NCBI GenBank assembly: GCA_039091335.1
Contig: JAWCME010000002.1
Span: 8,735 to 72,734, forward strand
DNA: 64,000 bases
Direction: 5' to 3'
From: Candidatus Aenigmatarchaeota archaeon
GTDB lineage: Archaea; Aenigmatarchaeota; Aenigmatarchaeia; CG10238-14; SCSR01
Positions 1-64,000 of this stretch are shown here, in pieces. Positions within the stretch are counted from its first letter, which is position 1; the number at the start of each line of letters is the position of its first letter. The notes beneath the pieces were generated by a model, which was not told where the DNA came from, made no database searches, and worked only from the letters and a program-made list of their open reading frames with translations. A program made the position numbers and the translations under genes.

Positions 1-281
1 TGCATATAGTCCTTTATTCTTTTTTTAACATCTTCTATTATGTTAGACGCCAAAGTCGTGTATTTTTCTTCCAACACTCTTTTTTCTTCAAGCCTTTTGT
101 TTATTACTTGAAATACAGTAAAAAGAATTAAAGCAAATGAAACAAAAAAACTAACCATACTTCCTATTGTTAGTATAAATTTACCCGTTGTAGTCGGCTC
201 TAATGGTTTTAAAAATAGAAGTAAATATATACCAATCAAAGCTAAAACAGTTCCAACAACAATTCTGACTCTTATCTTCAT
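1..281 (-). CDS. hypothetical membrane protein, C-terminus cut by window edge
   Basis: Own translation from ATG 281-279 on the minus strand: MKIRVRIVVGTVLALIGIYLLLFLKPLE... with two hydrophobic helices. Open to position 1. Not in the ORF track. Confidence 0.4.
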   Translation of the reverse strand, partial: MKIRVRIVVGTVLALIGIYLLLFLKPLEPTTTGKFILTIGSMVSFFVSFALILFTVFQVINKRLEEKRVLEEKYTTLASNIIEDVKKRIKDYM

Positions 282-358
282 TAATACTAACTAAGAACTC
301 AAAGTTTAAATAAATTTAATAAATTTTATATATAATTTTATAGTGGGTAAAATGAAGA

Positions 359-3292
359 GTGATGGACGGATTGTGTGATTTAAAAATTCATAATACTAAT
401 TCTAAAAATAGTTTTATGTTTGAAAAAAACATTAAAAAAGAGGAGGAAATAGCAATTTTTTGGGAAAAGAATAGAATTTATGAAAAAGCTAAAAATTTGA
501 GAAAAAATTCAAAAAAGTTTTTCTTTCTCGACGGCCCGCCATATGCTACTGGTAGCATTCACATAGGTACTGCGATGAATAAAATTTTAAAGGATTTCTA
601 CATTCGTTTTTTCAGAATGCTTGGGTTTAATGTTTGGGATCAACCTGGATACGATTGTCATGGCGTTCCTATAGAAAACAAAGTGGAAAAGAAGCTTGGT
701 TTTAAATCAAAAAAGGATATAGAAAAGTTTGGTGTTGAAAATTTCATAAACGAGTGCAAAAAATTTGCAACAGAGTTTATAGACGTGATGAACAATCAGT
801 TTAAAAATCTTGGAGTATGGATGAACTGGAAAAACCCATATTTGACTTTAAACAACGAATACATAGAGGGAGCATGGTTTACGTTTAAAAAAGCGTTTGA
901 GAACGGTTTCCTTTATAAAGGAAATTATCCTGTTCATGTTTGCCCTCGTTGCGAGACTGCAGTAGCTTACAACGAGATAGAGTATGCTTCTACCGAAGAC
1001 CCAGCAATATACGTTAAATTTAGAATTAAAGACGATCCGAACACATTCTTGGTTTGTTATACAACAACACCATGGACCATTCCTGCAAATACAGGTATAA
1101 TGGCTAAGGGAAGTGCTGAATACGTAAAAATTCAGGTAGAAAATGAATTTCTAATTATAGCAAAAAAACTTTTAGAAGAAGTGATGAAAAAGGCTGGTAT
1201 TAAGAGTTACAAAATAATAGAGACAATAAAAGGAAAGGAATTGGAAGGAATAAGGTATGAATACCCATTTCCGGATATTTTTCAATTCCAAAAAGAACTT
1301 ATTAATGCTCATAGAGTGATTTTATCAGAGCAGTTTGTCAGTTTAGAGGAAGGCACAGGTCTTGTACACACCGCCCCTGGTCACGGACAGGAAGATTATA
1401 ATGTTGGGTTGGAGGCAGGTTTGCCCATTGTCTCTCCTTTAAAGATGGATGGAACCTTTGATGAAAGATGCGGTAAATTTTCTAATATGTATGTAAAGGA
1501 TGCAGATAAATTAATAGTTGAAGAACTAAAGAAGAGGGGATTGCTTCTTCATGAAGAAAAAATTATTCATGAATACCCATTTTGTTGGCGATGTTCTTCA
1601 CCTTTAATTTTGATGGCTGTACCACAATGGTTCTTCAAGATTACTGATATAAGGAAAAAACTATTGCAAGAAAATAGAAAAATAAAATGGGTTCCTGATT
1701 GGGCTGGAGAAAGATTCCAAAATTGGTTGGAGCAGCTTGGTGATTGGCCCATCTCAAGGCAAAGATACTGGGGAATTCCACTTCCAATCTGGATTTGCGA
1801 TAAATGTGAAAATGTTGAAGTAATAGGTTCTAGAAAAGAATTGCCAGTTATTCCTAAAGATTTTCATAAACCGCACATAGATAAAATTGAATGGAAGTGT
1901 AAGAAGTGTGGGGGGAAAATGAGAAGGGTACAAGATGTTTTGGACGTTTGGTTTGATTCGGGGGTTGCGCCATGGGCTTCTCTTGGCTATCCAAAAAAGA
2001 AATTATTATTTAAAAAACTTTGGCCGGTAGACTTTATACTAGAAGGTCCTGACCAAATTCGTGGTTGGTGGAATTCCTTGATGATAACAGGCATGATGAC
2101 TTTTAAAAGAAGACCATTTAATAGTGTTTTGTATCATGGTTTTGTTTTGGATGCTCACGGAGTAAAGATGAGCAAAAGTAAGGGTAATATAGTTGAACCA
2201 CAAGAAGTGATTAATAAGTATGGAAGGGACATACTAAGATTTTTATTCCTTTCTTCCGCTCCTTGGGATGACTACTGGTTTGACTGGAAAAATATAGAAA
2301 AATTGGCAAGGGATTTTGTTATTGTTAGAAACACATTTAACTTTGTTAAAACCTATGTCACGAGCAGGGGAAACGGAAAAGGATTTAAAAAAGAAGATTT
2401 ATGGATACTATCAAGAATAAACAGTCTAATTAAAAATTCTACAGAGTACTGTAAAAACTATCAAGCGCAAAAAGCTGCGCAAGAAATCCTTAATTTTATT
2501 CTTAACGATTTTTCTAGGTGGTATATCAAAATAATTAGAGATAGGGTTTGGATATCCTATCAAGGAAAGGATAAAAAGGCAGCATTCTTTACATTATTTT
2601 ATGTTGCTGAAAATTTAGCAAGACTTCTTTCTCCTTTTGTTCCTTTTTTTGCAGAACAAGTGTTTCAAGATATAATTAAACCAATAAAGAAAAAACCAGA
2701 ATCAATTCATTTATGTGGTTGGCCTAGACCAAACAATAAGCTAATAAACAAAAAAATTGAAGAGCAAATGGATTTGATTAGAGAGATTTTTGAGGCATGT
2801 AGTGAGGCAAGACAAAAAGCAAAAATTAAGCTAAGATGGCCGATAAAGGAGATGATAATAACTTCTAAAGAAAAAAGGGTTTTGGGTGCAGCAAAAAAGT
2901 TTAAAGAAGTTTTATTAAATATTTGCAACGCAAAAACTATTTCTATTACGCCAAAGAAGCCTGTTGGAGAGTTTTCAGAAGCTGCCTTTAGTTTGGGAAA
3001 GGTTTTAGTTTGTAGTAAGATTGATGAAAAACTTTTGGAAGAGGCCTTAATTCGTGAAATTGTAAGAAAGGTGCAAGAGATGAGAAAGAAATACGGTTTT
3101 AAGGTAAGAGAAAGTATATCATTAACTTTAAGTTCTGATGATAGGACGAACAAAATTTTGGAAAAACATAAGAGTAAAATAAAAATGGAAGTTGGTGCAA
3201 AGGAGTTGAGTATAGGAAAGATTAAAGGAGATTATTCCGACTCGATTGAATTCGAAAAACAAGAAATTAAAATTAGTTTTAGCAAGGTTTGA
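359..3292 (+). CDS. ileS: isoleucyl-tRNA synthetase
   Basis: HIGH motif (GSIHIGTAMNK), KMSKS (VKMSKSKGN) and the IleRS-type WPISRQRYWGIPLP motif. A TATA-like TTTATATATAA lies near 325-335, so the true start may be ATG 362 (leaderless). Confidence 0.95.
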   Translation: MMDGLCDLKIHNTNSKNSFMFEKNIKKEEEIAIFWEKNRIYEKAKNLRKNSKKFFFLDGPPYATGSIHIGTAMNKILKDFYIRFFRMLGFNVWDQPGYDCHGVPIENKVEKKLGFKSKKDIEKFGVENFINECKKFATEFIDVMNNQFKNLGVWMNWKNPYLTLNNEYIEGAWFTFKKAFENGFLYKGNYPVHVCPRCETAVAYNEIEYASTEDPAIYVKFRIKDDPNTFLVCYTTTPWTIPANTGIMAKGSAEYVKIQVENEFLIIAKKLLEEVMKKAGIKSYKIIETIKGKELEGIRYEYPFPDIFQFQKELINAHRVILSEQFVSLEEGTGLVHTAPGHGQEDYNVGLEAGLPIVSPLKMDGTFDERCGKFSNMYVKDADKLIVEELKKRGLLLHEEKIIHEYPFCWRCSSPLILMAVPQWFFKITDIRKKLLQENRKIKWVPDWAGERFQNWLEQLGDWPISRQRYWGIPLPIWICDKCENVEVIGSRKELPVIPKDFHKPHIDKIEWKCKKCGGKMRRVQDVLDVWFDSGVAPWASLGYPKKKLLFKKLWPVDFILEGPDQIRGWWNSLMITGMMTFKRRPFNSVLYHGFVLDAHGVKMSKSKGNIVEPQEVINKYGRDILRFLFLSSAPWDDYWFDWKNIEKLARDFVIVRNTFNFVKTYVTSRGNGKGFKKEDLWILSRINSLIKNSTEYCKNYQAQKAAQEILNFILNDFSRWYIKIIRDRVWISYQGKDKKAAFFTLFYVAENLARLLSPFVPFFAEQVFQDIIKPIKKKPESIHLCGWPRPNNKLINKKIEEQMDLIREIFEACSEARQKAKIKLRWPIKEMIITSKEKRVLGAAKKFKEVLLNICNAKTISITPKKPVGEFSEAAFSLGKVLVCSKIDEKLLEEALIREIVRKVQEMRKKYGFKVRESISLTLSSDDRTNKILEKHKSKIKMEVGAKELSIGKIKGDYSDSIEFEKQEIKISFSKV

Positions 3293-3296
3293 GGAC

Positions 3297-3638
3297 ATGA
3301 TAGATTCAAGTGAATTTGGATTTATTGTAGTTGATAGAAAAAAATACAATCACGATGTGATCGTTACTTATAAAGGAAAGGTAAAGAGATGTGAACTTGA
3401 GAAAAGGCATCTTTTCTCGGAAAAAGAGTTTTTGATGCTTTTAAACGAAAACCCGGAAGTTATTGTTATAGGTACCGGTCAGTACGGTGAATGTAAAGTC
3501 TCTGAAAAAATTTTAAAAATGGTTGAAGAAAGGGGAATAAAGATAATTATTAAAGAAACAAAGGAGGCGATCATAGAATTTAATGAATTAATGGAGGCGG
3601 GTAAAAAACCAGTAGCTTATATTCATGTAACATGTTGA
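3297..3638 (+). CDS. Mth938/DUF498-like domain protein
   Basis: Family-like pattern EVIVIGTGQYG...GIKIIIKETKEAIIEFNEL. Start moved to ATG 3297 just after the ileS stop; the track start at 3246 overlaps ileS. Confidence 0.55.
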   Translation: MIDSSEFGFIVVDRKKYNHDVIVTYKGKVKRCELEKRHLFSEKEFLMLLNENPEVIVIGTGQYGECKVSEKILKMVEERGIKIIIKETKEAIIEFNELMEAGKKPVAYIHVTC

Positions 3639-3647
3639 TTTAAAAAT

Positions 3648-4325
3648 TTGTCCATTAATTTTAATATGGCAAAATCAGAGAGAAAAATCGCAGTTGCTGT
3701 TTATTATGGAATAAAGTTGATAGAAAAAAATATAAACGAATTACTGGAAAAATTGAATGTTGATTGTGTTTATCACAATTATGACGAAAATTCCTATGTC
3801 GTTAATTCAAAATATTTCTGGGACATCATAAAAGACGCTAAAAAATCGAAAATAGATAGGATAGTTCTTTGTGGGGGGCATTTTGGTGTTTGTCATTCAT
3901 ACGCATATAGGAAAATTGCTGAGGAAGTTTTGGAAAAGGAAATGGAAATTATTTTGCCACTTGATTGTATATACGATGTTGGAATAAAGTATTTTGGATA
4001 TTCGTCACCAGAAAAGGAAATTGTTTTATCCAGATTAAAAAGCGAAGAAATTATCCAGGAATTTATTGAAAAATATTTGGTACGTAGAATATTACGTAAA
4101 AACATTGTTAGCAGTTTTTATGGTGGTTTGTCAATGTTTACAAGATTTAGCGGGAGTATTAGCAAAAAATTTTCTGAAAAATATGATGAACATTGTTGGC
4201 TATTTCCTTCTAATAGGATTTTTTTCGATGAAGATGAGATTTTAATAGAAGAAGGGAAAAATAATCGGGCATTAATATCTCGCTTGTTTACAACAAACAA
4301 AAAAGTTTTAAAATATTTGCTCTAA
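3648..4325 (+). CDS. hypothetical protein
   Basis: 225-aa ORF in the coding strand context. Only a weak isochorismatase-like hint (IVLCGGHFGVCHSYA). Confidence 0.4.
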   Translation: MSINFNMAKSERKIAVAVYYGIKLIEKNINELLEKLNVDCVYHNYDENSYVVNSKYFWDIIKDAKKSKIDRIVLCGGHFGVCHSYAYRKIAEEVLEKEMEIILPLDCIYDVGIKYFGYSSPEKEIVLSRLKSEEIIQEFIEKYLVRRILRKNIVSSFYGGLSMFTRFSGSISKKFSEKYDEHCWLFPSNRIFFDEDEILIEEGKNNRALISRLFTTNKKVLKYLL

Positions 4326-4363
4326 AAAACAGATTTAAATATTTTATTATCAATTATTTTTTC

Positions 4364-4660
4364 GTGGAATCAAAGGAAATTATGAAGTGGCTTTTAACAA
4401 CGCCATATGAGTTTACTAAAAAATATTTAAAAGAAAGGGAAAAAAACTTCAGCACAAATTTCTTTTATTTTTACTTTCCGCTTGCTTTCACTTGCTGTGG
4501 AAGAGCTATTCTAGCTTCTATACCCCTGCTTAAACTCTATCCGGAGTTTTCAATTCTCTTCCCCCCAATATTTCTTTTTGAGGGATGTATGGAATCGATA
4601 ATTGCATACAAAAAAATAAAAAAAAACAAATCAAAGAGAGAAAATTTAGCCCAATTTTAA
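4364..4660 (+). CDS. hypothetical small membrane protein
   Basis: 98-aa ORF with a GTG start and hydrophobic segments. No recognisable family. Confidence 0.3.
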   Translation: MESKEIMKWLLTTPYEFTKKYLKEREKNFSTNFFYFYFPLAFTCCGRAILASIPLLKLYPEFSILFPPIFLFEGCMESIIAYKKIKKNKSKRENLAQF

Positions 4661-4709
4661 TTAAAATAGCTTATAAAATATTATCAGTGTTGTACAAAGA
4701 AGTGAATAT

Positions 4710-7037
4710 ATGGTTACGAAAAAAGAGTTGATAGAAAAGTTAAACAAGAACCCAGAAAGGTATTGGAAAGTTAAACTCTTCGATGAAGTTGGTTTTAAAA
4801 GGAAGAAATGCATAAATTGCGGGAAGTTCTTTTGGACTTTAACAGAGCAAGAAAAATGTAACGATTCTACTTGTAGACCATATGATTTTATAGGAAACCC
4901 GCCGACAAATAAAAGGCTTGGCTTTTTTGAGACTTGGAATGAAATAGAAAAATTTTTTGTGAAAAGGGGGCATACTTCAATAAAACCATATCCGGTTGTT
5001 TGTAGATGGTTCCCTCTATATTTTACAATAGCGGGGGTTGTGGATTTTTACAGAATAAGTGATGGAAAGCTTGAGTTCGAATTTCCAGCAAATCCTATAA
5101 TTCTGCCGCAAATTTGCCTTCGTTTTAATGATATAGCAAATACAGGAGTAAATGCAAGGTCTTATACTTGTTTTGGTATGATTCAACAAAGCTCTTTGTA
5201 CGACGGAAGAGAAGGTTATTGGAAGGACGAATGCATGGAAATTGATTTTGATTTACTAGTAAAGGTCTTTGGAATAAACCCAGAGGAAATAGTTTTTATA
5301 GAGGATGCTTGGCTCGGGCCTTCTGCCTTTGGAAGTAGTTTGGAATATCATGTTAGGGGATTAGAATTGGGTAATGCTGTGTTTACAGAGTTTTTAGGAA
5401 CTCCTGATAATTATGAGGAAATGAAAGAAAAGGTCATTGATATGGGTGCCGGGTGGGAAAGATTTACATGGATAACACAAGGCACTCCTACAAGCTATGA
5501 TTGTGTTTTTGGTTCTGTGCTAAAAAAATTAAAAAAAGAATGTGATGTGGAATACGATGAAGAATTTTTTCTCAATTATTCAAAATTTTCTGGTGTGTTA
5601 AACTTGGATGAGGTTAAGAGTTTAAAGGAGGAAAGAGTAAGAATTGCAGAAATGCTGAACGTTTCTATAGAAGAATTGGAAAAAAAAGTAGCCACGATGG
5701 AGGCGCTGTATTCAATAGCAGATCATTCCCGTGCCTTAGTTTTTGCAATTTCTGATGGTGGGCTTCCTTCAAACGTTGGAGGAGGTTATAATTTAAGAGT
5801 AATTTTGAGAAGGGCCTTAAATTTTATAAATAAGTTTAAATGGAACATAAAACTACAAGATGTTGCTATTTGGCATATAGATTATCTAAAAAAAATTTTC
5901 CCGGAGTTAAAAAATCAGAAGGAAGAGATTTTAAAAATTCTTGATGTGGAGGAAAAAAGGTATAATCAAGCAAAAGAAAGGAGTAGAAGAATAGTTGAAT
6001 CCTTGTCTGGAAAAAAGATTACAGAAGAAGATTTAATAACACTATACGAGTCTGAGGGAATTACTCCAGACCAATTAGGATTAGAAACACCAAACGATTT
6101 TTATGTTAAAATTACCGAAAGGCATATGAAACCAAAGGAGGAAGAGAGAAAAATAAAGTTAGATGTAAGCAAACTGCCTCCAACAAAAATTCTTTACTAT
6201 GACCAAATTTATGAGTTTGATGCAATGGTTTTGGGAGTTTTTGGGGATTATGTTGTGCTCGACCAGACAGCCTTCTATCCAAGAAGTGGGGGTCAAGAGC
6301 CAGATTCCGGAACTATAAATGGATTTAAGGTTATAGATGTTGAAAAAATTGGCTCGGTCATAATTCATAAGCTTGAAAACCATAATTTAAAAACAAACCA
6401 AAAAGTATCTTGTGTTTTAGATAAAGAGAGAAGAGTTATTCTATCCAAACACCATGTAGCTACTCATCTTATAAATGCTGCTTCAAGAAAGATTCTTGGT
6501 AAACATGTATGGCAGCACTCGGCTTTTAAGGACATAGACGGAGCAAGGCTTGACATAACACACTATGAAAGCTTAACACAAGAGCAAGTCGAGAGAATAG
6601 AGAATCTTGCAAACGATTTTGTTAGAATGGCTTTACCAATTAACACAGAAATATTACCAAGAGGTGAAGCTGAAAAAAAGTATGGTTTTACGATATACCA
6701 GGGAGGTGCTTTCCCAGAGAAAACCCTTAGAATTGTTAAAATTGGAGACGTTGATATAGAAGCGTGTGGTGGAACGCATCATATGCTTGAAAATACAAAA
6801 GATATTGGATGTGTAATAATTCAAAGGACTAAAAGAATACAGGACGGAGTGGTTAGAATAGAGTTTGTTGCAGGAGACGTTGCACTAAAGTATTTGAAAG
6901 AAAAGGAAAAAATATTGATAGACGTGGCGAATTTTTTAAATGTCAAAGAAGAGGACGTTCCAAAAGAAGTAGAAAAAATTTTCAAAAGATGGAAAGAACT
7001 TAGAAAAAATATTAAAAAACTTAAAGTGGTGAAATGA
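4710..7037 (+). CDS. alaS: alanyl-tRNA synthetase, archaeal type, lacking the C-terminal C-Ala domain
   Basis: Archaeal AlaRS N-terminus (CINCGKFFWT). Editing-domain motifs HHVATH (HxxxH) and CGGTHH (CxxxH). Ends about 80 aa after the editing motifs. Confidence 0.93.
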   Translation: MVTKKELIEKLNKNPERYWKVKLFDEVGFKRKKCINCGKFFWTLTEQEKCNDSTCRPYDFIGNPPTNKRLGFFETWNEIEKFFVKRGHTSIKPYPVVCRWFPLYFTIAGVVDFYRISDGKLEFEFPANPIILPQICLRFNDIANTGVNARSYTCFGMIQQSSLYDGREGYWKDECMEIDFDLLVKVFGINPEEIVFIEDAWLGPSAFGSSLEYHVRGLELGNAVFTEFLGTPDNYEEMKEKVIDMGAGWERFTWITQGTPTSYDCVFGSVLKKLKKECDVEYDEEFFLNYSKFSGVLNLDEVKSLKEERVRIAEMLNVSIEELEKKVATMEALYSIADHSRALVFAISDGGLPSNVGGGYNLRVILRRALNFINKFKWNIKLQDVAIWHIDYLKKIFPELKNQKEEILKILDVEEKRYNQAKERSRRIVESLSGKKITEEDLITLYESEGITPDQLGLETPNDFYVKITERHMKPKEEERKIKLDVSKLPPTKILYYDQIYEFDAMVLGVFGDYVVLDQTAFYPRSGGQEPDSGTINGFKVIDVEKIGSVIIHKLENHNLKTNQKVSCVLDKERRVILSKHHVATHLINAASRKILGKHVWQHSAFKDIDGARLDITHYESLTQEQVERIENLANDFVRMALPINTEILPRGEAEKKYGFTIYQGGAFPEKTLRIVKIGDVDIEACGGTHHMLENTKDIGCVIIQRTKRIQDGVVRIEFVAGDVALKYLKEKEKILIDVANFLNVKEEDVPKEVEKIFKRWKELRKNIKKLKVVK

Positions 7038-7186
7038 TTGAATTAAGAAAGAAAGAAAAAATACTGAAGGAAGCTTCTGCCATACTTAAGGTTGAAGATA
7101 AAGATTTGTTAAGGGTTATAGACAGATTCAAGAAGGAAATAGATGAGATGGAGAAAAAAATAAAAGAATTTAAATCTAATCTTTGA
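7034..7186 (+). CDS. 50-aa coiled-coil ORF resembling the AlaRS C-terminal helix
   Basis: ATGA overlap with the alaS stop. MIELRKKEKILKEASAILKVEDKDLLRVIDRFKKEIDEMEKKIKEFKSNL parallels the alaS tail EKEKILIDVANFLNVKEEDVPKEVEKIFKRWKELRKNIKKLK. Below the track cutoff. Confidence 0.4.
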   Translation: MIELRKKEKILKEASAILKVEDKDLLRVIDRFKKEIDEMEKKIKEFKSNL

Positions 7187-7196
7187 GTTATTTTAT

Positions 7197-7805
7197 ATGG
7201 ATTTTTCAGACGAGATGATAAAAAAATCAAATGTTCTTGTAAAAACATTAGAAAAATATATCTCAATTCTAGAAGAACAAAAAGAAACATTGGATGAAAT
7301 TTATAAAAATATAGAAAATGCAAAAGCAATCCATACTTGGGGGAAAGGTAGGTCTGGAACGGCAGCCGTGGCTCTTGCCCTTAGGTTAAAACAATTTGGA
7401 TATAATGTTTGGTTTATTGGTGATACGATTAAGGAGCCTATTAGAAGAGGGGACGTTGTTATACTTTTTTCCGGATCTGGTGAGACTGCTGAGATAGTGG
7501 ATGTTGCTAAAAAGGCAAGAAGAGACGAAGCAACAGTAATTTCAATAACATCTTATAAAGAAAGTGAATTGGCTAAATTTTCAGACTTGATATTTTGGTT
7601 ACCAGGAGGAATGGAAAAGAAGAAGGGCTGGGACTACCTAGAAGCTCAGCTTACAAATAAAAAACAACCTTTTTATGGTGGGGGGGAGTTTGAGCTTTTG
7701 GCATATCTCTTTCAAGAATCTTTTGTAAATTCAATAGGAAGCTACAAAGGAATTTCTCAAGGAAAAATTGCAAAGGAGCATGAAAGGGACGAGACTATTT
7801 CTTAA
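7197..7805 (+). CDS. SIS-domain sugar-phosphate isomerase (6-phospho-3-hexuloisomerase-like)
   Basis: GKGRSG...GDVVILFSGSGETAEIVDVAKKA matches the SIS/PHI pattern. Confidence 0.65.
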   Translation: MDFSDEMIKKSNVLVKTLEKYISILEEQKETLDEIYKNIENAKAIHTWGKGRSGTAAVALALRLKQFGYNVWFIGDTIKEPIRRGDVVILFSGSGETAEIVDVAKKARRDEATVISITSYKESELAKFSDLIFWLPGGMEKKKGWDYLEAQLTNKKQPFYGGGEFELLAYLFQESFVNSIGSYKGISQGKIAKEHERDETIS

Positions 7806-8382
7806 TCTTTGGTAAGATCATCAATATTTCTTTTGGGTCTCCTATTGCAATACAATTTCCTTCTAAGTAAAACTTTCCTACCAAAGCAGAAGTTATTGCA
7901 TCTAGCTCGTCGCCAGTAATTTTTTCTTTTATTCCCTTTATACCAAAATTTATCAACCCATCTCTAAGTTTTTCTATTCCTTTCTGTTTTCTTGGGATTT
8001 TAAGTATATCTTGTGCAGCGCCAGGATAAACTTCTATTACCTTTAATCCTTTATTTTCAAAAATTTTCCTAAGTTTAATCCCCCTTTTTGTCAAGGCCCT
8101 CATTGGTCCAAGTGTTATTGGAAAAAACTTTATCCCGATTTTTAAAAGCTCCCTGTCACATTCTCTCAAATGAATATTACTTCTTTCCTCCAGACTTTTT
8201 CTTCCTATCGGTAAAGCTAGGGGGGCGTCTATTGCAACAACCTTTGGCTTTGATTTTAAAGTTTCTTCAATAATTTCTTTGTCAGAAAAGAGCAAAGAGG
8301 TTTTTACCTTATTTTTTTCAAGAACGCAAAATCCTGTGGGCCTTTTCTTACTACCTGCTAAGTCGATTCCTATTACTCTCAT
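7795..8382 (-). CDS. DUF429-like RNase H-fold protein
   Basis: MRVIGIDLAGS...VVAIDAPL pattern. Start set to ATG 8382, which makes an ATGA overlap with the upstream stop. Confidence 0.5.
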   Translation of the reverse strand: MRVIGIDLAGSKKRPTGFCVLEKNKVKTSLLFSDKEIIEETLKSKPKVVAIDAPLALPIGRKSLEERSNIHLRECDRELLKIGIKFFPITLGPMRALTKRGIKLRKIFENKGLKVIEVYPGAAQDILKIPRKQKGIEKLRDGLINFGIKGIKEKITGDELDAITSALVGKFYLEGNCIAIGDPKEILMILPKIKK

Positions 8383-8804
8383 ACCTTTCTCACAATACAC
8401 GCCACAGGGGGCTTGACTATCAAGTCACAAACAACATCAAAAACTACATCTTTAGTGATGTTTTTAATTTTTTTCTCCCCCCTATAGCTTTTTATTGTTA
8501 GTGAAGTATAATTTTCTAAAACTTCTTGTAAGAATATTTGGTCAGGAAATCTATTTGCAATTTCTTCTAAAAAATTTATTTGTTCTCTACACTCTATGCA
8601 ATTCTTTTGATAATAATATTTTATTATTGTTTTTCCATTTTCTATTAAAAACATTTCCTTCTCAGGCCCGAGTTCGTAATCCACTATATTCTTCTCAGGA
8701 AGATTTATTTTGTTTTTTTCTGTTGTCCTAAACGAGATAAATGTAAAAGTTGAGAATACCATCAGTATGATAAAGAATATTGCAATTAGGCTCTTTTTCT
8801 CCAT
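8379..8804 (-). CDS. membrane-anchored thioredoxin-like protein (CxxC)
   Basis: N-terminal TM helix plus a CIEC motif in a Trx-like context. Weak call. Confidence 0.35.
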   Translation of the reverse strand: MEKKSLIAIFFIILMVFSTFTFISFRTTEKNKINLPEKNIVDYELGPEKEMFLIENGKTIIKYYYQKNCIECREQINFLEEIANRFPDQIFLQEVLENYTSLTIKSYRGEKKIKNITKDVVFDVVCDLIVKPPVACIVRKV

Positions 8805-8862
8805 TTACTTCAAAATAATATTCATAAAAAGAAATAAATTGTTTTTTTTATTAAATTTATTT

Positions 8863-9654
8863 GTGGTGCTTGAAAGAATAGTTTCTATAAAGGAGGCTGT
8901 AAGAAATCCATATTGGTTGTTTGTTATAGGTGGAGTGGTTTCAGTAATATGTCTATTTGTTTCTTTGACTGTTTTTGAAAGTTCAATTGGTCTATTCTTC
9001 TCCTTTTTAGTTACGATGACGATGATGCCGTTTATGATTAATTTGATGAGATACGAGGAGGCAAGGCAGGAAGAACTGATTAAAAAAGGAAAAGAATTGA
9101 GTGTTTTGGAGAGAAACAAAAACATATTAAAAGTTTATGTTTCGTTCTTTTGTGGAATGATACTTTCACTTTCAATAATATATCTCATGCTTCCAGAAAG
9201 GATTGTAGAAAAGGCGTTTCAAGACCAGATAAACGAAATAAACGCGATAAGGGCAAGGGTTGTTTTTGCAGACACCTTTACAAGAATAATAGTAAATAAT
9301 GTTGGAGTGCTTTCCCTCTCTTTTTTGTTTTCAGTTTTGTTCGGTGCAGGTGCTATTTTCATCCTAACGTGGAATGCTTCTGTGTTATCTGCTGCAATAG
9401 GTATGGTTGCCAAGAGTGTTGGAGGGATGAAAGGGTTACCAATAGCAATATTAACGTTTTTCCCACATGGTAGCTTAGAAATTCTTGCATACTTTATAGG
9501 TGGAATATCAGGAGGAATAGTTTCAGCAGCATTAACAAGAAGGAAGACAGAAGGGCTTTACCTTATACTCAAGGATAGCTTTAGCCTTTTGATAATATCA
9601 CTTTTGTTACTTGTTGTTGCTGCTTTAATAGAGTCGATACAAATAGTGATTTAA
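8863..9654 (+). CDS. SpoIIM/DUF95-family integral membrane protein
   Basis: Multi-TM protein with FPHGSLEILAYFIGG, typical of the family. The track start at 8710 overlaps the convergent gene, so a GTG at 8863/8866 is preferred. Start uncertain. Confidence 0.5.
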   Translation: MVLERIVSIKEAVRNPYWLFVIGGVVSVICLFVSLTVFESSIGLFFSFLVTMTMMPFMINLMRYEEARQEELIKKGKELSVLERNKNILKVYVSFFCGMILSLSIIYLMLPERIVEKAFQDQINEINAIRARVVFADTFTRIIVNNVGVLSLSFLFSVLFGAGAIFILTWNASVLSAAIGMVAKSVGGMKGLPIAILTFFPHGSLEILAYFIGGISGGIVSAALTRRKTEGLYLILKDSFSLLIISLLLLVVAALIESIQIVI

Positions 9655-12327
9655 TCATTCAAGATAAATTCCTGGTTTTCCGTACTTTGCTCTTTCTGCC
9701 CTGTTTTCTGGGTCATATCTCTTTGGGTCAGATGAAATAAATAGTTTTAATTTTTCAAATTCAAACTTCTTTTTTATAAAATCTACAGCTTCTCTAAAAT
9801 ATTCCAATTCTTTTTTTGTAGAAAAATATAGATAAGCACTCCTCTTTTTTCCTTTAAGTTTTATAATCTCATTTAAATCTTGTAAGAACTTTTTCAGTAT
9901 CTCCTCAAGCTCGACTACCTCTTTTTTAAATTCCTTTGGATTATATTTTGGCCATTTTTCGATACAAACAATTTTTTTATTTCCTAGTTTTTCCCATAGC
10001 TCTTCGCAAACATGTGGTAAGAGCGGCGTAAAAAGTTTTATTCCAATGTTTAAAAATTCAAGCAATACTTTTCTGTTGCAATTTTTTATTCCACCGTTCC
10101 TTTCTATGTACCATTTCAAATCATTTGTTAAATCAAAGAAAGCACATTGTGCAGCACTTCTAAACTTTAACTCTTCATAATTTTCTGTAGCAAGTTTTAT
10201 ATGAAGTTGAAGTTTGCTCCTCAAGAACAAATCTATTTTTTCCACATTTTTTCTCGTCGCTTTTTTTACGTTTGAGACAATACTTTCTAAAAAATTTATT
10301 CTTGAAATGTAAGTTGATAAATTCTCTTCGACCCAATCTGCATCGTTCAATCCTTCATTAGATGCAATTAGATTAATTCTCACAAGGTCAGAACCAAATT
10401 CATTAATTAGTTTTCTTATTGGTATTATATTTCCCTTTGACTTACTCATCTTCTCCCCACCAACTTGAACATATCCATTAACACCAATCCCTCTTGGCCA
10501 GTATTTCTGGTTTTTCCATATGGCAACATGATGAAACAAATAAAATGTTAAGTGGTTTTGAACCAAATCCTTACCAGAGTTTCTTAAGTCAACAGGATAA
10601 AAATAATCAAACTCCCTTCTCATTTCATCTAAGATTTTTTTATCTATACCAACTTTTTTACTCAAAACTTTAGAGTTACCTTTTCCAAGAAAGATGTAGT
10701 CAAAAACATCATCAGTTAGTTTTTCTGCTTCAATTTTTCTCTCGTTTATTATTCTTGCTATAGTATAGTAAGCAGGATATATGACACTATCAGATAAAGT
10801 TTCTATAATCCACTCTTTATCCCAAGGCAAATTAGTTCCAAGACCAGTTTTTCTCGTACATGCCTTATCTTTTAACCATTCGACAGTATTTTCAAACTGT
10901 GTTCTAACTTCTTCCGGATAGAATTTCATCTTTTTTATCAACTTCCTTACCTTTTCCTTCCATTTTTCATCAGAATATCTTAAGAACCACTGGTTTTCTA
11001 AAATTTTTACATGGTTTGGAGTTGTACACCTACAAATAACAGGGGCGCTGGGTTCCCACATTTTCTCTGCAATACCACTTTCAAAAAATTCTTTATAAAG
11101 CCTTTCCTTTATTTCAGAAACCTTAAATCCAGCATATTTGCCACACCTATCGTTTAAAATTCCAAGATGAAACTCTTTTTTATAAATTATTGAGGTTGCT
11201 TCATCCAGCTTCTTTCTTTCATCTTGAGATTTTATTCCTATTTTTCTACAAATTTCTTCAGCAGGATTTTCGCCAAAGCCTTCTGTTTTAATCACAGTAA
11301 TTGGTTTTATATCAAAAGTTCCATACTTTTTTAATTCCCCACTATTTTTCAAATCTTCTATTCCAATCCAATCATATGGTGCATGGGAAGGAACCGACAT
11401 AACAATTCCTGTGCCAAAATTTGGGTCTACAAACTTTGCTGGAAGGATTGGAACCTTTTCCTTCAATACAGGATTTTCTGCGTATTTTCCTATTAAATCT
11501 TCTCCTTTTAGCTCTCCTTTTACAGAAACATTCTTTAACTGATCCCTTAACTTTTCTACTGCCCCTTCGCTCAAAATCCATTTTTCCCCATCAACTTCTG
11601 CCAAACAATATTTAACATCAGGATTAACCCATATGTTTGTCACACCAAAAACAGTTTCTGGTCTGAGAGTTGCAGTTGGTAAAATCTTATCATCCAATGA
11701 AAATTTTATGATTAAATGTTCTACGGGACTTTCTCCTATTCCCTCAAGCCTATCATGGTCTCCTGTAGGAGATTTACATTTTGGACACCAAATTACAGGA
11801 TGAGTCCCTTGATAAACATACCCCATTTTTCTTAATGTGTTATACTGCCACTCTATGAAACGAGAATAAGTTGGATTCATTTTTGTTGTTATAAAAGTTC
11901 TCCTCCAATCTATGGAAAAGCCGGCTATCTTTAAATCTTCAATCCATCTCTTCATCCAGAATTTTGCTACAAACTCTGGTCCGTATTCAATAAAATTTTT
12001 TATATCTTTGTCAGTTGCCCCAAAGGTTTTGAAAGTTTCAATTTGAATAGAATCTTTTAATTTAACTCTTTCTATACTTCCAACTATCGGCTCCCCTGTT
12101 GCATGAAAGCCTTGTGGATAAAGCACGTTAAAACCCTGCATCCTTTTAAACCTTGCATAAGAGTCGCATCTAAACGCAGAAAATGCGTGTCCTATGTGCA
12201 TCGAACCATTAACATAAGGGTAGGGCCAGGTGATGAAAAATTTTGGTTTGTTCTTTACATTAGCCTCAAAGATTTTCTTCTTTCTCCATATTTTTTCCCA
12301 CTTCTTCTCTATTTTTTTAATGTTCAT
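9655..12327 (-). CDS. leuS: leucyl-tRNA synthetase
   Basis: HIGH (GSMHIGHAF), KMSKS (EKMSKSKGN) and archaeal LeuRS architecture. Confidence 0.95.
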   Translation of the reverse strand: MNIKKIEKKWEKIWRKKKIFEANVKNKPKFFITWPYPYVNGSMHIGHAFSAFRCDSYARFKRMQGFNVLYPQGFHATGEPIVGSIERVKLKDSIQIETFKTFGATDKDIKNFIEYGPEFVAKFWMKRWIEDLKIAGFSIDWRRTFITTKMNPTYSRFIEWQYNTLRKMGYVYQGTHPVIWCPKCKSPTGDHDRLEGIGESPVEHLIIKFSLDDKILPTATLRPETVFGVTNIWVNPDVKYCLAEVDGEKWILSEGAVEKLRDQLKNVSVKGELKGEDLIGKYAENPVLKEKVPILPAKFVDPNFGTGIVMSVPSHAPYDWIGIEDLKNSGELKKYGTFDIKPITVIKTEGFGENPAEEICRKIGIKSQDERKKLDEATSIIYKKEFHLGILNDRCGKYAGFKVSEIKERLYKEFFESGIAEKMWEPSAPVICRCTTPNHVKILENQWFLRYSDEKWKEKVRKLIKKMKFYPEEVRTQFENTVEWLKDKACTRKTGLGTNLPWDKEWIIETLSDSVIYPAYYTIARIINERKIEAEKLTDDVFDYIFLGKGNSKVLSKKVGIDKKILDEMRREFDYFYPVDLRNSGKDLVQNHLTFYLFHHVAIWKNQKYWPRGIGVNGYVQVGGEKMSKSKGNIIPIRKLINEFGSDLVRINLIASNEGLNDADWVEENLSTYISRINFLESIVSNVKKATRKNVEKIDLFLRSKLQLHIKLATENYEELKFRSAAQCAFFDLTNDLKWYIERNGGIKNCNRKVLLEFLNIGIKLFTPLLPHVCEELWEKLGNKKIVCIEKWPKYNPKEFKKEVVELEEILKKFLQDLNEIIKLKGKKRSAYLYFSTKKELEYFREAVDFIKKKFEFEKLKLFISSDPKRYDPENRAERAKYGKPGIYLE

Positions 12328-12365
12328 TAAATCGCTTTTTATTTTATAAATTATTAAACATCATA

Positions 12366-12731
12366 TTAAAAATTTTCAAAATAATTTCTGATGTTCGGCA
12401 ATAATTTTCCTAATAAACAAAAAAGCAAATCATCTCTTATGTTGATTATATTTGCTTTCTTCATACTTTTCCTTGAAAAAGTAAATCCACTTAACCTCAA
12501 GTCAAGGAGTGCAGTAGCACCATGAGCAACATGAGGACTTATACCAAATTCCTTGCTCCATCCATCCCTTATATTTTCGCTTTCTTCAATCCAGTTGCTT
12601 TCAGTGTCTTCTATTATGTTAGGAACTTCTTTTCTTAATTTTTTGAAATATTTTGAAATTTTTTTATCTACTTCATTTTCATCTGCCTGAGTCGTTCTAA
12701 AATCAAATTCTACTATGTCACTTAAAAACAA
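12366..12731 (-). CDS. hypothetical protein downstream of, or possibly fused to, the nucleotidyltransferase
   Basis: 121-aa ORF overlapping the upstream NTase ORF by 10 nt. Its frame stays open a further 22 codons upstream, across an A6 run. Confidence 0.35.
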   Translation of the reverse strand: MFLSDIVEFDFRTTQADENEVDKKISKYFKKLRKEVPNIIEDTESNWIEESENIRDGWSKEFGISPHVAHGATALLDLRLSGFTFSRKSMKKANIINIRDDLLFCLLGKLLPNIRNYFENF

Positions 12732-13180
12732 TTCTTCCTGTTCGTATGGGTTTTTTGGAGTTCTTGGGAGTATAAATAAATAATCTCAACTCTTTCGATC
12801 TGCGGAAATCTTCTTTTTAAGTCTAGGCTATAAGTTATAAGCGCTCTTCTTGTTTCTTTTAACACACTCTTTCTTTTTGTTCCAATAAAAACAATATCTA
12901 TGTCATCCTTATAGTTGATTGTCCCTCTTATAACAGAGCCTCTTATCCCACAAATTAATGTGGTGGAATATATTTTCCTCGTTGTTTCAAATACACTTTC
13001 TAGAGATAAAAAGGCTGTTTTTAGCGTTGTTTTATAAAAGTCGTCAGAAAAATATCTCTCAAACATTGTTTTTAATCTTTTGTATTGAGATTCTGGCAAT
13101 TCTTCCATTTTAGTTTTAACTTTTTTTGGTAAACTTTCATAAAATTCATCATAGTTTTTGTACAGGTCAACCTGTTCCAT
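12722..13180 (-). CDS. nucleotidyltransferase-domain protein (MNT-like)
   Basis: GIRGSVIRGT...DDIDIV matches the minimal NTase motif (GS...DxD). Confidence 0.55.
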   Translation of the reverse strand: MEQVDLYKNYDEFYESLPKKVKTKMEELPESQYKRLKTMFERYFSDDFYKTTLKTAFLSLESVFETTRKIYSTTLICGIRGSVIRGTINYKDDIDIVFIGTKRKSVLKETRRALITYSLDLKRRFPQIERVEIIYLYSQELQKTHTNRKNCF

Positions 13181-13287
13181 GCCCTTTTCACTAAATGTAA
13201 TTTTTTTAATATTAAAAAAATTAAAGTTAAATTTTTTTATAGTATATTTTTAAAAACCATAATTATTAAAAATGTTTAGAAAGAAAT

Positions 13288-15288
13288 TTAACGGTATGTT
13301 GAAGGCAATTCTATTCCGTTAATTTCTTTTAAATCGGTTAACTCGTTCATTTTTATCATTCTGTCAGAAAAAGTATAAAGCACATCATCTATGTAAAGAG
13401 ATCTTTTTATCCTAGAAAGATAGTCATAATATTCTTCGGTTTTATTTGTATGTGTCACCTTCCCTTTCAACACAAACCCATTCTCTAAATCAACATTAAA
13501 TACATAAGCACCCTGCCAAACATTCCATTTCTTTTCTTCTATGTTTTCTCCCTCTATAACCCTAAGTGGTATGACCAAAATATTCTTTGATTTACTGAAC
13601 AAGAATGCTTTATGATCCCTTAGTGCGTCTGAATCCGTGCCTCTCTCCCCAATTATGTATTTTGAAATTTCTTTTGGGTTTGAAACATCGGTAATATCAA
13701 AAAGGGACAGTTTCATTCCTTTTATTCTACCCTCTTCTGTAGCATCTCTTCCAACACCAATAAGATGTGTTTCATCATACGGATGCAAATAGTCCGAAAC
13801 ACCAGTAATTTTCAAATAACCCAAAACCTTGGGGTTGTTTGGACTTCCCAAATCTATTACAAACAACGGATCAATCTGTCTGAAAGTTACCACATATCCC
13901 TTGTCTCCAATAAACCTAACTGAATAAATTCTTTCCCCGGAGGCGAGGTCCTCTATTTTTCCAACTATTTTTAGACCATCGTCAAGAATATAAACATGGT
14001 TTAATGATTCGTTTATCCATCCTGTTGTTGTAGCTATTCTGAAATAACTATTGTATTCGTCCATAGAAAATTGGTTTAAAATATAGCCAGGAACCTCACC
14101 ACTTGCCTTGTATTCTATTTTTTCATTCTCAACAGAAATTTTATGAATAATTGTTTTTTCAACCTCCTTTTCAATTTCCCTATAAATATTAAATACCCTT
14201 TCTTCCACAATCTTCATAAAATTTGTTGCTTCTTCTGGGTTCAAAGAGTTTATATAGTTACGAAACTCTTCTTCTATTTTTGCAATTTTTTCTTGTTTGC
14301 TTATATCTGAATTTTTTATCTCTCTTATTTTGGCTTGGATATGTGCGGGGAAAATAGGAATAAGTTTGTCAACTACTTTGTCATAAAAATCTAGGTAGTT
14401 AAATGTTTTAGTGTAAACAATAAAGATGTTTTTAGTTGAAACGTACATGTTTTGGCTATATCCCAAAAGAAATGTTTTAATTGAAATTTCTTCTTCGTCT
14501 TTCTGTGTATTTATTGACAATATGTTTGTATAGATGTAAGAAGAGTCGGGAAAATCAAAATAATAAATTTCTGAAGCAGGTATAGTTTTTAGTTTGTTTT
14601 CGTATTGAACTGTTGGTAAAGGCATTAGTTCTCCATAATATATTGGCTGATTGATTATCACATACACATAATCTCCTATCATCCTGGAATCAAAATAGTT
14701 GCCATCCACAGATACATTTCTTTTTAAAACAGGATTTTCTCTGTCTGATATATCATAAACTTTTATAAATGTTTTTGGCGTATGTGAAATTATTTCCGTT
14801 CTACCAATACCCCCTTTAACACTCTCAATCGTTGGGCCATAGCAATCGCATGACCCAAAAACAACCAATTTGTCGCCATTTATAAATATTTCATAAGGGA
14901 CTCCGTTCAATTCTATCTTAGATAAAATTTTGGCATCTTCTGCTGGATAAGCGTCGATAATAATGACATTTCTACCTGAGACTACATATAAGTATTTTCC
15001 GTCATTTTTTATAATGTCTGCCTCATCAACTCCAGTTACTTGCACATTTGTGGTTGAATAATCTTCTGACACATCAATTGTGGCCGGAATACCCTTTGCG
15101 GAAGCAATTTCAAGGACGGGCGTGTAGAAAGGTATATAAGTTTCGGTGTTTCTCTTTACAAAACTGTTTAATTCGTCGTAAGAAGAGAATTTTTTCAGTT
15201 TTTGCTCAATAACGATTGGGGGTTTAGTAAGATATAGACTAAAAAGAATTACAAGAGCTAGCCCCATGATTAAAATTTTTTTATACAT
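13288..15288 (-). CDS. secreted beta-propeller domain protein
   Basis: N-terminal signal/TM segment. STTNVQVTGVDEADIIKNDGKYLYVV is typical of the archaeal beta-propeller family. Confidence 0.75.
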   Translation of the reverse strand: MYKKILIMGLALVILFSLYLTKPPIVIEQKLKKFSSYDELNSFVKRNTETYIPFYTPVLEIASAKGIPATIDVSEDYSTTNVQVTGVDEADIIKNDGKYLYVVSGRNVIIIDAYPAEDAKILSKIELNGVPYEIFINGDKLVVFGSCDCYGPTIESVKGGIGRTEIISHTPKTFIKVYDISDRENPVLKRNVSVDGNYFDSRMIGDYVYVIINQPIYYGELMPLPTVQYENKLKTIPASEIYYFDFPDSSYIYTNILSINTQKDEEEISIKTFLLGYSQNMYVSTKNIFIVYTKTFNYLDFYDKVVDKLIPIFPAHIQAKIREIKNSDISKQEKIAKIEEEFRNYINSLNPEEATNFMKIVEERVFNIYREIEKEVEKTIIHKISVENEKIEYKASGEVPGYILNQFSMDEYNSYFRIATTTGWINESLNHVYILDDGLKIVGKIEDLASGERIYSVRFIGDKGYVVTFRQIDPLFVIDLGSPNNPKVLGYLKITGVSDYLHPYDETHLIGVGRDATEEGRIKGMKLSLFDITDVSNPKEISKYIIGERGTDSDALRDHKAFLFSKSKNILVIPLRVIEGENIEEKKWNVWQGAYVFNVDLENGFVLKGKVTHTNKTEEYYDYLSRIKRSLYIDDVLYTFSDRMIKMNELTDLKEINGIELPSTYR

Positions 15289-15291
15289 ACT

Positions 15292-15798
15292 TCACCTTTT
15301 AGTTTTTATTTTTAAAAAATAAACAAAAAAGCCAATTGATGAAGCAACAAATAGTGTGATGGAAAGTAAAAGGAGTGGTGCTACTACAGTTTTTGAAATT
15401 CCTTTCAAAACTTCACCACCAACAAAAGCTTCTGCTCTATACTCTCGGTATTGTATAAAGTATTGCACAAAAGCAAAAAGTCCTCCCACAAAAGCCAATA
15501 TAGAGCTAACAAGAAGGATGACCAACTTCCTAGATTTACTTGAAATAATCCCATATCCTTTTTCAGTTAAAGTATAAAAAACCCACTTCTTTCCAGGCTC
15601 TTCAATCTTTTTTACTAACTCACTTTTGGCTAAAATATCTAAGTGCTCCACTATCGTTGCATCGCTTTTGTTTAGAATCTTGCTTAAGTCAGATGGTGTT
15701 CTTTTTCCTTTGGAAAGTTCTTTCAATATGTTCATCCTTGTATCTACAGACAAAACCTTCAATATTTCTCTGTCTACAATAGTTACTGGCTCTTCCAT
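15292..15798 (-). CDS. ArsR-family winged-helix regulator with C-terminal TM helices
   Basis: ILKVLSVDTRMNILKEL...RTPSDLSKILNKSDATIVEHL wHTH, followed by two hydrophobic helices. Confidence 0.65.
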   Translation of the reverse strand: MEEPVTIVDREILKVLSVDTRMNILKELSKGKRTPSDLSKILNKSDATIVEHLDILAKSELVKKIEEPGKKWVFYTLTEKGYGIISSKSRKLVILLVSSILAFVGGLFAFVQYFIQYREYRAEAFVGGEVLKGISKTVVAPLLLLSITLFVASSIGFFVYFLKIKTKR

Positions 15799-15934
15799 AA
15801 TTTAAATTGCTAACAAAAGAATAAAACAGTGTCGATTTTATTAGGTGTTAACCGAACTTTTCTCAGGCAGTAAAAAATAATTTTAGTTTTTTACTGAATA
15901 AAAATAAAGTTAAAAACAAAAGATAAATTATAAA

Positions 15935-16024
15935 GCCCCCGTAGCTCAACTTGGATAGAGCAGTGGCCTTCTAAGCCATTGGTTGCGGGTTCAAAAGCTT
16001 AGACTGAAATTCCCGTCGGGGGCA
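15935..16024 (+). tRNA. tRNA-Arg(UCU) with a 15-nt intron in the T-loop
   Basis: Hand-folded cloverleaf. Acceptor GCCCCCG/CGGGGGC, D arm GCTC/GAGC, anticodon arm GTGGC-CTTCTAA-GCCAT, T stem GCGGG/CCCGT. The T-loop is 22 nt instead of 7. Confidence 0.9.
15996..16010 (+). other. BHB intron at tRNA position 59/60
   Basis: The T stem forms the outer helix. Central helix TTCA(15990-93)/TGAA(16005-08), bulges AAA(15994-96) and ATT(16009-11). Excision leaves TTCAAAT. Confidence 0.8.
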
Positions 16025-16104
16025 CTTCCAAAAAATCGATTTTTAGGGAATTCTAAGATACATGTAAAGTTTATTACCTTTCAATAAACAATATTAATGT
16101 GTAA

Positions 16105-16878
16105 ATGACAAGGGTTATAAACATAGCATCAGGAAAAGGTGGGGTGGGAAAGACAACTTTAACTACAAATTTGGCATATGCCCTGGCAAAAATGGGTCAA
16201 GATGTTACGGTTGTGGACACAAACCTAACCACACCAAACCTTGGTATACATCTTGGTTTATATTTAGCTCCAAATAATTTGCAGGGAGTGCTAAAAGGAG
16301 ATACTAACCTTAAAGATGCAATATATCCACATACATTTGGGTTTAAGGTAATTCCAGCTGGTCTTGGAATAGATAGTTTGATTGGAGTAGACCCATCCAG
16401 ACTATACGAAGTACTTTCCGGATTGTTTGGAAAAACGGATTATGTAATATTGGACTCTGCACCTGGTTTGGGAAGGGAGGCTATTTCTTCCATAAACGCT
16501 TGTGAAGAAGTTTTGATCGTAACAAACCCGGATCTTCCAAGTATTATAGATGCATTAAAAGTTTCGAGGATAGCTATCAATACAGGGAAAAAAATAATTG
16601 GTGTTGTTGTAAACAGGAGAAATAAAAGACGAGATGAGTTTAGTTCAAATAGAATAGAAAACATTCTTGGAATTCCTATATTGGCAGAAATTCCAGAGGA
16701 TAAAAATATACCAAAAAGCATAATGTTAAAAAGGCCTGTGCTGGAAGTTTTTCCAAATTCACCATCATCAATAGAAATAAAAAGACTTGCATTCAAAATA
16801 CTTGGAATTGAGGGAGGATCAGAATTTAGAGGTAAGCTTGGTCTTCTTGGAAGAATGGTAAAATGGATTACCGGATGA
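16105..16878 (+). CDS. MinD/ParA-family P-loop ATPase
   Basis: Deviant Walker A SGKGGVGKTT and MinD-like length. Confidence 0.85.
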   Translation: MTRVINIASGKGGVGKTTLTTNLAYALAKMGQDVTVVDTNLTTPNLGIHLGLYLAPNNLQGVLKGDTNLKDAIYPHTFGFKVIPAGLGIDSLIGVDPSRLYEVLSGLFGKTDYVILDSAPGLGREAISSINACEEVLIVTNPDLPSIIDALKVSRIAINTGKKIIGVVVNRRNKRRDEFSSNRIENILGIPILAEIPEDKNIPKSIMLKRPVLEVFPNSPSSIEIKRLAFKILGIEGGSEFRGKLGLLGRMVKWITG

Positions 16879-18511
16879 AGTTAAGTAAGGCCTCCAAATC
16901 AATCTCAAAGCATGATACGGGCATTTCAATTTTCCAGTTTTCTATAACCTCTGGATGGATTTCACCAAACATTCCAACTTCTTTTCCGTTGATTTTAACT
17001 AGGCAGCATCTTCCATCAATAAAAGAGGGATGGGAAAATTCTTCAATATTAAAATTAAGACCCAAACTTTTAATCAAGCTTTCAACCACTCCCTTTACTT
17101 CAGAGAAACTTGATTTGGAATGACAAATCGTACATCCAACCTTTCTTATAGTTTTTGTTAGTACCTCCTCGTTTTCGTCCATAACAACAACATCGCCAAT
17201 TTCAAATATGTTTTGAGGATATTCCACATGCTTGTTCAAAGACAATACTTTTAAAAGGCTTGGTATTATCCAAACTCTAAGGCAATTATACTCTTCAGAT
17301 ACAGGGTTTTCTATTTCTATTGCCTCTCCTTTTAACCTCATCTTATCGAATTGGTCAAAAAAATTTGTGAGAGTTGGTCTTAGAACTTCAATGAAACCAA
17401 AACCAACCATAAGATTCCTAATTTTTTCACAAAAATTTTCAAGCGGTAGGTCAAGTCCAACAGTTGCCAAGTTTGGCATTTCTGGTATCAAGTTATTATA
17501 ACCATAAGCTATTGCCACATCTTCTACTATATCAACAGAATGAAGTATGTCATTCCTATAACAAGGAATTATTACGTTTATCTTCTTTCCTTTCTTCTCA
17601 ATAGTTCCATATCCCATTCTTTCTAAAAGCATGCAAATTTCTTTTTTGCTCAAATTCAAACCTATTAACTTATTCACAAAATCAGTATCAATCTCCATGT
17701 TTTCCTCTTCCAATACTGGTGTTTTTTCAGCTTTCTTTCCGTACTTTACCTTTACAGCTTCAACTCTACATCCCCTATCAATCAAGTTAGTAACCAATAT
17801 GTTTAGGGTTTGAAGAGTTGACTTCTTCTCGGTTCCTGTTACTTCAACAAACATAGATTTCGTCCCTTCTTTTATTCTTGTGCGCTCAGAATTTAATATC
17901 GGTGGAAAACTGAATATTCCCTTAGAATCGACATATACAGGGAATTCCCCAGAAAGAACATGAGCAAATTCAATTCCTTTTTGGGTGTTTGTTAGCACTT
18001 CCTTCAGGCTCATTTCCTTTTTTTCCCCAAGAGGTAAAAATTTTGCTTCTGGGCTTGCGGTTTTGTAGGAGATTGGTGGTTCTATCTTTTCAAGGTCATG
18101 AATTCCGATAGCAACCCTTTTCCTATTTCTTCCAATAGTTTCATGCAATGCTTCTTGTATGTTCATAAGGCTTCTTATTAGTTCATCACTAAGCTTCACA
18201 TTCTTAACTATGGCACATGCAATATATGGCCTACTTTTAACTTCCCCAACCATCACCTCTGTTTTTGCCTCCTCTACATGGTATTTTACTAATCCTGTTT
18301 CAATCCCTAAGAAATACCTTATTGCTCTTGCCAGTCCTTCTATTCCAAAAAGGTCTGCTCTGTCGGGTGTTAGTTCAACTGTTATTTCATTTTTCTCAAT
18401 TTTTTCTACATTAAGTTTTATCATATTTATAGCTTCTTCTATCTCTTTTTCTGTTATGTCCTTTCCTATTAGCTTGATCAAATCTTTTTTATCATAAGTT
18501 AGTGTTGGCAC
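16868..18511 (-). CDS. pheT: phenylalanyl-tRNA synthetase beta subunit
   Basis: Archaeal PheT pattern. A GTG at 18511-18509 gives the typical MPTLTYDK N-terminus and overlaps the pheS TAG stop by 1 nt (TAGTG). The track start TTG 18541 lies inside pheS. Confidence 0.9.
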   Translation of the reverse strand: MPTLTYDKKDLIKLIGKDITEKEIEEAINMIKLNVEKIEKNEITVELTPDRADLFGIEGLARAIRYFLGIETGLVKYHVEEAKTEVMVGEVKSRPYIACAIVKNVKLSDELIRSLMNIQEALHETIGRNRKRVAIGIHDLEKIEPPISYKTASPEAKFLPLGEKKEMSLKEVLTNTQKGIEFAHVLSGEFPVYVDSKGIFSFPPILNSERTRIKEGTKSMFVEVTGTEKKSTLQTLNILVTNLIDRGCRVEAVKVKYGKKAEKTPVLEEENMEIDTDFVNKLIGLNLSKKEICMLLERMGYGTIEKKGKKINVIIPCYRNDILHSVDIVEDVAIAYGYNNLIPEMPNLATVGLDLPLENFCEKIRNLMVGFGFIEVLRPTLTNFFDQFDKMRLKGEAIEIENPVSEEYNCLRVWIIPSLLKVLSLNKHVEYPQNIFEIGDVVVMDENEEVLTKTIRKVGCTICHSKSSFSEVKGVVESLIKSLGLNFNIEEFSHPSFIDGRCCLVKINGKEVGMFGEIHPEVIENWKIEMPVSCFEIDLEALLNFIR

Positions 18512-20019
18512 TATATCACCAGTTCTTTGTTTCTTAACCAATTCAAGTCGTCTGAATAAAGATACCTTATATCCTCAACACCAAGCCTAACCATTGCCAT
18601 CCTACCAATACCAAGTCCCCATGCTAAAACTGGTACTTCTATTCCAAGAGGAACTGTTACTTCTGGCCTAAAAATACCAGCACCACCAAACTCGAACCAA
18701 CCAAGCTTAGGATGATAAGCTATACCTTCTACACTCGGTTCTGTAAATGGGAAGAAGGATGGCTTAAACCTAACTTTTTCTACTTCCATAATAGCTACTG
18801 CTATTTCCTTAAGGAAGCCCAAAAGGTTCCTTAAGTTTAAGTCTTCTCCCACAACTATACCTTCGCAATGTTCAAACTCTATGAAGTGCTTAGCATCTAT
18901 CACATCTGGCCTGAATACTCTATCTATCATAAACATTTTATGAGGCAGTTTCTTTCCTTTTAACGAATAAAGTGTTCTTGAAGATACAGCGGTTCCATGA
19001 CTTCTTAGTATAAGTCTTCTTGCAAGATCAAAGTCCCAGTTTCCCCAGCCTTTACTTCCTGTTATCCATCCATTTTTGTGTGTTTCTTCAACCCTCTCCC
19101 ACAACTCTTTATCCAGAACTTTCCCAAATTTTATGTTTTTGACAGTATATATGTCGTGAACACTTCTAGCAGGATGGTCAGACGGCATAAATAAGGCATC
19201 ACAATTCCAAAAATTTAGCTCAACAAAAGGTCCTCTTGCTTCCACAAAACCAAGACCAATAAGTCTTTTCCTTATTTTGTCTATGATTTGTCTGTACGGA
19301 TGAATTTTTCCAGGATAAATTTTTGGTGCGGGAAGGAAAACGTCATACTTTCTAATCTTTTTATTTTTCCACTCTCCAGTTTTGATAATTTCTGGAGTAA
19401 GTTGACCAATTTCTTCAACTACTTCCTTTAACTTTTCAGACAAGCTTTTTCCAAGCTCGGAAAGAAAGAAGTTCCTTTCTACTTCAACTACTTTTTTAAT
19501 TATTCCCCTTTTGATAAAATCTTCAACAAGCCCTATATTTTCTACCTCTTCTATTCTATGCCTTCCTACCATCAATCTTTTGATCAATTCTTCTCCTTCT
19601 GTAATCATTCTTACTGCTTTTTCCCCAGCATCCGTTAAAAAAATTTTTCCTTCCTTTATCTCAATCCATCCGTTCTTCCTTGCCCAAATTATTCCTATCT
19701 CAGCCCTTTCAATCTTGTCTTTAATTTTCGAAATTTCATTTATTCCAGAATCTATTGCTTGAATAAGATTTTTTTCTGGAAGTCCATACCTTACATATTC
19801 TATTCCCTCTTCTGTCAATTCTAGGAATTCAAACTTAATTTCTTCTGTTTCCAAAATACCTTTAGCTCTTGCCCAAAGACATGCTCTTTCTATTTCATCC
19901 TTTTTAAGTCCGCTCTCTTTGGATATTTCTTCGACCCCCGTCTTTCCTAAAACCATTAAAGCCCTTACTACCTTTTTCTCGTTTTCATGCAGTTTTTCTA
20001 TCAATTCTTCAACTCCCAT
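18511..20019 (-). CDS. pheS: phenylalanyl-tRNA synthetase alpha subunit
   Basis: Class II motifs: HPARS, FRPDVIDAKHFIEFEHCEG, FPFTEPS, GAGIFRPEV. Confidence 0.93.
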   Translation of the reverse strand: MGVEELIEKLHENEKKVVRALMVLGKTGVEEISKESGLKKDEIERACLWARAKGILETEEIKFEFLELTEEGIEYVRYGLPEKNLIQAIDSGINEISKIKDKIERAEIGIIWARKNGWIEIKEGKIFLTDAGEKAVRMITEGEELIKRLMVGRHRIEEVENIGLVEDFIKRGIIKKVVEVERNFFLSELGKSLSEKLKEVVEEIGQLTPEIIKTGEWKNKKIRKYDVFLPAPKIYPGKIHPYRQIIDKIRKRLIGLGFVEARGPFVELNFWNCDALFMPSDHPARSVHDIYTVKNIKFGKVLDKELWERVEETHKNGWITGSKGWGNWDFDLARRLILRSHGTAVSSRTLYSLKGKKLPHKMFMIDRVFRPDVIDAKHFIEFEHCEGIVVGEDLNLRNLLGFLKEIAVAIMEVEKVRFKPSFFPFTEPSVEGIAYHPKLGWFEFGGAGIFRPEVTVPLGIEVPVLAWGLGIGRMAMVRLGVEDIRYLYSDDLNWLRNKELVI

Positions 20020-20049
20020 TTATAAAAATATTTTTATTGCAAGTATAAA

Positions 20050-20286
20050 TTAAACAACCCTCCACCCATTATCATTTTTCTCTACAGGAAGTTTTTTTAA
20101 TATCCTTCCCACATTAAACGGATTAATTTCTATTCCATTTCTTTTCAATATTTCTGATATTTCTGTTGCAGTATAGTATTTTCTATTCGTACCACATAAC
20201 TCTTTAAGTGTTTTATACACCATCTCCACAATTTTTTCATAACCAAACTTATTTATAATTTCTCTTTCTTTTTTGTTGTATCTCAT
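20050..20286 (-). CDS. small winged-helix protein
   Basis: 78 aa. A strong SD AAAGGAGGGAG sits 4 nt upstream of its ATG, inside the upstream ORF. Confidence 0.4.
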   Translation of the reverse strand: MRYNKKEREIINKFGYEKIVEMVYKTLKELCGTNRKYYTATEISEILKRNGIEINPFNVGRILKKLPVEKNDNGWRVV

Positions 20287-20509
20287 TTTCTCCCTCCTTT
20301 AAAAAATTTAAAAAAATTATCCCAAGGTTTGTGATTTTTACAGGAATTCCCTTGTTTTTTTGATCACCACATTCTATGATACCAAGCTCTTTAAGTTTTT
20401 TGGCATTCCACCTCAATGTAGATTCTGGGATGTTATGTTTTTTAGAAATTTCATACAAGAGCGAAGTAATGGTTATATTTTTCCATTTTATCATTTCGTT
20501 TAATATCAA
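20249..20509 (-). CDS. small HTH protein
   Basis: 86 aa with an HTH-like segment, ISKKHNIPESTLRWNAKKLKELGII. Start may be the internal ATG (MIKWKN...). Confidence 0.4.
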   Translation of the reverse strand: MILNEMIKWKNITITSLLYEISKKHNIPESTLRWNAKKLKELGIIECGDQKNKGIPVKITNLGIIFLNFLKEGENEIQQKRKRNYK

Positions 20510-20651
20510 AATCCCATGCTTATTAATTACTCTAAGGAAAATGTTACTTAACTTCTTGGAAGAAATTGGTATGGCATCTTAATTAATTTGTGTTGTATTA
20601 TTTATAAAGATAATGCGCAAATTTTATTGCAGTTATAAGAGAAAAAGTAAA

Positions 20652-21359
20652 TTACCTAACTGGTGTGTAAAAATTCTTATATGTCCTTCCTGTTAGAAAA
20701 TAGGTTAATGTAAAAAAAATATATTTATAGGCGGTTTTAATTCTTCCCCATTTTTCAAATCTTCTAACAGAATTAAAGACTAAGATTTTTTCTTTAAAAA
20801 CGATTTTTCCAACCTTTGAGATTCTTTTGGATAAATCTAAATCTTCATCAAAATATAAATTTTCATTAAAGCCACCAACACTTTTAAAGGCGTCCTTTCT
20901 GTAGGCACAAAAAATTCCTGGAATACAGGGGGTTTTTAAAAATATAGAGAACTTTATAAAGTTGTTAATAAACCAATAGATAAGATAATCGATTATCTTA
21001 TTGCTAATTGGTAAAATTAGGCAAGCCACGCCAACCACTTCCTTTTTTTTAAAAACTTTGGCTAACTCGCTTAAGGTATTGTATAGTATTAGTGTATCCG
21101 CATCAACAAAAACCAATATATCCCCTTTTGCGACAGATGCTCCGGCATTCCTGCCTACTGCAGGGCATTTCTTCTTCGTAATAACTATTTTATTAGCATA
21201 CTTTCTGGCTATTTTAAGAGTGTTGTCTCTGCTTCTTCCATCAGACACTATTATTTCTACCTTTCCTCCATAGTCTTGATTTTTTATACTTCTTAATGTA
21301 GCCTCAAGATATTTTTCTTCGTTATATGTTGGGACTATTACTGAAATTAGCGGTTTCAT
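20652..21359 (-). CDS. family 2 glycosyltransferase
   Basis: ISVIVPTYNEEKYL and DADT motifs. Confidence 0.8.
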   Translation of the reverse strand: MKPLISVIVPTYNEEKYLEATLRSIKNQDYGGKVEIIVSDGRSRDNTLKIARKYANKIVITKKKCPAVGRNAGASVAKGDILVFVDADTLILYNTLSELAKVFKKKEVVGVACLILPISNKIIDYLIYWFINNFIKFSIFLKTPCIPGIFCAYRKDAFKSVGGFNENLYFDEDLDLSKRISKVGKIVFKEKILVFNSVRRFEKWGRIKTAYKYIFFTLTYFLTGRTYKNFYTPVR

Positions 21360-21432
21360 AATTTTTTATTAATCTCATTAAAAACTTTAAATATTATCTA
21401 AATTAGCAAATAAAACTAAATTATCTGGTAAT

Positions 21433-22557
21433 TCAATCTCTTAACATAAATTTATCAATTTTATTTTTTGCGTCCTCCCTTTTTTTTTGATGTTCTTTGA
21501 TGAATTTTTTTATCCTTTCCGAAAGAATTTCTTTGCACTCACCACACAACCTATTTCCTTTTTTACAATCTTCAAAAATTTTTTGCACTTTTTTATCATC
21601 TTCTTCAAATAAAAAGTAATAGTACTGATAAACTGGGCATAATTCAGGGTTTCCACCCTTCTCCTTCTGCTCTTTTATTGTCGGTTGTCCAGCATCAAAG
21701 GCATTCATCACCTTTCTTTCAATTTTTTCTTCTGTGTCAGATGTAAATATAGCTGTTTCTGGTTCGCTCGAGCTCATCTTTCCTCCTTTTCCTAATCCAG
21801 GAAAGAACTTAGAGTGGATTTCTGCTGGCTTATAAAAATTCAGTTTTGGTGCAACATCCCTTGCCATCCTCCAGTAGGGAGATTGGTCTATTGCCGCAGG
21901 TATAAGACAGGGTATATTCTTTCCTTTTAATACTGAAGGAAGAAAGCAAGGAACCGCCTGAATTGCTGGGAAGAAAACAATTCCTATGTTTGAAGTATTT
22001 TTAAAACCAAATATTGATTTTACAGTAGAAAATGTAACATGTTTTGCAATTTGTATAGCAATCTTATACTGCGTTTTTGCATATTCTGTATTAGAGAAAA
22101 TAAACGTTTTTTTATAGTCAAAGTCACATGCTATGACATCTAGAACATTGTCATAAGTATAACCAATAGTATCTTGAAGGCTAAGCTCGGGCTTAACTAA
22201 AAACTTTTCATCATCTGTCATTTGAAAATACAACTCTGCATCAAATTTTTTTTGTAGCCAACTTGTGAATATCCAAGGTATTAAATGTCCTATGTGTGTG
22301 TGCCCAGAAGGTCCTCTTCCTGTATAAAGAAAAAATTTCTCTCCATTTTCATATCTTTCCAATATCCAATCCATATCTCTGTGAGAGAAAAATATTTTTC
22401 TTCTCAAAAGAAAATGAAGTTCTTTCGTATGTTTCTTTATTCTTTCCAAAAGTTCATCTGTTATTCTTTTTACGCCAAACTCCTTTATCAGTTTTTCATA
22501 ATCTACTTCTCCCCTAACTTCCCAAGGAGTTACTAAAAACTTTTTTTGTTTTATCAT
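21433..22557 (-). CDS. trpS: tryptophanyl-tRNA synthetase (archaeal/eukaryal type)
   Basis: TPWEVRGEVDYEKLIKEFG N-terminus, HIGH (GHTHIGH) and KMSSS. Confidence 0.9.
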   Translation of the reverse strand: MIKQKKFLVTPWEVRGEVDYEKLIKEFGVKRITDELLERIKKHTKELHFLLRRKIFFSHRDMDWILERYENGEKFFLYTGRGPSGHTHIGHLIPWIFTSWLQKKFDAELYFQMTDDEKFLVKPELSLQDTIGYTYDNVLDVIACDFDYKKTFIFSNTEYAKTQYKIAIQIAKHVTFSTVKSIFGFKNTSNIGIVFFPAIQAVPCFLPSVLKGKNIPCLIPAAIDQSPYWRMARDVAPKLNFYKPAEIHSKFFPGLGKGGKMSSSEPETAIFTSDTEEKIERKVMNAFDAGQPTIKEQKEKGGNPELCPVYQYYYFLFEEDDKKVQKIFEDCKKGNRLCGECKEILSERIKKFIKEHQKKREDAKNKIDKFMLRD

Positions 22558-22622
22558 AGCTTATTATTCATTTTGTTTTTAAATTTAAAAATTAAAAATA
22601 TTTTAATTTACTTGGTGATTGT

Positions 22623-23066
22623 TTGGCTGTATTTAAGTTGGTAGTAAGCGAACCAGAAACAAAGAAGAGTTATCAGTTAGAAGTAGAGCAGAGTAAAGTT
22701 CAGTCTCTAATCGGAAAAAAAATTGGAGAAGAATTTCCTGGAGACCTTATTGGTTTAAATGGCTATATGTTAAAGATTACAGGAGGAACTGACAAGGATG
22801 GCTTTCCCATGCACCCATCTGTTTCTGGAATGGGAAGAAAAAAAGTTTTGTTGTCCTCTCCACCCTGTTTTCATCCAAGGTTAAAGGGGGAGAGAAGGAG
22901 AAAAACGGTAAGAGGAAACACAATAAGCGAAGATATAGTCCAAATAAATGTTAAGGTTACAAAAAAAGGAGAAAAGCCTTTAGAGGAATTAATCCCTGTT
23001 AAGCCCAAAGAAAAGAAAGAAGAGGAAAAAACAAAAGAGGAGATAGAAACAAAAACAGAAAAATAA
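22623..23066 (+). CDS. rps6e: ribosomal protein S6e
   Basis: MAVFKLVVSEPETKKSYQLEV pattern. TTG start preceded by SD GGTGAT (22614-22619). Confidence 0.9.
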   Translation: MAVFKLVVSEPETKKSYQLEVEQSKVQSLIGKKIGEEFPGDLIGLNGYMLKITGGTDKDGFPMHPSVSGMGRKKVLLSSPPCFHPRLKGERRRKTVRGNTISEDIVQINVKVTKKGEKPLEELIPVKPKEKKEEEKTKEEIETKTEK

Positions 23067-23127
23067 ATTACAAATAAAAATTTCATCTTTATTTTTATTT
23101 ATTAGAAAATATTTGAAGGGGTGATGA

Positions 23128-24373
23128 AAAGTAACAAAAGAGATTAATCCAAAGCTAATACCTAAATGTAACATAGGTATGGTCGGACATTGCTAAAGCA
23201 ACCGAAAACGTTGCGCATGGAAAGACAAGCCTAGTTGAAACAATTACTGGAAAGTCAACACTAATGCATTCTGAAGAATTGAAAAGGGGAATTACAATTC
23301 GCTTGGGTTATGCGGATGCAAAAATTTACAAATGTATAAAATGTGGAAAATATTGTTCAAGCGAAAAATGTCCTTTCTGTTTTTCTGATTGTGAGCTTCA
23401 AAGAACAGTAAGTTTTGTGGACGCCCCTGGACATGAAACTTTAATGGCCACAGTTTTAACTGGTGCTGCATTAATGAATGGGGCGATTCTTGTGATTGCA
23501 GCAAACGAGAAGTGTCCTCAGCCGCAGACTCGTGAGCATCTTACTGCTTTGGAAGTCGTTGGAATTAAAAATGTGATAATAGTTCAAAGCAAGATAGATT
23601 TGGTTACAGAAGAAAGGGCATTGGATAGCTATAAAGAAATAAAAGAATTCATTAAAGGAAGTAGCATAGAGAATTCCCCAATAATACCGGTTTCCTCTAA
23701 ACAGAGAATAAACATAAGTTCAGTTATAGAGGCAATAGAGGAATTCATTCCAGACCCGGAATTAGATGAGAAAAAAGAACTGAGAATGCTTGTTGCAAGA
23801 AGCTTTGACATAAATAAACCTGGTACAAGCCCGGAAAAGCTTGTTGGTGGGGTTTTGGGTGGAGCAATAATTCAGGGAAAATTAAGAGTTGGGGAGGAAA
23901 TTGAAATTAGACCAGGTGTAATGGTCGGCTCAAAAAGAATTCCGCTTTTTACTCATGTTTTAGGGATTAAAAAATCGAATATAGAAATGGAAGAGGCTGG
24001 TCCAGGAGGTTTGCTTGGGGTATTAACTGGCTTAGACCCATTTTTAACTAAGTCTGATTCTCTTGTGGGAAGTGTGGTTGGTCTTCCAGGAAAAATTCCA
24101 GAAACAAGAGAGGAGTTAAGAATAAATGTTAATTTACTTGAGAGAGCAGTTGGTTCAAAGGATTTGAGCGCAATATCTCCAATTAAAATAGGAGAAGAGC
24201 TTATGATAAACGTAGGAACAGCACGATCTATAGGAAAGGTTAGCTCAATTAAAAAAGATTATATTGAATTAAAACTTAAAATACCAGTATGTGCTGAGGA
24301 AAAAGAAAGGATAGCGATTTCTAGGTCAATCCTTGGAAGATGGAGGCTTATTGGTTGGGGTGTAATAAAGTAG
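23128..24373 (+). CDS. eif2g: translation initiation factor aIF2 gamma, interrupted by a 19-nt intron
   Basis: Exon 1 (to 23188) encodes ...KLIPKCNIGMVGH. Exon 2 (from 23208) encodes VAHGKTSLVETITGKSTLMHSEELKRGITIRLGYA..., and the track ORF 23264-24373 is only its distal part. The 5' end has no standard in-frame start codon (see findings). Confidence 0.9.
23189..23207 (+). other. BHB-type intron in the aIF2-gamma pre-mRNA
   Basis: Central helix TCGG(23183-86)/CCGA(23202-05), bulges ACA(23187-89) and AAA(23206-08), inner helix TTGC/GCAA with loop TAAA. Removal restores GHVAHGKT in frame. Confidence 0.75.
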
Positions 24374-24374
24374 T

Positions 24375-24806
24375 TTATGCGCAGAATACAGATGCTTGAA
24401 TGCTTTTTCCAATTGGAGGCACTATTCTATAAACACATGTTTTTGGACCTGTGCAATCAGTGTTTTTGAGTGTTCCTGTCTTACCAGGCTCTATTCTACT
24501 AGTATCACCAGTTACTGAGTCAGCGGCATAATTTCCACCAGAAGTTCTTATTACTGTTATACTACCACAAGTCGCCGCATTTTCTGATATTGTACAACTA
24601 CCACTTACAAAACTTATATCAGATGTTCCTATATTTCTTATCATTATAGTTACAATACCTCCTGTACAGTAACTATCGACTATTTCAATTCCCTGAGTAG
24701 CTCCAGTAAAAACCCCGCTTATATACATATAAGCCATTCCTGCCAAAGCTATTGTTATTACTAACATTAAAATAGTAGCAATTACAGCAGAAACACCCTT
24801 TTCCAT
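24375..24806 (-). CDS. archaeal type IV pilin-like protein (class III signal peptide)
   Basis: N-terminus MEKGVSAVIATILMLVITIALAG. Confidence 0.65.
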   Translation of the reverse strand: MEKGVSAVIATILMLVITIALAGMAYMYISGVFTGATQGIEIVDSYCTGGIVTIMIRNIGTSDISFVSGSCTISENAATCGSITVIRTSGGNYAADSVTGDTSRIEPGKTGTLKNTDCTGPKTCVYRIVPPIGKSIQASVFCA

Positions 24807-24869
24807 TCCTTCACCTTATTAATTTTTGTTTTTTTTAATTTAAATATTATTTAAATAGAAAATATTTTT

Positions 24870-25238
24870 GTGAGAATTGTTTTTGACACCAATTTCTTAA
24901 TCGATATGATAAAGTTTAAGGTGGATATAGAAGAAATAGAAGAGCTGGTTGGAAAATGTAATTTTTTTATTTTTGATAGTGTAATAGAGGAGCTAGAAAA
25001 AATTGCAAAAACAAGAAAAAAAGATGGTATGAACGCGAAGCTCGCGCTAAATTTTTTAAAGTCTAGAAAATTTAAAACAATTAAAACGAAGTTTAAAAGC
25101 ACAGACGAGGCTATAGTCAATAGTTTAGAAAAGGATTCAATAGTTGCCACTAACGACTCGGAGTTGAGAAAAATATTAAAAGCTAAAGGAATAAAAACAA
25201 TTTATTTAAGATCCAAAAAACATTTAGAGGTAGGTTGA
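24870..25238 (+). CDS. PIN-domain nuclease (Fcf1-like)
   Basis: GTG start. Contains IVFDTNFLID...ATNDSELRKILK. Confidence 0.7.
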   Translation: MRIVFDTNFLIDMIKFKVDIEEIEELVGKCNFFIFDSVIEELEKIAKTRKKDGMNAKLALNFLKSRKFKTIKTKFKSTDEAIVNSLEKDSIVATNDSELRKILKAKGIKTIYLRSKKHLEVG

Positions 25239-25242
25239 TAAA

Positions 25243-25779
25243 ATGGTAAACTATTGGAAAGAATTGCCCACAGGTCCAAATCCGCCAGAAGAAATATTCA
25301 TAGTTGTGGAAATACCAAAAGGATGGAGAAATAAAATAGAGTTTGATAAAGAATTAAATGTTTTTGTCCTTGATAGAGTTTTATATTCTCCCTTTCACTA
25401 TGACTGGGCAGATTATGGCATAATTCCAAAGACTTTTTGTGAAGACGGAGACCCAGCAGATGGCTTTGTTTTGATGAGAGAAGGAACCTTTCCTGGTTGT
25501 GTGATTAAATGTAGGCCGATTGGGTTGCTTAAAATGATAGACTCTGGTGAAAAAGATGATAAAATAATAGCAGTACCTTCAAAAGACCCATTTTTTTCAG
25601 GAATAAAAGACATTTCAGACATTTCTAGTCATTTGCTCAAAGAGATTTCACATTTTTTTTCTCACTACAAAGACCTGCAGGAAAAAAAGGTTGAAGTTAT
25701 AGGGTGGGAAGGGGCCAAAGAAGCAAAGGAATTTATAAAAAGGGCAAAAGAACTATACAAGGAAAAATTTGGAGATTGA
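25243..25779 (+). CDS. ppa: inorganic pyrophosphatase, family I
   Basis: VVEIPKGWRNKIEFDKE and DGDPADGFVL motifs. Confidence 0.92.
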   Translation: MVNYWKELPTGPNPPEEIFIVVEIPKGWRNKIEFDKELNVFVLDRVLYSPFHYDWADYGIIPKTFCEDGDPADGFVLMREGTFPGCVIKCRPIGLLKMIDSGEKDDKIIAVPSKDPFFSGIKDISDISSHLLKEISHFFSHYKDLQEKKVEVIGWEGAKEAKEFIKRAKELYKEKFGD

Positions 25780-25780
25780 G

Positions 25781-26341
25781 ATGTATAGAGTTGTTACAGT
25801 TGAAGGAAGAATAAGGGTTCCTCCGGAAAAACTCAACATGAAGGTTAAAGAAGCTGTAAAGGAAAGTATTGCTGATTGGTTTGAAGGAAAAATAGACCAA
25901 AGGCTTGGTGTTATACTCTCAGTTGTTTCTGTTGAAAAAATAGGTGAGGGAAAAATAGTAGCAGGAGACCCAGGAGTTTATTATATGGCCACGTTTAAGC
26001 TTCTGACATTTAAGCCAGAATTGCATGAGATAGTTTATGGAGAAGTAATAGATAACACGGAATTCGGTTCATTTGTTCGTATAGGTCCAATGGACGGTTT
26101 GATTCATATCTCTCAGTTAATGGATGATTTTGTAAGCTATGACAGCAAAAATTCTGTCTTCCTTGGAAAAGAAACCAAAAAAACGTTGAAAGAAGGAGAC
26201 AAAGTAAGGGCAAGGATAATATCTGTTTCTTTGGGAAAAGGCGAGGAAAACAAAATTGGCTTAACGATGAGGCAGAATTTACTTGGTTCATTGAATTGGA
26301 TAGAGGAGGAGAAGAGGAAGCAGAAGAAGGGAAGGGAATAA
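25781..26341 (+). CDS. rpo7: RNA polymerase subunit Rpo7 (E')
   Basis: MYRVVTVEGRIRVPPEKL N-terminus and a C-terminal S1 domain. Start moved to ATG 25781. Confidence 0.88.
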   Translation: MYRVVTVEGRIRVPPEKLNMKVKEAVKESIADWFEGKIDQRLGVILSVVSVEKIGEGKIVAGDPGVYYMATFKLLTFKPELHEIVYGEVIDNTEFGSFVRIGPMDGLIHISQLMDDFVSYDSKNSVFLGKETKKTLKEGDKVRARIISVSLGKGEENKIGLTMRQNLLGSLNWIEEEKRKQKKGRE

Positions 26342-26343
26342 AA

Positions 26344-26532
26344 ATGGTTAAAAAAATTCAAGTTTGTAGAAACTGTAGAAGGTTCACGACAGAAACTTTT
26401 TGTAATGTTTGTAAGTCTACAAACCTATCTACGAGCTGGAAGGGGGTAGTAGTTATATTAAACACAGAAAGTGAGATAGCAAAAACACTAAAAGTTGAAG
26501 AGCCAGGAAGATACGCACTTTATGTTGGATGA
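26344..26532 (+). CDS. spt4: transcription elongation factor Spt4 (RpoE'')
   Basis: MVKKIQVCRNCRRF...CNVCKS zinc ribbon followed by WKGVVVIL. Start at ATG 26344. Confidence 0.8.
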   Translation: MVKKIQVCRNCRRFTTETFCNVCKSTNLSTSWKGVVVILNTESEIAKTLKVEEPGRYALYVG

Positions 26533-26536
26533 AGCC

Positions 26537-27031
26537 ATGAAAAAAAAGAAAGCAATTTTTATAGGAAGGTTTCAACCAATTCATTTTGGGCATGTTAAAG
26601 CAATTAAAGAAGCTATTAAAAGGTTTGATTTGACTATTGTTGTGGGTAGTACTAACCAGAAGAGAAGTTTTGAAAACCCATTTTCATTCAAAGAGAGAAA
26701 AGAAATGATTTCAAGGGTTTTCAGAGGAATTAGAATTGTTGGTGTTCCTGACACCAAAAACAATGGAGAATGGGTCAGGATGGTTAAGAGGAAGGTAAAA
26801 TTTGATGTTGTTATCTCTGGCAGCAAATGGGTAAACAAATGTTTCAAAAGATTTAATATAAGAGTGATTAAACCAAAACATTACAAAAGAAGAATTTTTA
26901 AAGGAGAAGAAATAAGGAGGAGGATTGTTGAGAATAAAAAATGGGTAAAACTTGTTCCAAAGGCCGTTGTTTCTTACATAAGAAAAATTAAAGGAATAGA
27001 AAGGATAAAGAAATTATATGGAAAAGCTTAA
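26537..27031 (+). CDS. nicotinamide-nucleotide adenylyltransferase
   Basis: FIGRFQPIHFGHVKAIKEA motif. Start at ATG 26537, after the spt4 stop. Confidence 0.8.
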   Translation: MKKKKAIFIGRFQPIHFGHVKAIKEAIKRFDLTIVVGSTNQKRSFENPFSFKERKEMISRVFRGIRIVGVPDTKNNGEWVRMVKRKVKFDVVISGSKWVNKCFKRFNIRVIKPKHYKRRIFKGEEIRRRIVENKKWVKLVPKAVVSYIRKIKGIERIKKLYGKA

Positions 27032-27764
27032 GGGAAAAATTGCAATAGTTACTGGCTCAGGTCAGGGAATAGGGAAAGAAATTGTAAAGACATTTGCTTC
27101 AGAAGGAGCTAAAGTAATAGTTTCTGACATAACAGATAAGGTATTTGAAGTTGCGAATGAAATAGAAAAAGATGGTTTTGAGGCATTTCCAATAAAATGC
27201 GATGTATCTAGTTTTAAAGAAGTTAAAAAAATGGTTGAAAAAACCATAGAAAGGTTTGGTAAGATTGACATATTAGTTAACAATGCAGGAATATTTCCAT
27301 TTAAACCATTTACTGAGATGAATGAGGAGGATTGGAATAGAGTATTAGAAGTAAATTTAAAAGGAACTTTCAATTGTACAAGGGCTGTGATTGAAAAAAT
27401 GGTTGAACAGAAATATGGAAAAATAATAAACATTTCTTCTATAGCAGGTACGATAGTAGGATTTGATAAGTTATCTCATTACTGTGCAAGTAAAGCAGGA
27501 ATAGTTGGTTTTACTCGTGCTCTTGCTTTAGAGCTTGCTCAATACGGAATAAATGTAAATGCAATTGCTCCAGGTCCAATAGAAACTCCTGGCACCCAAA
27601 TCCTTGGAAAGGACGTTTATGAAGATATTAAGAAAAAAATACCAATGGGGAGGTGGGGGAAGCCAAAGGACATAGCAAACTTAGCTTTGTTTTTAGCTTC
27701 AGATGATTCTGATTTTATTACAGGGCAATGCATAGTTGCAGATGGTGGATATTCAAATCAATAA
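27018..27764 (+). CDS. short-chain dehydrogenase/reductase (FabG-like)
   Basis: TGSGQGIG, NNAG and YxxxK (YCASK) motifs. Confidence 0.85.
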   Translation: MEKLKGKIAIVTGSGQGIGKEIVKTFASEGAKVIVSDITDKVFEVANEIEKDGFEAFPIKCDVSSFKEVKKMVEKTIERFGKIDILVNNAGIFPFKPFTEMNEEDWNRVLEVNLKGTFNCTRAVIEKMVEQKYGKIINISSIAGTIVGFDKLSHYCASKAGIVGFTRALALELAQYGINVNAIAPGPIETPGTQILGKDVYEDIKKKIPMGRWGKPKDIANLALFLASDDSDFITGQCIVADGGYSNQ

Positions 27765-27765
27765 G

Positions 27766-28698
27766 TTAAGAAAGCTTAGTTAAATATTCATATGCAGAAA
27801 GGGCAGCCTTAGCTCCTTCTCCAGCAGCGATTATTATTTGCTTCCATTTTACGTCTGTCACATCTCCAGCAGCAAAAAGACCAGGAACACTTGTGTTACA
27901 GTTTTGGTCTACATCTATTTCATTCTTTTCGTTTAAAACCAATCCCTCCGGAACTTCAAAACTGATGCTTGGTTCTAATCCAATCTCTACCACAACTCCC
28001 CTTACCTTTAAATCAATCCCCTTTTTTGTTATTAAGTCAATTACTTCTATTCCTTCTACCTTTCCTTCTCCCTTTATTTCATTCACCTTTGTATTGTTAA
28101 AAATCTTTACAAACTTCAATTCCTTTACTTTTTCTATCAATATCTCATCACCAGTCAATTCAGGAGCAATGTTGATCAAATATATTTTATTTGTAAACTT
28201 TGCTAGCTCTAAAACAGCCTGTAAAGCGGAATTGCCACCACCTATTACTGCGACTGGCTTATCCTTGAAAAATACTGCATCACAAATCGCACAATAAGTT
28301 ACCCCTTTTCCAATAAGCCTTTTTTCTCCAGGAACATTAAGGCTACGTGGCTTTTTTCCAGTTGCAATGATAACGCTTTTTGCCCAGTAAACACCGTTTT
28401 CTGTTTCTACTTTAAAAAGTTTGTCTATCTTCTTTATCGACCGAACCACTTCTTGTATAACCTTTATTTTAAAAACCTTTAGGTGTTCATCAAATCTTCT
28501 AACAAGTTCTTGCCCAGGAATCATCGTAAAGCCAGTATAGTTTTCTACATCAGTAGATAAATTTGCTTGTCCACCTATATCTAGGGTTAAAACAAGTATA
28601 TCAAGTTTTTTTCTCGCTAGATAAATTGCTGCTGTTATTCCTGCAGGACCAGCACCAACTATTATAGAATCATAAGGAACTATAGATGCTACTTTCAT
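27766..28698 (-). CDS. trxB: thioredoxin reductase
   Basis: GAGPAG, redox-active CAICD, GGGNSA and GDV motifs. Confidence 0.88.
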   Translation of the reverse strand: MKVASIVPYDSIIVGAGPAGITAAIYLARKKLDILVLTLDIGGQANLSTDVENYTGFTMIPGQELVRRFDEHLKVFKIKVIQEVVRSIKKIDKLFKVETENGVYWAKSVIIATGKKPRSLNVPGEKRLIGKGVTYCAICDAVFFKDKPVAVIGGGNSALQAVLELAKFTNKIYLINIAPELTGDEILIEKVKELKFVKIFNNTKVNEIKGEGKVEGIEVIDLITKKGIDLKVRGVVVEIGLEPSISFEVPEGLVLNEKNEIDVDQNCNTSVPGLFAAGDVTDVKWKQIIIAAGEGAKAALSAYEYLTKLS

Positions 28699-28718
28699 TC
28701 TCTCTAATTAATTTTAAA

Positions 28719-29579
28719 TTAATATCTTATAAAATTCTTTATTACATTTGGAATTTCTTCTATTAAATCGCTTGTAATAATACCCTCGCTGTATTTTTTT
28801 GCTGCAATTTCTCCACTTTTTCCGTTAATGTATGCTGCAGCGCAGGCTGCGGTAAAAACATCTACATTTCTTGCAAGATATGCTCCTAAGATTCCAGCCA
28901 AAGTATCACCCATTCCCCCTTTTGTCATTACAGGGGAGCCAGTTCTATTTAAAGCAACTTTAGTTCCATCAGAGATCACATCAACATGACCCTTTAACAA
29001 TATTGTTGTTTTAAGTTTTTTTGCAGTTTCTCTAACAACCTCAGCCCTTTCTTTTAAATTTTTTGAGACCTTAACCCCAGACAACACATACATTTCAAAG
29101 GAGTGGGGGGTAAGAACAAAATTTTTGTTTTTTATTACCTCCTTTTTTAATGAGATTGCGTGAATTGCATCAGCGTCTATTACACAGGGCAAATCAAGAT
29201 TTTTAAGATATTCTAAAACAGCATCAAAAACTTCTTCTTTCCTACAAAGCCCACCTCCTATAACAACAGCACTCTTGTTTTTTGTGAATTCGATTAGCTC
29301 TGGCAAATGTTTTTTATTTAAAAACTCTCCTTTCAAAGGATACGCTATCAAGTCTGGCAAAAAAGATGCTATGATATTTGCAGCCCTTTCCGGTGCAAGT
29401 ATTGTTACTAAATCTACCCCGGCCCTTAAAGCGGCCAATGCATTAAATACAGGAGAACCAGAATAATGTTTGCTTCCTCCTATAACCAATAAATGTCCAA
29501 AACAATATTTATGCGACCAAGCGTCTCTCTTCCTATAGATTTTTTTGAGAACACTTTCATTCACTTCAATCATTTTCAT
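28719..29579 (-). CDS. NAD(P)H-hydrate dehydratase (YjeF C-terminal type)
   Basis: GSKHYSGSPV...KGGMGDTLAGILG pattern. Confidence 0.8.
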   Translation of the reverse strand: MKMIEVNESVLKKIYRKRDAWSHKYCFGHLLVIGGSKHYSGSPVFNALAALRAGVDLVTILAPERAANIIASFLPDLIAYPLKGEFLNKKHLPELIEFTKNKSAVVIGGGLCRKEEVFDAVLEYLKNLDLPCVIDADAIHAISLKKEVIKNKNFVLTPHSFEMYVLSGVKVSKNLKERAEVVRETAKKLKTTILLKGHVDVISDGTKVALNRTGSPVMTKGGMGDTLAGILGAYLARNVDVFTAACAAAYINGKSGEIAAKKYSEGIITSDLIEEIPNVIKNFIRY

Positions 29580-29616
29580 AATTTAATTATACTGTTTATT
29601 ATTAATTAAGAGAGGA

Positions 29617-30108
29617 ATGAAAAAAATAAGGGTTGGTATCTTTTCATTTACTTGTGATGAAGGATGTAGTATGAGCATACTTGAAATATTAAATAAAAAA
29701 TTTTTTGAATGGAAGGATTTTATTAAAATAGAACATTTCAGGCTTTTGAAATCAAAGAGCAGAACAAAAAATTTAGATGTTGCGTTTATAGAAGGAGCAA
29801 TATCAACATTTAAAGAAAAGAAAAGTATAGAGGAAATAAGAAAAAATTGTAAAAAAATTGTTTTGATTGGGAGCTGTGCAATTAGCGGTTCTCCTTCAAA
29901 CGCAAGAAATTTTTTTGATGAAGAAAGAAAAAAAGAGATTCAAGGGATTATTAAAAAATTTGGTCATATGGAAAAGGTTTTTGCGGCGAGTGAAATAATT
30001 AAGGCAGACTATTATGTTTTTGGATGTCCGATAGAAGAAAGGTGTTTTGTTGAGACGATGGAAAAAATTTTAAAGGAATTTGGTGTTAAGGGTGCATCAT
30101 GGGTTTGA
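29617..30108 (+). CDS. [NiFe]-hydrogenase small subunit, short group 3-like
   Basis: 163 aa. Cys ligand pattern CDEGC, GSCA and GCP, consistent with a proximal cluster only. Confidence 0.75.
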   Translation: MKKIRVGIFSFTCDEGCSMSILEILNKKFFEWKDFIKIEHFRLLKSKSRTKNLDVAFIEGAISTFKEKKSIEEIRKNCKKIVLIGSCAISGSPSNARNFFDEERKKEIQGIIKKFGHMEKVFAASEIIKADYYVFGCPIEERCFVETMEKILKEFGVKGASWV

Positions 30109-31369
30109 GTTGAATATAGATGGTATAAGTAAGACAGAGGGGCATGCTGGTCTTGAAATAAAAGTAAGGAATAATAAAGTGGAGGAAGTAAAATTAAAGG
30201 TAAGCGAGAACAAAAGGTTTTTCACGCAAGCAGTTAGGGGGAAAAAATTTTATGAGGTTCCAAATTTTCTATCTAGGATATGTGGTACTTGCAGTATTGC
30301 ACATGTGCTCGCATCCATAGAAGCCATAGAAAGGGCTTTGGGTATTGAAATTTCACATCAAACAATTGTGCTAAGAAGGTTACTTATGTTTGGTTTGATT
30401 ATAAGGGACCATGCGATGCATCTCTATTTTCTTTCCTTGCCAGACGTATTTAAAAAAGATTCTATAATTGAGCTTTTAGAAAAAAAGCCAGAAATTGTAA
30501 GAGATGCATTTGAAATCAAGGCTGCTGGAAACAGCATTAGCAAGCTAGTTGGTGGAAGGGCAATCCACCCCTATCTATGCACCATAGGTGGTTTTTTGAA
30601 AATTCCAAAAGAAGAAGAGATAAGAAAAACATTGAAAGAATTGAAGGCGATTAGGGAAAAAATTTTCCCACTTCTCGAAATCTTTTACGATTCAAACCTA
30701 TCTTTTGAAAATGAAACAAACTATGTTGCCCTTTGCACACCAAGTTTTGACTTTTTGGAAGGTGAAATAAGAAGTTCAGATGGCTTAATCATTCCTGAAG
30801 ATAGGTTTTGGGATTTTGTAAACAGGGTTGTTTTGCCTTACTCTCAATCAACAGCCTTCCAATTTTCAGGCAAGCCTTATAGGGTTGGGGCTTTGGCAAG
30901 AATAAACTTAAACTCAAAAGCATTGGATGAGGATACAAAGAAAGATGTCAAAATTTACTTAAAAAAATTCCCTTCTCACAACATTTTTTATAACAATCTT
31001 GCACAAGGAATAGAAATACTTCACTCAATAGACGCTTCAATAAAAATACTTGAGGGGTATGATTTCAAGGAAGAAAGAATAAAAGAAATAAAGGTAAAGG
31101 AAGGGGAGGGGGTTGGTGTGGTAGAAGCACCAAGGGGAACTCTTTATCATATGGTTTACTTGGATTCAGAAGGCAAAGTTAGATTTATGAATCTTGTGAT
31201 ACCAACTGCCCAAAACCAAATCCAAATGGAGCTTGACATAAGAGATTTAGTGCAGAAAAATTTAGGGAAGAGAAAACACTCAATACAACACAAGGTTGAG
31301 GCTTTGATAAGGGCGTATGACCCATGTTTTAGCTGTGCAAGCCATTTCTTAAAGGTTAGATGGGTCTGA
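30080..31369 (+). CDS. [NiFe]-hydrogenase large subunit
   Basis: N-terminal RICGTCSIAH and C-terminal DPCFSCASH Ni-binding motifs. Start ambiguous (TTG/GTG at 30080-30110). Confidence 0.88.
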   Translation: MVLRVHHGFELNIDGISKTEGHAGLEIKVRNNKVEEVKLKVSENKRFFTQAVRGKKFYEVPNFLSRICGTCSIAHVLASIEAIERALGIEISHQTIVLRRLLMFGLIIRDHAMHLYFLSLPDVFKKDSIIELLEKKPEIVRDAFEIKAAGNSISKLVGGRAIHPYLCTIGGFLKIPKEEEIRKTLKELKAIREKIFPLLEIFYDSNLSFENETNYVALCTPSFDFLEGEIRSSDGLIIPEDRFWDFVNRVVLPYSQSTAFQFSGKPYRVGALARINLNSKALDEDTKKDVKIYLKKFPSHNIFYNNLAQGIEILHSIDASIKILEGYDFKEERIKEIKVKEGEGVGVVEAPRGTLYHMVYLDSEGKVRFMNLVIPTAQNQIQMELDIRDLVQKNLGKRKHSIQHKVEALIRAYDPCFSCASHFLKVRWV

Positions 31370-32161
31370 AAGCAAATTTACAAGCTTTTGAACAATGTTT
31401 TTTTTCTTTGAAATAGGAATACATATTATTTTAAAACTTTCAATAAGTCCCAATCTCTTCAAAATTCTTAGCTCAAAACTTAAATCAAAGTCGTGCATAG
31501 AAAAAATCTTTTCTCTTTTTATTCTTTTAAAATCTTCTATTATCTCAACATTTTTTATTCCTTTTGCGACATCCATTATGATGAGGTTTTTTCCCTCTTT
31601 CTCCAAGTTCTCAACAACATCAAAAAACGTAAAATTTATCCAAGGAAGTTCATGTTTCAATTTTTTCGCTATGTTTATTGCAACATTGTTTTCCTTCAAA
31701 AGAGGATTTCCAAAAACAAGAATCTTAATTTTTTCTGGTTTATCTACTATATAATTCCAATGAATAACAACAGCATCTCCTGTTCTAACGTCTAAAAAAC
31801 TTCTGTATTTTTTAACCTTTCCACAAACTTTAACCAAGGGATTTTTTCCTACTTTCAAAACCTTACCAAACTTTACTTTACATTTTTCTCTTATTCCAGG
31901 AATTTTATTATGTTCTTTGAGAAAATACCTTCTTATCACTTCTTTGTCTATTTTTTTCTTCCCCATTTTTTTCGCAATTTTTTTGAGATAAAAAAGAGCA
32001 ACTTCAAAAAGTTTTTCATTCCCATCTGGTATTTTTTCTCCAAACTCATGCAGAAACAAAAGCCTTCTTACTTCTTCTCTCCCTATTTTAATCTTTTTTT
32101 TCGGGTTTTCTAGGCAAGGTAATGCATAGGAGAAAAAAATATTTTTATCTTCAATCTCCAT
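31349..32161 (-). CDS. fusion protein: N-terminal unknown region, HypC-like module and hydrogenase maturation endopeptidase
   Basis: The C-terminal half (ILVFGNPLLKENNVAINIA...IIMDVAKG...SMHDFDL) is HycI/HybD-like. The middle CKVKFGKVLKVGKNPLVKVCGKVKKY...GDAVVIHWNYIV aligns to the HypC pattern. Confidence 0.65.
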   Translation of the reverse strand: MEIEDKNIFFSYALPCLENPKKKIKIGREEVRRLLFLHEFGEKIPDGNEKLFEVALFYLKKIAKKMGKKKIDKEVIRRYFLKEHNKIPGIREKCKVKFGKVLKVGKNPLVKVCGKVKKYRSFLDVRTGDAVVIHWNYIVDKPEKIKILVFGNPLLKENNVAINIAKKLKHELPWINFTFFDVVENLEKEGKNLIIMDVAKGIKNVEIIEDFKRIKREKIFSMHDFDLSFELRILKRLGLIESFKIICIPISKKKNIVQKLVNLLSDPSNL

Positions 32162-32324
32162 TTTCTATCCTTTCCACTGCAAAATTATTCACACAAACAA
32201 CTCTATCTCCAACCCTTAATCCGTTAATCATTGAAATATTTACTCTTGATTTTTTCCCGTTAAAATTTACTAAAGCTATTTTTCCTTTCAATTTTTCAAC
32301 CTTTCCTATTTTTGAAAAACACAT
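32151..32324 (-). CDS. hypC: hydrogenase maturation chaperone HypC
   Basis: MCFSKIGKVEKL...VGDRVVCVNNFAV. The start must be the Met directly before Cys (32324); the track start at 32348 lies in a TATA-like element. Confidence 0.75.
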   Translation of the reverse strand: MCFSKIGKVEKLKGKIALVNFNGKKSRVNISMINGLRVGDRVVCVNNFAVERIENGD

Positions 32325-32357
32325 ACTAAAAATTAATATAAAAGCCATATAAATTAA

Positions 32358-33386
<1,029 letters not shown>

Positions 33387-33394
33387 CGATTAAA

Positions 33395-34609
33395 ATGGAG
33401 AAAATTTTTACTTTGGATGATTTTGATTTTAACGAAAAAACGGTTCTTGTTAGGGTTGACATAAATGTGCCATACGATGCTTCTACGAAAAAAATTGAAG
33501 ATTCGGAAAGAATTAGGGAGCATGCAATAACGATAAAAGAGCTTGCAGAGAAGAATGCTAAGGTTGTAGTTCTTGCGCATCAGGGAAGAAAAGGTGATCC
33601 AGATTTTATCAATTTAAATCAACACGCATCTCTTTTGAGCAAGCATGTTGGAAAAAAGGTGGAGTTTGTGGATGATGTTGTTGGCGAAAAGGCCATTAAT
33701 AAAATAAAATCAATGAGAGGGGGAGAAATAGTTCTTTTGGATAATGTTAGGTTTTTAGAAGATGAAACTTTAGAGCTATCCCCAAAAGAGCATTCTAAAA
33801 GCAAGATTGTAACTGTTTTATCACCAATCTCAGATTATTTTGTATTAGACGGTTTTTCTGTTTCCCATCGTTCCCATGCTTCTGTTGTTGGTTTTTCAGA
33901 AATTCTGCCTTGTATAGCGGGAAGAATAATGGAAAAAGAACTAAAAGCTCTTGAAAAGTTTTTTGTTGCAAAAAACAAGACATTTGTGCTTGGTGGAGCA
34001 AAGGTTGAAGAGTGTTTGGATATAATTGATTACTTTCTTAAAAAAAAGAAAGAAGAAGTTAGAGTAGTGTTGCTATCTGGTGTTATAGCAGAACTATTTT
34101 TAATATCCAAAGGTTATGAATTGGGAAAAGGAACAAAAGATTTTTTAATAAAAAAAGATTATTTGAAGTTTATACCGCAAATAAAAGAAATCATTCAAAA
34201 ACATGGAGAAAAAATTGAGCTACCAATAGATTTTGCTGTTGAGGTAAACGGAGGGAGAAAAGAATTTGACTTGGAGGATTTGCCTGTAGAGCAACAAATT
34301 TTAGATATAGGAAAAAAGACTGCGCTCAAATATTCAAAAGAAATTGAGGCTTCAGAATTTATAATTTTTAAAGGCCCTGCAGGAGTTTATGAGAAGAAGA
34401 ATTTTGAATTTGGTACTAAAATTCTTTTAGATGCAATAACAAATTCCAAGGCATTTTCTTTAGCAGGGGGCGGGGATACTCTAACTGCAATAGAAAAATT
34501 GAATGTGGATAAAGGCAAATTTTCATACATAAGTCTAGGGGGTGGGGCTTTAATTACATATCTTTCTGGAAAAAATATGCCTGGGATAGAAATATTGAAA
34601 AAACTATAA
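33395..34609 (+). CDS. pgk: phosphoglycerate kinase
   Basis: VLVRVDINVP, hinge and GGGDT motifs. Confidence 0.93.
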   Translation: MEKIFTLDDFDFNEKTVLVRVDINVPYDASTKKIEDSERIREHAITIKELAEKNAKVVVLAHQGRKGDPDFINLNQHASLLSKHVGKKVEFVDDVVGEKAINKIKSMRGGEIVLLDNVRFLEDETLELSPKEHSKSKIVTVLSPISDYFVLDGFSVSHRSHASVVGFSEILPCIAGRIMEKELKALEKFFVAKNKTFVLGGAKVEECLDIIDYFLKKKKEEVRVVLLSGVIAELFLISKGYELGKGTKDFLIKKDYLKFIPQIKEIIQKHGEKIELPIDFAVEVNGGRKEFDLEDLPVEQQILDIGKKTALKYSKEIEASEFIIFKGPAGVYEKKNFEFGTKILLDAITNSKAFSLAGGGDTLTAIEKLNVDKGKFSYISLGGGALITYLSGKNMPGIEILKKL

Positions 34610-34801
34610 CTTCTTTACGATTTCAATTATTATTTTGTTTCTCAGCCCTTGGTCTTTAAATACTTCTTCTATTATCATATTCCTTAATTTTTCTTTGTCT
34701 ATTGATTCCATTAAAATGTTTGTTATTTTTTCTGTAATTTCTTGACTTGTCTTTGCGCCCTCTACTATAGATTTTATAATTTTTTCATCAACATCTTCCA
34801 T
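34604..34801 (-). CDS. hypothetical small helical protein
   Basis: 65-aa ORF with no recognisable family. Confidence 0.3.
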   Translation of the reverse strand: MEDVDEKIIKSIVEGAKTSQEITEKITNILMESIDKEKLRNMIIEEVFKDQGLRNKIIIEIVKKL

Positions 34802-35024
34802 AGCTATCTATTTAAGATAGATGGTAAAAGATTTATCTTTTACATTAACTCTTTTTAAATGTTAAAATGGGTTTGACGGAAGAAGTATTTGAAATAATAA
34901 TTTCCAATTTAAAAAAAGATGAAGAGCTGTTTAATGAAGTGGTTAATTTCTTAAACAGACAAGAAAAAAGGGAAGTATTAACTGCTTTTTTAAAGAGGGT
35001 TTTAATAGAGGCAAGTGAAAAAAT

Positions 35025-35699
35025 CTATTCTTGAATAGCTTTAGCGAAATCTTCTAAAACATTTGTTGGTTTTTCCGAATTTACAACAGCAGACGCAACC
35101 AATATCCCCTTGGTTCCAAGTTTTAAGGCTGCTTTAACATCACTACCAGAGCTGATTCCAGCACCACATAAAACCTTGATTCTGGGATTGATCCTTCTAA
35201 TTTCATCAACAAACTTTTTCACACTGTAAGCTTTAACCTTTGATATTGCCCTTCCACTTCCAATGAGAAGTGGGTCTTCAAAAGCGATGAAATCTGGACT
35301 AAGACGTGCAATTTTTTTTGCCTTTTCCAAGCTTTCTGAGCAAACAACAGAAACCAAGTCGTATTTTCTTGCTATTTCCAAGCATTTTTCAATTCTACTT
35401 AAATCAATTTTTTTCTCAGAATGATTTATTATTGTTCCTATTGCCCCAGCTTCTCTTATCGCCATTGCAGTAATGTGTCCAGTATAAGCACCTTCCTCTA
35501 CAGCATCTATATGTTGTGCAAATACCTTTACCTTAGTTTTTTCAGAAATAGTTTTAATGTCTGTGTATTGTGGGGCCACTGCTATCTCAACACCATATTT
35601 TTTAGAAACCATCTCGCACGCTTTAGCAATTTTTAATGCATTCCTTCCCGTTCCTTTCTTATAACATTTAAAATTAACAAGGATTAGCGGAATTTCCAT
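35025..35699 (-). CDS. tpiA: triosephosphate isomerase, short archaeal type
   Basis: 224 aa. LILVNFKCY...INHSEKK...GAGISSG pattern. Confidence 0.9.
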   Translation of the reverse strand: MEIPLILVNFKCYKKGTGRNALKIAKACEMVSKKYGVEIAVAPQYTDIKTISEKTKVKVFAQHIDAVEEGAYTGHITAMAIREAGAIGTIINHSEKKIDLSRIEKCLEIARKYDLVSVVCSESLEKAKKIARLSPDFIAFEDPLLIGSGRAISKVKAYSVKKFVDEIRRINPRIKVLCGAGISSGSDVKAALKLGTKGILVASAVVNSEKPTNVLEDFAKAIQE

Positions 35700-35732
35700 A
35701 ACATTAATTTAATTCTAAATCAAATAAATAAT

Positions 35733-36857
35733 ATGGCAGAAAAAATTACATTGAGCTTGATTAAGGCAGATATAGGAAGTGTTTGTGGCCATCATGTCGT
35801 GCACCCAAAACAAATTGAACTTGCAAAAAAGTTGCTCGAGTCTTCTAAGAAAAAAGGCAAGATAATAGATTATTATGTTTTTAATTGTGGCGATGATTTA
35901 GAGCTACTATTTACTCATAGGGAAGGAGAAAACAACCCAAAAATTCACGAAATGGCATGGAATGTATTTAAGGAAGTTACCGAAAAGGTTTCAAAAAAAC
36001 TAAAGCTTTATGCTGCAGGTCAAGACCTTCTAGTAGAAACATTTTCTGGGAACGTAAAAGGAATGGGTCCTGGTGTTGCTGAAATGGAAATAGAAGAGAG
36101 GCCATCAGAATCTATTGTTGTTTTTGCTGCTGATAAAACAGAGCCAGGAGCATGGAATTTACCCTTGTATAAAATTTTTGCTGACCCGTCTAATACAGCA
36201 GGTCTAATACTTTCTGAAGACATGTCTTACGGATTTACTTTTAGAGTTCTTGATGTGATCGAAGGTAAGTACATAGACTTAAACTGCCCAGAGGACATCT
36301 ATAACCTCATTTCCTTAATAGGAACGACAGGAAGGTTTGTTGTTGAAAGGGTATTTAGAAGAAAGGATAAAATGCTTGCTGCTGTTGCAAGCACCACAAG
36401 ACTAAGAATAATCGCTCATCGATATACCGGAAAGGACGACCCAGTTTTGATGATAAGGTTACAACACCAATTCCCTGCTCTTGGGGAAGTTCTTTCAGCA
36501 TTTGTACCTGCTTATTTAGTTAGTGGAGCAATGCGTGGTTCTCATCGCCTACCACTACTTCCAGTCAGCCTTAAAGATGCAAAATGTTCTTACTGGGACG
36601 GTCCACCAAGATGTGTAGCACTTGGTTTTAACTTGTGCGAAGGAAAAATTGTTGGAAAAGGAGATGAACCAGCAGACCTTTTTGACGATCCTGCCTTTGA
36701 TTATGCAAGACTGAAGGCAATGGAAATTTCTCAGTATATAAGGCAGCATGGCGAATTTGAACCAGCAAGACTTCCAGAAGAAGACTTGGAATATCTTGGT
36801 ATATCCAAAATAAGAGAAAAATTGAAGGAAAGATGGGTGAAATTGAAGGAGCAGTGA
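35733..36857 (+). CDS. fbp: fructose-1,6-bisphosphate aldolase/phosphatase (class V FBPase)
   Basis: ITLSLIKADIGSVCGHH N-terminus and the family length of about 370 aa. Confidence 0.93.
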   Translation: MAEKITLSLIKADIGSVCGHHVVHPKQIELAKKLLESSKKKGKIIDYYVFNCGDDLELLFTHREGENNPKIHEMAWNVFKEVTEKVSKKLKLYAAGQDLLVETFSGNVKGMGPGVAEMEIEERPSESIVVFAADKTEPGAWNLPLYKIFADPSNTAGLILSEDMSYGFTFRVLDVIEGKYIDLNCPEDIYNLISLIGTTGRFVVERVFRRKDKMLAAVASTTRLRIIAHRYTGKDDPVLMIRLQHQFPALGEVLSAFVPAYLVSGAMRGSHRLPLLPVSLKDAKCSYWDGPPRCVALGFNLCEGKIVGKGDEPADLFDDPAFDYARLKAMEISQYIRQHGEFEPARLPEEDLEYLGISKIREKLKERWVKLKEQ

Positions 36858-36877
36858 ATTAAAAAAGTAAATATAAT

Positions 36878-38119
36878 TTATTCCATACGTTCTGCAAATA
36901 GTCTTGATTTAAAATCAGAAATAATTGCCATGAAATTTGCAAATCCGTCTTGGGGAGACGGAAAGCATGAAAAGTATCTATGTACATCACCATCTCCCCA
37001 CCACTTTGTACATATATAATAAAGATGATCGCTCGTTTGGAGTAGGCGCCAAATTCTTTTAAATTCTTGATTTTTAGATTTTTTTATAATTCCCTCAAGA
37101 TTTTTTATCTCCTCAAAACAAATTTGTTGCATCCTATTCCCAAGCCAAGCTGAAACATCCCTTTCCATATCAGCCCATGAAGATGTACAAAATTCAAAAA
37201 CATCTATCTCACCAACAGGATAATTCTTTTTTATGGTTTCAGATGGCGTTGAAAATTGTAATTGTTCGTACTTTAATATTTCATAAGGCAATGCTTTCAA
37301 AAACCAAAATATACCAGACTCTGGCCAATGGTGCTCTCCAAATGTTTCATAATCCATGAAAAGGTTTATGCATTGTCCTGGGGTTGCATTTATCCATGCA
37401 GCAAACTTGTCTGCTGTCAACGGCCACTGATCCCAATCTTTAGCTGAAAATCTGTAGCCAATGTCGTCGCTTAGCCTATAATTCCTTAATAAAACCCTAA
37501 TCCTTTTATCTTGTCCTGGGTCATTCGGAAAACAAAACTTCCTTATATAAACATAATTTGGACTTCTCCATCCCAAAATTCTTTCAGCGCCCTCAGTAAA
37601 AATTCCTTTAAACCCGAGATCTTCTACAATCTTTGCTATTATATTGTTGTAAATCATTTCTGTATTAACAAAAACTTTTGGCTCTACACCAAAAAATTCC
37701 TTCATGGCTTGAGTATGCATCTTAACCTGTTCTACAAACTCTTCTTTTGATTCAAAAAGACTTGATAGGGAATGATAATATGTTTCTCCCAAAAATTCAA
37801 CGCAACCGGTTCTACCCAATTCCTTAAAGCTTTCAATCACATCTTCATTAAACATCTTACACAGTTCTAAAAAAACCCCAGTTATTGAAAAACTGACTTT
37901 GAATTTTTTCTTTTCTCCTTTAAGGTTGTCTATTGCTTCAAGAAGAATCGAGTTGGCGTTTAGATAGCACCTGTTTGCAATTCTGTCAAAAACAAACTTA
38001 TTCAAACCATGGTTGAAATAATTGTAAAAAATGTTTTCGTTTTTTATGTTTCCGTTTGGCTGAAAATTTGCTATTCTAAATGGCTGATGAACCTTGAAGC
38101 AAAGATTTATATCTACCAT
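36878..38119 (-). CDS. glycoside hydrolase family 57 protein
   Basis: N-terminal FKVHQPFR (HQP motif) and GH57-like layout. Confidence 0.75.
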   Translation of the reverse strand: MVDINLCFKVHQPFRIANFQPNGNIKNENIFYNYFNHGLNKFVFDRIANRCYLNANSILLEAIDNLKGEKKKFKVSFSITGVFLELCKMFNEDVIESFKELGRTGCVEFLGETYYHSLSSLFESKEEFVEQVKMHTQAMKEFFGVEPKVFVNTEMIYNNIIAKIVEDLGFKGIFTEGAERILGWRSPNYVYIRKFCFPNDPGQDKRIRVLLRNYRLSDDIGYRFSAKDWDQWPLTADKFAAWINATPGQCINLFMDYETFGEHHWPESGIFWFLKALPYEILKYEQLQFSTPSETIKKNYPVGEIDVFEFCTSSWADMERDVSAWLGNRMQQICFEEIKNLEGIIKKSKNQEFKRIWRLLQTSDHLYYICTKWWGDGDVHRYFSCFPSPQDGFANFMAIISDFKSRLFAERME

Positions 38120-38155
38120 CTATTCTTATTTAATTTCACCTTAAATAAATTAATT

Positions 38156-40141
38156 ATGGACATACTTGGAGAGGGATTAGATAGTCGTTCTTATATACTT
38201 TCAGGAACAAAATCTTTTTTTCACAGATTTTGCAACACAGGATTTAAAAATAAATGGTGTGGTCTTTGGTCTCCGCCCTATAAGTTCTTGGAATATTTTG
38301 CTTTTAAGTTAAATGAACAGTGGTTAAGCCCAGAAAACTGTGTGAGTTTTAGCTATGACGAGGCTTCTTCTTCACATTACTTCAATTTGGGGGATATTAT
38401 AGCAAAAGAATTTTTATTTGTACCAAATAACAAGGGAATGGTTTGTATATTAACGATACAAAACAAATCAGAAGAAAAGAAAAATATAAAGTTGTTTTTA
38501 GAAGTTGCAGTTAATATTAGACGGGCGAATGAAAACTGGCATGAAAGAGTGTATAGTACAAAAGTGATAGAAAAAGGAGTTATGGTGAACTCAGAACTTG
38601 GCTCTTTTTTCTTTGGTAGCATACCCATAGGAAGAATTGAGTTAATAAATTATTATAAAGAGCACTATCCTTCAGGAGAAAGACAAAGATGTTTTATACC
38701 ATGCAATTATTATATAGATCTGGTTGTTGATAAAAAATCTAACGAAGATGTGTTTTTCTTTTTTTCTTGTGGAAAAAATGAGGAGGAAGCCCTGAATGAG
38801 TATAGTAATACAACAAACTTTTTTGCTTCAGAGTATGTGAAAAAAGAGAAAAAATATTTAGAAATATTTTCAAAGTCAAGGCTTGAAACAGGAATAAATT
38901 TTGTGGACCAACTATTCAAATGGAGCATAGTAAGTATAGAAAAGCTTGGTTTTGAGTCCGATTTTGGTTTTGGGTATTTTGCTGGCTATCCTTGGTTTAC
39001 ACAGTTTTGGGGAAGAGACCTTGGATGGATGATTCCTGCTATTGTTGATTATGGAAATTTTGAAGGAGCAAAGGAAAGTTTAGATACGCTCTCGAAATTC
39101 CAACGAAAAGGGTGCATACCAAACATAATTTATATGGATGGAAGAGTAGAATATAACTCAGTAGACTCAACTTTACTTTGGATAATTGCTCTCCGACATT
39201 ACATAAAAAATTCTGGAGATTTAGCGTTTTTGAATGAAAAAATGAAAAATTTGGTAGATGCTTTAAAGTGGTGTGAAAATAGGGAGGAAAACGGTTTTAT
39301 AAAATCGTATCCAAACGAAACTTGGATGGACAGCATTAATAGAGAAGGGAAGCCAATAGAAGTTCAGGCTTTTTGGATATATGCACTTAAATGTGCTGGT
39401 GAGTTGTTTGGTTTAGTTGGCAATTCAGAGTTAAGAAAAAAACTGAAGGAAAAATCTAGAAAGTTAAATTATTTTTTTGAAGAAAATTTTTGGAAGGAGG
39501 AAAAGGGATACTATCTTGATAATTTGAATAACAGCATGGAAACGATAAACCCAATTTTTAGTGTATTTTTTGAAGTATCAAAAAGAGAGAAGAAGATTTT
39601 GAAAAAAATTGAAGAAGACTTTTTCTCCGATTTTGGGATAGCTTGTGTATCAAGAAAAGATAAAATATACGATCCGAGGGGGTATCATACCGGAAGCGCA
39701 TGGGGGTGGATTACTGCATTAACAGCGTGCGTTGAATTTAAAAACGATATAGATAAGGCAATGAAAATTTTAAACATTCTTTTTAACAACTTGAATAAAG
39801 GATGTGTTGGGGCAATAGGAGAAGCATGGAATTCTGAAGATGGAAGCAGTTTGTTGAAAAAAAATGGTTTTGAGGAAGAGGGGGCATGCTTACAAGGATG
39901 GAGTTCGGCCTTAGTTATAAGGTGCATAGACGAATACATGCTTGGAATTAAACCAGATGCAATAACAAATACAATAATTATTTCTCCTTCAATAAAAGAT
40001 GGGATGAGCGTTTTTAGGAGGAAGAGAATAGGAGAAGATTATGTTGATATAATAATTAAAAGGGAAAAAAATATGTTGGATGTAAGTTATAGAAGTACGT
40101 TAGGTAAGGCATACAGGATAATAAAGGTTCCTAATTTATGA
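38156..40141 (+). CDS. glycogen debranching enzyme (amylo-alpha-1,6-glucosidase type)
   Basis: GYPWFTQFWGRD and a C-terminal (alpha/alpha)6-like region. Start moved to ATG 38156 because the track start overlaps the divergent GH57 gene. Confidence 0.85.
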   Translation: MDILGEGLDSRSYILSGTKSFFHRFCNTGFKNKWCGLWSPPYKFLEYFAFKLNEQWLSPENCVSFSYDEASSSHYFNLGDIIAKEFLFVPNNKGMVCILTIQNKSEEKKNIKLFLEVAVNIRRANENWHERVYSTKVIEKGVMVNSELGSFFFGSIPIGRIELINYYKEHYPSGERQRCFIPCNYYIDLVVDKKSNEDVFFFFSCGKNEEEALNEYSNTTNFFASEYVKKEKKYLEIFSKSRLETGINFVDQLFKWSIVSIEKLGFESDFGFGYFAGYPWFTQFWGRDLGWMIPAIVDYGNFEGAKESLDTLSKFQRKGCIPNIIYMDGRVEYNSVDSTLLWIIALRHYIKNSGDLAFLNEKMKNLVDALKWCENREENGFIKSYPNETWMDSINREGKPIEVQAFWIYALKCAGELFGLVGNSELRKKLKEKSRKLNYFFEENFWKEEKGYYLDNLNNSMETINPIFSVFFEVSKREKKILKKIEEDFFSDFGIACVSRKDKIYDPRGYHTGSAWGWITALTACVEFKNDIDKAMKILNILFNNLNKGCVGAIGEAWNSEDGSSLLKKNGFEEEGACLQGWSSALVIRCIDEYMLGIKPDAITNTIIISPSIKDGMSVFRRKRIGEDYVDIIIKREKNMLDVSYRSTLGKAYRIIKVPNL

Positions 40142-40348
40142 TTATTCTAAAAGCTTATACAAAACTCCCTTTTTATCGTTTATTATTTCTATCTTGCCTT
40201 CTCTTCCTAGCCAGCCAAGCGCACCAAAAACATCATTAATTTTTAGTTGTGTTTCCTTGGCTATAGCTGAAACAGTTAATGGTCCCTTTTCTTTCAAAAC
40301 ACCCCAAACCTTACCAGCATTTAATCCAAATACTTCTTCTGGTTTCAT
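40142..40348 (-). CDS. small winged-helix protein (DUF2582-like)
   Basis: 68 aa. GKVWGVLKEKGPLTVSAIAKET...ALGWLGREGKI. Confidence 0.5.
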   Translation of the reverse strand: MKPEEVFGLNAGKVWGVLKEKGPLTVSAIAKETQLKINDVFGALGWLGREGKIEIINDKKGVLYKLLE

Positions 40349-40358
40349 TAATTAGTTT

Positions 40359-41072
40359 TTATAATCCTTTAAAATAAATTTTTCTATGTTTATCTGGGTT
40401 TTCAAGGATGTGTATAAGCTCACTCTTGCTTTTCTTAAAAATTTTTATTGGATTTTCTGATTCCATTCCATCTAAAAATTTAAATTCTCCACCACTATAT
40501 TTTTTGTTTTTAACAAAACTTATTTTGTCTTTTTCTAAATTGTAAATAACATGAAAAGGAAATCCCCTGTTTTTTACCTTGTTATAGTCATGTCCAGCGT
40601 CTTTTGGAACAAAGTTAAATACAAGACAATCCCTTTTATATGATATTATTCTGTGTAAAAAGTTTGGATGGATGAATATTGAATTACCTTCTTTCATATG
40701 TATGAAAAAGGTTTTGTAGTTGGTTATGTCGGATAGTTGGAAAAAGCAGTCGTTCTTAATTACATGGTAGGCTTCTCCTTTGTATTTTTCATGGACATGT
40801 CCATACGTTAAAAATGGTTCCCCAATTTTTGATGTTGACATTATTCCATGACGAAGAAGTGTAAAGTCGCACGAAAGATTTTTTATTTCAAAATGAAATA
40901 CTTGATAGACTTCTACATCTCCTTTGTTTTTTAGAAAATTTATTCCATTAGTAATGTCTAGTATGACCCTGTCTTTGACTAGGGCAGATGCAAACCTTTT
41001 CCAGCATTCTGGTTTTTTTCTGAATGAAACTTCAATCCTGTCATTTAATTCATTCACTTTTAAACCAAACAT
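40359..41072 (-). CDS. pgi: cupin-type glucose-6-phosphate isomerase
   Basis: LTYGHVHEKYKGEAYHV matches the cupin PGI metal motif (TxGHxH...ExY). Confidence 0.65.
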   Translation of the reverse strand: MFGLKVNELNDRIEVSFRKKPECWKRFASALVKDRVILDITNGINFLKNKGDVEVYQVFHFEIKNLSCDFTLLRHGIMSTSKIGEPFLTYGHVHEKYKGEAYHVIKNDCFFQLSDITNYKTFFIHMKEGNSIFIHPNFLHRIISYKRDCLVFNFVPKDAGHDYNKVKNRGFPFHVIYNLEKDKISFVKNKKYSGGEFKFLDGMESENPIKIFKKSKSELIHILENPDKHRKIYFKGL

Positions 41073-41122
41073 ATTTACTAATAGATTTTTAGTTTATTAA
41101 AACCTCTAAGAAAATTAAATTT

Positions 41123-42379
41123 ATGAGAGTTTTTTACGTCCCTTGGCTTCATTTCCATCAACCACTTGTATGGGACAACAGCAAGCTTATAAGCAATGTT
41201 CAAAAAATGATTTTTTCTAAGGATTCAAGAGAAAGATGGGACGGCAAATTAATTTCAAGGGCTTATAAAAATCCTGCAAAATACATTAAACAACTTAGGG
41301 AGGAAGGTCATGATGCAAAGATAATGCTGGATTTTTCCGGCATTTTATTAGAAAGCTTGCATGAACTATCTAAACAAGGGTTTTTTGATAAACTTGAAGT
41401 AAACGGAGAAAAAATTGGGGATATAATAAAAATCTATAAAGAGGTTTTGAAAAAATTTCCAGATTCAATAGAGATTGCAGGAACCCCATATTCTCATTGC
41501 TACTTTCCTTCTACACCAGAAGATGATTGGCGTTTACAAATTGAAGAATGGAAAAAAGTTTTTAAAAAAATTTTTGGAATAAAAGCATTGAAAAGAGTAA
41601 GGGGATTTTGGCTTCCAGAAATGGGTGTTCCTGGATTTGAGGATAAACTTTTAAAGTTGATAAGTTTGATAAAGGAAACTGGGTTCGAGTGGATAATTTT
41701 GCCTTTACAATGCTTGGAAGGATACGAGAAGCTTTCTTTTGAAGGAAAAATCAAAATTGCATGCCAGCCCCATTTACTCAGAGTTAAGGATGAAACCATA
41801 ACAACAATATTTAGAATCCCAACATATTTTATAGACCAACAGGCCGGATGTGCTGTAGAGGAGCTCTATAAAAGATTAATTTTTTTAGGGAATGTTTTTG
41901 AGAAAATAAGCAAAAAACCTGCATTAGTTGTTCCTGCTAGCGACGGAGAAAATGGAAATGTGATGATGAACGAATTTTTCCCAAAAACCTTTTTACCATT
42001 TTTTAAGGAAAAAAAAGATGAAAAAATTTGTTCTCTTTTAGTTTCCGATTTTCTTGATAATTTTTATGAATTGCCACCAAAAAGTGAAATAAAAATTAAG
42101 ACCTTTGGGTCATCTTGGGTTGGTACACACAAGTTCTGGACGGAAGGAATAGAACGTTCAAAATTAATTGAAAGAAATTATAAACTGAGCAAAAATTTTC
42201 ATCTCGTCGAAGAAAAATTGAAAATAAAAGGGAAAAAAGAGTTTGAAAATTTGAAGAAACTACTTCTTATATCAGAAACAAGCTGCTACTTGTACTGGGG
42301 CACAAGTTTTTGGCTTGAGCAGGGGATGAAAACAATGGAATTTCTTGAAAATAAAATTTCAGAGGTGAAAAAACGGTGA
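41123..42379 (+). CDS. GH57-like glycoside hydrolase
   Basis: N-terminal WLHFHQPLVW (HQP motif). Confidence 0.6.
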   Translation: MRVFYVPWLHFHQPLVWDNSKLISNVQKMIFSKDSRERWDGKLISRAYKNPAKYIKQLREEGHDAKIMLDFSGILLESLHELSKQGFFDKLEVNGEKIGDIIKIYKEVLKKFPDSIEIAGTPYSHCYFPSTPEDDWRLQIEEWKKVFKKIFGIKALKRVRGFWLPEMGVPGFEDKLLKLISLIKETGFEWIILPLQCLEGYEKLSFEGKIKIACQPHLLRVKDETITTIFRIPTYFIDQQAGCAVEELYKRLIFLGNVFEKISKKPALVVPASDGENGNVMMNEFFPKTFLPFFKEKKDEKICSLLVSDFLDNFYELPPKSEIKIKTFGSSWVGTHKFWTEGIERSKLIERNYKLSKNFHLVEEKLKIKGKKEFENLKKLLLISETSCYLYWGTSFWLEQGMKTMEFLENKISEVKKR

Positions 42380-43866
42380 ACTTAACTTTTTTTGGAGGGG
42401 TTAATGAAATAGGAGGAAATAAAATTTTAATCGAAGAAAAAGACACTAGAATACTTTTAGACTTTGGAATGAGTTTTAATCTATATAAAAAATACTATGC
42501 TGAATTTTTGCAACCAAGAAAATGTAATGCACTCTTTGATTACATCGAGTTTGGCTTATTGCCAAAAATAGAAGGAATATATCGTGAAGACTACCTTTTA
42601 TATTGTGGTTTGAAGTATCCAAATAAACCCCTTGTAGATGCTTTGTTTCTTTCTCATGCACATTTAGACCATTCTGCTTTTCTTCATTTTTTGAGATTAG
42701 ACATACCCATTTACTGTACAGAAGAAACTTATCTTATTCTTAAAGCTCTAGAAGAAACCTCAGCAAGACCTTTTATGGATTTGGTCAATTTGAAGAAAGA
42801 TTTTTATTTTATCAAAACTCAAAAAGGAAACTATAAAAGATTGGAAGGAGATGATGCAAAAATAGAAAGAGATTTTGTGATAATGAAACCATTTAAAAAA
42901 TATTATGTTGGTGGGATAGAAGTTGAGGCTGTACCCGTTGACCATTCCTTGCCCGGTGCAGTGGGGTTTATGGTTTATACTAATTCTGGAAATGTTGCGT
43001 ATACTGGAGATTTAAGATTTCATGGTAGAAGAAAAGAATTGAGCAGGGAGTTTGTAAAAGTTGCTAAAAAGGCCGACTTAGAACTAATGTTGTGCGAAGG
43101 TACAAGGGTGGATGAGAAAGAGAATGTTACAGAAGAGGATGTAGAAGAAAAATCAAAAAACATCATTTTAGAAACTCATGGCCATGTTGTGGTTAATTAT
43201 CCAATAAGAGATTTAGACAGATTACTAACTTTCTTTGAAGTTGCCAAAGATGTTGATAGAAAACTAGTGGTTAATTTAAAGCAGGCTTTTTTGCTAAAAA
43301 TTTTTGAAAAATTCGGAATTTATCCAAAATTAAAAGAAGTGGTTGTTTATATTCCAAGAAAAGGTTGGGGGTTGCAAAGTGATGAATTTTTTGTTTATCT
43401 TGAAGAGGGGGGTTGGGTGAATGCAAGCAAAACAGGTAAGGATGAAATAATGAAAGATTATGATAAATGGGAGAGAGAATTCTTAGAATTAGAAAATAGA
43501 ATAACTTATAAGGAAATAAGAGACAACCCAAAAGATTACATTTTTAGATGTGATAATTTTGAATTAAAAGAACTAATAGACATAAAACCGAAAAACGGAG
43601 TTTACATAAGGTCTTTAACAGAACCTTTTGATGAAGATATGATAATTGAAGAAAAAAGAGTAAAAAACTGGTTAGAACATTTTAATTTATTGCCAATGCA
43701 TCACATCCATTCTTCTGGGCATCTTAATGGAAAAGAAATAAGTGAAATAATCAATGAAATTATGCCAAGGAAATTAATACCCATTCATACAAAGAATCCT
43801 GGTGGGTTCGAAAGAATTGTAGATAGGGACATTAAGATTGAGTATGCCAAATTAAAATACGAATAA
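42376..43866 (+). CDS. metallo-beta-lactamase/beta-CASP hydrolase (RNase J-like)
   Basis: LSHAHLDH, a VDH motif, CEGTRVD and C-terminal HSSGH. ATGA-type overlap with the upstream gene. Confidence 0.65.
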   Translation: MNLTFFGGVNEIGGNKILIEEKDTRILLDFGMSFNLYKKYYAEFLQPRKCNALFDYIEFGLLPKIEGIYREDYLLYCGLKYPNKPLVDALFLSHAHLDHSAFLHFLRLDIPIYCTEETYLILKALEETSARPFMDLVNLKKDFYFIKTQKGNYKRLEGDDAKIERDFVIMKPFKKYYVGGIEVEAVPVDHSLPGAVGFMVYTNSGNVAYTGDLRFHGRRKELSREFVKVAKKADLELMLCEGTRVDEKENVTEEDVEEKSKNIILETHGHVVVNYPIRDLDRLLTFFEVAKDVDRKLVVNLKQAFLLKIFEKFGIYPKLKEVVVYIPRKGWGLQSDEFFVYLEEGGWVNASKTGKDEIMKDYDKWEREFLELENRITYKEIRDNPKDYIFRCDNFELKELIDIKPKNGVYIRSLTEPFDEDMIIEEKRVKNWLEHFNLLPMHHIHSSGHLNGKEISEIINEIMPRKLIPIHTKNPGGFERIVDRDIKIEYAKLKYE

Positions 43867-44064
43867 TACAGTTTCGTCTTTTTATCAAGACCTTACTTAT
43901 TTTGCTTTTGGGCATTAAAAATCTTAACACAAACTATTTTTTATTGTTTATCATTAATTTTTATATTATTTTTATCTACTAATGTTAAATATTAAAAATC
44001 AAATTTTTTCTAGAGAAAGTAATAATTTTATAAAGAAATTGAGTTAAATTTAAATATTGATATA

Positions 44065-45234
44065 ATGAGGATAGCTATATTTTCCTGGGAGTCTTTACAC
44101 TCGATTTCTGTTGGTGGGTTGGCACTTCATGTTACAGAGCTTGCAGCTGCATTGGAGAGAAAGGGGAACGAAGTTCATGTTTTTACTAGAATAGCACCTA
44201 ATCAAAAGCTCTACGAAGTTATAGATGATGTACATTATCATAGATGTCCTTTCGGTTTTAACTCAGACTTGATACAAGAGATGAATAACATGAGTAGATC
44301 AATGGCACATTTCTTTTTTGAAACAGAAAATGTGGCAGGAAATTTTGACATAATTCATGGCCATGATTGGCATGTAGTAAACGCGTTGGACGAAATTAAA
44401 AAAACTAGGAACAAAAAAATAATTTTTACTCTCCATTCAAACCAATTTGGAAGAGATGGAAATCACTTTCACGACGGGACTGCAAGAACAATAACAAACA
44501 TAGAGTGGTACGGAACATATATTGCTGATAGAATAATAGTTTGTTCTTATGCGATGAAAGAAGAGACAAAGTGGTTACACCGTGTCCCAGAAGAAAAAAT
44601 AAGGGTAATTCCAAACGGAATTTGGGTAAGGGATTTTGATGGTTTTATAGACCCATGGAAGGATGCAAAAGCAAAGTATGGAATTGGTCCCCTAGACCCC
44701 CTAGTTCTTTTTGTCGGAAGGATGACTTACCAGAAGGGTGTAGATTTTCTTTTAGAAGCTATACCAGATGTTTTAAAAGACTATCCACAGGCAAAATTTG
44801 TTTTTGTTGGAGATGGTTATATGAAAAACCAGCTTGAAAATAGGGCAAAAGAATTAAGGATAAGTCATGCAGTAAGGTTTACTGGTTATATTTCAAACGA
44901 GGAAAAAACAAATCTGATGAAAGCAAGCGAATGTATTGTAGTTCCAAGTAGGAATGAACCGTTTGGAATTGTTGTATTAGAGGCATGGGCATGTGGCAAG
45001 CCGGTAATCTCTACTCATGGCACAGGAGCAGGAGAAATTATTTGGCACGAAGTTACAGGACTAAAAGTCTACCAAAACCCTAACTCTATAGCATGGGGGA
45101 TAAAATATATTCTATCAAATCCAGAAAAAGCAAGGTGGATGGGTAGTAATGGTAGATTTGCTGCCGAAAATGTTTTTAATTGGGATAAAGTTGCTGAACA
45201 AACCATAGAAGTTTATAAGGAGGTATTGAGATGA
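44065..45234 (+). CDS. group 1 glycosyltransferase, archaeal glycogen-synthase-like
   Basis: MRIAIFSWESLHSISVGGLALHV N-terminus and EPFGIVVLEA motif. Confidence 0.8.
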   Translation: MRIAIFSWESLHSISVGGLALHVTELAAALERKGNEVHVFTRIAPNQKLYEVIDDVHYHRCPFGFNSDLIQEMNNMSRSMAHFFFETENVAGNFDIIHGHDWHVVNALDEIKKTRNKKIIFTLHSNQFGRDGNHFHDGTARTITNIEWYGTYIADRIIVCSYAMKEETKWLHRVPEEKIRVIPNGIWVRDFDGFIDPWKDAKAKYGIGPLDPLVLFVGRMTYQKGVDFLLEAIPDVLKDYPQAKFVFVGDGYMKNQLENRAKELRISHAVRFTGYISNEEKTNLMKASECIVVPSRNEPFGIVVLEAWACGKPVISTHGTGAGEIIWHEVTGLKVYQNPNSIAWGIKYILSNPEKARWMGSNGRFAAENVFNWDKVAEQTIEVYKEVLR

Positions 45235-45452
45235 AGTGTTGGTTTTGCGAAAAAGAGGCAAGAGGGATATGTATAGCATGCGGAAGAGCGGTTTGTCACG
45301 AGCATGGATATAAGCTGGATGAATTCACACATGCAAAATCGGACACAAGCACAGGGTTTGCAAGCTATTTTAAGGCATTTAATGTGTTGAAATGTAAAGA
45401 TTGCAAGATAGAATGGGAAAGTTGGGAACAAGGAAAGAAGATTTTAAAATGA
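45231..45452 (+). CDS. small Cys-rich zinc-ribbon protein (DUF2180-like)
   Basis: MKCWFCEKEARGICIACGRAVCHEH...CKDC. ATGA overlap with the upstream GT gene. Confidence 0.5.
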   Translation: MKCWFCEKEARGICIACGRAVCHEHGYKLDEFTHAKSDTSTGFASYFKAFNVLKCKDCKIEWESWEQGKKILK

Positions 45453-45479
45453 GCGTCTAGATAAAAAATAAACTTAAAG

Positions 45480-46406
45480 TTAATTTATAAATTTTTTATA
45501 GTATTCTATTGTTTTTTCAATACCCTCTTCCAATTTAACCTTGGCTTCAAAGTTAAGAACCTCTTTTGCTTTTTTAGTATCAGCTAAAGTGTGATAAACA
45601 TAATTTTTAATCGGGTTTTTGATATAACTTGGGGTAATGTTTTTTCCCAATTTTTTATTTAAAATTTCTACAATAGAATTAAAACTCAAATTCTTTCCAG
45701 AACCAACATTTATTATTTCAAAATTTATATCCTTCTCCATTGCAAGCATATTGGCTTTTACCACGTCCTCAATAAATATAAAATCTCTTGATTGCGTACC
45801 ATCGCCATAAATTGTCGGTCTTTTGTTTTTTAACATGCGCCATAGGAATTGAGATATTATGTTTGCAAATCTTCCTTTAAACTCTTCTCCTGGACCATAA
45901 ACACTAAATAACCTTAATATTATACACTCCATTCCATAAAACTTGTTATATAACTCAGCAAACCTTTCTATTGCTATTCTCGTTTCTGTATAAAAATCTG
46001 TTACAATAGGACTCATATCCTCTTTCCATGGAGTTGGTAGTCCATTATATACGCTAGAAGAAGAGCTTAGTATAACTTTGCTCCCATTCTTTCTTGCGAG
46101 CTCAAATAGCGAAATAGAATCTTTTATTGAATTTTGAATTAAATTTTTGTTCTTTACATACATCTGAGATGAAGATGGAATTCCGTAATGGAACATTACA
46201 TCAAAACTTGGTAATTTAAAATTTGAAATTTTCCCAATACTTCCTTTTAAAAAATTAATTTCCATTCCTTCCAAATTTTTTGTTGAGCCCGTATGAAGGT
46301 TGTCTATCACAAAAACTTCATGTCCCATATTAAATAGTTTTCTGACGATGTGTGAGCCTATAAAACCTGCACCACCAGTAACTAAAACCCGCATTATTTT
46401 TACCAT
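45480..46406 (-). CDS. NAD-dependent sugar epimerase/dehydratase
   Basis: VLVTGGAGFIGSH and a YxxxK-type SDR fold. Confidence 0.85.
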   Translation of the reverse strand: MVKIMRVLVTGGAGFIGSHIVRKLFNMGHEVFVIDNLHTGSTKNLEGMEINFLKGSIGKISNFKLPSFDVMFHYGIPSSSQMYVKNKNLIQNSIKDSISLFELARKNGSKVILSSSSSVYNGLPTPWKEDMSPIVTDFYTETRIAIERFAELYNKFYGMECIILRLFSVYGPGEEFKGRFANIISQFLWRMLKNKRPTIYGDGTQSRDFIFIEDVVKANMLAMEKDINFEIINVGSGKNLSFNSIVEILNKKLGKNITPSYIKNPIKNYVYHTLADTKKAKEVLNFEAKVKLEEGIEKTIEYYKKFIN

Positions 46407-47326
46407 TTGTTTTTTAAAAAATTTATTATTTCTTTTTCTTCTGGAAACCTTTTTTTACCAAATTTTGTTGTTGATAAGGCGCCAGCAGCATTTGCAAATT
46501 TTCCACAATCTTTCAAGCTTAAACCAGATAAAAATGCCTTTATGAAGCCCGCATCAAAAATGTCACCTGCACCAGTGGTTTGTATAGCTTTAACTTTAAA
46601 TCCCTTAACAAAAAATATTTCAGAGTCCCTACCAATCATACACCCCATTCTACCAAGTTTTAAAGCAACTATCCCCTTACAATAGTCCAATAGTCTTGAA
46701 ATTATCTCCTTTGGTTCAGAAAGTTTTGTTATTGCTTTTCCCTCTTCATAATCAGGAAAGAAAAAATCTGTTATTCCCAATATTTTTATAACATCTTTTA
46801 CTCTTCCACTTGGCCAGTTCCTTGGATCCCAATTCGGATCTAAGCTAGTTTTCATGTTCTTTTTTCTCGCCTGTTTGAAAATTTCATAAACATCCTTTCT
46901 CAGGCTCTCAAGTAAATTAAACCCACCCATGTGTAAAATTTTTCCTTCTATTTCTTTAAGAGAAAAATCCTTTCTTGATAAATTTGAGTTGCTCCCCCCG
47001 AAAGTTATCATTGCCCTTTTCATATCTTCAAAAGTTAAAGAAATTGTTATTCCCGCTTCTTCACATTCAACCCTCTTTATTTTTGTTTCCACACAAGCTT
47101 TCTTAATTTCTTTGATTAAAAACTCAGAGACGAAATCATATCCCAGGCGTCCTATGAAACGTGTTTTGAGTCCAAGCTTGGAGCAAGCCGAAGCAAAAAT
47201 AGCAGAAGAGCCCCCAAGTTGAACTATCAATTTAGGTATTGTTGTCTGTTTGTCTTTTTCAGGATAATTTTTCAAGGGAAGAGAAATAATATCGAGGTTT
47301 ATATCACCAATCACACTCAAATCCAT
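46400..47326 (-). CDS. PfkB-family carbohydrate kinase
   Basis: C-terminal TTGAGDIFDAGF motif. Confidence 0.8.
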   Translation of the reverse strand: MDLSVIGDINLDIISLPLKNYPEKDKQTTIPKLIVQLGGSSAIFASACSKLGLKTRFIGRLGYDFVSEFLIKEIKKACVETKIKRVECEEAGITISLTFEDMKRAMITFGGSNSNLSRKDFSLKEIEGKILHMGGFNLLESLRKDVYEIFKQARKKNMKTSLDPNWDPRNWPSGRVKDVIKILGITDFFFPDYEEGKAITKLSEPKEIISRLLDYCKGIVALKLGRMGCMIGRDSEIFFVKGFKVKAIQTTGAGDIFDAGFIKAFLSGLSLKDCGKFANAAGALSTTKFGKKRFPEEKEIINFLKNKW

Positions 47327-47363
47327 ATAATTTATTTAGGATATTGAAACTAAATTTAGTTTT

Positions 47364-48866
47364 ATGAATGAAAATTTAAAACCAACTGTCTTGCTTGTTT
47401 CTGCTGAGCTTAAGAGTTTCAAGTCAAGGGCAGGGGGGCTGGGTCCTGCTGTTGAAGAACTTGCTTATGCTTTGAGTAAATTTGGATGTAAAGTAAGTGT
47501 AGTGAGCTTGCTCTACAAGTACAAAAGGAATGAAAGGGATGAAATTGAAGAAATAGATTACACTGACATTCCTTTAGAAGATTTAGCAACTATAAGTTTT
47601 TGGGTAAGTAATGAAAAAGTGAGCGCTAATATCAAGAGAGTTGAAAAAAATGGAGTTACATTCTACTTTTTAGAGAATGAAAGATTTGCAAATCTTTTGT
47701 ACGAAGGAGACGGACTTAAGAGAGCAATTTTCCTGGGAAGAGGGACTTTAGATTTAGTAAAACTTTTGGACGGTATTGAGGTGGTTCACCTAAACGATGC
47801 CCATACAGGCTTAATTCCAGTTTTCTTTAAGGCTGAATATAGATATCATGGTGACCCCAAGCTTAAAAATTTGAAATTTGTCTATACAATCCATAATGCT
47901 GGGAAAGCATACCAACAAATCTTTGATGGTGAAAGATTTTGGGAGTTGGGAATAGGAGAAGAATGGAGGGAAAAAGTAACATGGGAAGGGAAAATCAACT
48001 TAACTTATGCTGCTGTAGTCCTTTCAGATATCTGTAATACAGTTAGTCCAGACTATGCTAACACTTTGCTGAAAAATGGCGAAGGCCTGGCTGAAATTTT
48101 CAGGTCTAAGAAGGTTTTTGGAATTACCAATGGTATAGATGTAGATTACTGGATGATGCCTGAATTCAAAGATGTGAAATCGATAAAGGCCCTGAAAGAA
48201 AAGAAGAAGAAAGCTAAGATTGAATTGCTAAAAGAAGTAGAGAAGATAAAAGGTGATAGGCTTTCTGAAGAAAAACTCACAATAGTAATACCAAGGAGGT
48301 TTGCTGACCAAAAAGGTTTTGAAATTTTCTTAAATCATGTTGATGAAATAGTGAAAGATAGGGAAGAGGGTGGTATAGGAGCCCAAATCATAATTCTTGG
48401 TAGGGCTGCTCTAGGAGACCCAATAGGAAGAAGATGGGTAGAGGTGTGTAAAAAACTTGATGAAGAGTTAGATAATAAATTTGTTTTCATATATGGTTTC
48501 AATGAAGAGCTTGCTAAGAAGATGTACTGGGGAGGGGATTTGATTATTTATCCGTCTCTACCAGAAAAAGAGCCTTGTGGCACAGGATATATGATGGCCA
48601 GTATCAATGGTACATTAACTCTTGGAACTGATACAGGTGGTATGGTTGATAAAATTATAGATTTTAAGAACGGGTTTAAAATTGGGAAGGAAAATTATTC
48701 TTGGGAAGCATTTTTTGAAAAACTGAAAAAAATCTCAGAGTTATTTTATGAAAAAAAAGGAGACTGGAATAAAATTGTCTGGGCCGCTTTCAACACAGAT
48801 GTTGACATAAATAAGGTTGCTAAAGAATACTTAACAAAATTATATTTTCCAGCGCTAAAAAAATAA
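47364..48866 (+). CDS. glgA: glycogen/starch synthase (GT5)
   Basis: KSRAGGLGPAV, TIHNAGKAYQ, VSPDYA and GITNGID motifs. Confidence 0.8.
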   Translation: MNENLKPTVLLVSAELKSFKSRAGGLGPAVEELAYALSKFGCKVSVVSLLYKYKRNERDEIEEIDYTDIPLEDLATISFWVSNEKVSANIKRVEKNGVTFYFLENERFANLLYEGDGLKRAIFLGRGTLDLVKLLDGIEVVHLNDAHTGLIPVFFKAEYRYHGDPKLKNLKFVYTIHNAGKAYQQIFDGERFWELGIGEEWREKVTWEGKINLTYAAVVLSDICNTVSPDYANTLLKNGEGLAEIFRSKKVFGITNGIDVDYWMMPEFKDVKSIKALKEKKKKAKIELLKEVEKIKGDRLSEEKLTIVIPRRFADQKGFEIFLNHVDEIVKDREEGGIGAQIIILGRAALGDPIGRRWVEVCKKLDEELDNKFVFIYGFNEELAKKMYWGGDLIIYPSLPEKEPCGTGYMMASINGTLTLGTDTGGMVDKIIDFKNGFKIGKENYSWEAFFEKLKKISELFYEKKGDWNKIVWAAFNTDVDINKVAKEYLTKLYFPALKK

Positions 48867-48867
48867 T

Positions 48868-50043
48868 ATGAGAATCGCTTTCTTTTCTTGGGAGTATCCA
48901 CCCTTCTTGGTGGGTGGTCTTGGAACTTACTCTTTTAACATGGTTAAAAAATATGTTGAAAGGGGAAATGAAGTTTCAGTTTTTACAATGAATTTTAATT
49001 CAAAAGAATTTGAAGAAAAAAATGGGATAAAAATCTATAGGCCTTTTTATCCGGATAGTTCAAAGGCAATTTCAATTTTTGCTAATTTTGACATACTAAG
49101 CTGGGGTGAAAACATCAAACTCTTTTCAGACATTTTCAACTACAACCTTCTCTCAGCCAAGAAGTTCATCGAAGTTTCAAAAAAAGAAAAGTTCGATGTA
49201 ATAGCGATACACGACTGGATTTCAGCCTTTTCTGGGCTCATGCTTAAACAAACCAAAATTCCAACAGTTTTTCACTTACATTCTGTGGAAGAAGTGAGAA
49301 ACTACTTTGGTTCAGAAACTTTGAAAAGGTTGGAAAGGGAGATGGCAAAAGAAGCGGAGAAGATAATTACCGTTTCTGAATCCATGAAAAATTTTTTGAG
49401 TTCAATAGGGTATGAAAGAGAAAAAATTTCAGTTTGTTGGAATGGAGCCGACCCTGAAGTTTTAGACCCTAAAAAAGTTGATTTTGATTTGGTAGAAAAA
49501 TTGAGGGAAAAGTACAACCTTCGAGAAGAGAGAGTTATTTTCTTTATCGGTAGACTTACATGGTTCAAGGGAATTTTTAATCTAGTCAAAGCAATGCCCA
49601 TTGTATTGAAAGAATTTCCAGAAACAAAATTGATAATGGTAGGAATCGGTGAAGTGAAATTTCTAATGGATTTGGTAAAAAATCTATGTTTGGAAAAAAA
49701 AGTAGTTCTAGTTAACAAGTGGTTGAAAGACGAAGAAAAACTTGCTCATTTTGCTTTAGCCGATGTTTGCGTTTTTCCAAGCATAAACGAGCCTTTTGGT
49801 ATAGTTGCTTCTGAGGCCATGGCAATGGAAAAACCAGTTGTGGTGGGAGCTTCGGGAGTTTCTGGTTTCAAAGAACAAGTTGTTCCGGCTGGAGAAAAAA
49901 GAACGGGCGTGCATGTTGATGGTAATAGTCCAGAAGAAACAAAAAAATGGGGAAAGAATGGAAGAAAGCTAGTTTTGGAAAAATTCAATTTTGATGTAGC
50001 TTCAGATAGAACATTATCAATTTATGAAGATTTAATCAAATAA
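48868..50043 (+). CDS. group 1 glycosyltransferase, paralog of 44065-45234
   Basis: MRIAFFSWEYPPFLVGGLGTY and EPFGIVASEA. The C-terminal region is about 12 aa shorter than the paralog. Confidence 0.8.
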   Translation: MRIAFFSWEYPPFLVGGLGTYSFNMVKKYVERGNEVSVFTMNFNSKEFEEKNGIKIYRPFYPDSSKAISIFANFDILSWGENIKLFSDIFNYNLLSAKKFIEVSKKEKFDVIAIHDWISAFSGLMLKQTKIPTVFHLHSVEEVRNYFGSETLKRLEREMAKEAEKIITVSESMKNFLSSIGYEREKISVCWNGADPEVLDPKKVDFDLVEKLREKYNLREERVIFFIGRLTWFKGIFNLVKAMPIVLKEFPETKLIMVGIGEVKFLMDLVKNLCLEKKVVLVNKWLKDEEKLAHFALADVCVFPSINEPFGIVASEAMAMEKPVVVGASGVSGFKEQVVPAGEKRTGVHVDGNSPEETKKWGKNGRKLVLEKFNFDVASDRTLSIYEDLIK

Positions 50044-50046
50044 TAA

Positions 50047-50820
50047 TTGATGTCAAGAATAATAAGCATAATTTCTGGAAAGGGCGGAGTTGGAAAAACA
50101 ACCTTAACTGCAAATCTTGGGGTGGCGCTGGCAAAATTTGGAAAAAGAGTGGTAGCAGTAGATTGTAATCTAACCACATCTCATCTTGGTTTTTATTTTG
50201 GTTTGTATTATTATTCAAAAACATTGAATCATGTTTTAAAAGGAGAGGCCGCTGTTTCTGACACAATCTACAATTTTTATCCAAATTTTTCGATTATTCC
50301 AGCTTCTCTCTCATTAGAAGATTTGGTTGGGGTTGAAATCTCTCAACTCAAGCCATCTTTGGATGAACTTTCCTCAAAGAACGATATAATTTTGCTAGAT
50401 TCTGCTCCTGGAATTGGAAGGGAGGCTTTAAGTGTTTTAACAATAAGCAAAGAGGCAATTTTTGTTGCAACCCCAAACATACCATCTATTGCAGATGTTA
50501 TGAAATGTAGTAAGTTAGTAAAAGAATTGGAAGTTGAGCCTATAGGAATTGTATTGAACATGGTAAAGAAAAATTCAACCGAACTAAGCGAAACGGAGGT
50601 TGAAGAATTAACAAACCTTCCGATACTTGCAAAAATACCATACGATAAGAATGTGGAAAAGAGCTTAAAATTAGGTTTACCTTTGATTTATGTTAAGCCA
50701 TATTCTCCTGCAAGTGTGGAAATAACAAATTTGGCAGCGCTTCTATTAGGAGAAAAGCCTTTAAAAAAAGGATTTTTCCATAGGATAATATCAACATTTA
50801 GGTCAGCTATAAATTTTTAA
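50047..50820 (+). CDS. MinD/ParA-family P-loop ATPase, second copy
   Basis: SGKGGVGKTT. Same 257-aa length as the 16105-16878 copy. Confidence 0.85.
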   Translation: MMSRIISIISGKGGVGKTTLTANLGVALAKFGKRVVAVDCNLTTSHLGFYFGLYYYSKTLNHVLKGEAAVSDTIYNFYPNFSIIPASLSLEDLVGVEISQLKPSLDELSSKNDIILLDSAPGIGREALSVLTISKEAIFVATPNIPSIADVMKCSKLVKELEVEPIGIVLNMVKKNSTELSETEVEELTNLPILAKIPYDKNVEKSLKLGLPLIYVKPYSPASVEITNLAALLLGEKPLKKGFFHRIISTFRSAINF

Positions 50821-50837
50821 AAGCAATAATTTAAAAA

Positions 50838-51083
50838 ATGGAAATTACTGTTTTGAAAGAAAAAGATAATCAATTATTGAAAAGAAAGGAAATTTTACTA
50901 GAGTTAAGTCATTTATCACAACCAACCCCAAAAAAAGAAGAAGTAAAAGAAAAAGTAGCTTCTTTGTATAACGTAGAAAAGGATAGGGTATTTGTCCAAT
51001 ACATATTTACAAAAAAAGGGATACCTAAATCAATAGCTAAGGTTAAAATAGAGGAGGGGAAGGTTGAAACACAAACAAGTTAG
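50838..51083 (+). CDS. rps24e: ribosomal protein S24e
   Basis: [23 protein letters not shown] pattern. Confidence 0.85.
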
Positions 51084-51237
51084 ACAAGCAGATTTTTTTG
51101 CAGTAGAAGAAGGAAAAATAAATAGAAAATTGAGAAGTTGCCCTAGGTGCGGAAGCGGTGTTTTTATGGCCGAGCATGAACAGGAAGGAAAGAAAAGATA
51201 CTATTGTGGAAAGTGCCGTATGACCATTTGGGAATAA
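51064..51237 (+). CDS. rps27ae: ribosomal protein S27ae
   Basis: Own translation: ...[34 protein letters not shown] start after SD GGAGGGG, overlapping the rps24e end. Below the track cutoff. Confidence 0.8.
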
Positions 51238-51239
51238 AA

Positions 51240-51485
51240 TTAAATTGGTTCTGCTAAAAACCCCTTTTCAACTTTTGTTATTTTTACTCTAACTTTTGTC
51301 CTTGGTTTTTTGATTCCGGAAGACCAGATGAGTTCACTCAATCTCTTGTCAATCTTAACTTCTCCTTTGACCTTTTCTTCTAACTCCTTTTTAATAATTT
51401 TCATCGCTTCCTTAGCTCTTTTCCAGTTCGGTGTTTTAACCAAACCTTTTCTTATGTTTATGGTTAGTATTTTTTCCTCAACCAT
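51240..51485 (-). CDS. rpl31e: ribosomal protein L31e
   Basis: ILTINIRKGLVKTPNWKRAKEAMKIIK pattern. Confidence 0.88.
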   Translation of the reverse strand: MVEEKILTINIRKGLVKTPNWKRAKEAMKIIKKELEEKVKGEVKIDKRLSELIWSSGIKKPRTKVRVKITKVEKGFLAEPI

Positions 51486-51569
51486 ATTCTTTTATTTTAT
51501 GAATTAGCTTAAAAAGGTATTGAAACTTCTTCAAAAACTTTATCTATTAAAAAAAACAAAAGAAAAAAT

Positions 51570-52016
51570 ATGAAAGGAATAAGCGCAATGATTGCTGTAG
51601 TTCTTCTAATAGCATTCACAGTAGCAGTAGGGGGACTAATAAGCGTTTGGTTCACAACATTCACAAGAACAACAACAAGTGGTGTAGAAGCAGCAACAAC
51701 AAACCAAACAAGATGTGCAGGTGCATATATAAAAGTAGACAGTGTCAAATCTCTTGGCGATTATGTTGGTATCGATAATACTAATACTACGGTAATATAT
51801 TCAAATCCCTCCCCACATACAATATCCTCCATTTCAATAATCTCAAATGGTGGAGAAAGTTTTGTTGGAACAACAACTTCGCTAGAACCTTCTGGAATAG
51901 GAAAATCCTATCTTAACCTTTCCTCTGGAACATCAGTAATTTTAAAAGGACTATGCCTAGCTTCAGTTCCAGTAGAAGGAAGCTGCAAAGTTGGAGAAGT
52001 TTGTTGGCAAATTTGA
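51570..52016 (+). CDS. archaeal type IV pilin-like protein (class III signal peptide)
   Basis: N-terminus MKGISAMIAVVLLIAFTVAVGG. Confidence 0.65.
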   Translation: MKGISAMIAVVLLIAFTVAVGGLISVWFTTFTRTTTSGVEAATTNQTRCAGAYIKVDSVKSLGDYVGIDNTNTTVIYSNPSPHTISSISIISNGGESFVGTTTSLEPSGIGKSYLNLSSGTSVILKGLCLASVPVEGSCKVGEVCWQI

Positions 52017-52018
52017 TT

Positions 52019-52168
52019 TTATATTTTAATCCTTTTCCTGTTTACTCTAATTCTTCTTGTTCTGGCTCTCTTTAACCCAAATTTTTTTATATCGGCCCAT
52101 CTTGGAGCTTGCTTTACTTTCATTATTGCTCCAAGTTTAATCTTCTTAGCAATATTTTTTTTACTCAT
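52019..52168 (-). CDS. rpl39e: ribosomal protein L39e
   Basis: Own translation: MSKKNIAKKIKLGAIMKVKQAPRWADIKKFGLKRARTRRIRVNRKRIKI. ATGA overlap with the rrp42 stop. Below the track cutoff. Confidence 0.65.
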   Translation of the reverse strand: MSKKNIAKKIKLGAIMKVKQAPRWADIKKFGLKRARTRRIRVNRKRIKI

Positions 52169-52926
52169 AAAATCACTAACTCCCTTATTTCCTTGCTTTT
52201 TTCTATTGCCATCTCAATCATCTTTTCTATGTCTTCTGGGGACAATTCCTCATTTCCTTGTTTTTGAATAGAGCAGATCTTATCATCGTCCCTTACACAT
52301 ACCGCCAGCTTCGCATTGATAACATTTTCTTCTTCAAAATTTGGATCAACTAAAAATCTTTCTTTGATTTTTGCCACACTGATATTTATTGGTTTAAAAA
52401 CAACAGGCAAACTTTTTTCAAACTCTCCCCTAACTATTTTATCTCCCTCAAGTCTTGGTATTTTTGTGTTTAAAAGGGCAGCAACACTTGCCAAGGCCGA
52501 GGCATCAAGCAAATTTCCATGATGATTGAGGATATGGATGTCTATAAATACACCCCAAACCATTTTCCCTGGCTCTAAACAAATCTTTTCAAGTTCTATT
52601 GCCTTTGATTCCCTTATTCCCCTATCAACAATTCTCGCAAGCTCTATTGCGTCTTCTCCTGGTGGGCCTAACTCAAAATCAGGAGAAGCGAGTGGTGTGA
52701 ATTCTGCACTGACGGATAAAACCCCATGCTCAGGAGAATCAGGAAAGGGCTGTGTTATATCAAGCTTAACTCCTGCCATAACCTCTGTTTCACCCATTTT
52801 AACAAGTGCAGAGCCTTCAGCTTTTTTAATTATCCCTGTTTTTATTTCTATTTTTCTAAATTGGTCAAAAGACCTACCATCCACTCTTTTACCTTTTTCT
52901 AATAATTCTATTGTATAATTTTCCAT
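52165..52926 (-). CDS. rrp42: exosome complex subunit Rrp42
   Basis: RNase PH-like fold, GKRVDGRSFDQFR N-terminus, and position after rrp41. Confidence 0.9.
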   Translation of the reverse strand: MENYTIELLEKGKRVDGRSFDQFRKIEIKTGIIKKAEGSALVKMGETEVMAGVKLDITQPFPDSPEHGVLSVSAEFTPLASPDFELGPPGEDAIELARIVDRGIRESKAIELEKICLEPGKMVWGVFIDIHILNHHGNLLDASALASVAALLNTKIPRLEGDKIVRGEFEKSLPVVFKPINISVAKIKERFLVDPNFEEENVINAKLAVCVRDDDKICSIQKQGNEELSPEDIEKMIEMAIEKSKEIRELVIL

Positions 52927-53633
52927 TACAATCTACCATACTTTTCTTTCAAAACCTTTTTTTGTATTTCATATATTTTTTTGCAAGACTCTGTCCCCAT
53001 TTCTATAAGTTTCTTAATCTCTTCTCTTGTTAGAATTCCGTCCATCTGTAATAGTGTTATTTTATTTTTTGTTGGTAATATCGCAAACGCAACATCTGCC
53101 TCAGAGTGTTGGTCTTCTATGCCAGAGAGGTCAACTATGAGCTTATCGTCTATCTTTCCGATAGAGCATGCTGCCACCAAATCTTTCATAGGAATTCCTG
53201 CATCAGCAAGTGCTAGGCTAGCAGCATTTAATCCAGTAACACGAGTTGAGCCGTCTGCCTGTAAAACTTCTATAAAAACATCTATAACCGCCCTTGGAAA
53301 TTCTTCAAGAAATATTACCGGTTCAAGTGCAAGCCTCACAACTTTTGAGATTTCTGTGCTTCTTCTATCTGGTCCAGGGCTTTTCCTTTCATCTACACTA
53401 AATGGTGCCATGTTATATCTACACCTCAAAATACATTTCTCCGGCTCCCTAAGATGCTCCGGAAAAAGTGCTTTTGGTCCGTACACAGAAGCAATAACTA
53501 TGGTATTACCAAACCTTACCATGGCAGAACCATCTGCCCTAGAAACAGCATCTAGTTTTATCTCTATCTCTCTCATCTCTTCCGGTAATCTTCCATCAAG
53601 TCTTTTCCCCTCTTTTATCAACTCTACTTTCAT
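52926..53633 (-). CDS. rrp41: exosome complex exonuclease Rrp41
   Basis: RLDGRLPEEMREIEI...ADGSA RNase PH pattern. Confidence 0.92.
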   Translation of the reverse strand: MKVELIKEGKRLDGRLPEEMREIEIKLDAVSRADGSAMVRFGNTIVIASVYGPKALFPEHLREPEKCILRCRYNMAPFSVDERKSPGPDRRSTEISKVVRLALEPVIFLEEFPRAVIDVFIEVLQADGSTRVTGLNAASLALADAGIPMKDLVAACSIGKIDDKLIVDLSGIEDQHSEADVAFAILPTKNKITLLQMDGILTREEIKKLIEMGTESCKKIYEIQKKVLKEKYGRL

Positions 53634-54289
53634 TCGCTCAACATCCTCTCTATTTTTTCGGTCAACCCAATTAAATGAGACTCCTTCTCTATCGTTAAAA
53701 TTGCCTCTATAACTTTCGCTTTATTCACCCCATTTATCCAAACTATTCCATTTTGACCAGCTATAATCTCACATCCACTCTTAGATTTAAGTATTGTTAT
53801 CATACTTCCTCCCCTTCCTATTACTCTTGGTATTTTTGTTGGGGTGATTTTTATAGTAGTTCCTCCATATAACTTTCTTGCGCCTATAGTTTTCATACTT
53901 ATTGTAACGGTTTTGTTTTTTGCTACTTTTGATATCTTGCAATATATAAGCTCTCCCAAGTCATAATATCTACTAATATCTGTTTTGAGGATGTCAACAT
54001 ATTCTCCCACAGCTTCGCTGATAGGAAGGAATGCAGTATAAGGCGAATTTATGTCAACGACCCAGCCAGAAGTTTGTATGTCGCTTATTGTTCCAATAAC
54101 CATATCTCCAACAGATGGAATATAAACTCCAGAAAGTGCCACTACTGTTATTTCGTTTTCAGTTATCTTTGGTATTCCAAGAACCTTTGCAAAAACCTCT
54201 TCTCCTTCAGCATAAGCACCTCTTCCAATTCTCCTTCCTTTCCTTTCTCCTATTTTTTCTCCGGGCAATACTATCTCTCTAACTTCCAT
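53630..54289 (-). CDS. rrp4: exosome RNA-binding subunit Rrp4 (S1+KH)
   Basis: IVLPGEKIG N-terminus, an S1 domain and a KH domain (VIGRGGSMI). Confidence 0.9.
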   Translation of the reverse strand: MEVREIVLPGEKIGERKGRRIGRGAYAEGEEVFAKVLGIPKITENEITVVALSGVYIPSVGDMVIGTISDIQTSGWVVDINSPYTAFLPISEAVGEYVDILKTDISRYYDLGELIYCKISKVAKNKTVTISMKTIGARKLYGGTTIKITPTKIPRVIGRGGSMITILKSKSGCEIIAGQNGIVWINGVNKAKVIEAILTIEKESHLIGLTEKIERMLSE

Positions 54290-54995
54290 ATTCTTCCCTC
54301 TTTACTATTTTTAGTTCAAAGTCACCATGAGTAATTGAAGAAATTTTTTGAAAAAGTTCGTCTTTAATACCAGCCAAAACTTGTAGGCTAACTTTTAAAC
54401 TTCCGTCATTCAACCAAGTCTCTGATAATAAATTACCATAATTCCTTAGAAAAGAATAACCTTTTCCAGCATATTGAGCAGGAATTTTTATCTCCAGAGT
54501 TAGTTTTTGAAAGCTTATTGGTATGACTGTTTTTATTGCTTTCACCACATTATCAACCTGTTGCTCTGCATCAAGAAAAGGGTCTATGTTTATTCCAACC
54601 TTTTCTATTGCGCTTAATATTCTCTGAGGAGGATGTGGGGAGTTTGTTTGTGGGTTTATCCCTCTTCTTGAAATTATGTCTGCTATTTGGTTTTTTTTAG
54701 TTTTAATCATTTCCCTTCTTTGTTCTGTTGTAAGTTGTATCTCTCCTTCCTTTATTATTTTTTCTGCAACTTTAAGCACATCGGTTGTGCCAAAAACATT
54801 TTGCAATTCTGATTCCGGAATAGTTTCAGTGCTTCTAACATCACGATATATTGCCGGATATGCAAGTACATCTTCTATCAAAACCTTCTCCCCCTTCTTT
54901 AGTCCTAAGGCTTTGTAAGGATCTACCAACACCTCAAATTTTTTTCCAGAGCGATGTAGTCTAGCAATAACCGCCTTCTCTATGCTTACAGTCAA
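54279..54995 (-). CDS. sdo1: SBDS-family ribosome maturation protein
   Basis: AVIARLHRSGKKFEVLVDP pattern. TTG start after a GTGATGG SD-like element. Confidence 0.88.
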   Translation of the reverse strand: MTVSIEKAVIARLHRSGKKFEVLVDPYKALGLKKGEKVLIEDVLAYPAIYRDVRSTETIPESELQNVFGTTDVLKVAEKIIKEGEIQLTTEQRREMIKTKKNQIADIISRRGINPQTNSPHPPQRILSAIEKVGINIDPFLDAEQQVDNVVKAIKTVIPISFQKLTLEIKIPAQYAGKGYSFLRNYGNLLSETWLNDGSLKVSLQVLAGIKDELFQKISSITHGDFELKIVKREEYGS

Positions 54996-54999
54996 ACCA

Positions 55000-55739
55000 T
55001 CACTTAATTTTTTCCGTCTCTTCTCTACTTAACTTTCTAAATTTTCCATCCTTTTCTATTATTGCAATATCTATACTCTCTTCTTTTCCAATTTTTTCTG
55101 ATTTTGATAGAATATCAATTGCAAGTCTTATTGCTTCCTTTCTGTCCATTCCCTCCCTCCATTTCTGTCTCAATGTTTTGTTTGCTAGCGTCCCACCCCT
55201 TCCTATGCCGTATGCCTTCCACTCATAAAGCATACCAGAAGGATCTGATTCTATTAGATGCGCTCCAGTTTTGTCAACACCTCCAATAAGAATGGTTGTT
55301 CCAAAGGGTCTTAGTCCTGCATATAATGTGGAGAGTTGCATTCTATCACCTATTGCCCTTGCAATACCCCAAACATCTATAGGTTCTTCATAGGTTATTT
55401 TATGTACTTGTGCCTTTATTCTTGCTTGGTTTATCAAAACCCTAGCATCAGCTAACAACCCAGCTGAGACAGAACCTATGTGTTCATCTATCTGGAATAT
55501 CTTCTCCACGGATTCTGAAACGATTAATGTGCCTGTTGGCTTTATTGTTGCAAGTAGCACACCGTCCTTAAAGATAATTCCAAGGCAAGTTGTTCCTCTT
55601 TTGACAGCTTCTTTTGCATATTCTACTTGAAATAGTCTTCCGTCTGGGGAGAAGACAGCAATTGTTCTATCATAACCCATATGAGCAACCTTCAGCTATT
55701 AGCTGAAGGTTAATACTCTGGAAGTATTTGTGGTGGCAT
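55000..55739 (-). CDS. psmA: proteasome alpha subunit, with a 9-codon first exon and a 32-nt intron
   Basis: Exon 2 (55680-55000) is the track ORF, MGYDRTIAVFSPDGRLFQVEYA.... Exon 1 (55739-55713) is ATG CCA CCA CAA ATA CTT CCA GAG TAT, preceded by SD GAGGTGAT. The spliced product begins MPPQILPEYMGYDR.... Confidence 0.85.
55681..55712 (-). other. BHB-type intron in the psmA pre-mRNA
   Basis: On the minus strand: central helix GAGT(55718-15)/GCTC(55686-83), bulges ATT(55714-12) and ATA(55682-80), 10-12 bp inner palindrome, 4-bp outer helix. Confidence 0.75.
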
Positions 55740-55744
55740 TATTC

Positions 55745-55752
55745 ATCACCTC
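55745..55752 (-). promoter_or_regulatory. Shine-Dalgarno element for psmA exon 1
   Basis: GAGGTGAT lies 5 nt upstream of ATG 55739. The same GGTGAT-type element precedes rps6e and other genes here. Confidence 0.5.
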
Positions 55753-55815
55753 ATTTTTCTCCTAATCATAATAATCAATTTATTTTTATTAGTTTTTCAT
55801 GTTTTAAAATGTATG

Positions 55816-56154
55816 CTATAAACCCAAGGATTTTATTGTTCCAGATACTTTTAATATTTTAAAAATTACCCTTGAGTCTCCTAGTCTTGAGATAAGACCT
55901 AAACAAGAAATAACTTTTTGCACAGATTTGTTATTGCACTTTATTACTCCAACTTGTTCTTTTTCCTTATACAAATTCTTTATTATCCACAAAGAAGTTT
56001 GAGAAAAGCCATGCTCTCCAAAAAACTCTAAGCAGGAATTAATTATTGCGTGTTCTAAATCAGAATAGACTATTGGTTCTTCGGAAATAACCTTAAATTT
56101 TATGTATCTTTCTTTTTCCCTTAGCGTGGGCAACAAATTCTTTAGTTTTTTCAT
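55816..56154 (-). CDS. rnp2: RNase P protein component Pop5 (Rnp2)
   Basis: LPTLREKERYIKFKVISE pattern. Confidence 0.8.
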   Translation of the reverse strand: MKKLKNLLPTLREKERYIKFKVISEEPIVYSDLEHAIINSCLEFFGEHGFSQTSLWIIKNLYKEKEQVGVIKCNNKSVQKVISCLGLISRLGDSRVIFKILKVSGTIKSLGL

Positions 56155-56579
56155 TTTTTTCTCCTCATAATATCTATCAAAATTTTTCTATGGTCAAAAC
56201 CGAGATTTAGTTTTAAAGCCTCTTTTATTGGAAAAAAATCAACTTCTTCTGCTTCTCTTCTCGCTTTAACTCTATTTCCTATGGGTTTACAAAAGTATGC
56301 AATAGATATAACATGTCCTCTTGGGTCACGATTAGGAGAATCATAAATACCAATTAAATCCAGAATTTTTACTTCAAGTCCAGTTTCTTCTTTAACCTCT
56401 CTTATGCATGCCTCTTTTGTTTTTTCCCCAGGAATAACAAATCCTCCCGGAAGCGCATAACTCCCTTTAAACGGTTGTGTTTTTCTTTTCAATAAAAGCA
56501 CTCTTCCTCTATGAATAACAACAGCATCTACAGCCACAGGCACGGTTGGTCTTGTTACTTTTATTGCAGACATTCTCAT
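56151..56579 (-). CDS. NUDIX hydrolase
   Basis: Nudix box GGFVIPGEKTKEACIREVKEETGL. Start set to the ATG at 56579, which makes an ATGA overlap with the rnp3 stop. Confidence 0.85.
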   Translation of the reverse strand: MRMSAIKVTRPTVPVAVDAVVIHRGRVLLLKRKTQPFKGSYALPGGFVIPGEKTKEACIREVKEETGLEVKILDLIGIYDSPNRDPRGHVISIAYFCKPIGNRVKARREAEEVDFFPIKEALKLNLGFDHRKILIDIMRRKK

Positions 56580-57292
56580 CTCACTATCTTTACTCCAGGC
56601 ATAATCCATTTTTCATCCTTCCTCTCTTCAATCATCTTAATAATATTACTTGGAATATTTGTTATTGCATCCTTTGCTTCTTTATATTCTAGGCCAAGCT
56701 GACAAGCCATTGATACCAAGCATTCTGGGGCCCTAAGTTCCCAGCAAGATATTGCACCAGAGCAAAGTATTATTTTTGCACCAAACTTTTTTGCTAAAAA
56801 AACATTCTGTGCAATATTTTTTAATACGATACTCCTATTCCTTTTTGTAGATAGAAGAATTTCTCTAAAGTTTATTTCTATTGCTACATTATTCTCTGCA
56901 GCCAGTCTTACTGAAACATGGTCAAGCCCGGAATCATTTCTATTGTATTCGGGATGTGTCAAAATATCAACTTCTGGCGTCCCACACGCCTTTCTGTTTA
57001 AATTTAAATCCCCTCCTCTTGCCAGTAGAATATCAAACTCTCTTCTTCTATTTGCTAATTGTATCAATTCCTTTATGTTTCTGGCTTCAAAACCTAGTAG
57101 AATTTTTATTTTGGTTTTTTCTTCAACTCTTTTGATTTCAGCTTTTAATATTTCCTCCTCTTCCTTTCTAAGAGGATAAGAAGTAAAACAAATTCCACAA
57201 TATCCCAATTCTTTTGCCATGGACGCCAATTCTTCTAGGCTAGACTCACCACCTGAGAATGCACTATGTACATGTAAGTCATACGCCTTCAT
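56576..57292 (-). CDS. rnp3: RNase P protein component Rpp30 (Rnp3), PHP fold
   Basis: MKAYDLHVHS N-terminus and family length. Confidence 0.8.
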   Translation of the reverse strand: MKAYDLHVHSAFSGGESSLEELASMAKELGYCGICFTSYPLRKEEEEILKAEIKRVEEKTKIKILLGFEARNIKELIQLANRRREFDILLARGGDLNLNRKACGTPEVDILTHPEYNRNDSGLDHVSVRLAAENNVAIEINFREILLSTKRNRSIVLKNIAQNVFLAKKFGAKIILCSGAISCWELRAPECLVSMACQLGLEYKEAKDAITNIPSNIIKMIEERKDEKWIMPGVKIVR

Positions 57293-57326
57293 AATTATCT
57301 TGGTTTTGTTTTAAACTTAAATTTGA

Positions 57327-57830
57327 CTACTTTTTTCTTGATTTTTTGGCAGCAGCAGTTAATCCCCTTAAAGCCCTTTTTCTATGTGCAGGTAGAGATA
57401 TCCAATTAATCTTTGGGTCTTTAATTATATTTGGATTTTTAGGGTCTACAAGCAAACATTCAAACCATTTATACATACCATCTTCACCCACATAGTAGCT
57501 TCCAATTACTTCAAGGTTCGGGAATTTTCTGTTCGCTTTCTGTTCGGCTATTGCTTGTAAAGATTGTTTTGGTGTAAATTTTACTAGTCCTGACTTCGAC
57601 GGTTTCCTTCCTCTCCTTCCATAAAGTTTTCTCCTTCTTCCTCCCTTCCTTACTTTTACTCTAGCTACTACATATCCCTTCTTGGCTTTATATCCCAATT
57701 CCCTTGCTCTATCGAGACGAGTTGGCTTTTCTATTTTTTCTACTGTATGCTGCCTTCTCCATTCTATTAATTTTTCCTTTAACTCTTTCTTCCAATTTTC
57801 CTTTATATAATGATACATTCCTTTGACCAT
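57327..57830 (-). CDS. rpl15e: ribosomal protein L15e
   Basis: [11 protein letters not shown]...[16 protein letters not shown] pattern. Confidence 0.92.
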
Positions 57831-57889
57831 GGTTTCACTTTACATTAACTTTATATATATTACAGATTAAATTGTTTTAAAGGTGAAGT

Positions 57890-58138
57890 ATGCATCCAAT
57901 AGGTAAAATAATAGTAGGAGCAATCCTGATGATAGGTAGTGTATACTACATTTTCCGAGGAATACCAGGTATGTTTGAACCAGCACTTCCTGCTTTGATA
58001 GTAGTATTAAATGGAGCAATTCCACCATTCGTTTTCCTTATAGGACTTTTCATAGTATGGCTAGAATTAGACGAGCTTAGAATAGAGAGGGAACTGAAGC
58101 AGGAAGAAAAGAAGGCAAGAGCAAAAAGAAAGAGATAA
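57890..58138 (+). CDS. hypothetical small membrane protein
   Basis: 82 aa with two TM helices and a charged tail. SD-like AAAGGTGAAGT lies before the ATG. Confidence 0.35.
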   Translation: MHPIGKIIVGAILMIGSVYYIFRGIPGMFEPALPALIVVLNGAIPPFVFLIGLFIVWLELDELRIERELKQEEKKARAKRKR

Positions 58139-58187
58139 GTCCTTTCATTTTTAAATTTTATTAGTACTATTTTTTAAAGGTAAGTTT

Positions 58188-59213
58188 ATGGGTATTCAGC
58201 TAACAGGAATTATTCCAAAAAAAGAAATAGATTTGAATTCTCTTTCTGGAAAAAAAATTGGAATAGACGGGTATAATGCAGCATATCAGTTTTTAAGCAT
58301 TATTAGGCAAAGACCAACAGGAGAATTTCTAAGGGATTCGAAAGGAAACATAACCTCTCATCTAAGTGGAATATTCTATAGGACTGCAATACTTATAGAG
58401 GCAGGAATAAAGCCTTTATATGTTTGGGATGGAGAACCACCAGAATTCAAGAAGAGAGTTGTGGAAGAAAGAGTTGAAAGAAGAGAAGAGGCAAGAAAAA
58501 AATGGATGGAAGCATTAGAAAAGGGAGAAGAGGCAATGCCATATGCTCAGGCCGCAGTAATGCTTACAAAAGAGATAATTGAAGAATCAAAGAAACTTTT
58601 GGAATACATGGGTATACCTTCTATTCAAGCAAAAAGCGAAGGTGAAGCTCAGCTTGCGTTTCTAGCGAAAAAAGGAGAAATATGGGCATCAGCTTCTCAA
58701 GACTGGGACAGTATTTTGTTTGGTTCGCCAAGACTTTTAAGGAATTTATCAATTACAGGGAAAAGAAAACTTCCAAGAAAAGAAGTATACATAGAAATTA
58801 AACCAGAGATAGTAGAGCTTGATTTTGTTCTCTCGAGTTTGGGGATAACAAGAGAACAACTTGTTATGATTGGAATTTTAATAGGGACAGATTATAATCC
58901 CGGGGGGGTTGAGGGGTTTGGACCAAAAAAGGCCTTAAGCCTTGTAAAGGAATGTAAAAGTTTGGATGAAATACTTAAAAGGATAGAATGGAAGTTTGAA
59001 GTTGGGGCTGAAGATATATACAACTTCTTTATGCACCCACCTGTTAATGAAAAATATAAAATACAATTTAAAGAGCCGAACAAGGAAAAGATAATTGAAT
59101 TTATGGTAGAAGAGCATGACTTTTCAAGAGAAAGGGTAGAAAAGGTGGTTGATAAGCTTCAGCAATCCTTTGCTACAGGAACACAGGCTAGTTTGAAAGG
59201 ATGGTTAAAATAA
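58188..59213 (+). CDS. fen: flap endonuclease FEN1
   Basis: MGIQLTGIIP...GKKIGIDGYNAAYQFL, GEAQLA and H3TH (IGTDYNPGG) motifs. Confidence 0.93.
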   Translation: MGIQLTGIIPKKEIDLNSLSGKKIGIDGYNAAYQFLSIIRQRPTGEFLRDSKGNITSHLSGIFYRTAILIEAGIKPLYVWDGEPPEFKKRVVEERVERREEARKKWMEALEKGEEAMPYAQAAVMLTKEIIEESKKLLEYMGIPSIQAKSEGEAQLAFLAKKGEIWASASQDWDSILFGSPRLLRNLSITGKRKLPRKEVYIEIKPEIVELDFVLSSLGITREQLVMIGILIGTDYNPGGVEGFGPKKALSLVKECKSLDEILKRIEWKFEVGAEDIYNFFMHPPVNEKYKIQFKEPNKEKIIEFMVEEHDFSRERVEKVVDKLQQSFATGTQASLKGWLK

Positions 59214-59236
59214 ATTTAGAAAGATAAATTATTTTC

Positions 59237-60736
59237 ATGGAATTAGAAAAAATAATCTCTATCGCAAAGTCAAGAGGGTTCTTTTGGCCATCTTTTGAAA
59301 TCTACGGAGGAGTTGCTGGGTTTTGGGACTATGGTCCACTGGGATGTGTTTTAAAAAGGAAGTTTGAAAATTTTTGGATAGATTTTTTTGGAAAAAAAGA
59401 GGGGTTTGTAGAAGTAGAGACACCATCTTTAATGCCAAAAGAAGTTTTTGTTGCTTCTAAACATTTAGAAAAATTTGTAGATCCGATAACGAGATGTAAG
59501 AGATGCAACTCAGTATACAGGGCAGACCACCTTATTCAAGAAAAGTTAAAGTTGAGTAAAGAGGAAACAGAAGGTCTTAGTTTGGAAAAGCTTTCGGAGA
59601 TCATAGAAAAAAATAAGATAAAATGCAAATGTGGTGGAGAGTTAAGAAAAGTAGAATTTTTTAACATGATGTTTAAAACAATTGTCGGGACTCAGAAAGA
59701 ATTTTTTCTTCGTCCAGAAACAGCACAAGGCCAGTTCTTATGTTTCAAAAGGGTTTTTGAGTTGCAAGGAAGGAAACTTCCTCTTGGAATAATTCAAATA
59801 GGGAAAGCTTTCAGGAATGAAATATCCCCTAGACAGGGAATAATAAGGCTAAGAGAGTTTACCCAAGCCGAGGCAGAAGTATTCTTTGATGAGGAAGAAA
59901 TTAATGAGTTTGAAAAATTTGAAGAAATAAAAGATTATGAGTTGAATTTGTTCACACTTAAAAACAGGAAAGAAGAAAAAATTTTAAAAATTAAAGCAAG
60001 TGAAATAGTTAGAAAAAAAATATTGCCAAAGCTTATTGTTTATTTTATGGCAAAAGTCCAACAATTTTTTGAAATTCTTGGCATTCCAAGAGAAAGTATG
60101 CGTTTCAAGGAAATGTCGAATGAAGAAAAACCGTTTTATACAAGATACGCTTGGGACCTTGAAATATTTACCAAAGCATTTGGTTGGGTTGAGTGCGTCG
60201 CAAACAACTACAGGACAGACTGGGATCTTTCTGGTCATATGAACATGAGCAGAGAAGATTTAAGGGTTTTTAAAGATGGAAAAAAATTTTTACCCCATGT
60301 TTGGGAAATTTCTTTTGGTATTGATAGACCAATCTACTGTCTTTTTGAGCATTGGCTTACAGAAATTAAAGATAGGGTTGTGTTGAGAATTCCTCCGAAA
60401 CTTGCTCCATTTGATGTAGCCGTTTTTCCTTTGGTTGCAAAGAACGGTCTTAACGCAAAGGCAAAAGAGGTTTTTAAACTACTTTTTGAAAGAGGGTTTA
60501 ACGTGAAGTATGAAGAAAAGGACTCAATAGGAAGAAGGTATTATAGGGAAGATATGGGAGGTACGCCGTATTGTGTTACTGTAGATTATGAAAGCATGGA
60601 AAAGGAAGATGTAACAATAAGAGAAAGGGATTCAAGTGCACAAGTGAGGGTTAAAATAAAGGATTTACCTGAAATTCTTAGAAGATTGTTAGAAAAAGAG
60701 TTGGAGTTTAGTGGTGCTGGAAAAACACTAGGTTGA
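59237..60736 (+). CDS. glyS: glycyl-tRNA synthetase (archaeal/eukaryal alpha2 type)
   Basis: RGFFWPSFEIYGGVAGFWDYGPLG, FRNEISPR and GIDRP motifs. Confidence 0.92.
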   Translation: MELEKIISIAKSRGFFWPSFEIYGGVAGFWDYGPLGCVLKRKFENFWIDFFGKKEGFVEVETPSLMPKEVFVASKHLEKFVDPITRCKRCNSVYRADHLIQEKLKLSKEETEGLSLEKLSEIIEKNKIKCKCGGELRKVEFFNMMFKTIVGTQKEFFLRPETAQGQFLCFKRVFELQGRKLPLGIIQIGKAFRNEISPRQGIIRLREFTQAEAEVFFDEEEINEFEKFEEIKDYELNLFTLKNRKEEKILKIKASEIVRKKILPKLIVYFMAKVQQFFEILGIPRESMRFKEMSNEEKPFYTRYAWDLEIFTKAFGWVECVANNYRTDWDLSGHMNMSREDLRVFKDGKKFLPHVWEISFGIDRPIYCLFEHWLTEIKDRVVLRIPPKLAPFDVAVFPLVAKNGLNAKAKEVFKLLFERGFNVKYEEKDSIGRRYYREDMGGTPYCVTVDYESMEKEDVTIRERDSSAQVRVKIKDLPEILRRLLEKELEFSGAGKTLG

Positions 60737-61075
60737 TTTTCCTCTATATATTTTTGCAAAATTTGGTGTTATTATTAAAAAGTCTTCGTCAACTCCTGCT
60801 ATATCTCCGTTCATCGCTAAACATGTTTTCCTAAGCTTATCAACGCTTCTTTTAAGTTCTGTTATGTCTTTTTGTCTTATTTCCCTTATTTTTAGGAATA
60901 TTATGTTACCTTCTCTGAGCATTTTTTGTATTCTTTCTGTATCTGCATAATCCCTAAGATTTTCTATCTTTATGTTTATTTTTTCTTCTTCTGGTACAGG
61001 CTCTACTTCAACAAACTCCTCCTTCTCTTCCTTTGTTCTCCTCTTAAGCAAATCTTTAAGAGCCATTTCAATCAA
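60728..61075 (-). CDS. sepF: SepF-like cell division protein
   Basis: C-terminal domain pattern LRDYADTERIQKMLREGNIIFLKI...GDIAGVDEDFLIITP. Confidence 0.65.
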   Translation of the reverse strand: MIEMALKDLLKRRTKEEKEEFVEVEPVPEEEKINIKIENLRDYADTERIQKMLREGNIIFLKIREIRQKDITELKRSVDKLRKTCLAMNGDIAGVDEDFLIITPNFAKIYRGKST

Positions 61076-61102
61076 TATTAATTATTTTTTAAAATTAAAA
61101 AA

Positions 61103-61357
61103 TTAGCTTATTTCCCTCCTTTTTTCTTCTAGTATGCTTACAGCATTCCATATCTTTGTTCTAGCATAGACCGGCATGTTTGGGTCGTTTATTATTTCGT
61201 CTAGGATATGAATTGCTGTACTTATTTTTACTTCTAGAGATTCTTTACTATTCAATACATTTTTTGAATCTTCTGCAGCCTTTCTTATGTTCTTTGGAAC
61301 AGTTTTATCGTTTATTATTTGATCCAAAAATGAGATTGCTTTGGTTATTTCTTCCAT
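61103..61357 (-). CDS. UPF0147-family protein
   Basis: DKTVPKNIRKAAE...ILDEIINDPNMPVYARTKIWN pattern. Confidence 0.7.
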   Translation of the reverse strand: MEEITKAISFLDQIINDKTVPKNIRKAAEDSKNVLNSKESLEVKISTAIHILDEIINDPNMPVYARTKIWNAVSILEEKRREIS

Positions 61358-61402
61358 AACATCACTTTATATAAAATTAATTAAATGAAGACTAAAAAAT
61401 TA

Positions 61403-61738
61403 TCAAATTTTTTCCCTTATTTTTGTTTCTAATTCTTTCAGCTTTTCGTTTGTTTTTGCTTCGCTTTTCTCTAAACTTTTTATTCTTATTTCTATAGATT
61501 CTTTTGCTTCACTAAGCTCCTTTTTAAGTTCTTCAACGGGCTTTTTTATCATTACCTGCCCAGCAATTTTATATGCTTCATTTTCCTTTGTTTTGTTTAA
61601 CTCTTCAAGCGCCCTCTCTATCTCAAAAATTTGCATGTTTAAACTTTCTTTCTGTAGCAGTATTGTTTGAAGTTGCTGTTGATAAGCCTGAAATTGTGTT
61701 ATCATATTTTTTGTTTCTTCAGACATCTCTTCTGGCAA
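61403..61738 (-). CDS. pfdB: prefoldin beta subunit
   Basis: QFQAYQQQLQTILLQKESLNMQIFEIERALEEL coiled-coil pattern. Confidence 0.85.
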   Translation of the reverse strand: MPEEMSEETKNMITQFQAYQQQLQTILLQKESLNMQIFEIERALEELNKTKENEAYKIAGQVMIKKPVEELKKELSEAKESIEIRIKSLEKSEAKTNEKLKELETKIREKI

Positions 61739-61769
61739 AAAATCACCACATATTATTTAATTGTATAAA

Positions 61770-61926
61770 CTATATAGATTCAACCCTTTTTATTACTTCT
61801 GGTCTCGTTTTTGCCAAAATTCTATGGGCCCTGCTTGCTTTAAAGCAAGCAAGTAAACCCGCAATATGGACATCTAATGTTTTCTTCCACATTCACAATT
61901 TTCTTACATTTTACACACTTATACAT
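61770..61926 (-). CDS. rpoP: RNA polymerase subunit P (Rpo12/RpoP), interrupted by a 31-nt intron
   Basis: Exon 1 (61926-61855) encodes MYKCVKCKKIVNVEENIRCPYCGF. Exon 2 (61823-61770) encodes RILAKTRPEVIKRVESI*. Unspliced, the frame stops after CPYCGFTCLL. Lies between rpl37ae and pfdB and is absent from the track. Confidence 0.8.
61824..61854 (-). other. BHB-type intron in the rpoP pre-mRNA
   Basis: On the minus strand: central helix GGGT(61860-57)/GCCC(61829-26), bulges TTA(61856-54) and ATA(61825-23), 9-bp inner helix CTTGCTTGC/GCAAGCAGG with loop TTTAAA. Confidence 0.75.
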
Positions 61927-61927
61927 A

Positions 61928-62146
61928 TCACTCCCCCTTTAAGTAATATGCTGGACCAGCAAACTTTAAACCGCATTTTTTACATTTCCATATTCCACAA
62001 GCAACCCTTTTAACATATGGTAAATTACACTTTGGACAAACATATCTTTTTCTTTCCTCCTTTTCAATCTTAGACACAGTTAGTCTAATCTTCCTTCCGT
62101 ATCTTGTCCCAAACCTTCCTGCTGAGCCAACCTTTTTCTTAGCCAT
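61928..62146 (-). CDS. rpl37ae: ribosomal protein L37ae
   Basis: [11 protein letters not shown]...CPKC...CKKC zinc ribbon. Confidence 0.92.
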
Positions 62147-62407
62147 TTATTTCACTATTCTGAATTCTTTTTTCCCCTTTATGTTTTCCAGTATCTTTAT
62201 TAACATCCCTTCCGTTATTTCGTTTTTTATTTTTCCTGTTTGAAAAAGCTGGATTAGATACAACTCCACTTGTGCGGCAAGTTCTGGTTTTACCATCCTA
62301 ACTCTACCGAGCCTTTCTAATGCTTCCTTTGAAAGTATTTTTTTCATCAAAATTCTTTTTAGTTCTTCAATTTTTTTCATCTCCTCTATGCTGATTTCTT
62401 CGTTCAC
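62147..62407 (-). CDS. PDCD5-like DNA-binding protein
   Basis: ILSKEALERLGRVRMVKPELAAQVE pattern. Confidence 0.75.
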   Translation of the reverse strand: MNEEISIEEMKKIEELKRILMKKILSKEALERLGRVRMVKPELAAQVELYLIQLFQTGKIKNEITEGMLIKILENIKGKKEFRIVK

Positions 62408-62820
62408 TCCTTGCTCACCTCAAACGCTATTCTGTCTAGAAGTTTTTTCCCCTTGTTTGTTATTACTCTTCCCCCCCTTTCTTTTTTCAAAAGTCCAGCC
62501 CTTTCAAGCTGTTGTAAGATCTTTCTTATTATATTTCCAGAGGCTTTTCTAAACTGTGGTGGGCGATGCCCCCTCCTTTTTCTCCCCCCGTAATATGTTC
62601 TTAATCTTTCAACGCCGACTGGACCATCAATATAAATTCTTCTGAGAATGGATGCCGCTCTAATATACCAAAAGTCTTTTTGAAATGGAGGTCTTTCTTT
62701 ATGAGATCCTGACTTTACGAAATTTGCCCAGTGAGGCGTAGATATTTCTTTAAAAAGTTTAAGTTCCTCCTTTAACTTATTCACGAGTTTATGTGGGTTT
62801 ACTTCCCTTGCTGTTACCAT
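62404..62820 (-). CDS. rps19e: ribosomal protein S19e
   Basis: VTAREVNPHKLVNKLKEELK...YIRAASILRRIY pattern. Confidence 0.92.
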   Translation of the reverse strand: MVTAREVNPHKLVNKLKEELKLFKEISTPHWANFVKSGSHKERPPFQKDFWYIRAASILRRIYIDGPVGVERLRTYYGGRKRRGHRPPQFRKASGNIIRKILQQLERAGLLKKERGGRVITNKGKKLLDRIAFEVSKE

Positions 62821-62859
62821 AAAATATAAATTTAAATTTTATTTATTAAAGGGTTTGTG

Positions 62860-63096
62860 TTAGGCAGAGAGCATTATATAACTTGTCAAGCATATTATTA
62901 TTATAAAACCACTTAGGATAAGAAGCACAATCAGCATAGAAAAACTAAAAGAATTGAATTTTTTACACGTTTCTGGAGGGTTATTGCCCTTACATACTTC
63001 TGAAAATTTTACTATGTTGTCGAAAACAAAAAATAGCATGATTGTAGCGATGAAGACTGTTAATAGTCCAAAACCAACATGGGAAAAAGCCTTCAT
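62860..63096 (-). CDS. hypothetical small membrane protein
   Basis: 78 aa with two TM helices. Overlaps the rnp4 stop by 4 nt. Confidence 0.3.
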   Translation of the reverse strand: MKAFSHVGFGLLTVFIATIMLFFVFDNIVKFSEVCKGNNPPETCKKFNSFSFSMLIVLLILSGFIIIICLTSYIMLSA

Positions 63097-63392
63097 TTTT
63101 TCACCAAATATCTATAAATTTTTTTACAGTTTGAACACTTAACTGTAACGTATCCATTCTCAATTCTAATTGTTGAAGATATTCCTGGAATTAGAAAACT
63201 ATTGCATTCTTTACAAAATTTTCTCTTTAATTCTTTCTTTAATCTTACATTGTACCTTAGTCCAATTTTTCTTGCAAGTTCTACGTATCTTCTACTCCTT
63301 TCAGGATGTTTTTTTAATTCTTTCTCTGCAAGGTTGAACAATATTTCAATTCTTTCTTTAGCTATTTTTTTTGTCCAGGCAGCTTTTTTCAT
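63093..63392 (-). CDS. rnp4: RNase P protein component Rpr2/Rpp21 (Rnp4)
   Basis: ERIEILFNLAEK...RRYVELARKIG...CKEC...CSNC zinc ribbon. Confidence 0.8.
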   Translation of the reverse strand: MKKAAWTKKIAKERIEILFNLAEKELKKHPERSRRYVELARKIGLRYNVRLKKELKRKFCKECNSFLIPGISSTIRIENGYVTVKCSNCKKIYRYLVKK

Positions 63393-63472
63393 CTAATAAT
63401 AAATTGTTTTAAAATAAATTGAGTAAAGAATAAAAATGGGTCCGACCGGATTCGAACCGGTGACCTCCGCCG

Positions 63473-63484
63473 TTCTGATACATT
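63473..63484 (-). other. tRNA-Val intron 2 (canonical position 37/38)
   Basis: The 12 nt AATGTATCAGAA. Central helix CTGA/TCAG, bulges CGA and AAC. The anticodon stem forms the outer helix. Confidence 0.7.
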
Positions 63485-63492
63485 CGTCAGGG

Positions 63493-63505
63493 TTCCGCTC
63501 TCTCT
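63493..63505 (-). other. tRNA-Val intron 1 (position 29/30), relaxed BHB
   Basis: The 13 nt AGAGAGAGCGGAA. Central helix ACGT/GCGG has 3 pairs plus an A-G mismatch. Bulges CGA and AAC; 4-bp outer helix TAGG/CCTG. Confidence 0.55.
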
Positions 63506-63540
63506 CGACGTCCTACCACTAGACCACGGACCCAACTTTA

Positions 63541-64000
63541 TCATATTTTGTAAAGGTAAACATAAAAATGTTCGGTCCTTATTTTTTTTACTTCTTTCCA
63601 CTCACTTAAAACATGGTCTGCAGAAATTATTCTTGTCCCCTTTCTAAGTTCTTTTTCTAGTTTTGGTTTAATTTCGTCGTTCAGTCTTTGCGATAGATAT
63701 AATGTTACTATAGTAGCATTACTTAAGTTTTCTTTAAAAAAATCATTTTCTATTAATTCAACCCTATCTTCAACTCTGTTTCTTTTAATATTCCATCTAC
63801 ATATTAAACAAAGAATTTTATTTTTTTCTATACCCACAGCCTTTATTCCATATTCTTTTGCAGCAGTTATTATTACTCTGCCAGTACCACATCCCAAATC
63901 ATAAAGTATATCATCCTTTTTAATTTCTGCTAACTCTAACATTTTCCTTATAGTTTTTTTTGATAATGGAACGAATATGGCTTCCCCTCTTACTAACTTT
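63541..64000 (-). CDS. class I SAM-dependent methyltransferase, N-terminus cut by window edge
   Basis: DILYDLGCGTGRVI motif I. The frame stays open upstream of the track Met (…KLVRGEAIFVPLSKKTIRKMLELAE) to position 64000. Confidence 0.75.
   Translation of the reverse strand, partial: KLVRGEAIFVPLSKKTIRKMLELAEIKKDDILYDLGCGTGRVIITAAKEYGIKAVGIEKNKILCLICRWNIKRNRVEDRVELIENDFFKENLSNATIVTLYLSQRLNDEIKPKLEKELRKGTRIISADHVLSEWKEVKKIRTEHFYVYLYKI

Follow-up and report, generated by a model that had tools for sequence, protein, structure and literature searches.

Mini-BHB introns probably interrupt protein and tRNA genes of an aenigmatarchaeal genome

The cbf5 pre-mRNA of Crenarchaeota contains a BHB intron that is short, lies within the open reading frame, and restores the frame upon removal (Watanabe 2002; Yokobori 2009, PMC2738675). 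In line with the original prediction, reviews and papers up to 2025 cite only cbf5 as an archaeal coding BHB intron. In Haloferax volcanii, the tRNA-splicing endonuclease acts on the mRNA of HVO_1309, the expression of which requires that a BHB intron be removed from the 5′-untranslated region (PMC7714728). Thermoproteales, DPANN, and Asgard archaea possess non-canonical and multiple tRNA introns, and the relaxed HBh′ and hBH forms are typical of lineages in which the endonuclease EndA carries specificity-broadening loops (PMC5829648, PMC11291895). The reports of non-canonical tRNA introns cover tRNAs only. In eukaryotes, the mRNAs of HAC1/XBP1 undergo unconventional splicing by IRE1 together with RtcB or Trl1.

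We analysed a window of 64,000 nt, which is the whole stretch of DNA considered here, from contig JAWCME010000002.1 of a Candidatus Aenigmatarchaeota archaeon (DPANN; assembly GCA_039091335.1; 33% G+C). All six predicted inserts are present, three of them in tRNA genes and three in protein genes. It is highly probable that they are archaeal BHB introns, excised from pre-tRNA or pre-mRNA by EndA and joined by an RtcB-type ligase. The introns of the window resemble that of cbf5, the cleavage of which is presumed to be by EndA, in being coding, frame-restoring, and patchily gained and lost among relatives. The cbf5 system, however, concerns a single gene of TACK archaea with a heterotetrameric EndA, whereas the window contains introns in three genes (aIF2-gamma, rpoP, and psmA) within 64 kb of a DPANN genome, and psmA genes of its relatives carry introns at multiple sites and several per gene. 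The HVO_1309 intron differs in that it is located in an untranslated leader and was shown experimentally, whereas the introns of the window are coding and were recognized from sequence. Positions 59/60 and 29/30, two introns per tRNA, and mini size are common to the previously reported tRNA introns and those of the window, but the architecture in the window is shared by tRNA and mRNA hosts. The proposed splicing would resemble that of HAC1/XBP1 in the removal of a small coding intron without a spliceosome, in the paired stem-loop sites, in joining by a tRNA ligase, and in the change of frame; HAC1/XBP1 splicing differs in relying on IRE1 instead of EndA as its nuclease and in being a regulatory process induced by stress. 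Archaeal BHB pre-mRNA introns are already known as a kind, while the lineage is unexpected and the density unusual.

The architecture of the inserts can be written as h1-H(4 bp)-B1(3 nt)-inner-H′(4)-B2(3)-h1′, with a predicted cut after the second bulge nucleotide. The inserts of aIF2-gamma (19 nt), rpoP (31 nt), psmA (32 nt), the tRNA-Arg T-loop (15 nt), and tRNA-Val position 37/38 (12 nt) follow this rule. The original prediction had extended it to all six inserts, which is overstated, because a 13-nt insert of tRNA-Val fails H pairing (H ACGT opposite H′ GCGG). The rule is not absolute, since this insert and three psmA inserts of relatives (both introns of locus L013 and the second intron of L045) depart from it, with 3/4 H pairs or no BHB. 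Both flanking helices are present in psmA (hBHBh′), the inner one only in aIF2-gamma and rpoP (HBh′), and the outer one only in tRNA-Arg and tRNA-Val 37/38 (hBH). Weak outer helices, expected in all three mRNA introns, were found in aIF2-gamma and rpoP, with about 1 bp each, but the outer helix of psmA has 4 bp. The minimum-free-energy folds of all three mRNA inserts contain the BHB, with z-scores of −5.3 for psmA, −3.6 for rpoP, and −0.3 for the short aIF2-gamma hairpin; the centroid structure of psmA is also the BHB.

The bare compact motif matches the window 1170 times versus about 855 times in shuffles, a count that does not discriminate in such AT-rich DNA. When the matches are ranked by their inner helix, psmA and rpoP come first. 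The above-chance signal is the exact repair of frame and motif combined with comparative data. The spliced products of aIF2-gamma, psmA, rpoP, and tRNA-Arg equal intron-less orthologues, and removal of the inserts reproduces the uninterrupted motifs MVGHVAHGKTS, CPYCGFRIL, and MPxxLPEYMGYDRT of relatives. The products thus agree with the proposal that BHB introns occur in both mRNAs and tRNAs.

The tRNA-Arg(UCU) gene (15935–16024, forward strand) contains its 15-nt intron at 15996–16010, in T-loop position 59/60. The BHB reads GCGGG TTCA aaa GCTTAGAC TGAA att CCCGT; the T-stem GCGGG/CCCGT serves as the outer helix, H is formed by TTCA/TGAA, the bulges are aaa and att, and there is no inner helix. 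Alignment with the intron-less tRNA-Arg of three related loci (L051–L053) shows exactly 15 additional nucleotides between TTCAAA and TCCCG. The tRNA-Val(GAC) gene (63437–63533, reverse strand) harbors two inserts, of 12 nt at 63484–63473 (position 37/38) and of 13 nt at 63505–63493 (position 29/30). ARAGORN called this gene tRNA-Pro(CGG), an assignment that we rejected; together, ARAGORN and Rfam found one tRNA in the window with confidence, and mis-typed it. The canonical 37/38 intron forms the BHB CTGA cga ATGTA TCAG aac and gives the same cut register, which calibrates the cut position inside the window, so that the tRNAs do provide the internal control for the mRNA cases that had been proposed. 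A 5-bp anticodon stem results from no removal other than that of the 13-nt insert (AGAGAGAGCGGAA); this insert must be removed too, yet it lies outside the BHB rule. None of the alternative BHBs tried for it, with the other intron removed or with other pairing partners, yields the right product, and no homologue of this tRNA-Val was found among the related loci compared.

The aIF2-gamma gene (23124–24373, forward strand) is interrupted by an intron at 23189–23207, with exon 1 ending at 23188 and exon 2 starting at 23208. The BHB core (23183–23208) is composed of H TCGG/CCGA, B1 aca, an inner helix TTGC/GCAA closed by the loop TAAA, and B2 aaa, and reads TCGG aca TTGC-TAAA-GCAA CCGA aaa. The spliced protein shares 68–75% identity with uninterrupted homologues and contains the invariant MVGHVAHGKTS motif. 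Introns occupy the same site in six other metagenomic contigs (L001/L102, L085/L134, L099, L109, L131, and L133), giving seven independent sequences with lengths of 19–22 nt and an invariant H; among the 120 best protein clusters, 8 showed the intron. The inner helix occurs as TTGC/GCAA, TTGG/CCAA, TTAC/GTAA, or CCGC/GCGG. It covaries at all four pairs with double changes, 100% of the cells are paired, and none of 500 shuffles reaches the observed score, while H is uninformative on covariation because it never varies. Mis-annotation had been anticipated, and P0071 (LEWSDIGDKPTEYVAHGKT...) and similar public protein entries are indeed read-throughs of the intron. Near its start codon, at 23124–23131, the aIF2-gamma gene also needs an unexplained 1-nt correction for an extra A, which is probably a sequence error or a frameshift in the window. 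A GTA start codon considered for this gene was dropped, as L001 has an upstream TTG start.

The gene of RNA polymerase subunit P, rpoP (61770–61926, reverse strand), consists of exon 1 (61926–61855), a 31-nt intron (61854–61824), and exon 2 (61823–61770). Its BHB core (61823–61860) is formed by H GGGT/GCCC with one G-U pair, bulges tta and ata, a 9–10-bp inner helix, and an A/U-rich loop, and reads GGGT tta CTTGCTTGC-TTTAAA-GCAAGCAGG GCCC ata. At least 15 relatives encode an uninterrupted CPYCG[YFA]RI..K.RP. The spliced product passes the cut-off of Pfam PF03604, whereas the read-through product fails it. Among the relatives compared, the rpoP intron was found in the window alone. The sequence resemblance proposed between the aIF2-gamma and rpoP hairpins extends over too few nucleotides to carry weight.

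The psmA gene of the proteasome alpha subunit (55000–55739, reverse strand) begins with a short exon 1 (55739–55713) encoding MPPQILPEY, followed by a 32-nt intron (55712–55681) and exon 2, which starts at 55680 and encodes MGYDRTIAVFSPDG... The full hBHBh′ motif (55676–55722) is built of an outer helix TCCA/TGGG, H GAGT/GCTC with one G-U pair, B1 att, a 10-bp inner helix, the loop TAATA, and B2 ata; its core reads GAGT att AACCTTCAGC-TAATA-GCTGAAGGTT GCTC ata. About 35 related loci encode a contiguous M-P-x-x-L-P-E-Y-M-G-Y-D-R-T. In ten related genomes, psmA carries 18 inserts, all of which fall within its first ~30 codons, at four or five sites that recur; of 55 related loci, about 11 contain introns, with three each in L040 and L048 and two each in L013, L032, and L045. 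About 26 non-DPANN outgroup loci contain no psmA inserts.

The boundaries of 13 psmA inserts, including that of the window, were defined by protein alignment alone, without reference to structure. Twelve of the 13 have one boundary with a 4/4-paired H among one to four product-compatible choices (P ~1e-13, taking a background of roughly 2% per boundary). The other boundaries give 0–3 pairs, save one implausible 48-nt candidate at the ambiguous N-terminal insert of L013. The comparison of intron presence and absence across relatives that the original prediction called for supports its core reading: the aIF2-gamma intron is same-site and covarying, and 12/13 psmA inserts obey the rule. A GTTAAT-type loop recurs in introns at different sites, in 8/19 cases versus 1.8 expected. 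The geometry of the inserts, the exact repair of their products, site conservation, covariation, and recurrence across a phylum are directly observed.

Further split genes were sought within the window by Pfam checks of adjacent same-strand open reading frame pairs, and none was detected. A wider scan combined the BHB motif with conservation of the junction peptide over ~0.96 Mb of related loci. Its first version gave many false positives; with side-specific identity, only the psmA and aIF2-gamma introns were recovered at six or more supporting loci, in a scan that can detect neither short terminal exons nor neighbouring introns. A tblastn search for small inserts across related loci, based on breaks between HSPs, was dominated by antisense-ORF noise, and exact-protein look-ups of the window genes returned no entry on record. 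Neither EndA nor RtcB is encoded in the window or in the related loci compared; the tblastn search for EndA, which gave no match there, used an approximate query sequence. We infer from the tRNA introns that this archaeon possesses EndA and an RNA ligase.

The mRNA inserts could instead stay in the message and be hopped over by the ribosome, as in the programmed bypassing of phage T4 gene 60 and the mitochondrial byp elements. Each forms a short, stable hairpin, and the reading frame meets a stop at the end of exon 1 or soon beyond it (in psmA the next codon, in aIF2-gamma two codons on, and in rpoP five), which is superficially similar to gene 60. However, none of the three junctions offers a matching pair of take-off and landing codons that would give the conserved product, the same architecture and cut rule recur in two tRNA genes, for which translation plays no part, and the relatives constrain a 4-bp exon-intron helix and 3-nt bulges not needed for bypassing. 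We therefore regard bypassing as very improbable.

Slightly less improbable, though still unlikely, are small palindromic DNA insertions of MITE or REP type, which would leave the genes as pseudogenes or only the downstream reading frame in use (psmA from the ATG at 55680). The psmA exon 2 does open with its own ATG, the unspliced 226-residue reading frame is intact, and the GTTAAT-type loop at different sites hints at spread. Yet exon 1 of psmA encodes the exact lineage consensus MPxxLPEY, in a frame restored by the BHB cut alone, while unspliced aIF2-gamma would lose its P-loop context and rpoP its C-terminal half. All three genes are essential and normally single-copy, and the exons on both sides are under strong purifying selection in at least ten psmA-intron species and seven aIF2-gamma-intron sequences. 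Sequencing or assembly artefacts, or strain chimeras, are the least credible source of the inserts, and we give them almost no weight. At the start of aIF2-gamma, the window does probably contain an error or frameshift of 1 nt, but structured inserts of 19–37 nt recur at the same codons in assemblies from different studies, and L085 and L134 carry identical aIF2-gamma introns from two samples. The inserts are not assembly artefacts, because they are found in independent assemblies from many projects.

Under the preferred reading as BHB introns, the inserts would be transcribed within the pre-tRNA or pre-mRNA, and the 4-bp helix between two 3-nt bulges would arise by pairing of the last nucleotides of exon 1 with the intron's 3′ end. 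A dimeric or tetrameric EndA is predicted to cut each bulge behind its second nucleotide, leaving 2′,3′-cyclic phosphate and 5′-OH ends; the exons would then be joined by an RtcB-type ligase. Excision from the three mRNAs would take out an in-frame TAA and a frameshift, and aIF2-gamma would regain its P-loop, RpoP its zinc-ribbon tail, and the proteasome alpha subunit its N-terminal gate segment. Cleavage and ligation, and the enzymes responsible, are inferred from the sequences. The BHBs of aIF2-gamma and rpoP, which have no outer helix, might not suit a strict alpha4 enzyme.

Judged from the sequences, the splicing of mRNA by tRNA-splicing enzymes looks routine in this lineage. We tentatively speculate that Aenigmatarchaeota, and perhaps neighbouring DPANN, maintain related and possibly mobile mini-BHB introns. 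These would lie time and again in the best-conserved codons of essential protein genes, as in psmA, whose first 30 codons contain as many as three of them. Splicing of mRNA by the endonuclease and ligase would then be obligatory, and possibly regulatory, for example by determining if the proteasome alpha subunit is made with or without its N-terminal gate segment. For over 20 years, cbf5 of Crenarchaeota has been the only accepted archaeal intron within a coding sequence; the window and its relatives point to the same mechanism in at least three other essential genes of a DPANN phylum, sometimes with several introns in one gene. Should they be confirmed on RNA, the introns would widen the substrate range of DPANN EndA and expose a systematic annotation error, in which public aIF2-gamma entries begin with translated intron, rpoP and other short genes are overlooked, and marker-gene estimates of completeness are affected. 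They would also offer a natural system in which to study how protein-gene introns are gained, lost, and possibly mobilized without a spliceosome, and mRNA splicing by the tRNA machinery would belong to the regular course of gene expression in some archaea.

The inserts' bulge-helix-bulge (BHB) motif is ordered, from 5′ to 3′, as h1-H(4)-B1(3)-h2...h2′-H′(4)-B2(3)-h1′, where H/H′ is the 4-bp central helix, h1/h1′ and h2/h2′ are the outer and inner helices, and each 3-nt bulge (B1, B2) lies 3′ of its own helix strand. In the tRNA-Val intron at position 37/38, H covers positions 32–35 (CTGA) and pairs with TCAG of the intron, the bulges are CGa and aaC, and the cut falls after the second bulge nucleotide. 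Because this intron is canonical, it calibrates the cut register within the window. In the same register, four further inserts form a 4-bp H that is perfect or contains one G-U pair: TCGG/CCGA in aIF2-gamma, GGGT/GCCC in rpoP, GAGT/GCTC in psmA, and TTCA/TGAA in tRNA-Arg. The original prediction of one rule for all six inserts thus holds for five. The exception is the 13-nt insert of tRNA-Val, where H would be ACGT against an H′ of GCGG, which do not pair, and none of the alternative pairings tried gives the right product.

The mRNA inserts were located by motif search and reading of the sequence. Their exon/intron/exon boundaries are GGTCGGAC/ATTGCTAAAGCAACCGAAA/ACGTTGCG in aIF2-gamma (23189–23207, 19 nt, forward strand), GGGTTT/ACTTGC...GCCCAT/AGAATTTTG in rpoP (61854–61824, 31 nt, reverse strand), and CCAGAGTAT/TAACCTTC...TGCTCAT/ATGGGTTAT in psmA (55712–55681, 32 nt, reverse strand). 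Minimum-free-energy folds of the three segments are identical to the BHB. The psmA intron also has a 4-bp outer helix and forms the strict hBHBh′ motif; the outer helices of aIF2-gamma and rpoP are about 1 bp long (HBh′). The window contains 1170 compact bare BHB motifs, compared with ~855 in shuffles. Bare motifs abound in AT-rich DNA, so such counts prove little, and the case rests on the products and the relatives.

A search of the window with ARAGORN and Rfam detected one tRNA (63437–63533), and a second, at 15935, below threshold only. The latter, tRNA-Arg(UCU), carries a 15-nt insert (15996–16010) in the T-arm, between TTCAAA and TCCCG, and alignment with the intron-less tRNA-Arg genes of three related loci (L051–L053) leaves a gap of exactly those 15 nt. 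The former, on the reverse strand, contains a 13-nt insert after position 29 and a 12-nt insert in the anticodon loop. A 5-bp anticodon stem with a U33 loop (TCGCC-CTGACGC-GGCGG) is obtained only when both are taken out. The resulting anticodon, GAC, identifies a tRNA-Val, and the ARAGORN label Pro(CGG) was rejected. Six placements of the 12-nt insert in the loop are workable, and the one fitting the BHB is the canonical 37/38. The Rfam near-match "HPnc0260" at 63333–63469 is merely the antisense of tRNA-Val. The 13-nt insert at 29/30 (63493–63505, reverse strand) is purine-rich (AGAGAGAGCGGAA) and located in the 5′ strand of the anticodon stem. Its cgg can pair with T27–G29, mimicking the 3′ stem strand; in that pairing the helix has 3 bp, the 3′ cut lies 2 nt past it, and the 5′ cut falls at its end.

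The unspliced aIF2-gamma, rpoP, and psmA messages run into an in-frame TAA at the end of exon 1 or shortly beyond. Their removal products are those predicted, as GHVAHGKT, CPYCG...RI, and the psmA N-terminus all match unbroken sequences of relatives. Spliced aIF2-gamma reads ...NIGMVGHVAHGKTSLVE, in which GHVAHGKT is a P-loop variant of the lineage itself, uninterrupted in the closest homologues. Spliced RpoP (IRCPYCGFRILAKTRPEVIKRV, 41 aa) matches Pfam PF03604 with 27.8 bits, above the 24-bit cut-off, and the read-through product has no match; at least 15 relatives encode a contiguous CPYCG[YFA]RI..K.RP. The spliced PsmA N-terminus (MPPQILPEYMGYDRTIAVFSPDG) corresponds to the contiguous M-P-x-x-[LMF]-P-E-Y-M-G-Y-D-R-T of ~35 related psmA loci (for example MPQILPEYMGYDR in L007).

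In the psmA start region (55680–55739, reverse strand), a Shine-Dalgarno-like GAGGTGAT precedes the exon-1 ATG (55739) and not the exon-2 ATG (55680). The unspliced message would yield a 9-aa peptide, stopped by the TAA in the 5′ bulge, and a product from the exon-2 ATG would be devoid of the N-terminal segment, the gate of the 20S channel in other archaea. At the aIF2-gamma start (23122–23135), the in-frame sequence is TGA TGA, and the ATG at 23124 belongs to the other frame. An N-terminus resembling homologues, MKVTKEINPKLIP, requires ATG AAA GTA, and the DNA reads ATG AAA A GTA. The A4 run here holds a frameshift of 1 nt, be it a sequencing error, +1 frameshifting, or slippage; it is not a BHB.

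The window has a G+C content of 33% and carries archaeal genes for translation, the exosome, RNase P, and the proteasome; its proteins, looked up by exact sequence, have no match on record. The best relatives of spliced aIF2-gamma share 65–75% identity, and several are named Candidatus Aenigmatarchaeota; the best psmA loci among GTDB genomes are from Aenigmatarchaeota MAGs. Eight of the best 120 aIF2-gamma protein clusters (P0068, P0071, P0078, P0090, P0113, P0115, P0119, and P0120) have an N-terminus that is clearly intron in translation (for example ...KATEYVSHGKT or LEWSDIGDKPTEYVAHGKT) or that starts directly after it. The DNA of P0071 has TCGG aca TTGG-TGATAAA-CCAA CCGA ata at the site of the window intron. 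The mis-annotation expected from such introns is therefore real: the faulty N-termini of public aIF2-gamma entries are systematic and caused by the intron.

An intron-agnostic search of metagenomic contigs for the aIF2-gamma exon flanks separated by a 12–34-nt gap gave 54 matches, which yielded six distinct intron-bearing loci, the others being chance or the uninterrupted gene. In the seven-sequence alignment, the introns are 19–22 nt long with H and bulge positions fixed, and the inner helix varies (TTGC/GCAA, TTGG/CCAA, TTAC/GTAA, and CCGC/GCGG). All 56 cells are paired, with double changes in four of four inner pairs. The covariation score of 0.357, against 0.146 in shuffles, was reached by none of 500, and sliding the partner strand collapses the pairing. 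The G+C-rich intron of L109 (7373–7421), CCGC-TCCTT-GCGG, retains the H and bulges of the others, and its structure, not its sequence, is conserved.

Inserts in psmA occur within the first ~30 codons in 10 loci besides the window (L013, L014, L016, L017, L032, L040, L045, L046, L048, and L068) among ~55 DPANN loci of a GTDB scan, and in none of ~26 loci of a euryarchaeal outgroup. Each was defined only by a deletion restoring the conserved peptide, and every restoring boundary was then listed. For 12 of 13 inserts, one boundary has a fully paired H (4/4), always cut after the second nucleotide; the other boundaries have 0–3 pairs, the single exception being an implausible candidate of 48 nt at the N-terminal insert of L013, which is ambiguous. 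The probability of this by chance is of the order of 1e-13, given a background of ~2% for each boundary and about three of these for every insert. The three introns of L040 and two of L045, resolved by visual inspection, obey the rule, apart from the second of L045 (3/4 pairs); both L013 introns have 3/4 H pairs. The introns are 29–37 nt long and recur at PE/Y (L032 only), EY/M, DRT/I, AV/F, and QV/E, all inside or adjoining the Proteasome_A_N signature. Two or three of them lie within ~30 codons in L040 (10001–10150; 33, 31, and 32 nt), L048 (9280–9440; 32, 31, and 37 nt), L013, L032, and L045, a density unusual for an archaeal protein gene.

Introns originally called pervasive number three in roughly 75 window genes, plus hot-spot genes across the phylum, and this is the defensible extent. 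In the window, Pfam checks of adjacent ORF pairs revealed no other split gene. In related loci totalling 0.96 Mb, we scanned for compact BHBs that on excision leave a junction peptide which other genomes conserve; with at least six supporting loci, the scan, which is blind to short terminal exons (rpoP type) and clustered introns, returned the psmA and aIF2-gamma introns only. The likeness of the aIF2-gamma and rpoP hairpins, originally taken as a hint of kinship, comprises an A-rich loop and 4 bp, and the helix of aIF2-gamma itself differs among relatives, so it does not speak for a shared origin. More promising is the GTTAAT-type (GTTAAT/ATTAAC) apical loop, found at differing sites in 8 of 19 psmA/rpoP-class introns (1.8 expected by shuffling, P ~6e-4), including psmA introns of L013, L016, L040, L045, and L048. 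Its recurrence suggests that the introns are related or mobile, or that the loop is bound.

Sequencing or assembly artefacts are excluded, since the inserts recur in independent assemblies. Translational bypassing of the mRNA inserts fails, as there are no take-off/landing codon pairs and the tRNA inserts are left unexplained. Decay of the genes into pseudogenes through palindromic elements fails as well, given the exact frame repair and the purifying selection on both exons across species. From the sequences we infer both the splicing itself and the type of enzyme: the inserts are very probably removed from tRNAs and mRNAs by cleavage with the tRNA-splicing endonuclease EndA, followed by RtcB ligation. 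To our knowledge, this is the sole process acting on BHB geometry in both tRNA and mRNA. Neither EndA nor RtcB was found in the window or the related loci examined. Several DPANN lineages are reported to possess α4 EndAs that bear an additional L3 loop and are associated with disruption of tRNA genes (PMC5829648).

In the literature to 2025, the only BHB intron cited from an archaeal coding sequence is that of cbf5, alongside one 5′-UTR intron of Haloferax, and nothing relevant was found on introns of Aenigm(at)archaeota. We therefore count the window introns as new cases of a known kind. They are of the same kind as the cbf5 intron, and stand out by their lineage, host genes, and density.

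Follow-up and report, generated by a model that had tools for sequence, protein, structure and literature searches.

Nucleotide positions 23189–23207 of the 64,000-nt stretch of DNA analyzed here (the window) are very probably an archaeal endonuclease-type (bulge-helix-bulge, BHB) intron in the pre-mRNA of aIF2-gamma from a member of the Aenigmatarchaeota (DPANN), as judged by sequence comparison. The fold by itself does not decide the question, and the intron reading is accepted because of the comparison with relatives: 25 distinct inserts of 19–33 nt are found in Aenigmatarchaeota (DPANN) assemblies exactly at the GH|V site. The intron of the window belongs to this family, which occupies the same site in aIF2-gamma and in its paralog aIF5B.

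Gene structure and predicted spliced product

The aIF2-gamma gene is located at about positions 23124–24373 (+ strand) and its reading frame is broken between GH and VAHGKT. One frame (positions 23128–23190) reads KVTKEINPKLIPKCNIGMVGH and is ended by a TAA at 23194–23196. The +1 frame reads VAHGKTSLVETITGK... and runs from position 23210 into an open reading frame that ends at 24373. Deletion of positions 23189–23207 (ATTGCTAAAGCAACCGAAA, 19 nt, + strand) gives GGA CAC GTT, i.e. G-H-V in frame. The 5′ exon (positions 23128–23188, + strand) has an open frame with upstream limits at TGA 23122 and TGA 23125, and encodes KVTKEINPKLIPKCNIGMVG plus the C of the His codon. The 3′ exon (positions 23208–24373, + strand) provides the AC of the His codon and continues from VAHGKT to the stop codon, encompassing domains G, II and III of aIF2-gamma. 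A sequence-only reading of this DNA had proposed that a 19-nt insert cuts the P-loop between GH and V; the two frames are as it described them and the spliced protein is unbroken.

The joined amino acid sequence aligns with PDB 2d74 (E = 2e-151) with no gap through the G1 motif, where NIGMVGHVAHGKT is aligned to NIGMVGHVDHGKT, and it is colinear with PDB 2d74, 1kk0 and 1s0u. Alignment to an aIF2-gamma profile, suggested in that reading as a check, gave a gapless match through G1 and 589 bits with TIGR03680 (cut-off 514.5); the score with NF003077 was 594 bits (cut-off 315). The spliced product is full-length, with the G1–G4 motifs and domains II and III. The predicted peptide across the splice junction is NIGMVGHVAHGK, and the predicted spliced-junction k-mer is GGTATGGTCGGACACGTTGCGCATGG with a core junction of GGAC|ACGU. 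No aIF5B or other translational GTPase was found within the window.

Structure of the insert in the window

The MFE fold of positions 23165–23230 displays a 4-bp central helix between UCGG (positions 23183–23186, exon nucleotides from GUC GGA) and CCGA (positions 23202–23205, intron nucleotides), both on the + strand. The 5′ bulge is ACA (positions 23187–23189, + strand), with a predicted cut after C23188. It is followed by an inner hairpin (positions 23190–23201, + strand), in which UUGC (23190–23193) pairs with GCAA (23198–23201) and the loop UAAA contains the in-frame stop UAA (23194–23196). The 3′ bulge is AAA (positions 23206–23208, + strand), with a predicted cut after A23207; among relatives, A, U and C occur as its middle base.

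The fold of the insert alone is at chance level (z = −0.10), and hairpins of 4 Watson-Crick bp, a 3-nt bulge and 4 Watson-Crick bp number about 80 on each strand of the window and about 50 in shuffles. Significance rests on the position in the gene and on the comparison with relatives. The specific pattern TCGGAC..CCGAANAC has a single occurrence in the window. Searching the window for BHB-like motifs that would, once removed, merge open reading frames was too unspecific to be usable: it gave dozens of matches, nearly all of them out-of-frame junctions or adjacent genes. A group I or group II self-splicing intron was also considered and rejected, as the insert has 19 nt compared with a catalytic core of hundreds of nt, and there is no Rfam match at the site.

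Recurrence and covariation in related genomes

All 25 alleles have a 4-bp central helix (usually UCGG/CCGA), two 3-nt bulges that lie on opposite strands, 3′ to their respective helix strands, and an inner hairpin. The insert is 22 nt long in locus L001, 33 nt in L014, 31 nt in L038, 19–22 nt in L082–L104 and 29–30 nt in aIF5B. The idea that an assembly or sequencing error produced the 19 nt is almost certainly wrong. In its favor, no second copy of the exact window sequence was found, but more than 20 independent assemblies (JGI, ENA, Logan and NCBI) have homologous inserts with structured variation in the same position.

The inner helix comprises 4–11 bp. Its pairs 1–4 are paired in 83 of 84 cells and show compensatory changes at all four positions, with pair types that include UA/CG/GC, GC/AU and CG/GC/AU/UA. 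None of the shuffles reached the observed inner-helix values (0/5000 and 0/500). When the partner strand is slid out of register, pairing falls from 90%–95% to about 20%–40%. RNAalifold, run independently, yielded the same structure.

The central helix displays one compensatory variant, UUGG/CUAA in L038, an allele that was found by a covariance model and missed by the fixed DNA pattern. Most of the metagenome alleles were collected with a pattern fixing UCGG, CCGA and most bulge bases, so that the invariance of these bases in that metagenome subset is no evidence. TCGGAC is present in 24 of the 25 intron alleles, as against 2 of the 40 closest intronless genes, where the same synonymous sites vary freely.

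The cut after the second nucleotide of each bulge, which had been proposed for positions 23189–23207 and restores G-H-V in frame there, gives His-Val in every allele, and no other junction does so. The 5′ bulge reads ACU in L014 and L087, so that the His codon arises only by joining C|AC; this fixes the junction. L108–L110 have C|AU at the junction.

The outer helix is nearly absent. Its pair 1 is G-C in 17 of 21 cases, pair 2 is C-G in 7 of 21 and pair 3 is never formed; the aIF5B alleles have no outer helix. Thus the motif is the relaxed HBh′ form and not the strict hBHBh′ form. Of the BHB fold described in the sequence-only reading, the 4-bp central helix, the two 3-nt bulges and the inner helix stand, whereas the outer helix is essentially missing.

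The lengths of the inserts (19, 20, 21, 22, 29, 30, 31 and 33 nt) fall into all three classes modulo 3, and every insert of length 3n has an in-frame stop within 2–3 codons. This bears on the idea that the ribosome handles the insert, by a programmed +1 frameshift or by a translational bypass of the T4 gene 60 type. The length in the window, 19 nt, is 3n+1; the break is followed, like that of gene 60, by a stop codon and a hairpin; and alleles with a 3′ bulge ACA have CAC before GUN, a possible landing site for tRNA-His. However, with all three length classes present no single frameshift rule works, and the codon before GUN in the window, L001, L014 and others is AAC or UAC and offers no matching landing site (neither His nor Gly in the window, L001 and L014). 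The take-off codon in L014 and L087 is CUU (Leu), so that a hop would not yield His. In addition, two 3-nt bulges separated by a 4-bp helix, with the covarying helix exactly in register with them, make up the motif of the endonuclease. Handling by the ribosome is therefore regarded as highly improbable.

The comparison of orthologous loci, which had been put forward as a check, did find intronless alleles: 75 of 80 GTDB aIF2-gamma loci are without the insert. Distribution of the insert among relatives is patchy, and some intronless alleles read exactly TCGGACACGT. The paralog aIF5B has the same intron at the same GH|V site (29–30 nt). An intein is found after GK| of the aIF2-gamma P-loop, five codons downstream of the intron site, in L021, L023 and L038, and one aIF2-gamma gene (L038) carries both the intron and the intein.

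The start of exon 1

A point absent from the sequence-only reading is that exon 1 has no canonical in-frame start. There is no in-frame ATG, GTG or TTG in exon 1 upstream of the M of NIGMVGH. The starts expected from homologs are the GTG and ATG within the SD-like GAAGGGGTGAT (positions 23121–23126, + strand); GTG 23121 and ATG 23124 are offset by 1 nt from the exon 1 frame, in an A-run. Homologs (L104) have GTG AAG GAA GTA ACA where the window has GTG ATG AAA A GTA ACA. The same 1-nt anomaly is present in L014, an independent assembly. In both, the +1 offset in the A-run that follows the start codon could be a programmed event.

N-truncated protein calls beginning M[VL]GHV... (P0024, P0026 and P0094) were considered as further cases of the start anomaly and rejected. 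An in-frame GTG or TTG is present in them, thus the truncated N-termini are choices of the gene caller.

Because of the missing start, the copy in the window could be damaged or mis-sequenced. A pseudogene or a damaged copy (in the genome or in the assembly), not expressed as functional aIF2-gamma, would account for two lesions in the first 90 nt, i.e. the 1-nt frame offset after the start codon and the 19-nt insert. An exact look-up of the 369-aa open reading frame in the public protein collection also gave no record, so there is no independent copy for comparison. Against decay, the remaining 388 codons of the gene are open with about 75% identity to orthologs and with all motifs kept, and the gene is in its conserved orthologous position, with S6e upstream and a small open reading frame and a PIN gene downstream. 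Long intact open reading frames elsewhere in the window do not point to a frameshift-ridden assembly. The insert is conserved and covarying in more than 20 other genomes in which exon 1 has a normal start, and the recurrence of the 1-nt anomaly in L014 argues against random decay. A pseudogene or damaged copy is thus considered very unlikely.

tRNA introns and the splicing machinery

Two intron-bearing tRNA genes are present in the window, one of which (tRNA-Arg) was confirmed by in-silico splicing. The tRNA-Arg(UCU) gene (positions 15935–16025, + strand) has a 15-nt relaxed-BHB intron at positions 15996–16010, corresponding to T-loop position 59/60. Removal of 15996–16010 in silico by the same cutting rule yields the T-loop UUCAAAU and a tRNA-Arg(TCT), and ARAGORN detects the tRNA only after splicing; the earlier claim that the rule regenerates a canonical T-loop in this tRNA was correct. 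The second is a tRNA-Pro(CGG) gene of 97 nt (positions 63437–63533, − strand), whose anticodon arm is enlarged by an insertion of about 25 nt.

A Pfam scan of 30 open reading frames of the window showed no EndA or RtcB genes, nor were any found in the loci of relatives examined. A tblastn search with M. jannaschii EndA (an approximate query sequence) gave no EndA.

The absence of the outer helix has two consequences. Endonucleases of strict specificity are not expected to cut the aIF2-gamma intron, and no closed bulge surrounds the 3′ cleavage site. The latter favors the view that a genuine, conserved RNA element is excised or exploited in some way that does not involve EndA/RtcB, for instance by a different structure-specific nuclease, or as a regulatory hairpin controlling the expression of a split or alternative product. 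The regulatory version is also invited by the fact that both host genes encode initiation factors. On the other side, EndA is consistent with the geometry, with the positions of the cuts and with the precedent set by tRNA-Arg in the same genome, and we know of no other system with precise excision of 19–33 nt. As to a hairpin with a split product, exon 2 alone is without the Gly-His of the P-loop and often without a start codon. A mechanism of this kind is judged very improbable.

Proposed splicing pathway

In the endonuclease-type intron reading, we infer splicing itself as well as the enzymes involved (endonuclease and ligase). In the transcript, exon UCGG would pair with intron CCGA to form the 4-bp central helix. 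The 4-bp hairpin of the intron would close the 5′ bulge ACA, and the 3′ bulge AAA would be followed by at most 1–2 outer pairs (relaxed HBh′). A tRNA-splicing endonuclease would then cleave each bulge after the second base, and an RtcB-type ligase would join ...GGAC to ACGUU..., producing the His codon CAC and an intact P-loop GHVAHGKT. Translation of the unspliced mRNA would stop at the UAA inside the intron.

Possible mobility

The patchy distribution among close relatives suggests repeated gain and loss, and possibly mobility. Transposition of relaxed tRNA introns between related sites has been proposed. A tentative extension, which we consider possible and rather doubtful, is that these mini-introns are a mobile family that targets the GH|V-coding sequence (UCGGAC|ACGU) of translational GTPases and moves between paralogs and lineages by reverse splicing or homing. 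Mobility would account for the sharing of one site by two genes, the patchiness, the intronless alleles that read TCGGACACGT and the co-occupation by an intein. The extension also includes splicing as a possible initiation-factor checkpoint and the A-run offset as possibly programmed. With an initiation factor as host in either case, splicing may couple the availability of these factors to the activity of the tRNA-splicing machinery, by analogy with HAC1/XBP1.

Effects on annotation

It had been predicted that gene callers would report an aIF2-gamma without a P-loop. This is indeed found: of the 120 closest aIF2-gamma proteins in public data, 8 start with residues read through from the intron, ahead of V[AS]HGKT. 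Among the closest public entries, calls that lack the P-loop or have a junk N-terminus account for about 7% in the case of aIF2-gamma and about 24% in that of aIF5B, and the miscalled entries include deposited NCBI MAGs. Both aIF2-gamma and aIF5B are archaeal phylogenomic markers; if so used, DPANN marker alignments and completeness estimates may be affected.

Comparison with known systems

In the literature searched, cbf5 and HVO_1309 are the only archaeal mRNAs described as endonuclease-spliced, and a 2023 review states that more probably are still to be found. The same searches, with subscription journals outside their coverage, gave no prior account of introns in aIF2 or aIF5B or of BHB mRNA introns in DPANN. 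The rare class of mRNAs would thus gain two members from a DPANN phylum, both of them essential genes of translation initiation, and the comparative support for them is strong. With one site shared by two paralogs, a patchy distribution and an intein five codons away, the questions of how BHB introns arise and whether they move can be put to the test outside tRNA genes.

Relaxed HBh′ is a recognized class of intron motif (PMC5829648), and relaxed motifs in the cbf5 and HVO_1309 mRNAs are known substrates of broad-specificity archaeal endonucleases (PMC10485636, PMC2738675, PMC5829648).

The cbf5 pre-mRNA intron of Crenarchaeota (Watanabe 2002; Yoshinari 2006; Yokobori 2009, PMC2738675) was mistaken for a frameshift by gene callers and others, as is the case here. 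It is found in Desulfurococcales and Sulfolobales, whereas the present introns are in translational GTPases (aIF2-gamma and aIF5B) of DPANN Aenigmatarchaeota, within universal P-loop codons and at the homologous site of two paralogs. The cbf5 endonuclease is an (alpha-beta)2 enzyme. HVO_1309 of Haloferax volcanii (PMC7714728; reviewed in PMC10485636) is likewise a non-tRNA, non-rRNA BHB substrate in an mRNA, cleaved by the splicing endonuclease. It differs in being a single gene of a euryarchaeon with an alpha2-type enzyme, and it is not known to involve disruption of a conserved motif or sharing between paralogs.

Non-canonical tRNA introns with relaxed hBH/HBh′ motifs in Thermoproteales, ARMAN and other DPANN (PMC5829648, PMC3239211) have the same motif, size range (11–175 nt) and cutting rule. 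Unlike these, the host RNA here is an mRNA, and half of the central helix and the junction are constrained codon positions.

The eukaryotic HAC1/XBP1 system (IRE1 plus tRNA ligase/RtcB) also has a short, spliceosome-independent mRNA intron with paired stem-loop sites and joining by a tRNA ligase, and excision shifts the frame and switches on the product, as is proposed here. The nuclease in that system, however, is IRE1 and not the tRNA endonuclease, and splicing is stress-regulated. The P-loop inteins of archaeal GTPases and ATPases are also selfish insertions lodged in an essential gene's most conserved motif, but they are protein-level elements of 500–600 aa that are removed by protein splicing.

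The aIF2-gamma gene and its spliced product

The aIF2-gamma region (23121–24373, + strand) lies between the adjoining upstream gene for ribosomal protein S6e (22623–23066) and a small opposite-strand ORF, and is spread over three reading-frame pieces. Frame A (23128–23190) reads KVTKEINPKLIPKCNIGMVGH and then meets a stop codon, TAA at 23194. Frame A+1 reads VAHGKTSLVETITGKSTLMHSEELKRGITI... from 23210 and is open to the stop at 24373. Once the 19 nt at 23189–23207 are deleted, GGAC runs on into ACGTT and the reading is G-H-V-A-H-G-K-T. The spliced product is 408 aa long and aligns without a gap through G1 to the Pyrococcus aIF2-gamma 2d74 (E = 2e-151). It is also accepted by two equivalog models, NF003077 with 594 bits and TIGR03680 with 589 bits (cut-off 514.5), so the unbroken profile match through G1 that the sequence-only reading expected after splicing was obtained. 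The nearest public proteins show about 75% identity, and the named ones are from Candidatus Aenigmatarchaeota. The G+C content of the window is 33.5%. A conserved archaeal gene cluster (exosome Rrp42/Rrp41/Rrp4, SBDS, proteasome alpha, NUDIX, RNase P p30 and L15e) is intact at 52165–57830 (− strand), thus the assembly is not generally frameshifted.

The helices proposed earlier for the insert are present in the MFE fold. The z-score of this fold is however −0.10, and each strand of the window holds about 80 copies of the generic motif (4 bp, 3-nt bulge, 4-bp hairpin), where shuffles give about 50; structure alone therefore proves nothing. The case for an intron rests on its position in the gene and on comparison with relatives. 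The outer helix is a single G-C pair (two pairs in six alleles, none in aIF5B). Because it is nearly absent, the motif is of the relaxed bulge-helix-bulge (BHB) form, HBh'. RNAalifold predicts exactly the central helix H and the inner hairpin h', with no outer helix.

Recurrence at the same site in relatives

GH-V is contiguous in 75 of the 80 GTDB aIF2-gamma loci. A public protein match to aIF2-gamma, P0071, has the N-terminus LEWSDIGDKPTEY followed by VAHGKT. The locus of this protein (L001) shares synteny with the window, and exactly the same site holds a 22-nt insert, UCGG ACA UUGGU-GAUAA-ACCAA CCGA AUA C. In the related locus L014 the insert is 33 nt long, its inner stem has 11 bp and its 5′ bulge is ACU, which yields a His codon only after C/AC joining. 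A metagenome pattern scan that left the inner 10–40 nt free returned 18 loci, and five further loci with the insert were reached via aberrant protein N-termini. A covariance model built from 15 alleles recovered all 15, plus L038, where a 31-nt insert has the central helix UUGG/CUAA. Compared with UCGG/CCGA, a C-G pair has become U-A (a compensatory change) and a G-C pair has become G-U. As the insert is found in more than 20 independent assemblies, an assembly artefact is excluded.

Intron lengths are 19, 20, 21, 22, 29, 30, 31 and 33 nt. These represent every class mod 3, which excludes ribosomal frameshifting across the insert as a general mechanism, and introns with a length divisible by three all have an in-frame stop 2–3 codons past the 5′ splice site. 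Two observations exclude translational bypassing of the insert, namely that matched codons are lacking and that CUU alleles exist, and a self-splicing intron is excluded by size. In a neighbor-joining tree of 162 aIF2-gamma sequences (a rough tree of a single protein) genes with the intron lie dispersed among intronless sister sequences, and the distribution of the intron among relatives is patchy.

Covariation and exon constraint

In 21 pattern-defined distinct alleles, inner-helix pairs 1–4 are paired in 83 of 84 cells, with double-sided changes at every one of these pairs. Alignment A1 of the intron alleles shows compensatory changes in 4/4 inner pairs and a covariation score reached by 0 of 500 shuffles. 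When the partner is slid by 1–3 columns, pairing falls from 90% to 17%–42%. Alignment A2 behaves in the same way. The exon half of the motif, TCGGAC, is fixed in 24 of 25 intron alleles. It is found in only 2 of the 40 closest intronless genes, where the same synonymous positions vary freely.

Three intronless loci (L013, L017 and L026, all at 2429–2452) read GTN GGA CAC GTN across the intron site and are matched by the covariance model as exon-only. Only L017 and L026 have GTC GGA CAC GTN, with the exact TCGGAC; the first codon in L013 is GTA. The L017 and L026 sequence is as expected after precise intron loss, or equally of a target site that is unoccupied.

tRNA introns in the window

tRNA-Arg(UCU) (15935–16025, + strand) is a match just under the Rfam threshold and was missed by ARAGORN, because its T-arm contains a 15-nt intron: GCGGG UUCA AA/A GCUUAGAC UGAA AU/U CCCGU. 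The intron (15996–16010, T-loop position 59/60) has a relaxed BHB. In-silico removal restores the T-loop UUCAAAU and a canonical tRNA that ARAGORN matches only after splicing, which bears out the earlier claim that cutting after the second nt of each 3-nt bulge regenerates a canonical T-loop here. The window genome is predicted to splice mini-introns by this same rule.

tRNA-Pro(CGG) (63437–63533, − strand) is 97 nt long, with an approximate 25-nt insertion in the anticodon arm. A base other than U stands 5′ of the anticodon, which points to a non-canonical intron site. An Rfam match to HPnc0260 at 63333–63469 (+ strand; 43 bits, gathering score 59) is antisense to the T-arm and acceptor of this tRNA and was judged spurious.

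The start of exon 1

TGA codons at 23122 and 23125 close frame A upstream, and in the window exon 1 this frame has no ATG, GTG or TTG other than the M of NIGMVGH. At 23121–23145 a GTG/ATG in the SD-like GGGGTGAT is shifted by one base against this frame, in a run of AAAA. The start in homologs is a GTG embedded in GGAGGTG. Compared with GTG AAG GAA GTA ACA in the related locus L104, the window (GTG ATG AAA A GTA ACA) has one A extra. L014 (2349–2368) shows a +1 offset of the same kind, GTG AAG AAA AA/T, with an AAAAA run after GGAGGTG; deletion of one A gives (M)KKIDPRLIPE. This locus is from an independent SPAdes assembly (a MAG, 28x coverage). Other intron alleles have normal in-frame starts, and an in-frame GTG or TTG is likewise present in the intronless genes called from the internal Met. 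The offset is possibly a homopolymer error that occurred twice, or a +1 slippage on AAA-A. A near-cognate start at ATT 23143 is also possible; this position is ATA in L014, ATG in L101 and TTG in L100. The start problem leaves some chance that the window copy is a pseudogene.

In relatives the 3′ end of the S6e gene overlaps or abuts the aIF2-gamma start, and the S6e tail ..EGGEE.. is encoded there by GGAGGTGA... S6e in the window stops short of this, at 23066, and is followed by a 55-nt AT-rich spacer (region 23067–23126) with a TATA-like TTTATTTTTATTTATT upstream of an S6e-tail remnant, GAAGGGGTGATGAAAAGTAAC. On account of this early end and the TATA-like spacer, the window aIF2-gamma may be driven by a promoter of its own and have a transcript that is near-leaderless.

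Proposed mechanism

The best explanation for the sequence data would be endonuclease-type splicing of the aIF2-gamma pre-mRNA. In each bulge the tRNA-splicing endonuclease EndA would cut 3′ of the second base, and RtcB-type ligation would then give GGA CAC GUU. Only the broad-specificity enzymes, of the (alpha-beta)2 and epsilon2 types, cleave relaxed motifs, and there is an association between disrupted tRNA genes and the DPANN alpha4 enzymes that have an extra loop (PMC5829648). Neither EndA nor RtcB was found among the 30 window ORFs scanned or in the relatives' loci examined. The motif is only about 60 nt into the open reading frame, so splicing would have to compete with coupled translation, as for any archaeal mRNA intron. 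Ribosomes on unspliced RNA would presumably come off at the early stop.

The paralog aIF5B, inteins and comparison with known systems

Five pattern matches have RQPIVAVLGH upstream and VDHGKTSLLD downstream, i.e. they are aIF5B (loci L084, 2412–2465, − strand; L085, 5479–5532; L089, 725–778; L091, 1315–1366; L095, 383–437, − strand). They have 30-nt introns at the same GH/V site as aIF2-gamma. The spliced proteins are 593–606 aa (NF003078, 800 bits; 1g7r, E = 1e-169). Among the 120 closest public aIF5B proteins (Aenigmatarchaeota), 29 are N-truncated or start with ...(T/P)EN/VDHGKT. Three were checked (L108–L110, ~530–620) and have 29–30-nt introns with the junction C/AU; the NCBI MAGs GCA_025058005.1 and GCA_038999715.1 account for two of the three. 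The Aenigmatarchaeota aIF5B carries introns of the same architecture at the same P-loop site.

An intein of about 520–620 aa follows GK of the aIF2-gamma P-loop (...HGK/C...HN/T) in L021 (~890–2461), L038 (~590–2461) and L023 (1–71). In L038 (JBHIDR010000003.1) the 31-nt intron and the intein occur together, separated by five codons. At its end (L023, 1–34) the public MAG contig CAZXOT010000017.1 begins with TCGGTCGGCAGCGTCAGATGTGTATAAGAGACAG, which looks like a leftover Nextera transposase adapter.

In the literature searched (subscription journals aside), no mention was found of introns in aIF2-gamma or aIF5B or of DPANN mRNA BHB introns. The endonuclease-processed archaeal mRNAs cited there are only cbf5 (Crenarchaeota) and HVO_1309 (Haloferax), with more expected. 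What is unusual in the present intron is the P-loop site, its sharing between paralogs and its co-occurrence with an intein.

Follow-up and report, generated by a model that had tools for sequence, protein, structure and literature searches.

The analysed window, a 64,000-nt stretch of DNA from a Candidatus Aenigmatarchaeota archaeon, carries psmA, the gene for the proteasome alpha subunit, on its minus strand. Public annotation opens this gene at ATG 55680. The frame that follows contains the Pfam Proteasome_A_N and Proteasome domains, and the nearest solved structures to its product are archaeal alpha subunits. Upstream lies a 9-codon mini-exon, which has its own start codon (ATG 55739-37) and a Shine-Dalgarno (SD) sequence ahead of it. 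A 32-nt segment separates the mini-exon from the annotated frame (Table 1), and if this segment stays in the message, an in-frame TAA (55712-10) adjoins the ninth codon. Its removal gives a product that begins MPPQILPEYMGYDR and matches the uninterrupted N-termini of close homologues exactly.

Canonical archaeal bulge-helix-bulge (BHB) motifs are defined by two 3-nt bulges with a 4-bp helix between them, located at the exon-intron boundaries (PMC5829648). The psmA segment meets this criterion, with the bulges AUU and AUA placed on opposite strands. Its central helix, GAGU/GCUC, is composed of three Watson-Crick pairs and one G-U pair, as is the 4-bp outer helix UCCA/UGGG. Together with an inner helix of 10-11 bp, this arrangement constitutes a strict hBHBh' motif. 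The last six nucleotides of exon 1 form the 5' strand of the central helix plus two bulge nucleotides. Cutting after the second bulge nucleotide on each strand yields a product identical to the contiguous homologues. The predicted spliced RNA junction joins CCAGAGUAU to AUGGGUUAU (as a k-mer, ATACTTCCAGAGTAT to ATGGGTTATGATAGAA), and the N-terminal peptide predicted from the spliced message is (M)PPQILPEYMGYDR.

Table 1. Features of the predicted psmA and rpoP introns and of the tRNA gene in the window (a slash within a bulge marks the predicted cut)
Feature	Positions	Strand	Basis or remark
psmA BHB intron, 32 nt, UAACCUUCAGCUAAUAGCUGAAGGUUGCUCAU	55681..55712	-	Spliced alignment to conserved N-terminus; BHB register test
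Shine-Dalgarno GAGGTGAT	55745..55752	-	5-nt spacer before exon-1 ATG; sequence reading
psmA exon 1, ATG CCA CCA CAA ATA CTT CCA GAG TAT (MPPQILPEY), 27 nt	55713..55739	-	
Outer helix h, 5' strand UCCA	55719..55722	-	Partner 55676-55679
Outer helix h, 3' strand UGGG (UG of AUG plus GG of Gly codon)	55676..55679	-	
Central 4-bp helix H, exon strand GAGU	55715..55718	-	
Central 4-bp helix H, intron strand GCUC	55683..55686	-	
5' bulge AU/U; predicted cut 55713/55712	55712..55714	-	Geometry; homologue junction
3' bulge AU/A; predicted cut 55681/55680	55680..55682	-	Geometry; 32-nt gap in intron-less loci
Inner helix h', perfect 25-nt palindrome AACCTTCAGCTAATAGCTGAAGGTT	55687..55711	-	10-11 bp stem, UAAUA-type loop
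psmA exon 2, MGYDRTIAVF... to stop	55000..55680	-	Publicly annotated 226-aa ORF (P0001)
Second mRNA BHB intron, 31 nt, in rpoP	61824..61854	-	Covariance model R1 match, 26.4 bits, E 0.002
rpoP exon 1 (MYKCVKCKKIVNVEENIRCPYCGF)	61855..61926	-	
rpoP exon 2 (RILAKTRPEVIKRVESI plus stop)	61770..61823	-	
Intron-bearing tRNA gene, 99 nt	63436..63534	-	ARAGORN; Rfam tRNA, 50 bits

Unconstrained folding of the 55-nt psmA stretch recovers the hBHBh' structure as both the minimum free energy (MFE) and the centroid fold. The MFE is -21.8 kcal/mol (z -4.6 to -5.3), and none of 200 shuffles folds as well. In the centroid, 3+4 bp are followed by a bulge of 3 nt, a helix of 11 bp, and another 3-nt bulge. Comparable BHB-like motifs arise by chance at a non-trivial rate, and structure alone is therefore insufficient. 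A loose scan of 126 upstream regions (4/4 central helix, inner helix of at least 4) returned 861 candidates versus about 621 in shuffles; being uninformative alone, it was dropped as evidence. Under stringent criteria (central helix 4/4, outer helix of at least 3, inner helix of at least 8), the window yields six matches versus 2.9 in shuffles, with the psmA motif as the strongest. The window holds four further strong motifs, at 44439, 35726, 29104, and 14370, which were rejected because none restores a reading frame. A window-wide scan for BHB removals that join two long ORFs produced gene-boundary artefacts only, for example, 18511-18541, a 31-nt overlap between two PheRS subunit genes. The psmA motif stands above chance because of its position and register, as defined by comparative data.

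In P0038, P0063, and P0083, which are contiguous homologues, the first nine residues are those of the exon-1 peptide, and the predicted N-terminus MPPQILPEYMGYDRTIAVFSPDG equals theirs letter for letter. The pattern M..I[LM]PEYMGYDR is present in most Aenigmatarchaeota PsmA proteins, and every relative retains the Met of MGYDR, whether the intron is present or absent. At the DNA level, the intron-less loci L006, L133, L003, and L167 display a clean 32-nt gap exactly at the psmA intron. The GGTGA SD ahead of the mini-exon is the counterpart of the usual psmA SD in intron-less relatives; related loci carry, as a rule, GGTGA[AT], separated by 3-6 nt from the first codon of the N-terminal tail. 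In a numbering that counts from the first base (A) of the conserved Met codon, insertions at -3, -2, or 0 occur in 19 loci, and all of these have retained their start codon and SD.

Across the 126 Aenigmatarchaeota psmA loci, 32 hold insertions of 20-37 nt, 42 in number. These occupy eight positions (-3, -2, 0, +19, +20, +26, +28, and +56), all within the first ~60 nt of the coding sequence. Up to three introns occur per gene in the loci analysed, and micro-exons of only 8-9 nt lie between insertions in, for example, L037 and L042. Read-through meets an in-frame stop in 42/42 insertions, and 29/42 have a length that is not a multiple of three. At sites +19 to +56, the insertions fall inside the invariant YDRTIAVFSPDGRLFQVEY core of psmA, and their removal is therefore obligatory.

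A register test was based on junctions set purely by protein alignment. In 34 of the 42 insertions, the protein-required junction coincides with BHB cut sites at which 3-nt bulges flank a 4/4 central helix; the remaining central helices reach 3/4 in seven cases and 2/4 in one. Insertions from related loci cannot count as independent observations. Once identical copies are collapsed to 41 sequences, 33 have the 4/4 helix and the mean is 3.78 pairs, compared with 0.5-2.0 central-helix pairs in off-register controls. When 40 spurious "insertions" in outgroup loci were scored, a 4/4 helix appeared in two and an inner helix in none. The imperfect central helices (8/42) belong mostly to the -2/-3 group, and the outer helix is weak or absent in several relatives, which represent relaxed HBh'-like forms. 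To judge from sequence alone, insertions with an imperfect helix would require an enzyme tolerant of relaxed motifs.

Covariation links exon and intron within the same helix. At site 0, the exon strand carries either GAG or GAA, which are synonymous Glu codons, and this choice tracks C or U in the intron: GAGU occurs with GCUC or ACUC, and GAAU with GUUC or AUUC. One pair at site +19 shows all four Watson-Crick states (GGAC:GUCC, GAAC:GUUC, GCAC:GUGC, and GUAC:GUAA). The inner-helix pairs are likewise kept in relatives via compensatory changes. MAFFT alignment of all introns lost the structural register, and tool-based pair counts and the covariance model were therefore limited to a subset of 17 sequences, picked for a 4/4 central helix and a kept alignment register; the full intron set was analysed with anchored coordinates in Python. 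In the 17 in-register introns, 91.3% of cells are paired, a value reached by 0/500 shuffles, versus 65.9% after shuffling and 32-43% when partners are slid. Both sides vary in 11 of the 13 pairs. The 100% figure for the central helix is partly built in, because these introns were selected for 4/4; the inner-helix numbers and the unselected figure of 34/42 are free of this selection.

The covariance model, which was trained on psmA introns, scores the psmA intron of the window at 42.2 bits and also matches a second mRNA intron of the same type, located in rpoP (RNA polymerase subunit P/Rpo12). The layout of this intron is GGGU UU/A, a 9-bp hairpin, and GCCC AU/A. Only the spliced rpoP product reaches the threshold of Pfam PF03604. 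P0121 is a contiguous homologue of this product, and alignment with the intron-less locus L171 leaves a clean 31-nt gap. The predicted spliced junction, as a k-mer, joins TGCGGGTTT to AGAATTTTGGC. Applied with default filters to 560 kb of related loci, the model recovered its training sequences plus one more psmA intron and detected none in neighbouring genes. Gaps before SBDS in L168 and L169 were considered as introns and ruled out, as they reflect AUU/AUC start codons.

The window also contains an intron-bearing tRNA gene. ARAGORN places an intron of ~26 nt within it, with conflicting models (Pro-CGG versus Leu-CAG). The genome therefore needs a tRNA splicing endonuclease and a ligase. Neither an EndA nor an RtcB gene is recognisable in the window, and an RtcB motif search of the window ORFs gave nothing.

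The anatomy of psmA, the coincidence of the BHB cut sites with the junction that homologues require, the covariation, and the repeated occurrence at various psmA sites and also in rpoP are shown. That psmA of the window is split by a 32-nt BHB intron is very likely, an inference made from sequence alone without transcript or protein data. A preceding sequence-only reading had proposed exactly such an intron between an SD-led mini-exon and the psmA body. This core claim is supported by the homologues, the DNA gap, the relatives, rpoP, and the SD. Its coordinates and sequences for the palindrome, helices, bulges, start, SD, and stop all held on the minus strand, and the alignment of PsmA N-termini that it suggested supports the spliced start, given the identity with P0038, P0063, and P0083.

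In the proposed mechanism, the psmA transcript would begin upstream of 55752. The pre-mRNA would fold such that GAGU of exon 1 pairs with GCUC of the intron between two flanking 3-nt bulges, and the fold would be closed by UCCA/UGGG on the outside and by the palindromic hairpin on the inside. EndA, the archaeal tRNA splicing endonuclease, would cut after the second bulge nucleotide at both sites. An RtcB-type ligase would then join the exons, and the intron would probably be released as a 32-nt circle. Translation of the mature mRNA from the SD-led AUG 55739 would give a 235-aa alpha subunit starting MPPQILPEY-MGYDR, hence with a gate tail of normal length. Translation of the unspliced RNA would end at the UAA right after codon 9. 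The roles of EndA in cleavage and of RtcB in ligation are inferred only, as are the circular form of the released intron, the point where transcription starts, and the splicing efficiency.

Among the alternatives, regulated or partial splicing survives best, although it is unlikely. Spliced RNA would encode the tailed subunit, and unspliced RNA, translated from AUG 55680, would encode a tail-less, open-gate subunit, thus tuning proteasome gating. Archaeal 20S proteasomes acquire an open gate when the residues preceding YDR are deleted. AUG 55680 shares the psmA frame, the site-0 intron directly precedes the conserved Met, and AAGGU (55692-88), 7 nt upstream, resembles a weak SD. The sequence-only reading had stated that ATG 55680 lacks an SD, which is overstated given this element, buried in the 3' arm of the hairpin. 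Several observations oppose the regulatory explanation. The Met is conserved in relatives with or without the intron, the 3' part of other site-0 introns contains no conserved SD-like element, and folding of the pre-mRNA places both AAGGU and the first two paired bases of the start codon, UG, within helices. Moreover, introns +19 to +56 lie downstream of the Met, and without splicing they would leave no usable product; taken together, the introns therefore behave as a family whose splicing is obligatory. The earlier suggestion that spliced and unspliced mRNAs yield tailed and tail-less subunits is unsupported, merely not excluded, and remains speculative.

A second alternative holds that the insertion is retained as a MITE-like palindrome or a regulatory hairpin. 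The protein would then start at MGYDR, and the upstream 9-codon ORF would be a decaying relic or a leader peptide. Public annotation does start the gene at this point (P0001), upstream there are small ORFs, among them a uORF of two codons, and a dimeric protein could bind the palindrome. This explanation has very little in its favour, however, as exon 1 is intact and its amino acids are identical to those of homologues sharing 72-76% of residues, and the start codon and SD are preserved in all 19 loci with comparable insertions. A DNA palindrome or operator does not require exon-intron covariation of the central helix, and equivalent insertions, if retained, would destroy rpoP as well as those other psmA genes whose invariant core they interrupt.

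Programmed translational bypassing is also very hard to sustain. The ribosome would take off at UAU beside the UAA and the hairpin and land 32 nt downstream. The stop directly after the take-off codon, the stable hairpin that begins there, and the in-frame stop in every insertion are compatible with this view. Nevertheless, there is no matched in-frame landing codon, and the sole downstream UAU (55681-79) continues out of frame (GGG UUA UGA). Bypassing predicts neither the fixed 3-nt bulge/4-bp helix/3-nt bulge geometry nor the exon-intron covariation, and the 8-9 nt micro-exons between insertions (L037 and L042) also speak against it. T4 gene 60 and the mitochondrial byps resemble the psmA case in having short hairpin insertions in coding sequence with a stop at the 5' edge. 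In those systems the ribosome skips the insertion by means of matched take-off and landing codons, whereas the psmA insertions lack such codons and display BHB geometry and covariation instead. Finally, an intrinsic terminator, attenuator, or operator between pop5 and psmA, unrelated to coding, can practically be dismissed: the hairpin does lie in a 135-nt annotated intergenic gap in a cluster of RNase P, proteasome, and exosome genes, but it has no following U-tract, the "gap" codes for the conserved N-terminal tail, and relatives have the same hairpin type inside coding sequence.

The preferred reading of a BHB intron in psmA also allows a bolder, merely possible extension. Aenigmatarchaeota may harbor micro-introns that turn over and are possibly mobile, favouring the first ~60 nt of psmA and other small information-processing genes such as rpoP, with EndA excision acting as a post-transcriptional switch. 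For the site-0 intron, such a switch might determine whether the alpha subunit carries its gate tail or lacks it (open-gate form), or act as an on/off control. A test for recent intragenomic transposition lent mobility no support: within one genome, introns from different sites resemble each other no more closely than introns of separate genomes do (Mann-Whitney p = 0.29).

Splicing of a BHB intron in archaeal mRNA has been shown experimentally for the cbf5 pre-mRNA of Crenarchaeota (Watanabe et al. 2002; Yokobori et al. 2009, PMC2738675). Like that intron, the psmA intron is short, non-self-splicing, embedded in coding sequence, and bounded by BHB-type elements, and removal by the tRNA splicing endonuclease, as in cbf5, is inferred for it. 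Both have a patchy presence among relatives, which indicates gain and loss. The host genes (psmA and rpoP) and the lineage (DPANN Aenigmatarchaeota rather than TACK) differ, and the relationship is that of a functional analogue, not an orthologue. cbf5 contains one intron, often with a relaxed motif that the authors tie to the hetero-oligomeric crenarchaeal enzyme (PMC2738675), whereas the psmA motif of the window is strict. Unlike cbf5, psmA may hold up to three introns per gene, at eight positions within ~60 nt and with 8-9 nt micro-exons, and the first exon of the window psmA consists only of an SD-led start and nine codons. Splicing of psmA is predicted, not experimentally demonstrated as for cbf5.

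Pre-tRNA and pre-rRNA introns share the bulge and helix geometry and presumably the same enzymes, and the 20-37 nt of the psmA insertions fall within the tRNA-intron range of 11-175 nt (PMC2738675). In psmA, by contrast, the host is an mRNA and the exon strands of the helix are codons (Pro-Glu-Tyr and Met-Gly). Unlike in pre-tRNA, the frame has to be restored to the nucleotide and no tRNA body aids recognition. In Haloferax volcanii, HVO_1309 carries a 46-nt BHB intron wholly within its 5' UTR (Schwarz et al. 2020, PMC7714728); according to that report, no mRNA example apart from cbf5 had been known until then. HVO_1309 and, by prediction, psmA have in common an mRNA substrate of EndA near the 5' end of the message. 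The coding sequence of HVO_1309 is uninterrupted, whereas the psmA intron parts the start codon from the protein body. In eukaryotes, HAC1 and XBP1 mRNAs offer an analogy, as they lose a very short intron independently of the spliceosome, through Ire1 and either tRNA ligase or RtcB, which changes the protein made. They differ from psmA in that the endonuclease is Ire1, the recognition elements are two 7-nt loops, and the splicing is stress-regulated; no regulation has been shown for psmA.

The usual account since 2002 names a single archaeal protein-coding gene, crenarchaeal cbf5, as having a BHB intron in its coding sequence, and one more case is located in a 5' UTR (PMC2738675, PMC7714728). 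No report of introns in psmA or rpoP, or of mRNA introns in Aenigmatarchaeota or other DPANN archaea, was found in the literature searched. Among the best 120 homologues, 22 are annotated from MGYDR, owing to introns or AUU/AUC start codons. Gene callers truncate or break such genes, and proteome predictions for the phylum are therefore systematically wrong at these sites. Being so compact, the strict hBHBh' element of the window lends itself to direct testing in vitro. If the psmA and rpoP introns are spliced as predicted, mRNA splicing by the tRNA endonuclease would extend to DPANN archaea and gain two core genes, those of the proteasome alpha subunit and RNA polymerase subunit P, together with cases of several introns in single genes separated by micro-exons of 8-9 nt. 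The variation of intron positions among close relatives would provide a natural system for studying spliceosome-free intron gain and loss. Should the bolder reading prove true, tRNA-type splicing would regulate archaeal proteolysis, and these archaea would offer a living model of mRNA intron gain.

The annotated psmA ORF lies in a minus-strand archaeal cluster (L15e, Rpp30, a Nudix gene, Pop5, PsmA, SBDS, Rrp4, and Rrp41), separated from pop5 by a 135-nt 'intergenic' gap. Its product is 100% identical to P0001, an NCBI-annotated protein from a Candidatus Aenigmatarchaeota MAG. The sequence-only reading had placed a 32-nt bulge-helix-bulge (BHB) intron between a Shine-Dalgarno (SD)-led mini-exon and the psmA body. 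All of its sequence elements were recovered where it had located them on the minus strand, and this core claim held as the best-supported interpretation, on comparative evidence. A further claim, that ATG 55680 lacks an SD, partly failed: a weak SD-like AAGGU lies 7 nt upstream, though within the 3' arm of the hairpin.

Positions of the features discussed, in window coordinates
Feature	Position	Strand	Remark
Annotated psmA ORF	55680-55000	minus	begins MGYDRTIAVFSPDG
Exon-1 ATG (proposed)	55739	minus	GAGGTGAT upstream, 5-nt spacer
Perfect 25-nt palindrome	55711-55687	minus	read from sequence
Outer helix UCCA/UGGG	55722-19 with 55679-76	minus	read from sequence
Central helix GAGU/GCUC	55718-15 with 55686-83	minus	read from sequence
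3-nt bulges AUU, AUA	55714-12, 55682-80	minus	read from sequence
Hairpin loop element	55694-55704		CAGCUAAUAGCUG
Upstream ORF (uORF)	55746-55754	minus	ATG AGG TGA; SD-like AGGAG at 55758-55762
Nudix hydrolase gene	56151-56609	minus	
Second covariance model match	61860-61823	minus	26.4 bits, E 0.002
rpoP intron, 31 nt (inferred)	61854-61824	minus	exons 61926-61855, 61823-61770
tRNA gene, 99 nt	63436-63534	minus	Rfam tRNA, 50 bits
Phenylalanyl-tRNA synthetase ORF overlap	18511-18541	minus	31 nt

In the window sequence, TAA directly follows codon 9 of the mini-exon ORF. Unconstrained folding of 55726-55672 returned the strict motif (hBHBh') as both minimum free energy and centroid structure (-21.8 kcal/mol, z = -4.6, 0 of 200 shuffles as stable). 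A window-wide scan requiring a 4/4 central helix, an outer helix of at least 3 bp, and an inner helix of at least 8 bp found six motifs, against 2.9 in composition-matched shuffles, with the psmA motif ranking best. Looser BHB motifs are abundant everywhere. The structure by itself is not strong evidence, and the comparative data decide. A BHB-like motif at 18583, which would fuse two phenylalanyl-tRNA synthetase subunit ORFs, was judged a chance scanning artefact, given that the first ORF has a normal C-terminus and the second begins VPTL.

The predicted spliced N-terminus was borne out by intron-less relatives. Most of the 120 best PsmA homologs (70-79% identity, excluding the self-match) start M..I[LM]PEYMGYDR, and the proteins P0038, P0063, and P0083 start MPPQILPEYMGYDRTIAVFSPDG, exactly the predicted spliced product. 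Alignment of the DNA of four intron-less relatives with the window leaves a single clean 32-nt gap precisely at the predicted intron, and such relatives normally have, as their psmA SD, the same GGTGA[AT] that precedes the mini-exon. The predicted restoration of tail length also held: splicing would leave 11 residues ahead of YDR, as opposed to 2 without it, resembling solved archaeal alpha subunits (M. jannaschii 3H4P, with YDR from about residue 11).

Intron-less relatives often carry ATT (loci L004, L005, L022, L029, L082, L084, L119, L162, L164, L166), ATC (L167, L083, L085), or ATA (L086, L093) instead of ATG at the usual distance after the GGTGA SD, and the conserved tail stays in frame. 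SBDS has similar non-ATG starts (L168, ATT at ~1420; L169, ATC at ~1565). Judging from sequence, these Aenigmatarchaeota appear to use AUU, AUC, and AUA start codons, so gene callers would truncate psmA (and SBDS) to the next Met.

The psmA intron of the window is one instance of a lineage-wide phenomenon. Across 126 Aenigmatarchaeota-type psmA loci, spliced alignment of locus DNA to the conserved N-terminal peptide, using a routine blind to RNA structure, identified 42 insertions of 20-37 nt (mostly 30-33 nt) in 32 loci. Counted from the A of the conserved Met codon (MGYDR), they occupy sites -3 (two insertions), -2 (five), 0 (12, window included), +19 (13), +20 (one), +26 (one), +28 (six), and +56 (two). 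Three genomes (L037, L045, and L125) carry three apiece, and exons between insertions shrink to 8-9 nt (L042, L037). Read-through meets an in-frame stop in all 42, and 29 have lengths that are not multiples of three. Insertions at +19 to +56 break the invariant YDRTIAVFSPDGRLFQVEY core; hence, without removal at the RNA level, those genomes would have no functional alpha subunit. Past the EYAKE motif, at least 150 uninterrupted codons follow in all 126 genes, so that insertions occur only in the first ~60 of the gene's ~700 nt.

Register was assessed with the BHB definition of PMC5829648, setting the central helix and two 3-nt bulges so that each bulge is cut after its second nucleotide. The cut position follows the 37/38 geometry of tRNA introns. 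At the protein-defined junction, all four central pairs form in 34 of 42 insertions (33 of 41 distinct sequences), three in seven, and two in one. The distinct sequences average 3.78 central pairs, and moving either strand 1-3 nt off the helix diagonal lowers the mean to 0.5-2.0. As a negative control, 40 spurious, aligner-forced 'insertions' from Methanobacteria and Thermoplasmata outgroup loci gave four pairs in only two cases and an inner helix of at least 4 bp in none. Most site-0 sequences adopt the BHB shape unaided on folding, while the -2/-3 group folds more weakly, like relaxed HBh' forms.

Exon and intron strands covary. At site 0, without exception, the Glu codon GAG occurs with intron GCUC or ACUC (seven loci) and synonymous GAA with GUUC or AUUC (five loci). 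At +19, the Arg codon is AGG, AGA, CGC, or CGU, and the intron strand tracks it, with pairings GGAC:GUCC, GAAC:GUUC, GCAC:GUGC, and GUAC:GUAA; at +28, CCGU:ACGG/GCGG contrasts with CCAU:AUGG. In an alignment of 17 psmA introns kept in structural register by MAFFT (A3), pairing holds in 91.3% of cells, against 65.9% in column shuffles (0 of 500 matched the observed value) and 32-43% with partners slid; both sides change in 11 of 13 pairs. Selection of these 17 had required a perfect central helix, which leaves the inner-helix figures as the only unbiased ones. The intron sequences are also phylogenetically related to one another.

A covariance model built from A3 and run unfiltered over the whole window scored the psmA intron at 42.2 bits. 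The sole other significant match falls in a small ORF after rpl37ae, encoding RNA polymerase subunit P/Rpo12 (rpoP). Unspliced, this ORF reads MYKCVKCKKIVNVEENIRCPYCGF-TCLL-stop (...CPYCGF-TCLL-stop); with the intron cut out at the bonds that BHB geometry predicts, it becomes ...CPYCGF-RILAKTRPEVIKRVESI. Only in this spliced form does the product match: it exceeds the Pfam threshold for the RNA polymerase 7-kDa subunit PF03604 (27.8 bits vs 24), whereas a Pfam search with the unspliced product gave no PF03604 match. P0121, a contiguous 42-aa homolog, crosses the junction; its locus shares the S19e, L37ae, rpoP, and prefoldin neighborhood of the window and shows a clean 31-nt gap in the DNA alignment. 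The tRNA gene nearby has an intron of ~26 nt, not at the canonical 37/38 position, and ARAGORN models conflict by mode between Pro(CGG) and Leu(CAG) with an intron after position 29.

Hairpin loops of the 42 psmA insertions often share an AG-UUAAU-(N)GCU-like element across sites and genomes, with UUUAAAG in the rpoP intron. The element may be a signal for recognition, a device that supplies a stop codon, or a mark of common ancestry.

Removal of the 32 nt from psmA RNA through the BHB pathway is very likely, although the enzymes are inferred. The tRNA splicing endonuclease EndA would cut the folded pre-mRNA between 55713 and 55712 and between 55681 and 55680, and the ligase RtcB would join the exons; the fate of the intron is likewise inferred. 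Translation from the SD-led AUG 55739 would yield a 235-aa PsmA, given an inferred transcription start, and unspliced RNA would terminate immediately at UAA. Neither an EndA nor an RtcB gene is present in the window. DPANN EndA types described in the literature are alpha4 with an extra loop, (alpha-beta)2, or epsilon2; the motif in the window, being strict, should be a substrate for every EndA type.

Among other explanations, dual output survives best. Here, spliced and unspliced mRNAs would yield tailed and tail-less alpha subunits, as the sequence-only reading had inferred. This is not excluded for the site-0 intron of the window, but nothing was found to support it: the Met is conserved with or without introns, other site-0 introns have no conserved SD, and the AUG and AAGGU are base-paired in the precursor. 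Translational bypassing of the insertion is disfavored, given the absence of matched take-off and landing codons and its failure to predict the BHB register. A retained hairpin would imply a tail-less protein and make the upstream ORF a relic. Three findings contradict it: the intact exon 1 and SD, conserved in 19 of 19 loci whose insertion lies between -3 and 0; exon-intron covariation; and equivalent insertions inside essential core sequence. A terminator or operator in the pop5-psmA gap is inconsistent with the coding nature of the 'intergenic' DNA.

Other features of the locus deserve mention. A tiny uORF with its own SD precedes psmA exon 1, its stop falling within the psmA SD GGTGAT; uORFs also occur in L011, L012, L013, L037, L161, L163, L165, L168, and L169. 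In other intron-bearing relatives they span 6-13 codons, terminate ...GATGCCTGA, and overlap the psmA start, so that translational coupling or regulation is conceivable. The Nudix hydrolase gene sits between the RNase P subunit genes rpp30 and pop5, overlapping both by a few bases, and recurs in L164 (1-288). In L161 (1-574) and L169 (1-572), the upstream neighbor of psmA is not pop5 but a gene for a 315-321-aa product with faint LAGLIDADG matches, possibly a homing-endonuclease gene or one that contains an intein.

The PsmA tree shows very patchy intron presence: the window clusters with L133 and L003, both intron-less, and with L011 and L165 (intron at -2, not 0), indicating repeated gain, loss, or sliding. 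Between genomes, introns that share a site resemble each other somewhat more than introns at different sites do. Within genomes, psmA introns are not especially alike (p = 0.29); recent transposition is therefore unsupported.

Papers up to 2025 cite crenarchaeal cbf5 as the sole archaeal coding-sequence BHB intron. Yokobori et al. (2009) noted that no other gene had confirmed splicing, and Schwarz et al. (2020), describing a 5'-UTR intron in Haloferax, stated cbf5 to be the only other mRNA example. No report of mRNA introns in psmA, rpoP, or Aenigmatarchaeota turned up in full-text searches; journal coverage was incomplete, so an earlier description is not fully excluded. The inferred mechanism is that of cbf5 and tRNA introns, whereas the host genes, the lineage, and the architecture, with multiple micro-introns, polymorphic in position, at the 5' end of a coding sequence, are new. 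Taken together, the psmA and rpoP evidence implies that this organism has, with splicing inferred, two or more such mRNA introns less than 6 kb apart, as well as a tRNA gene that contains an intron.
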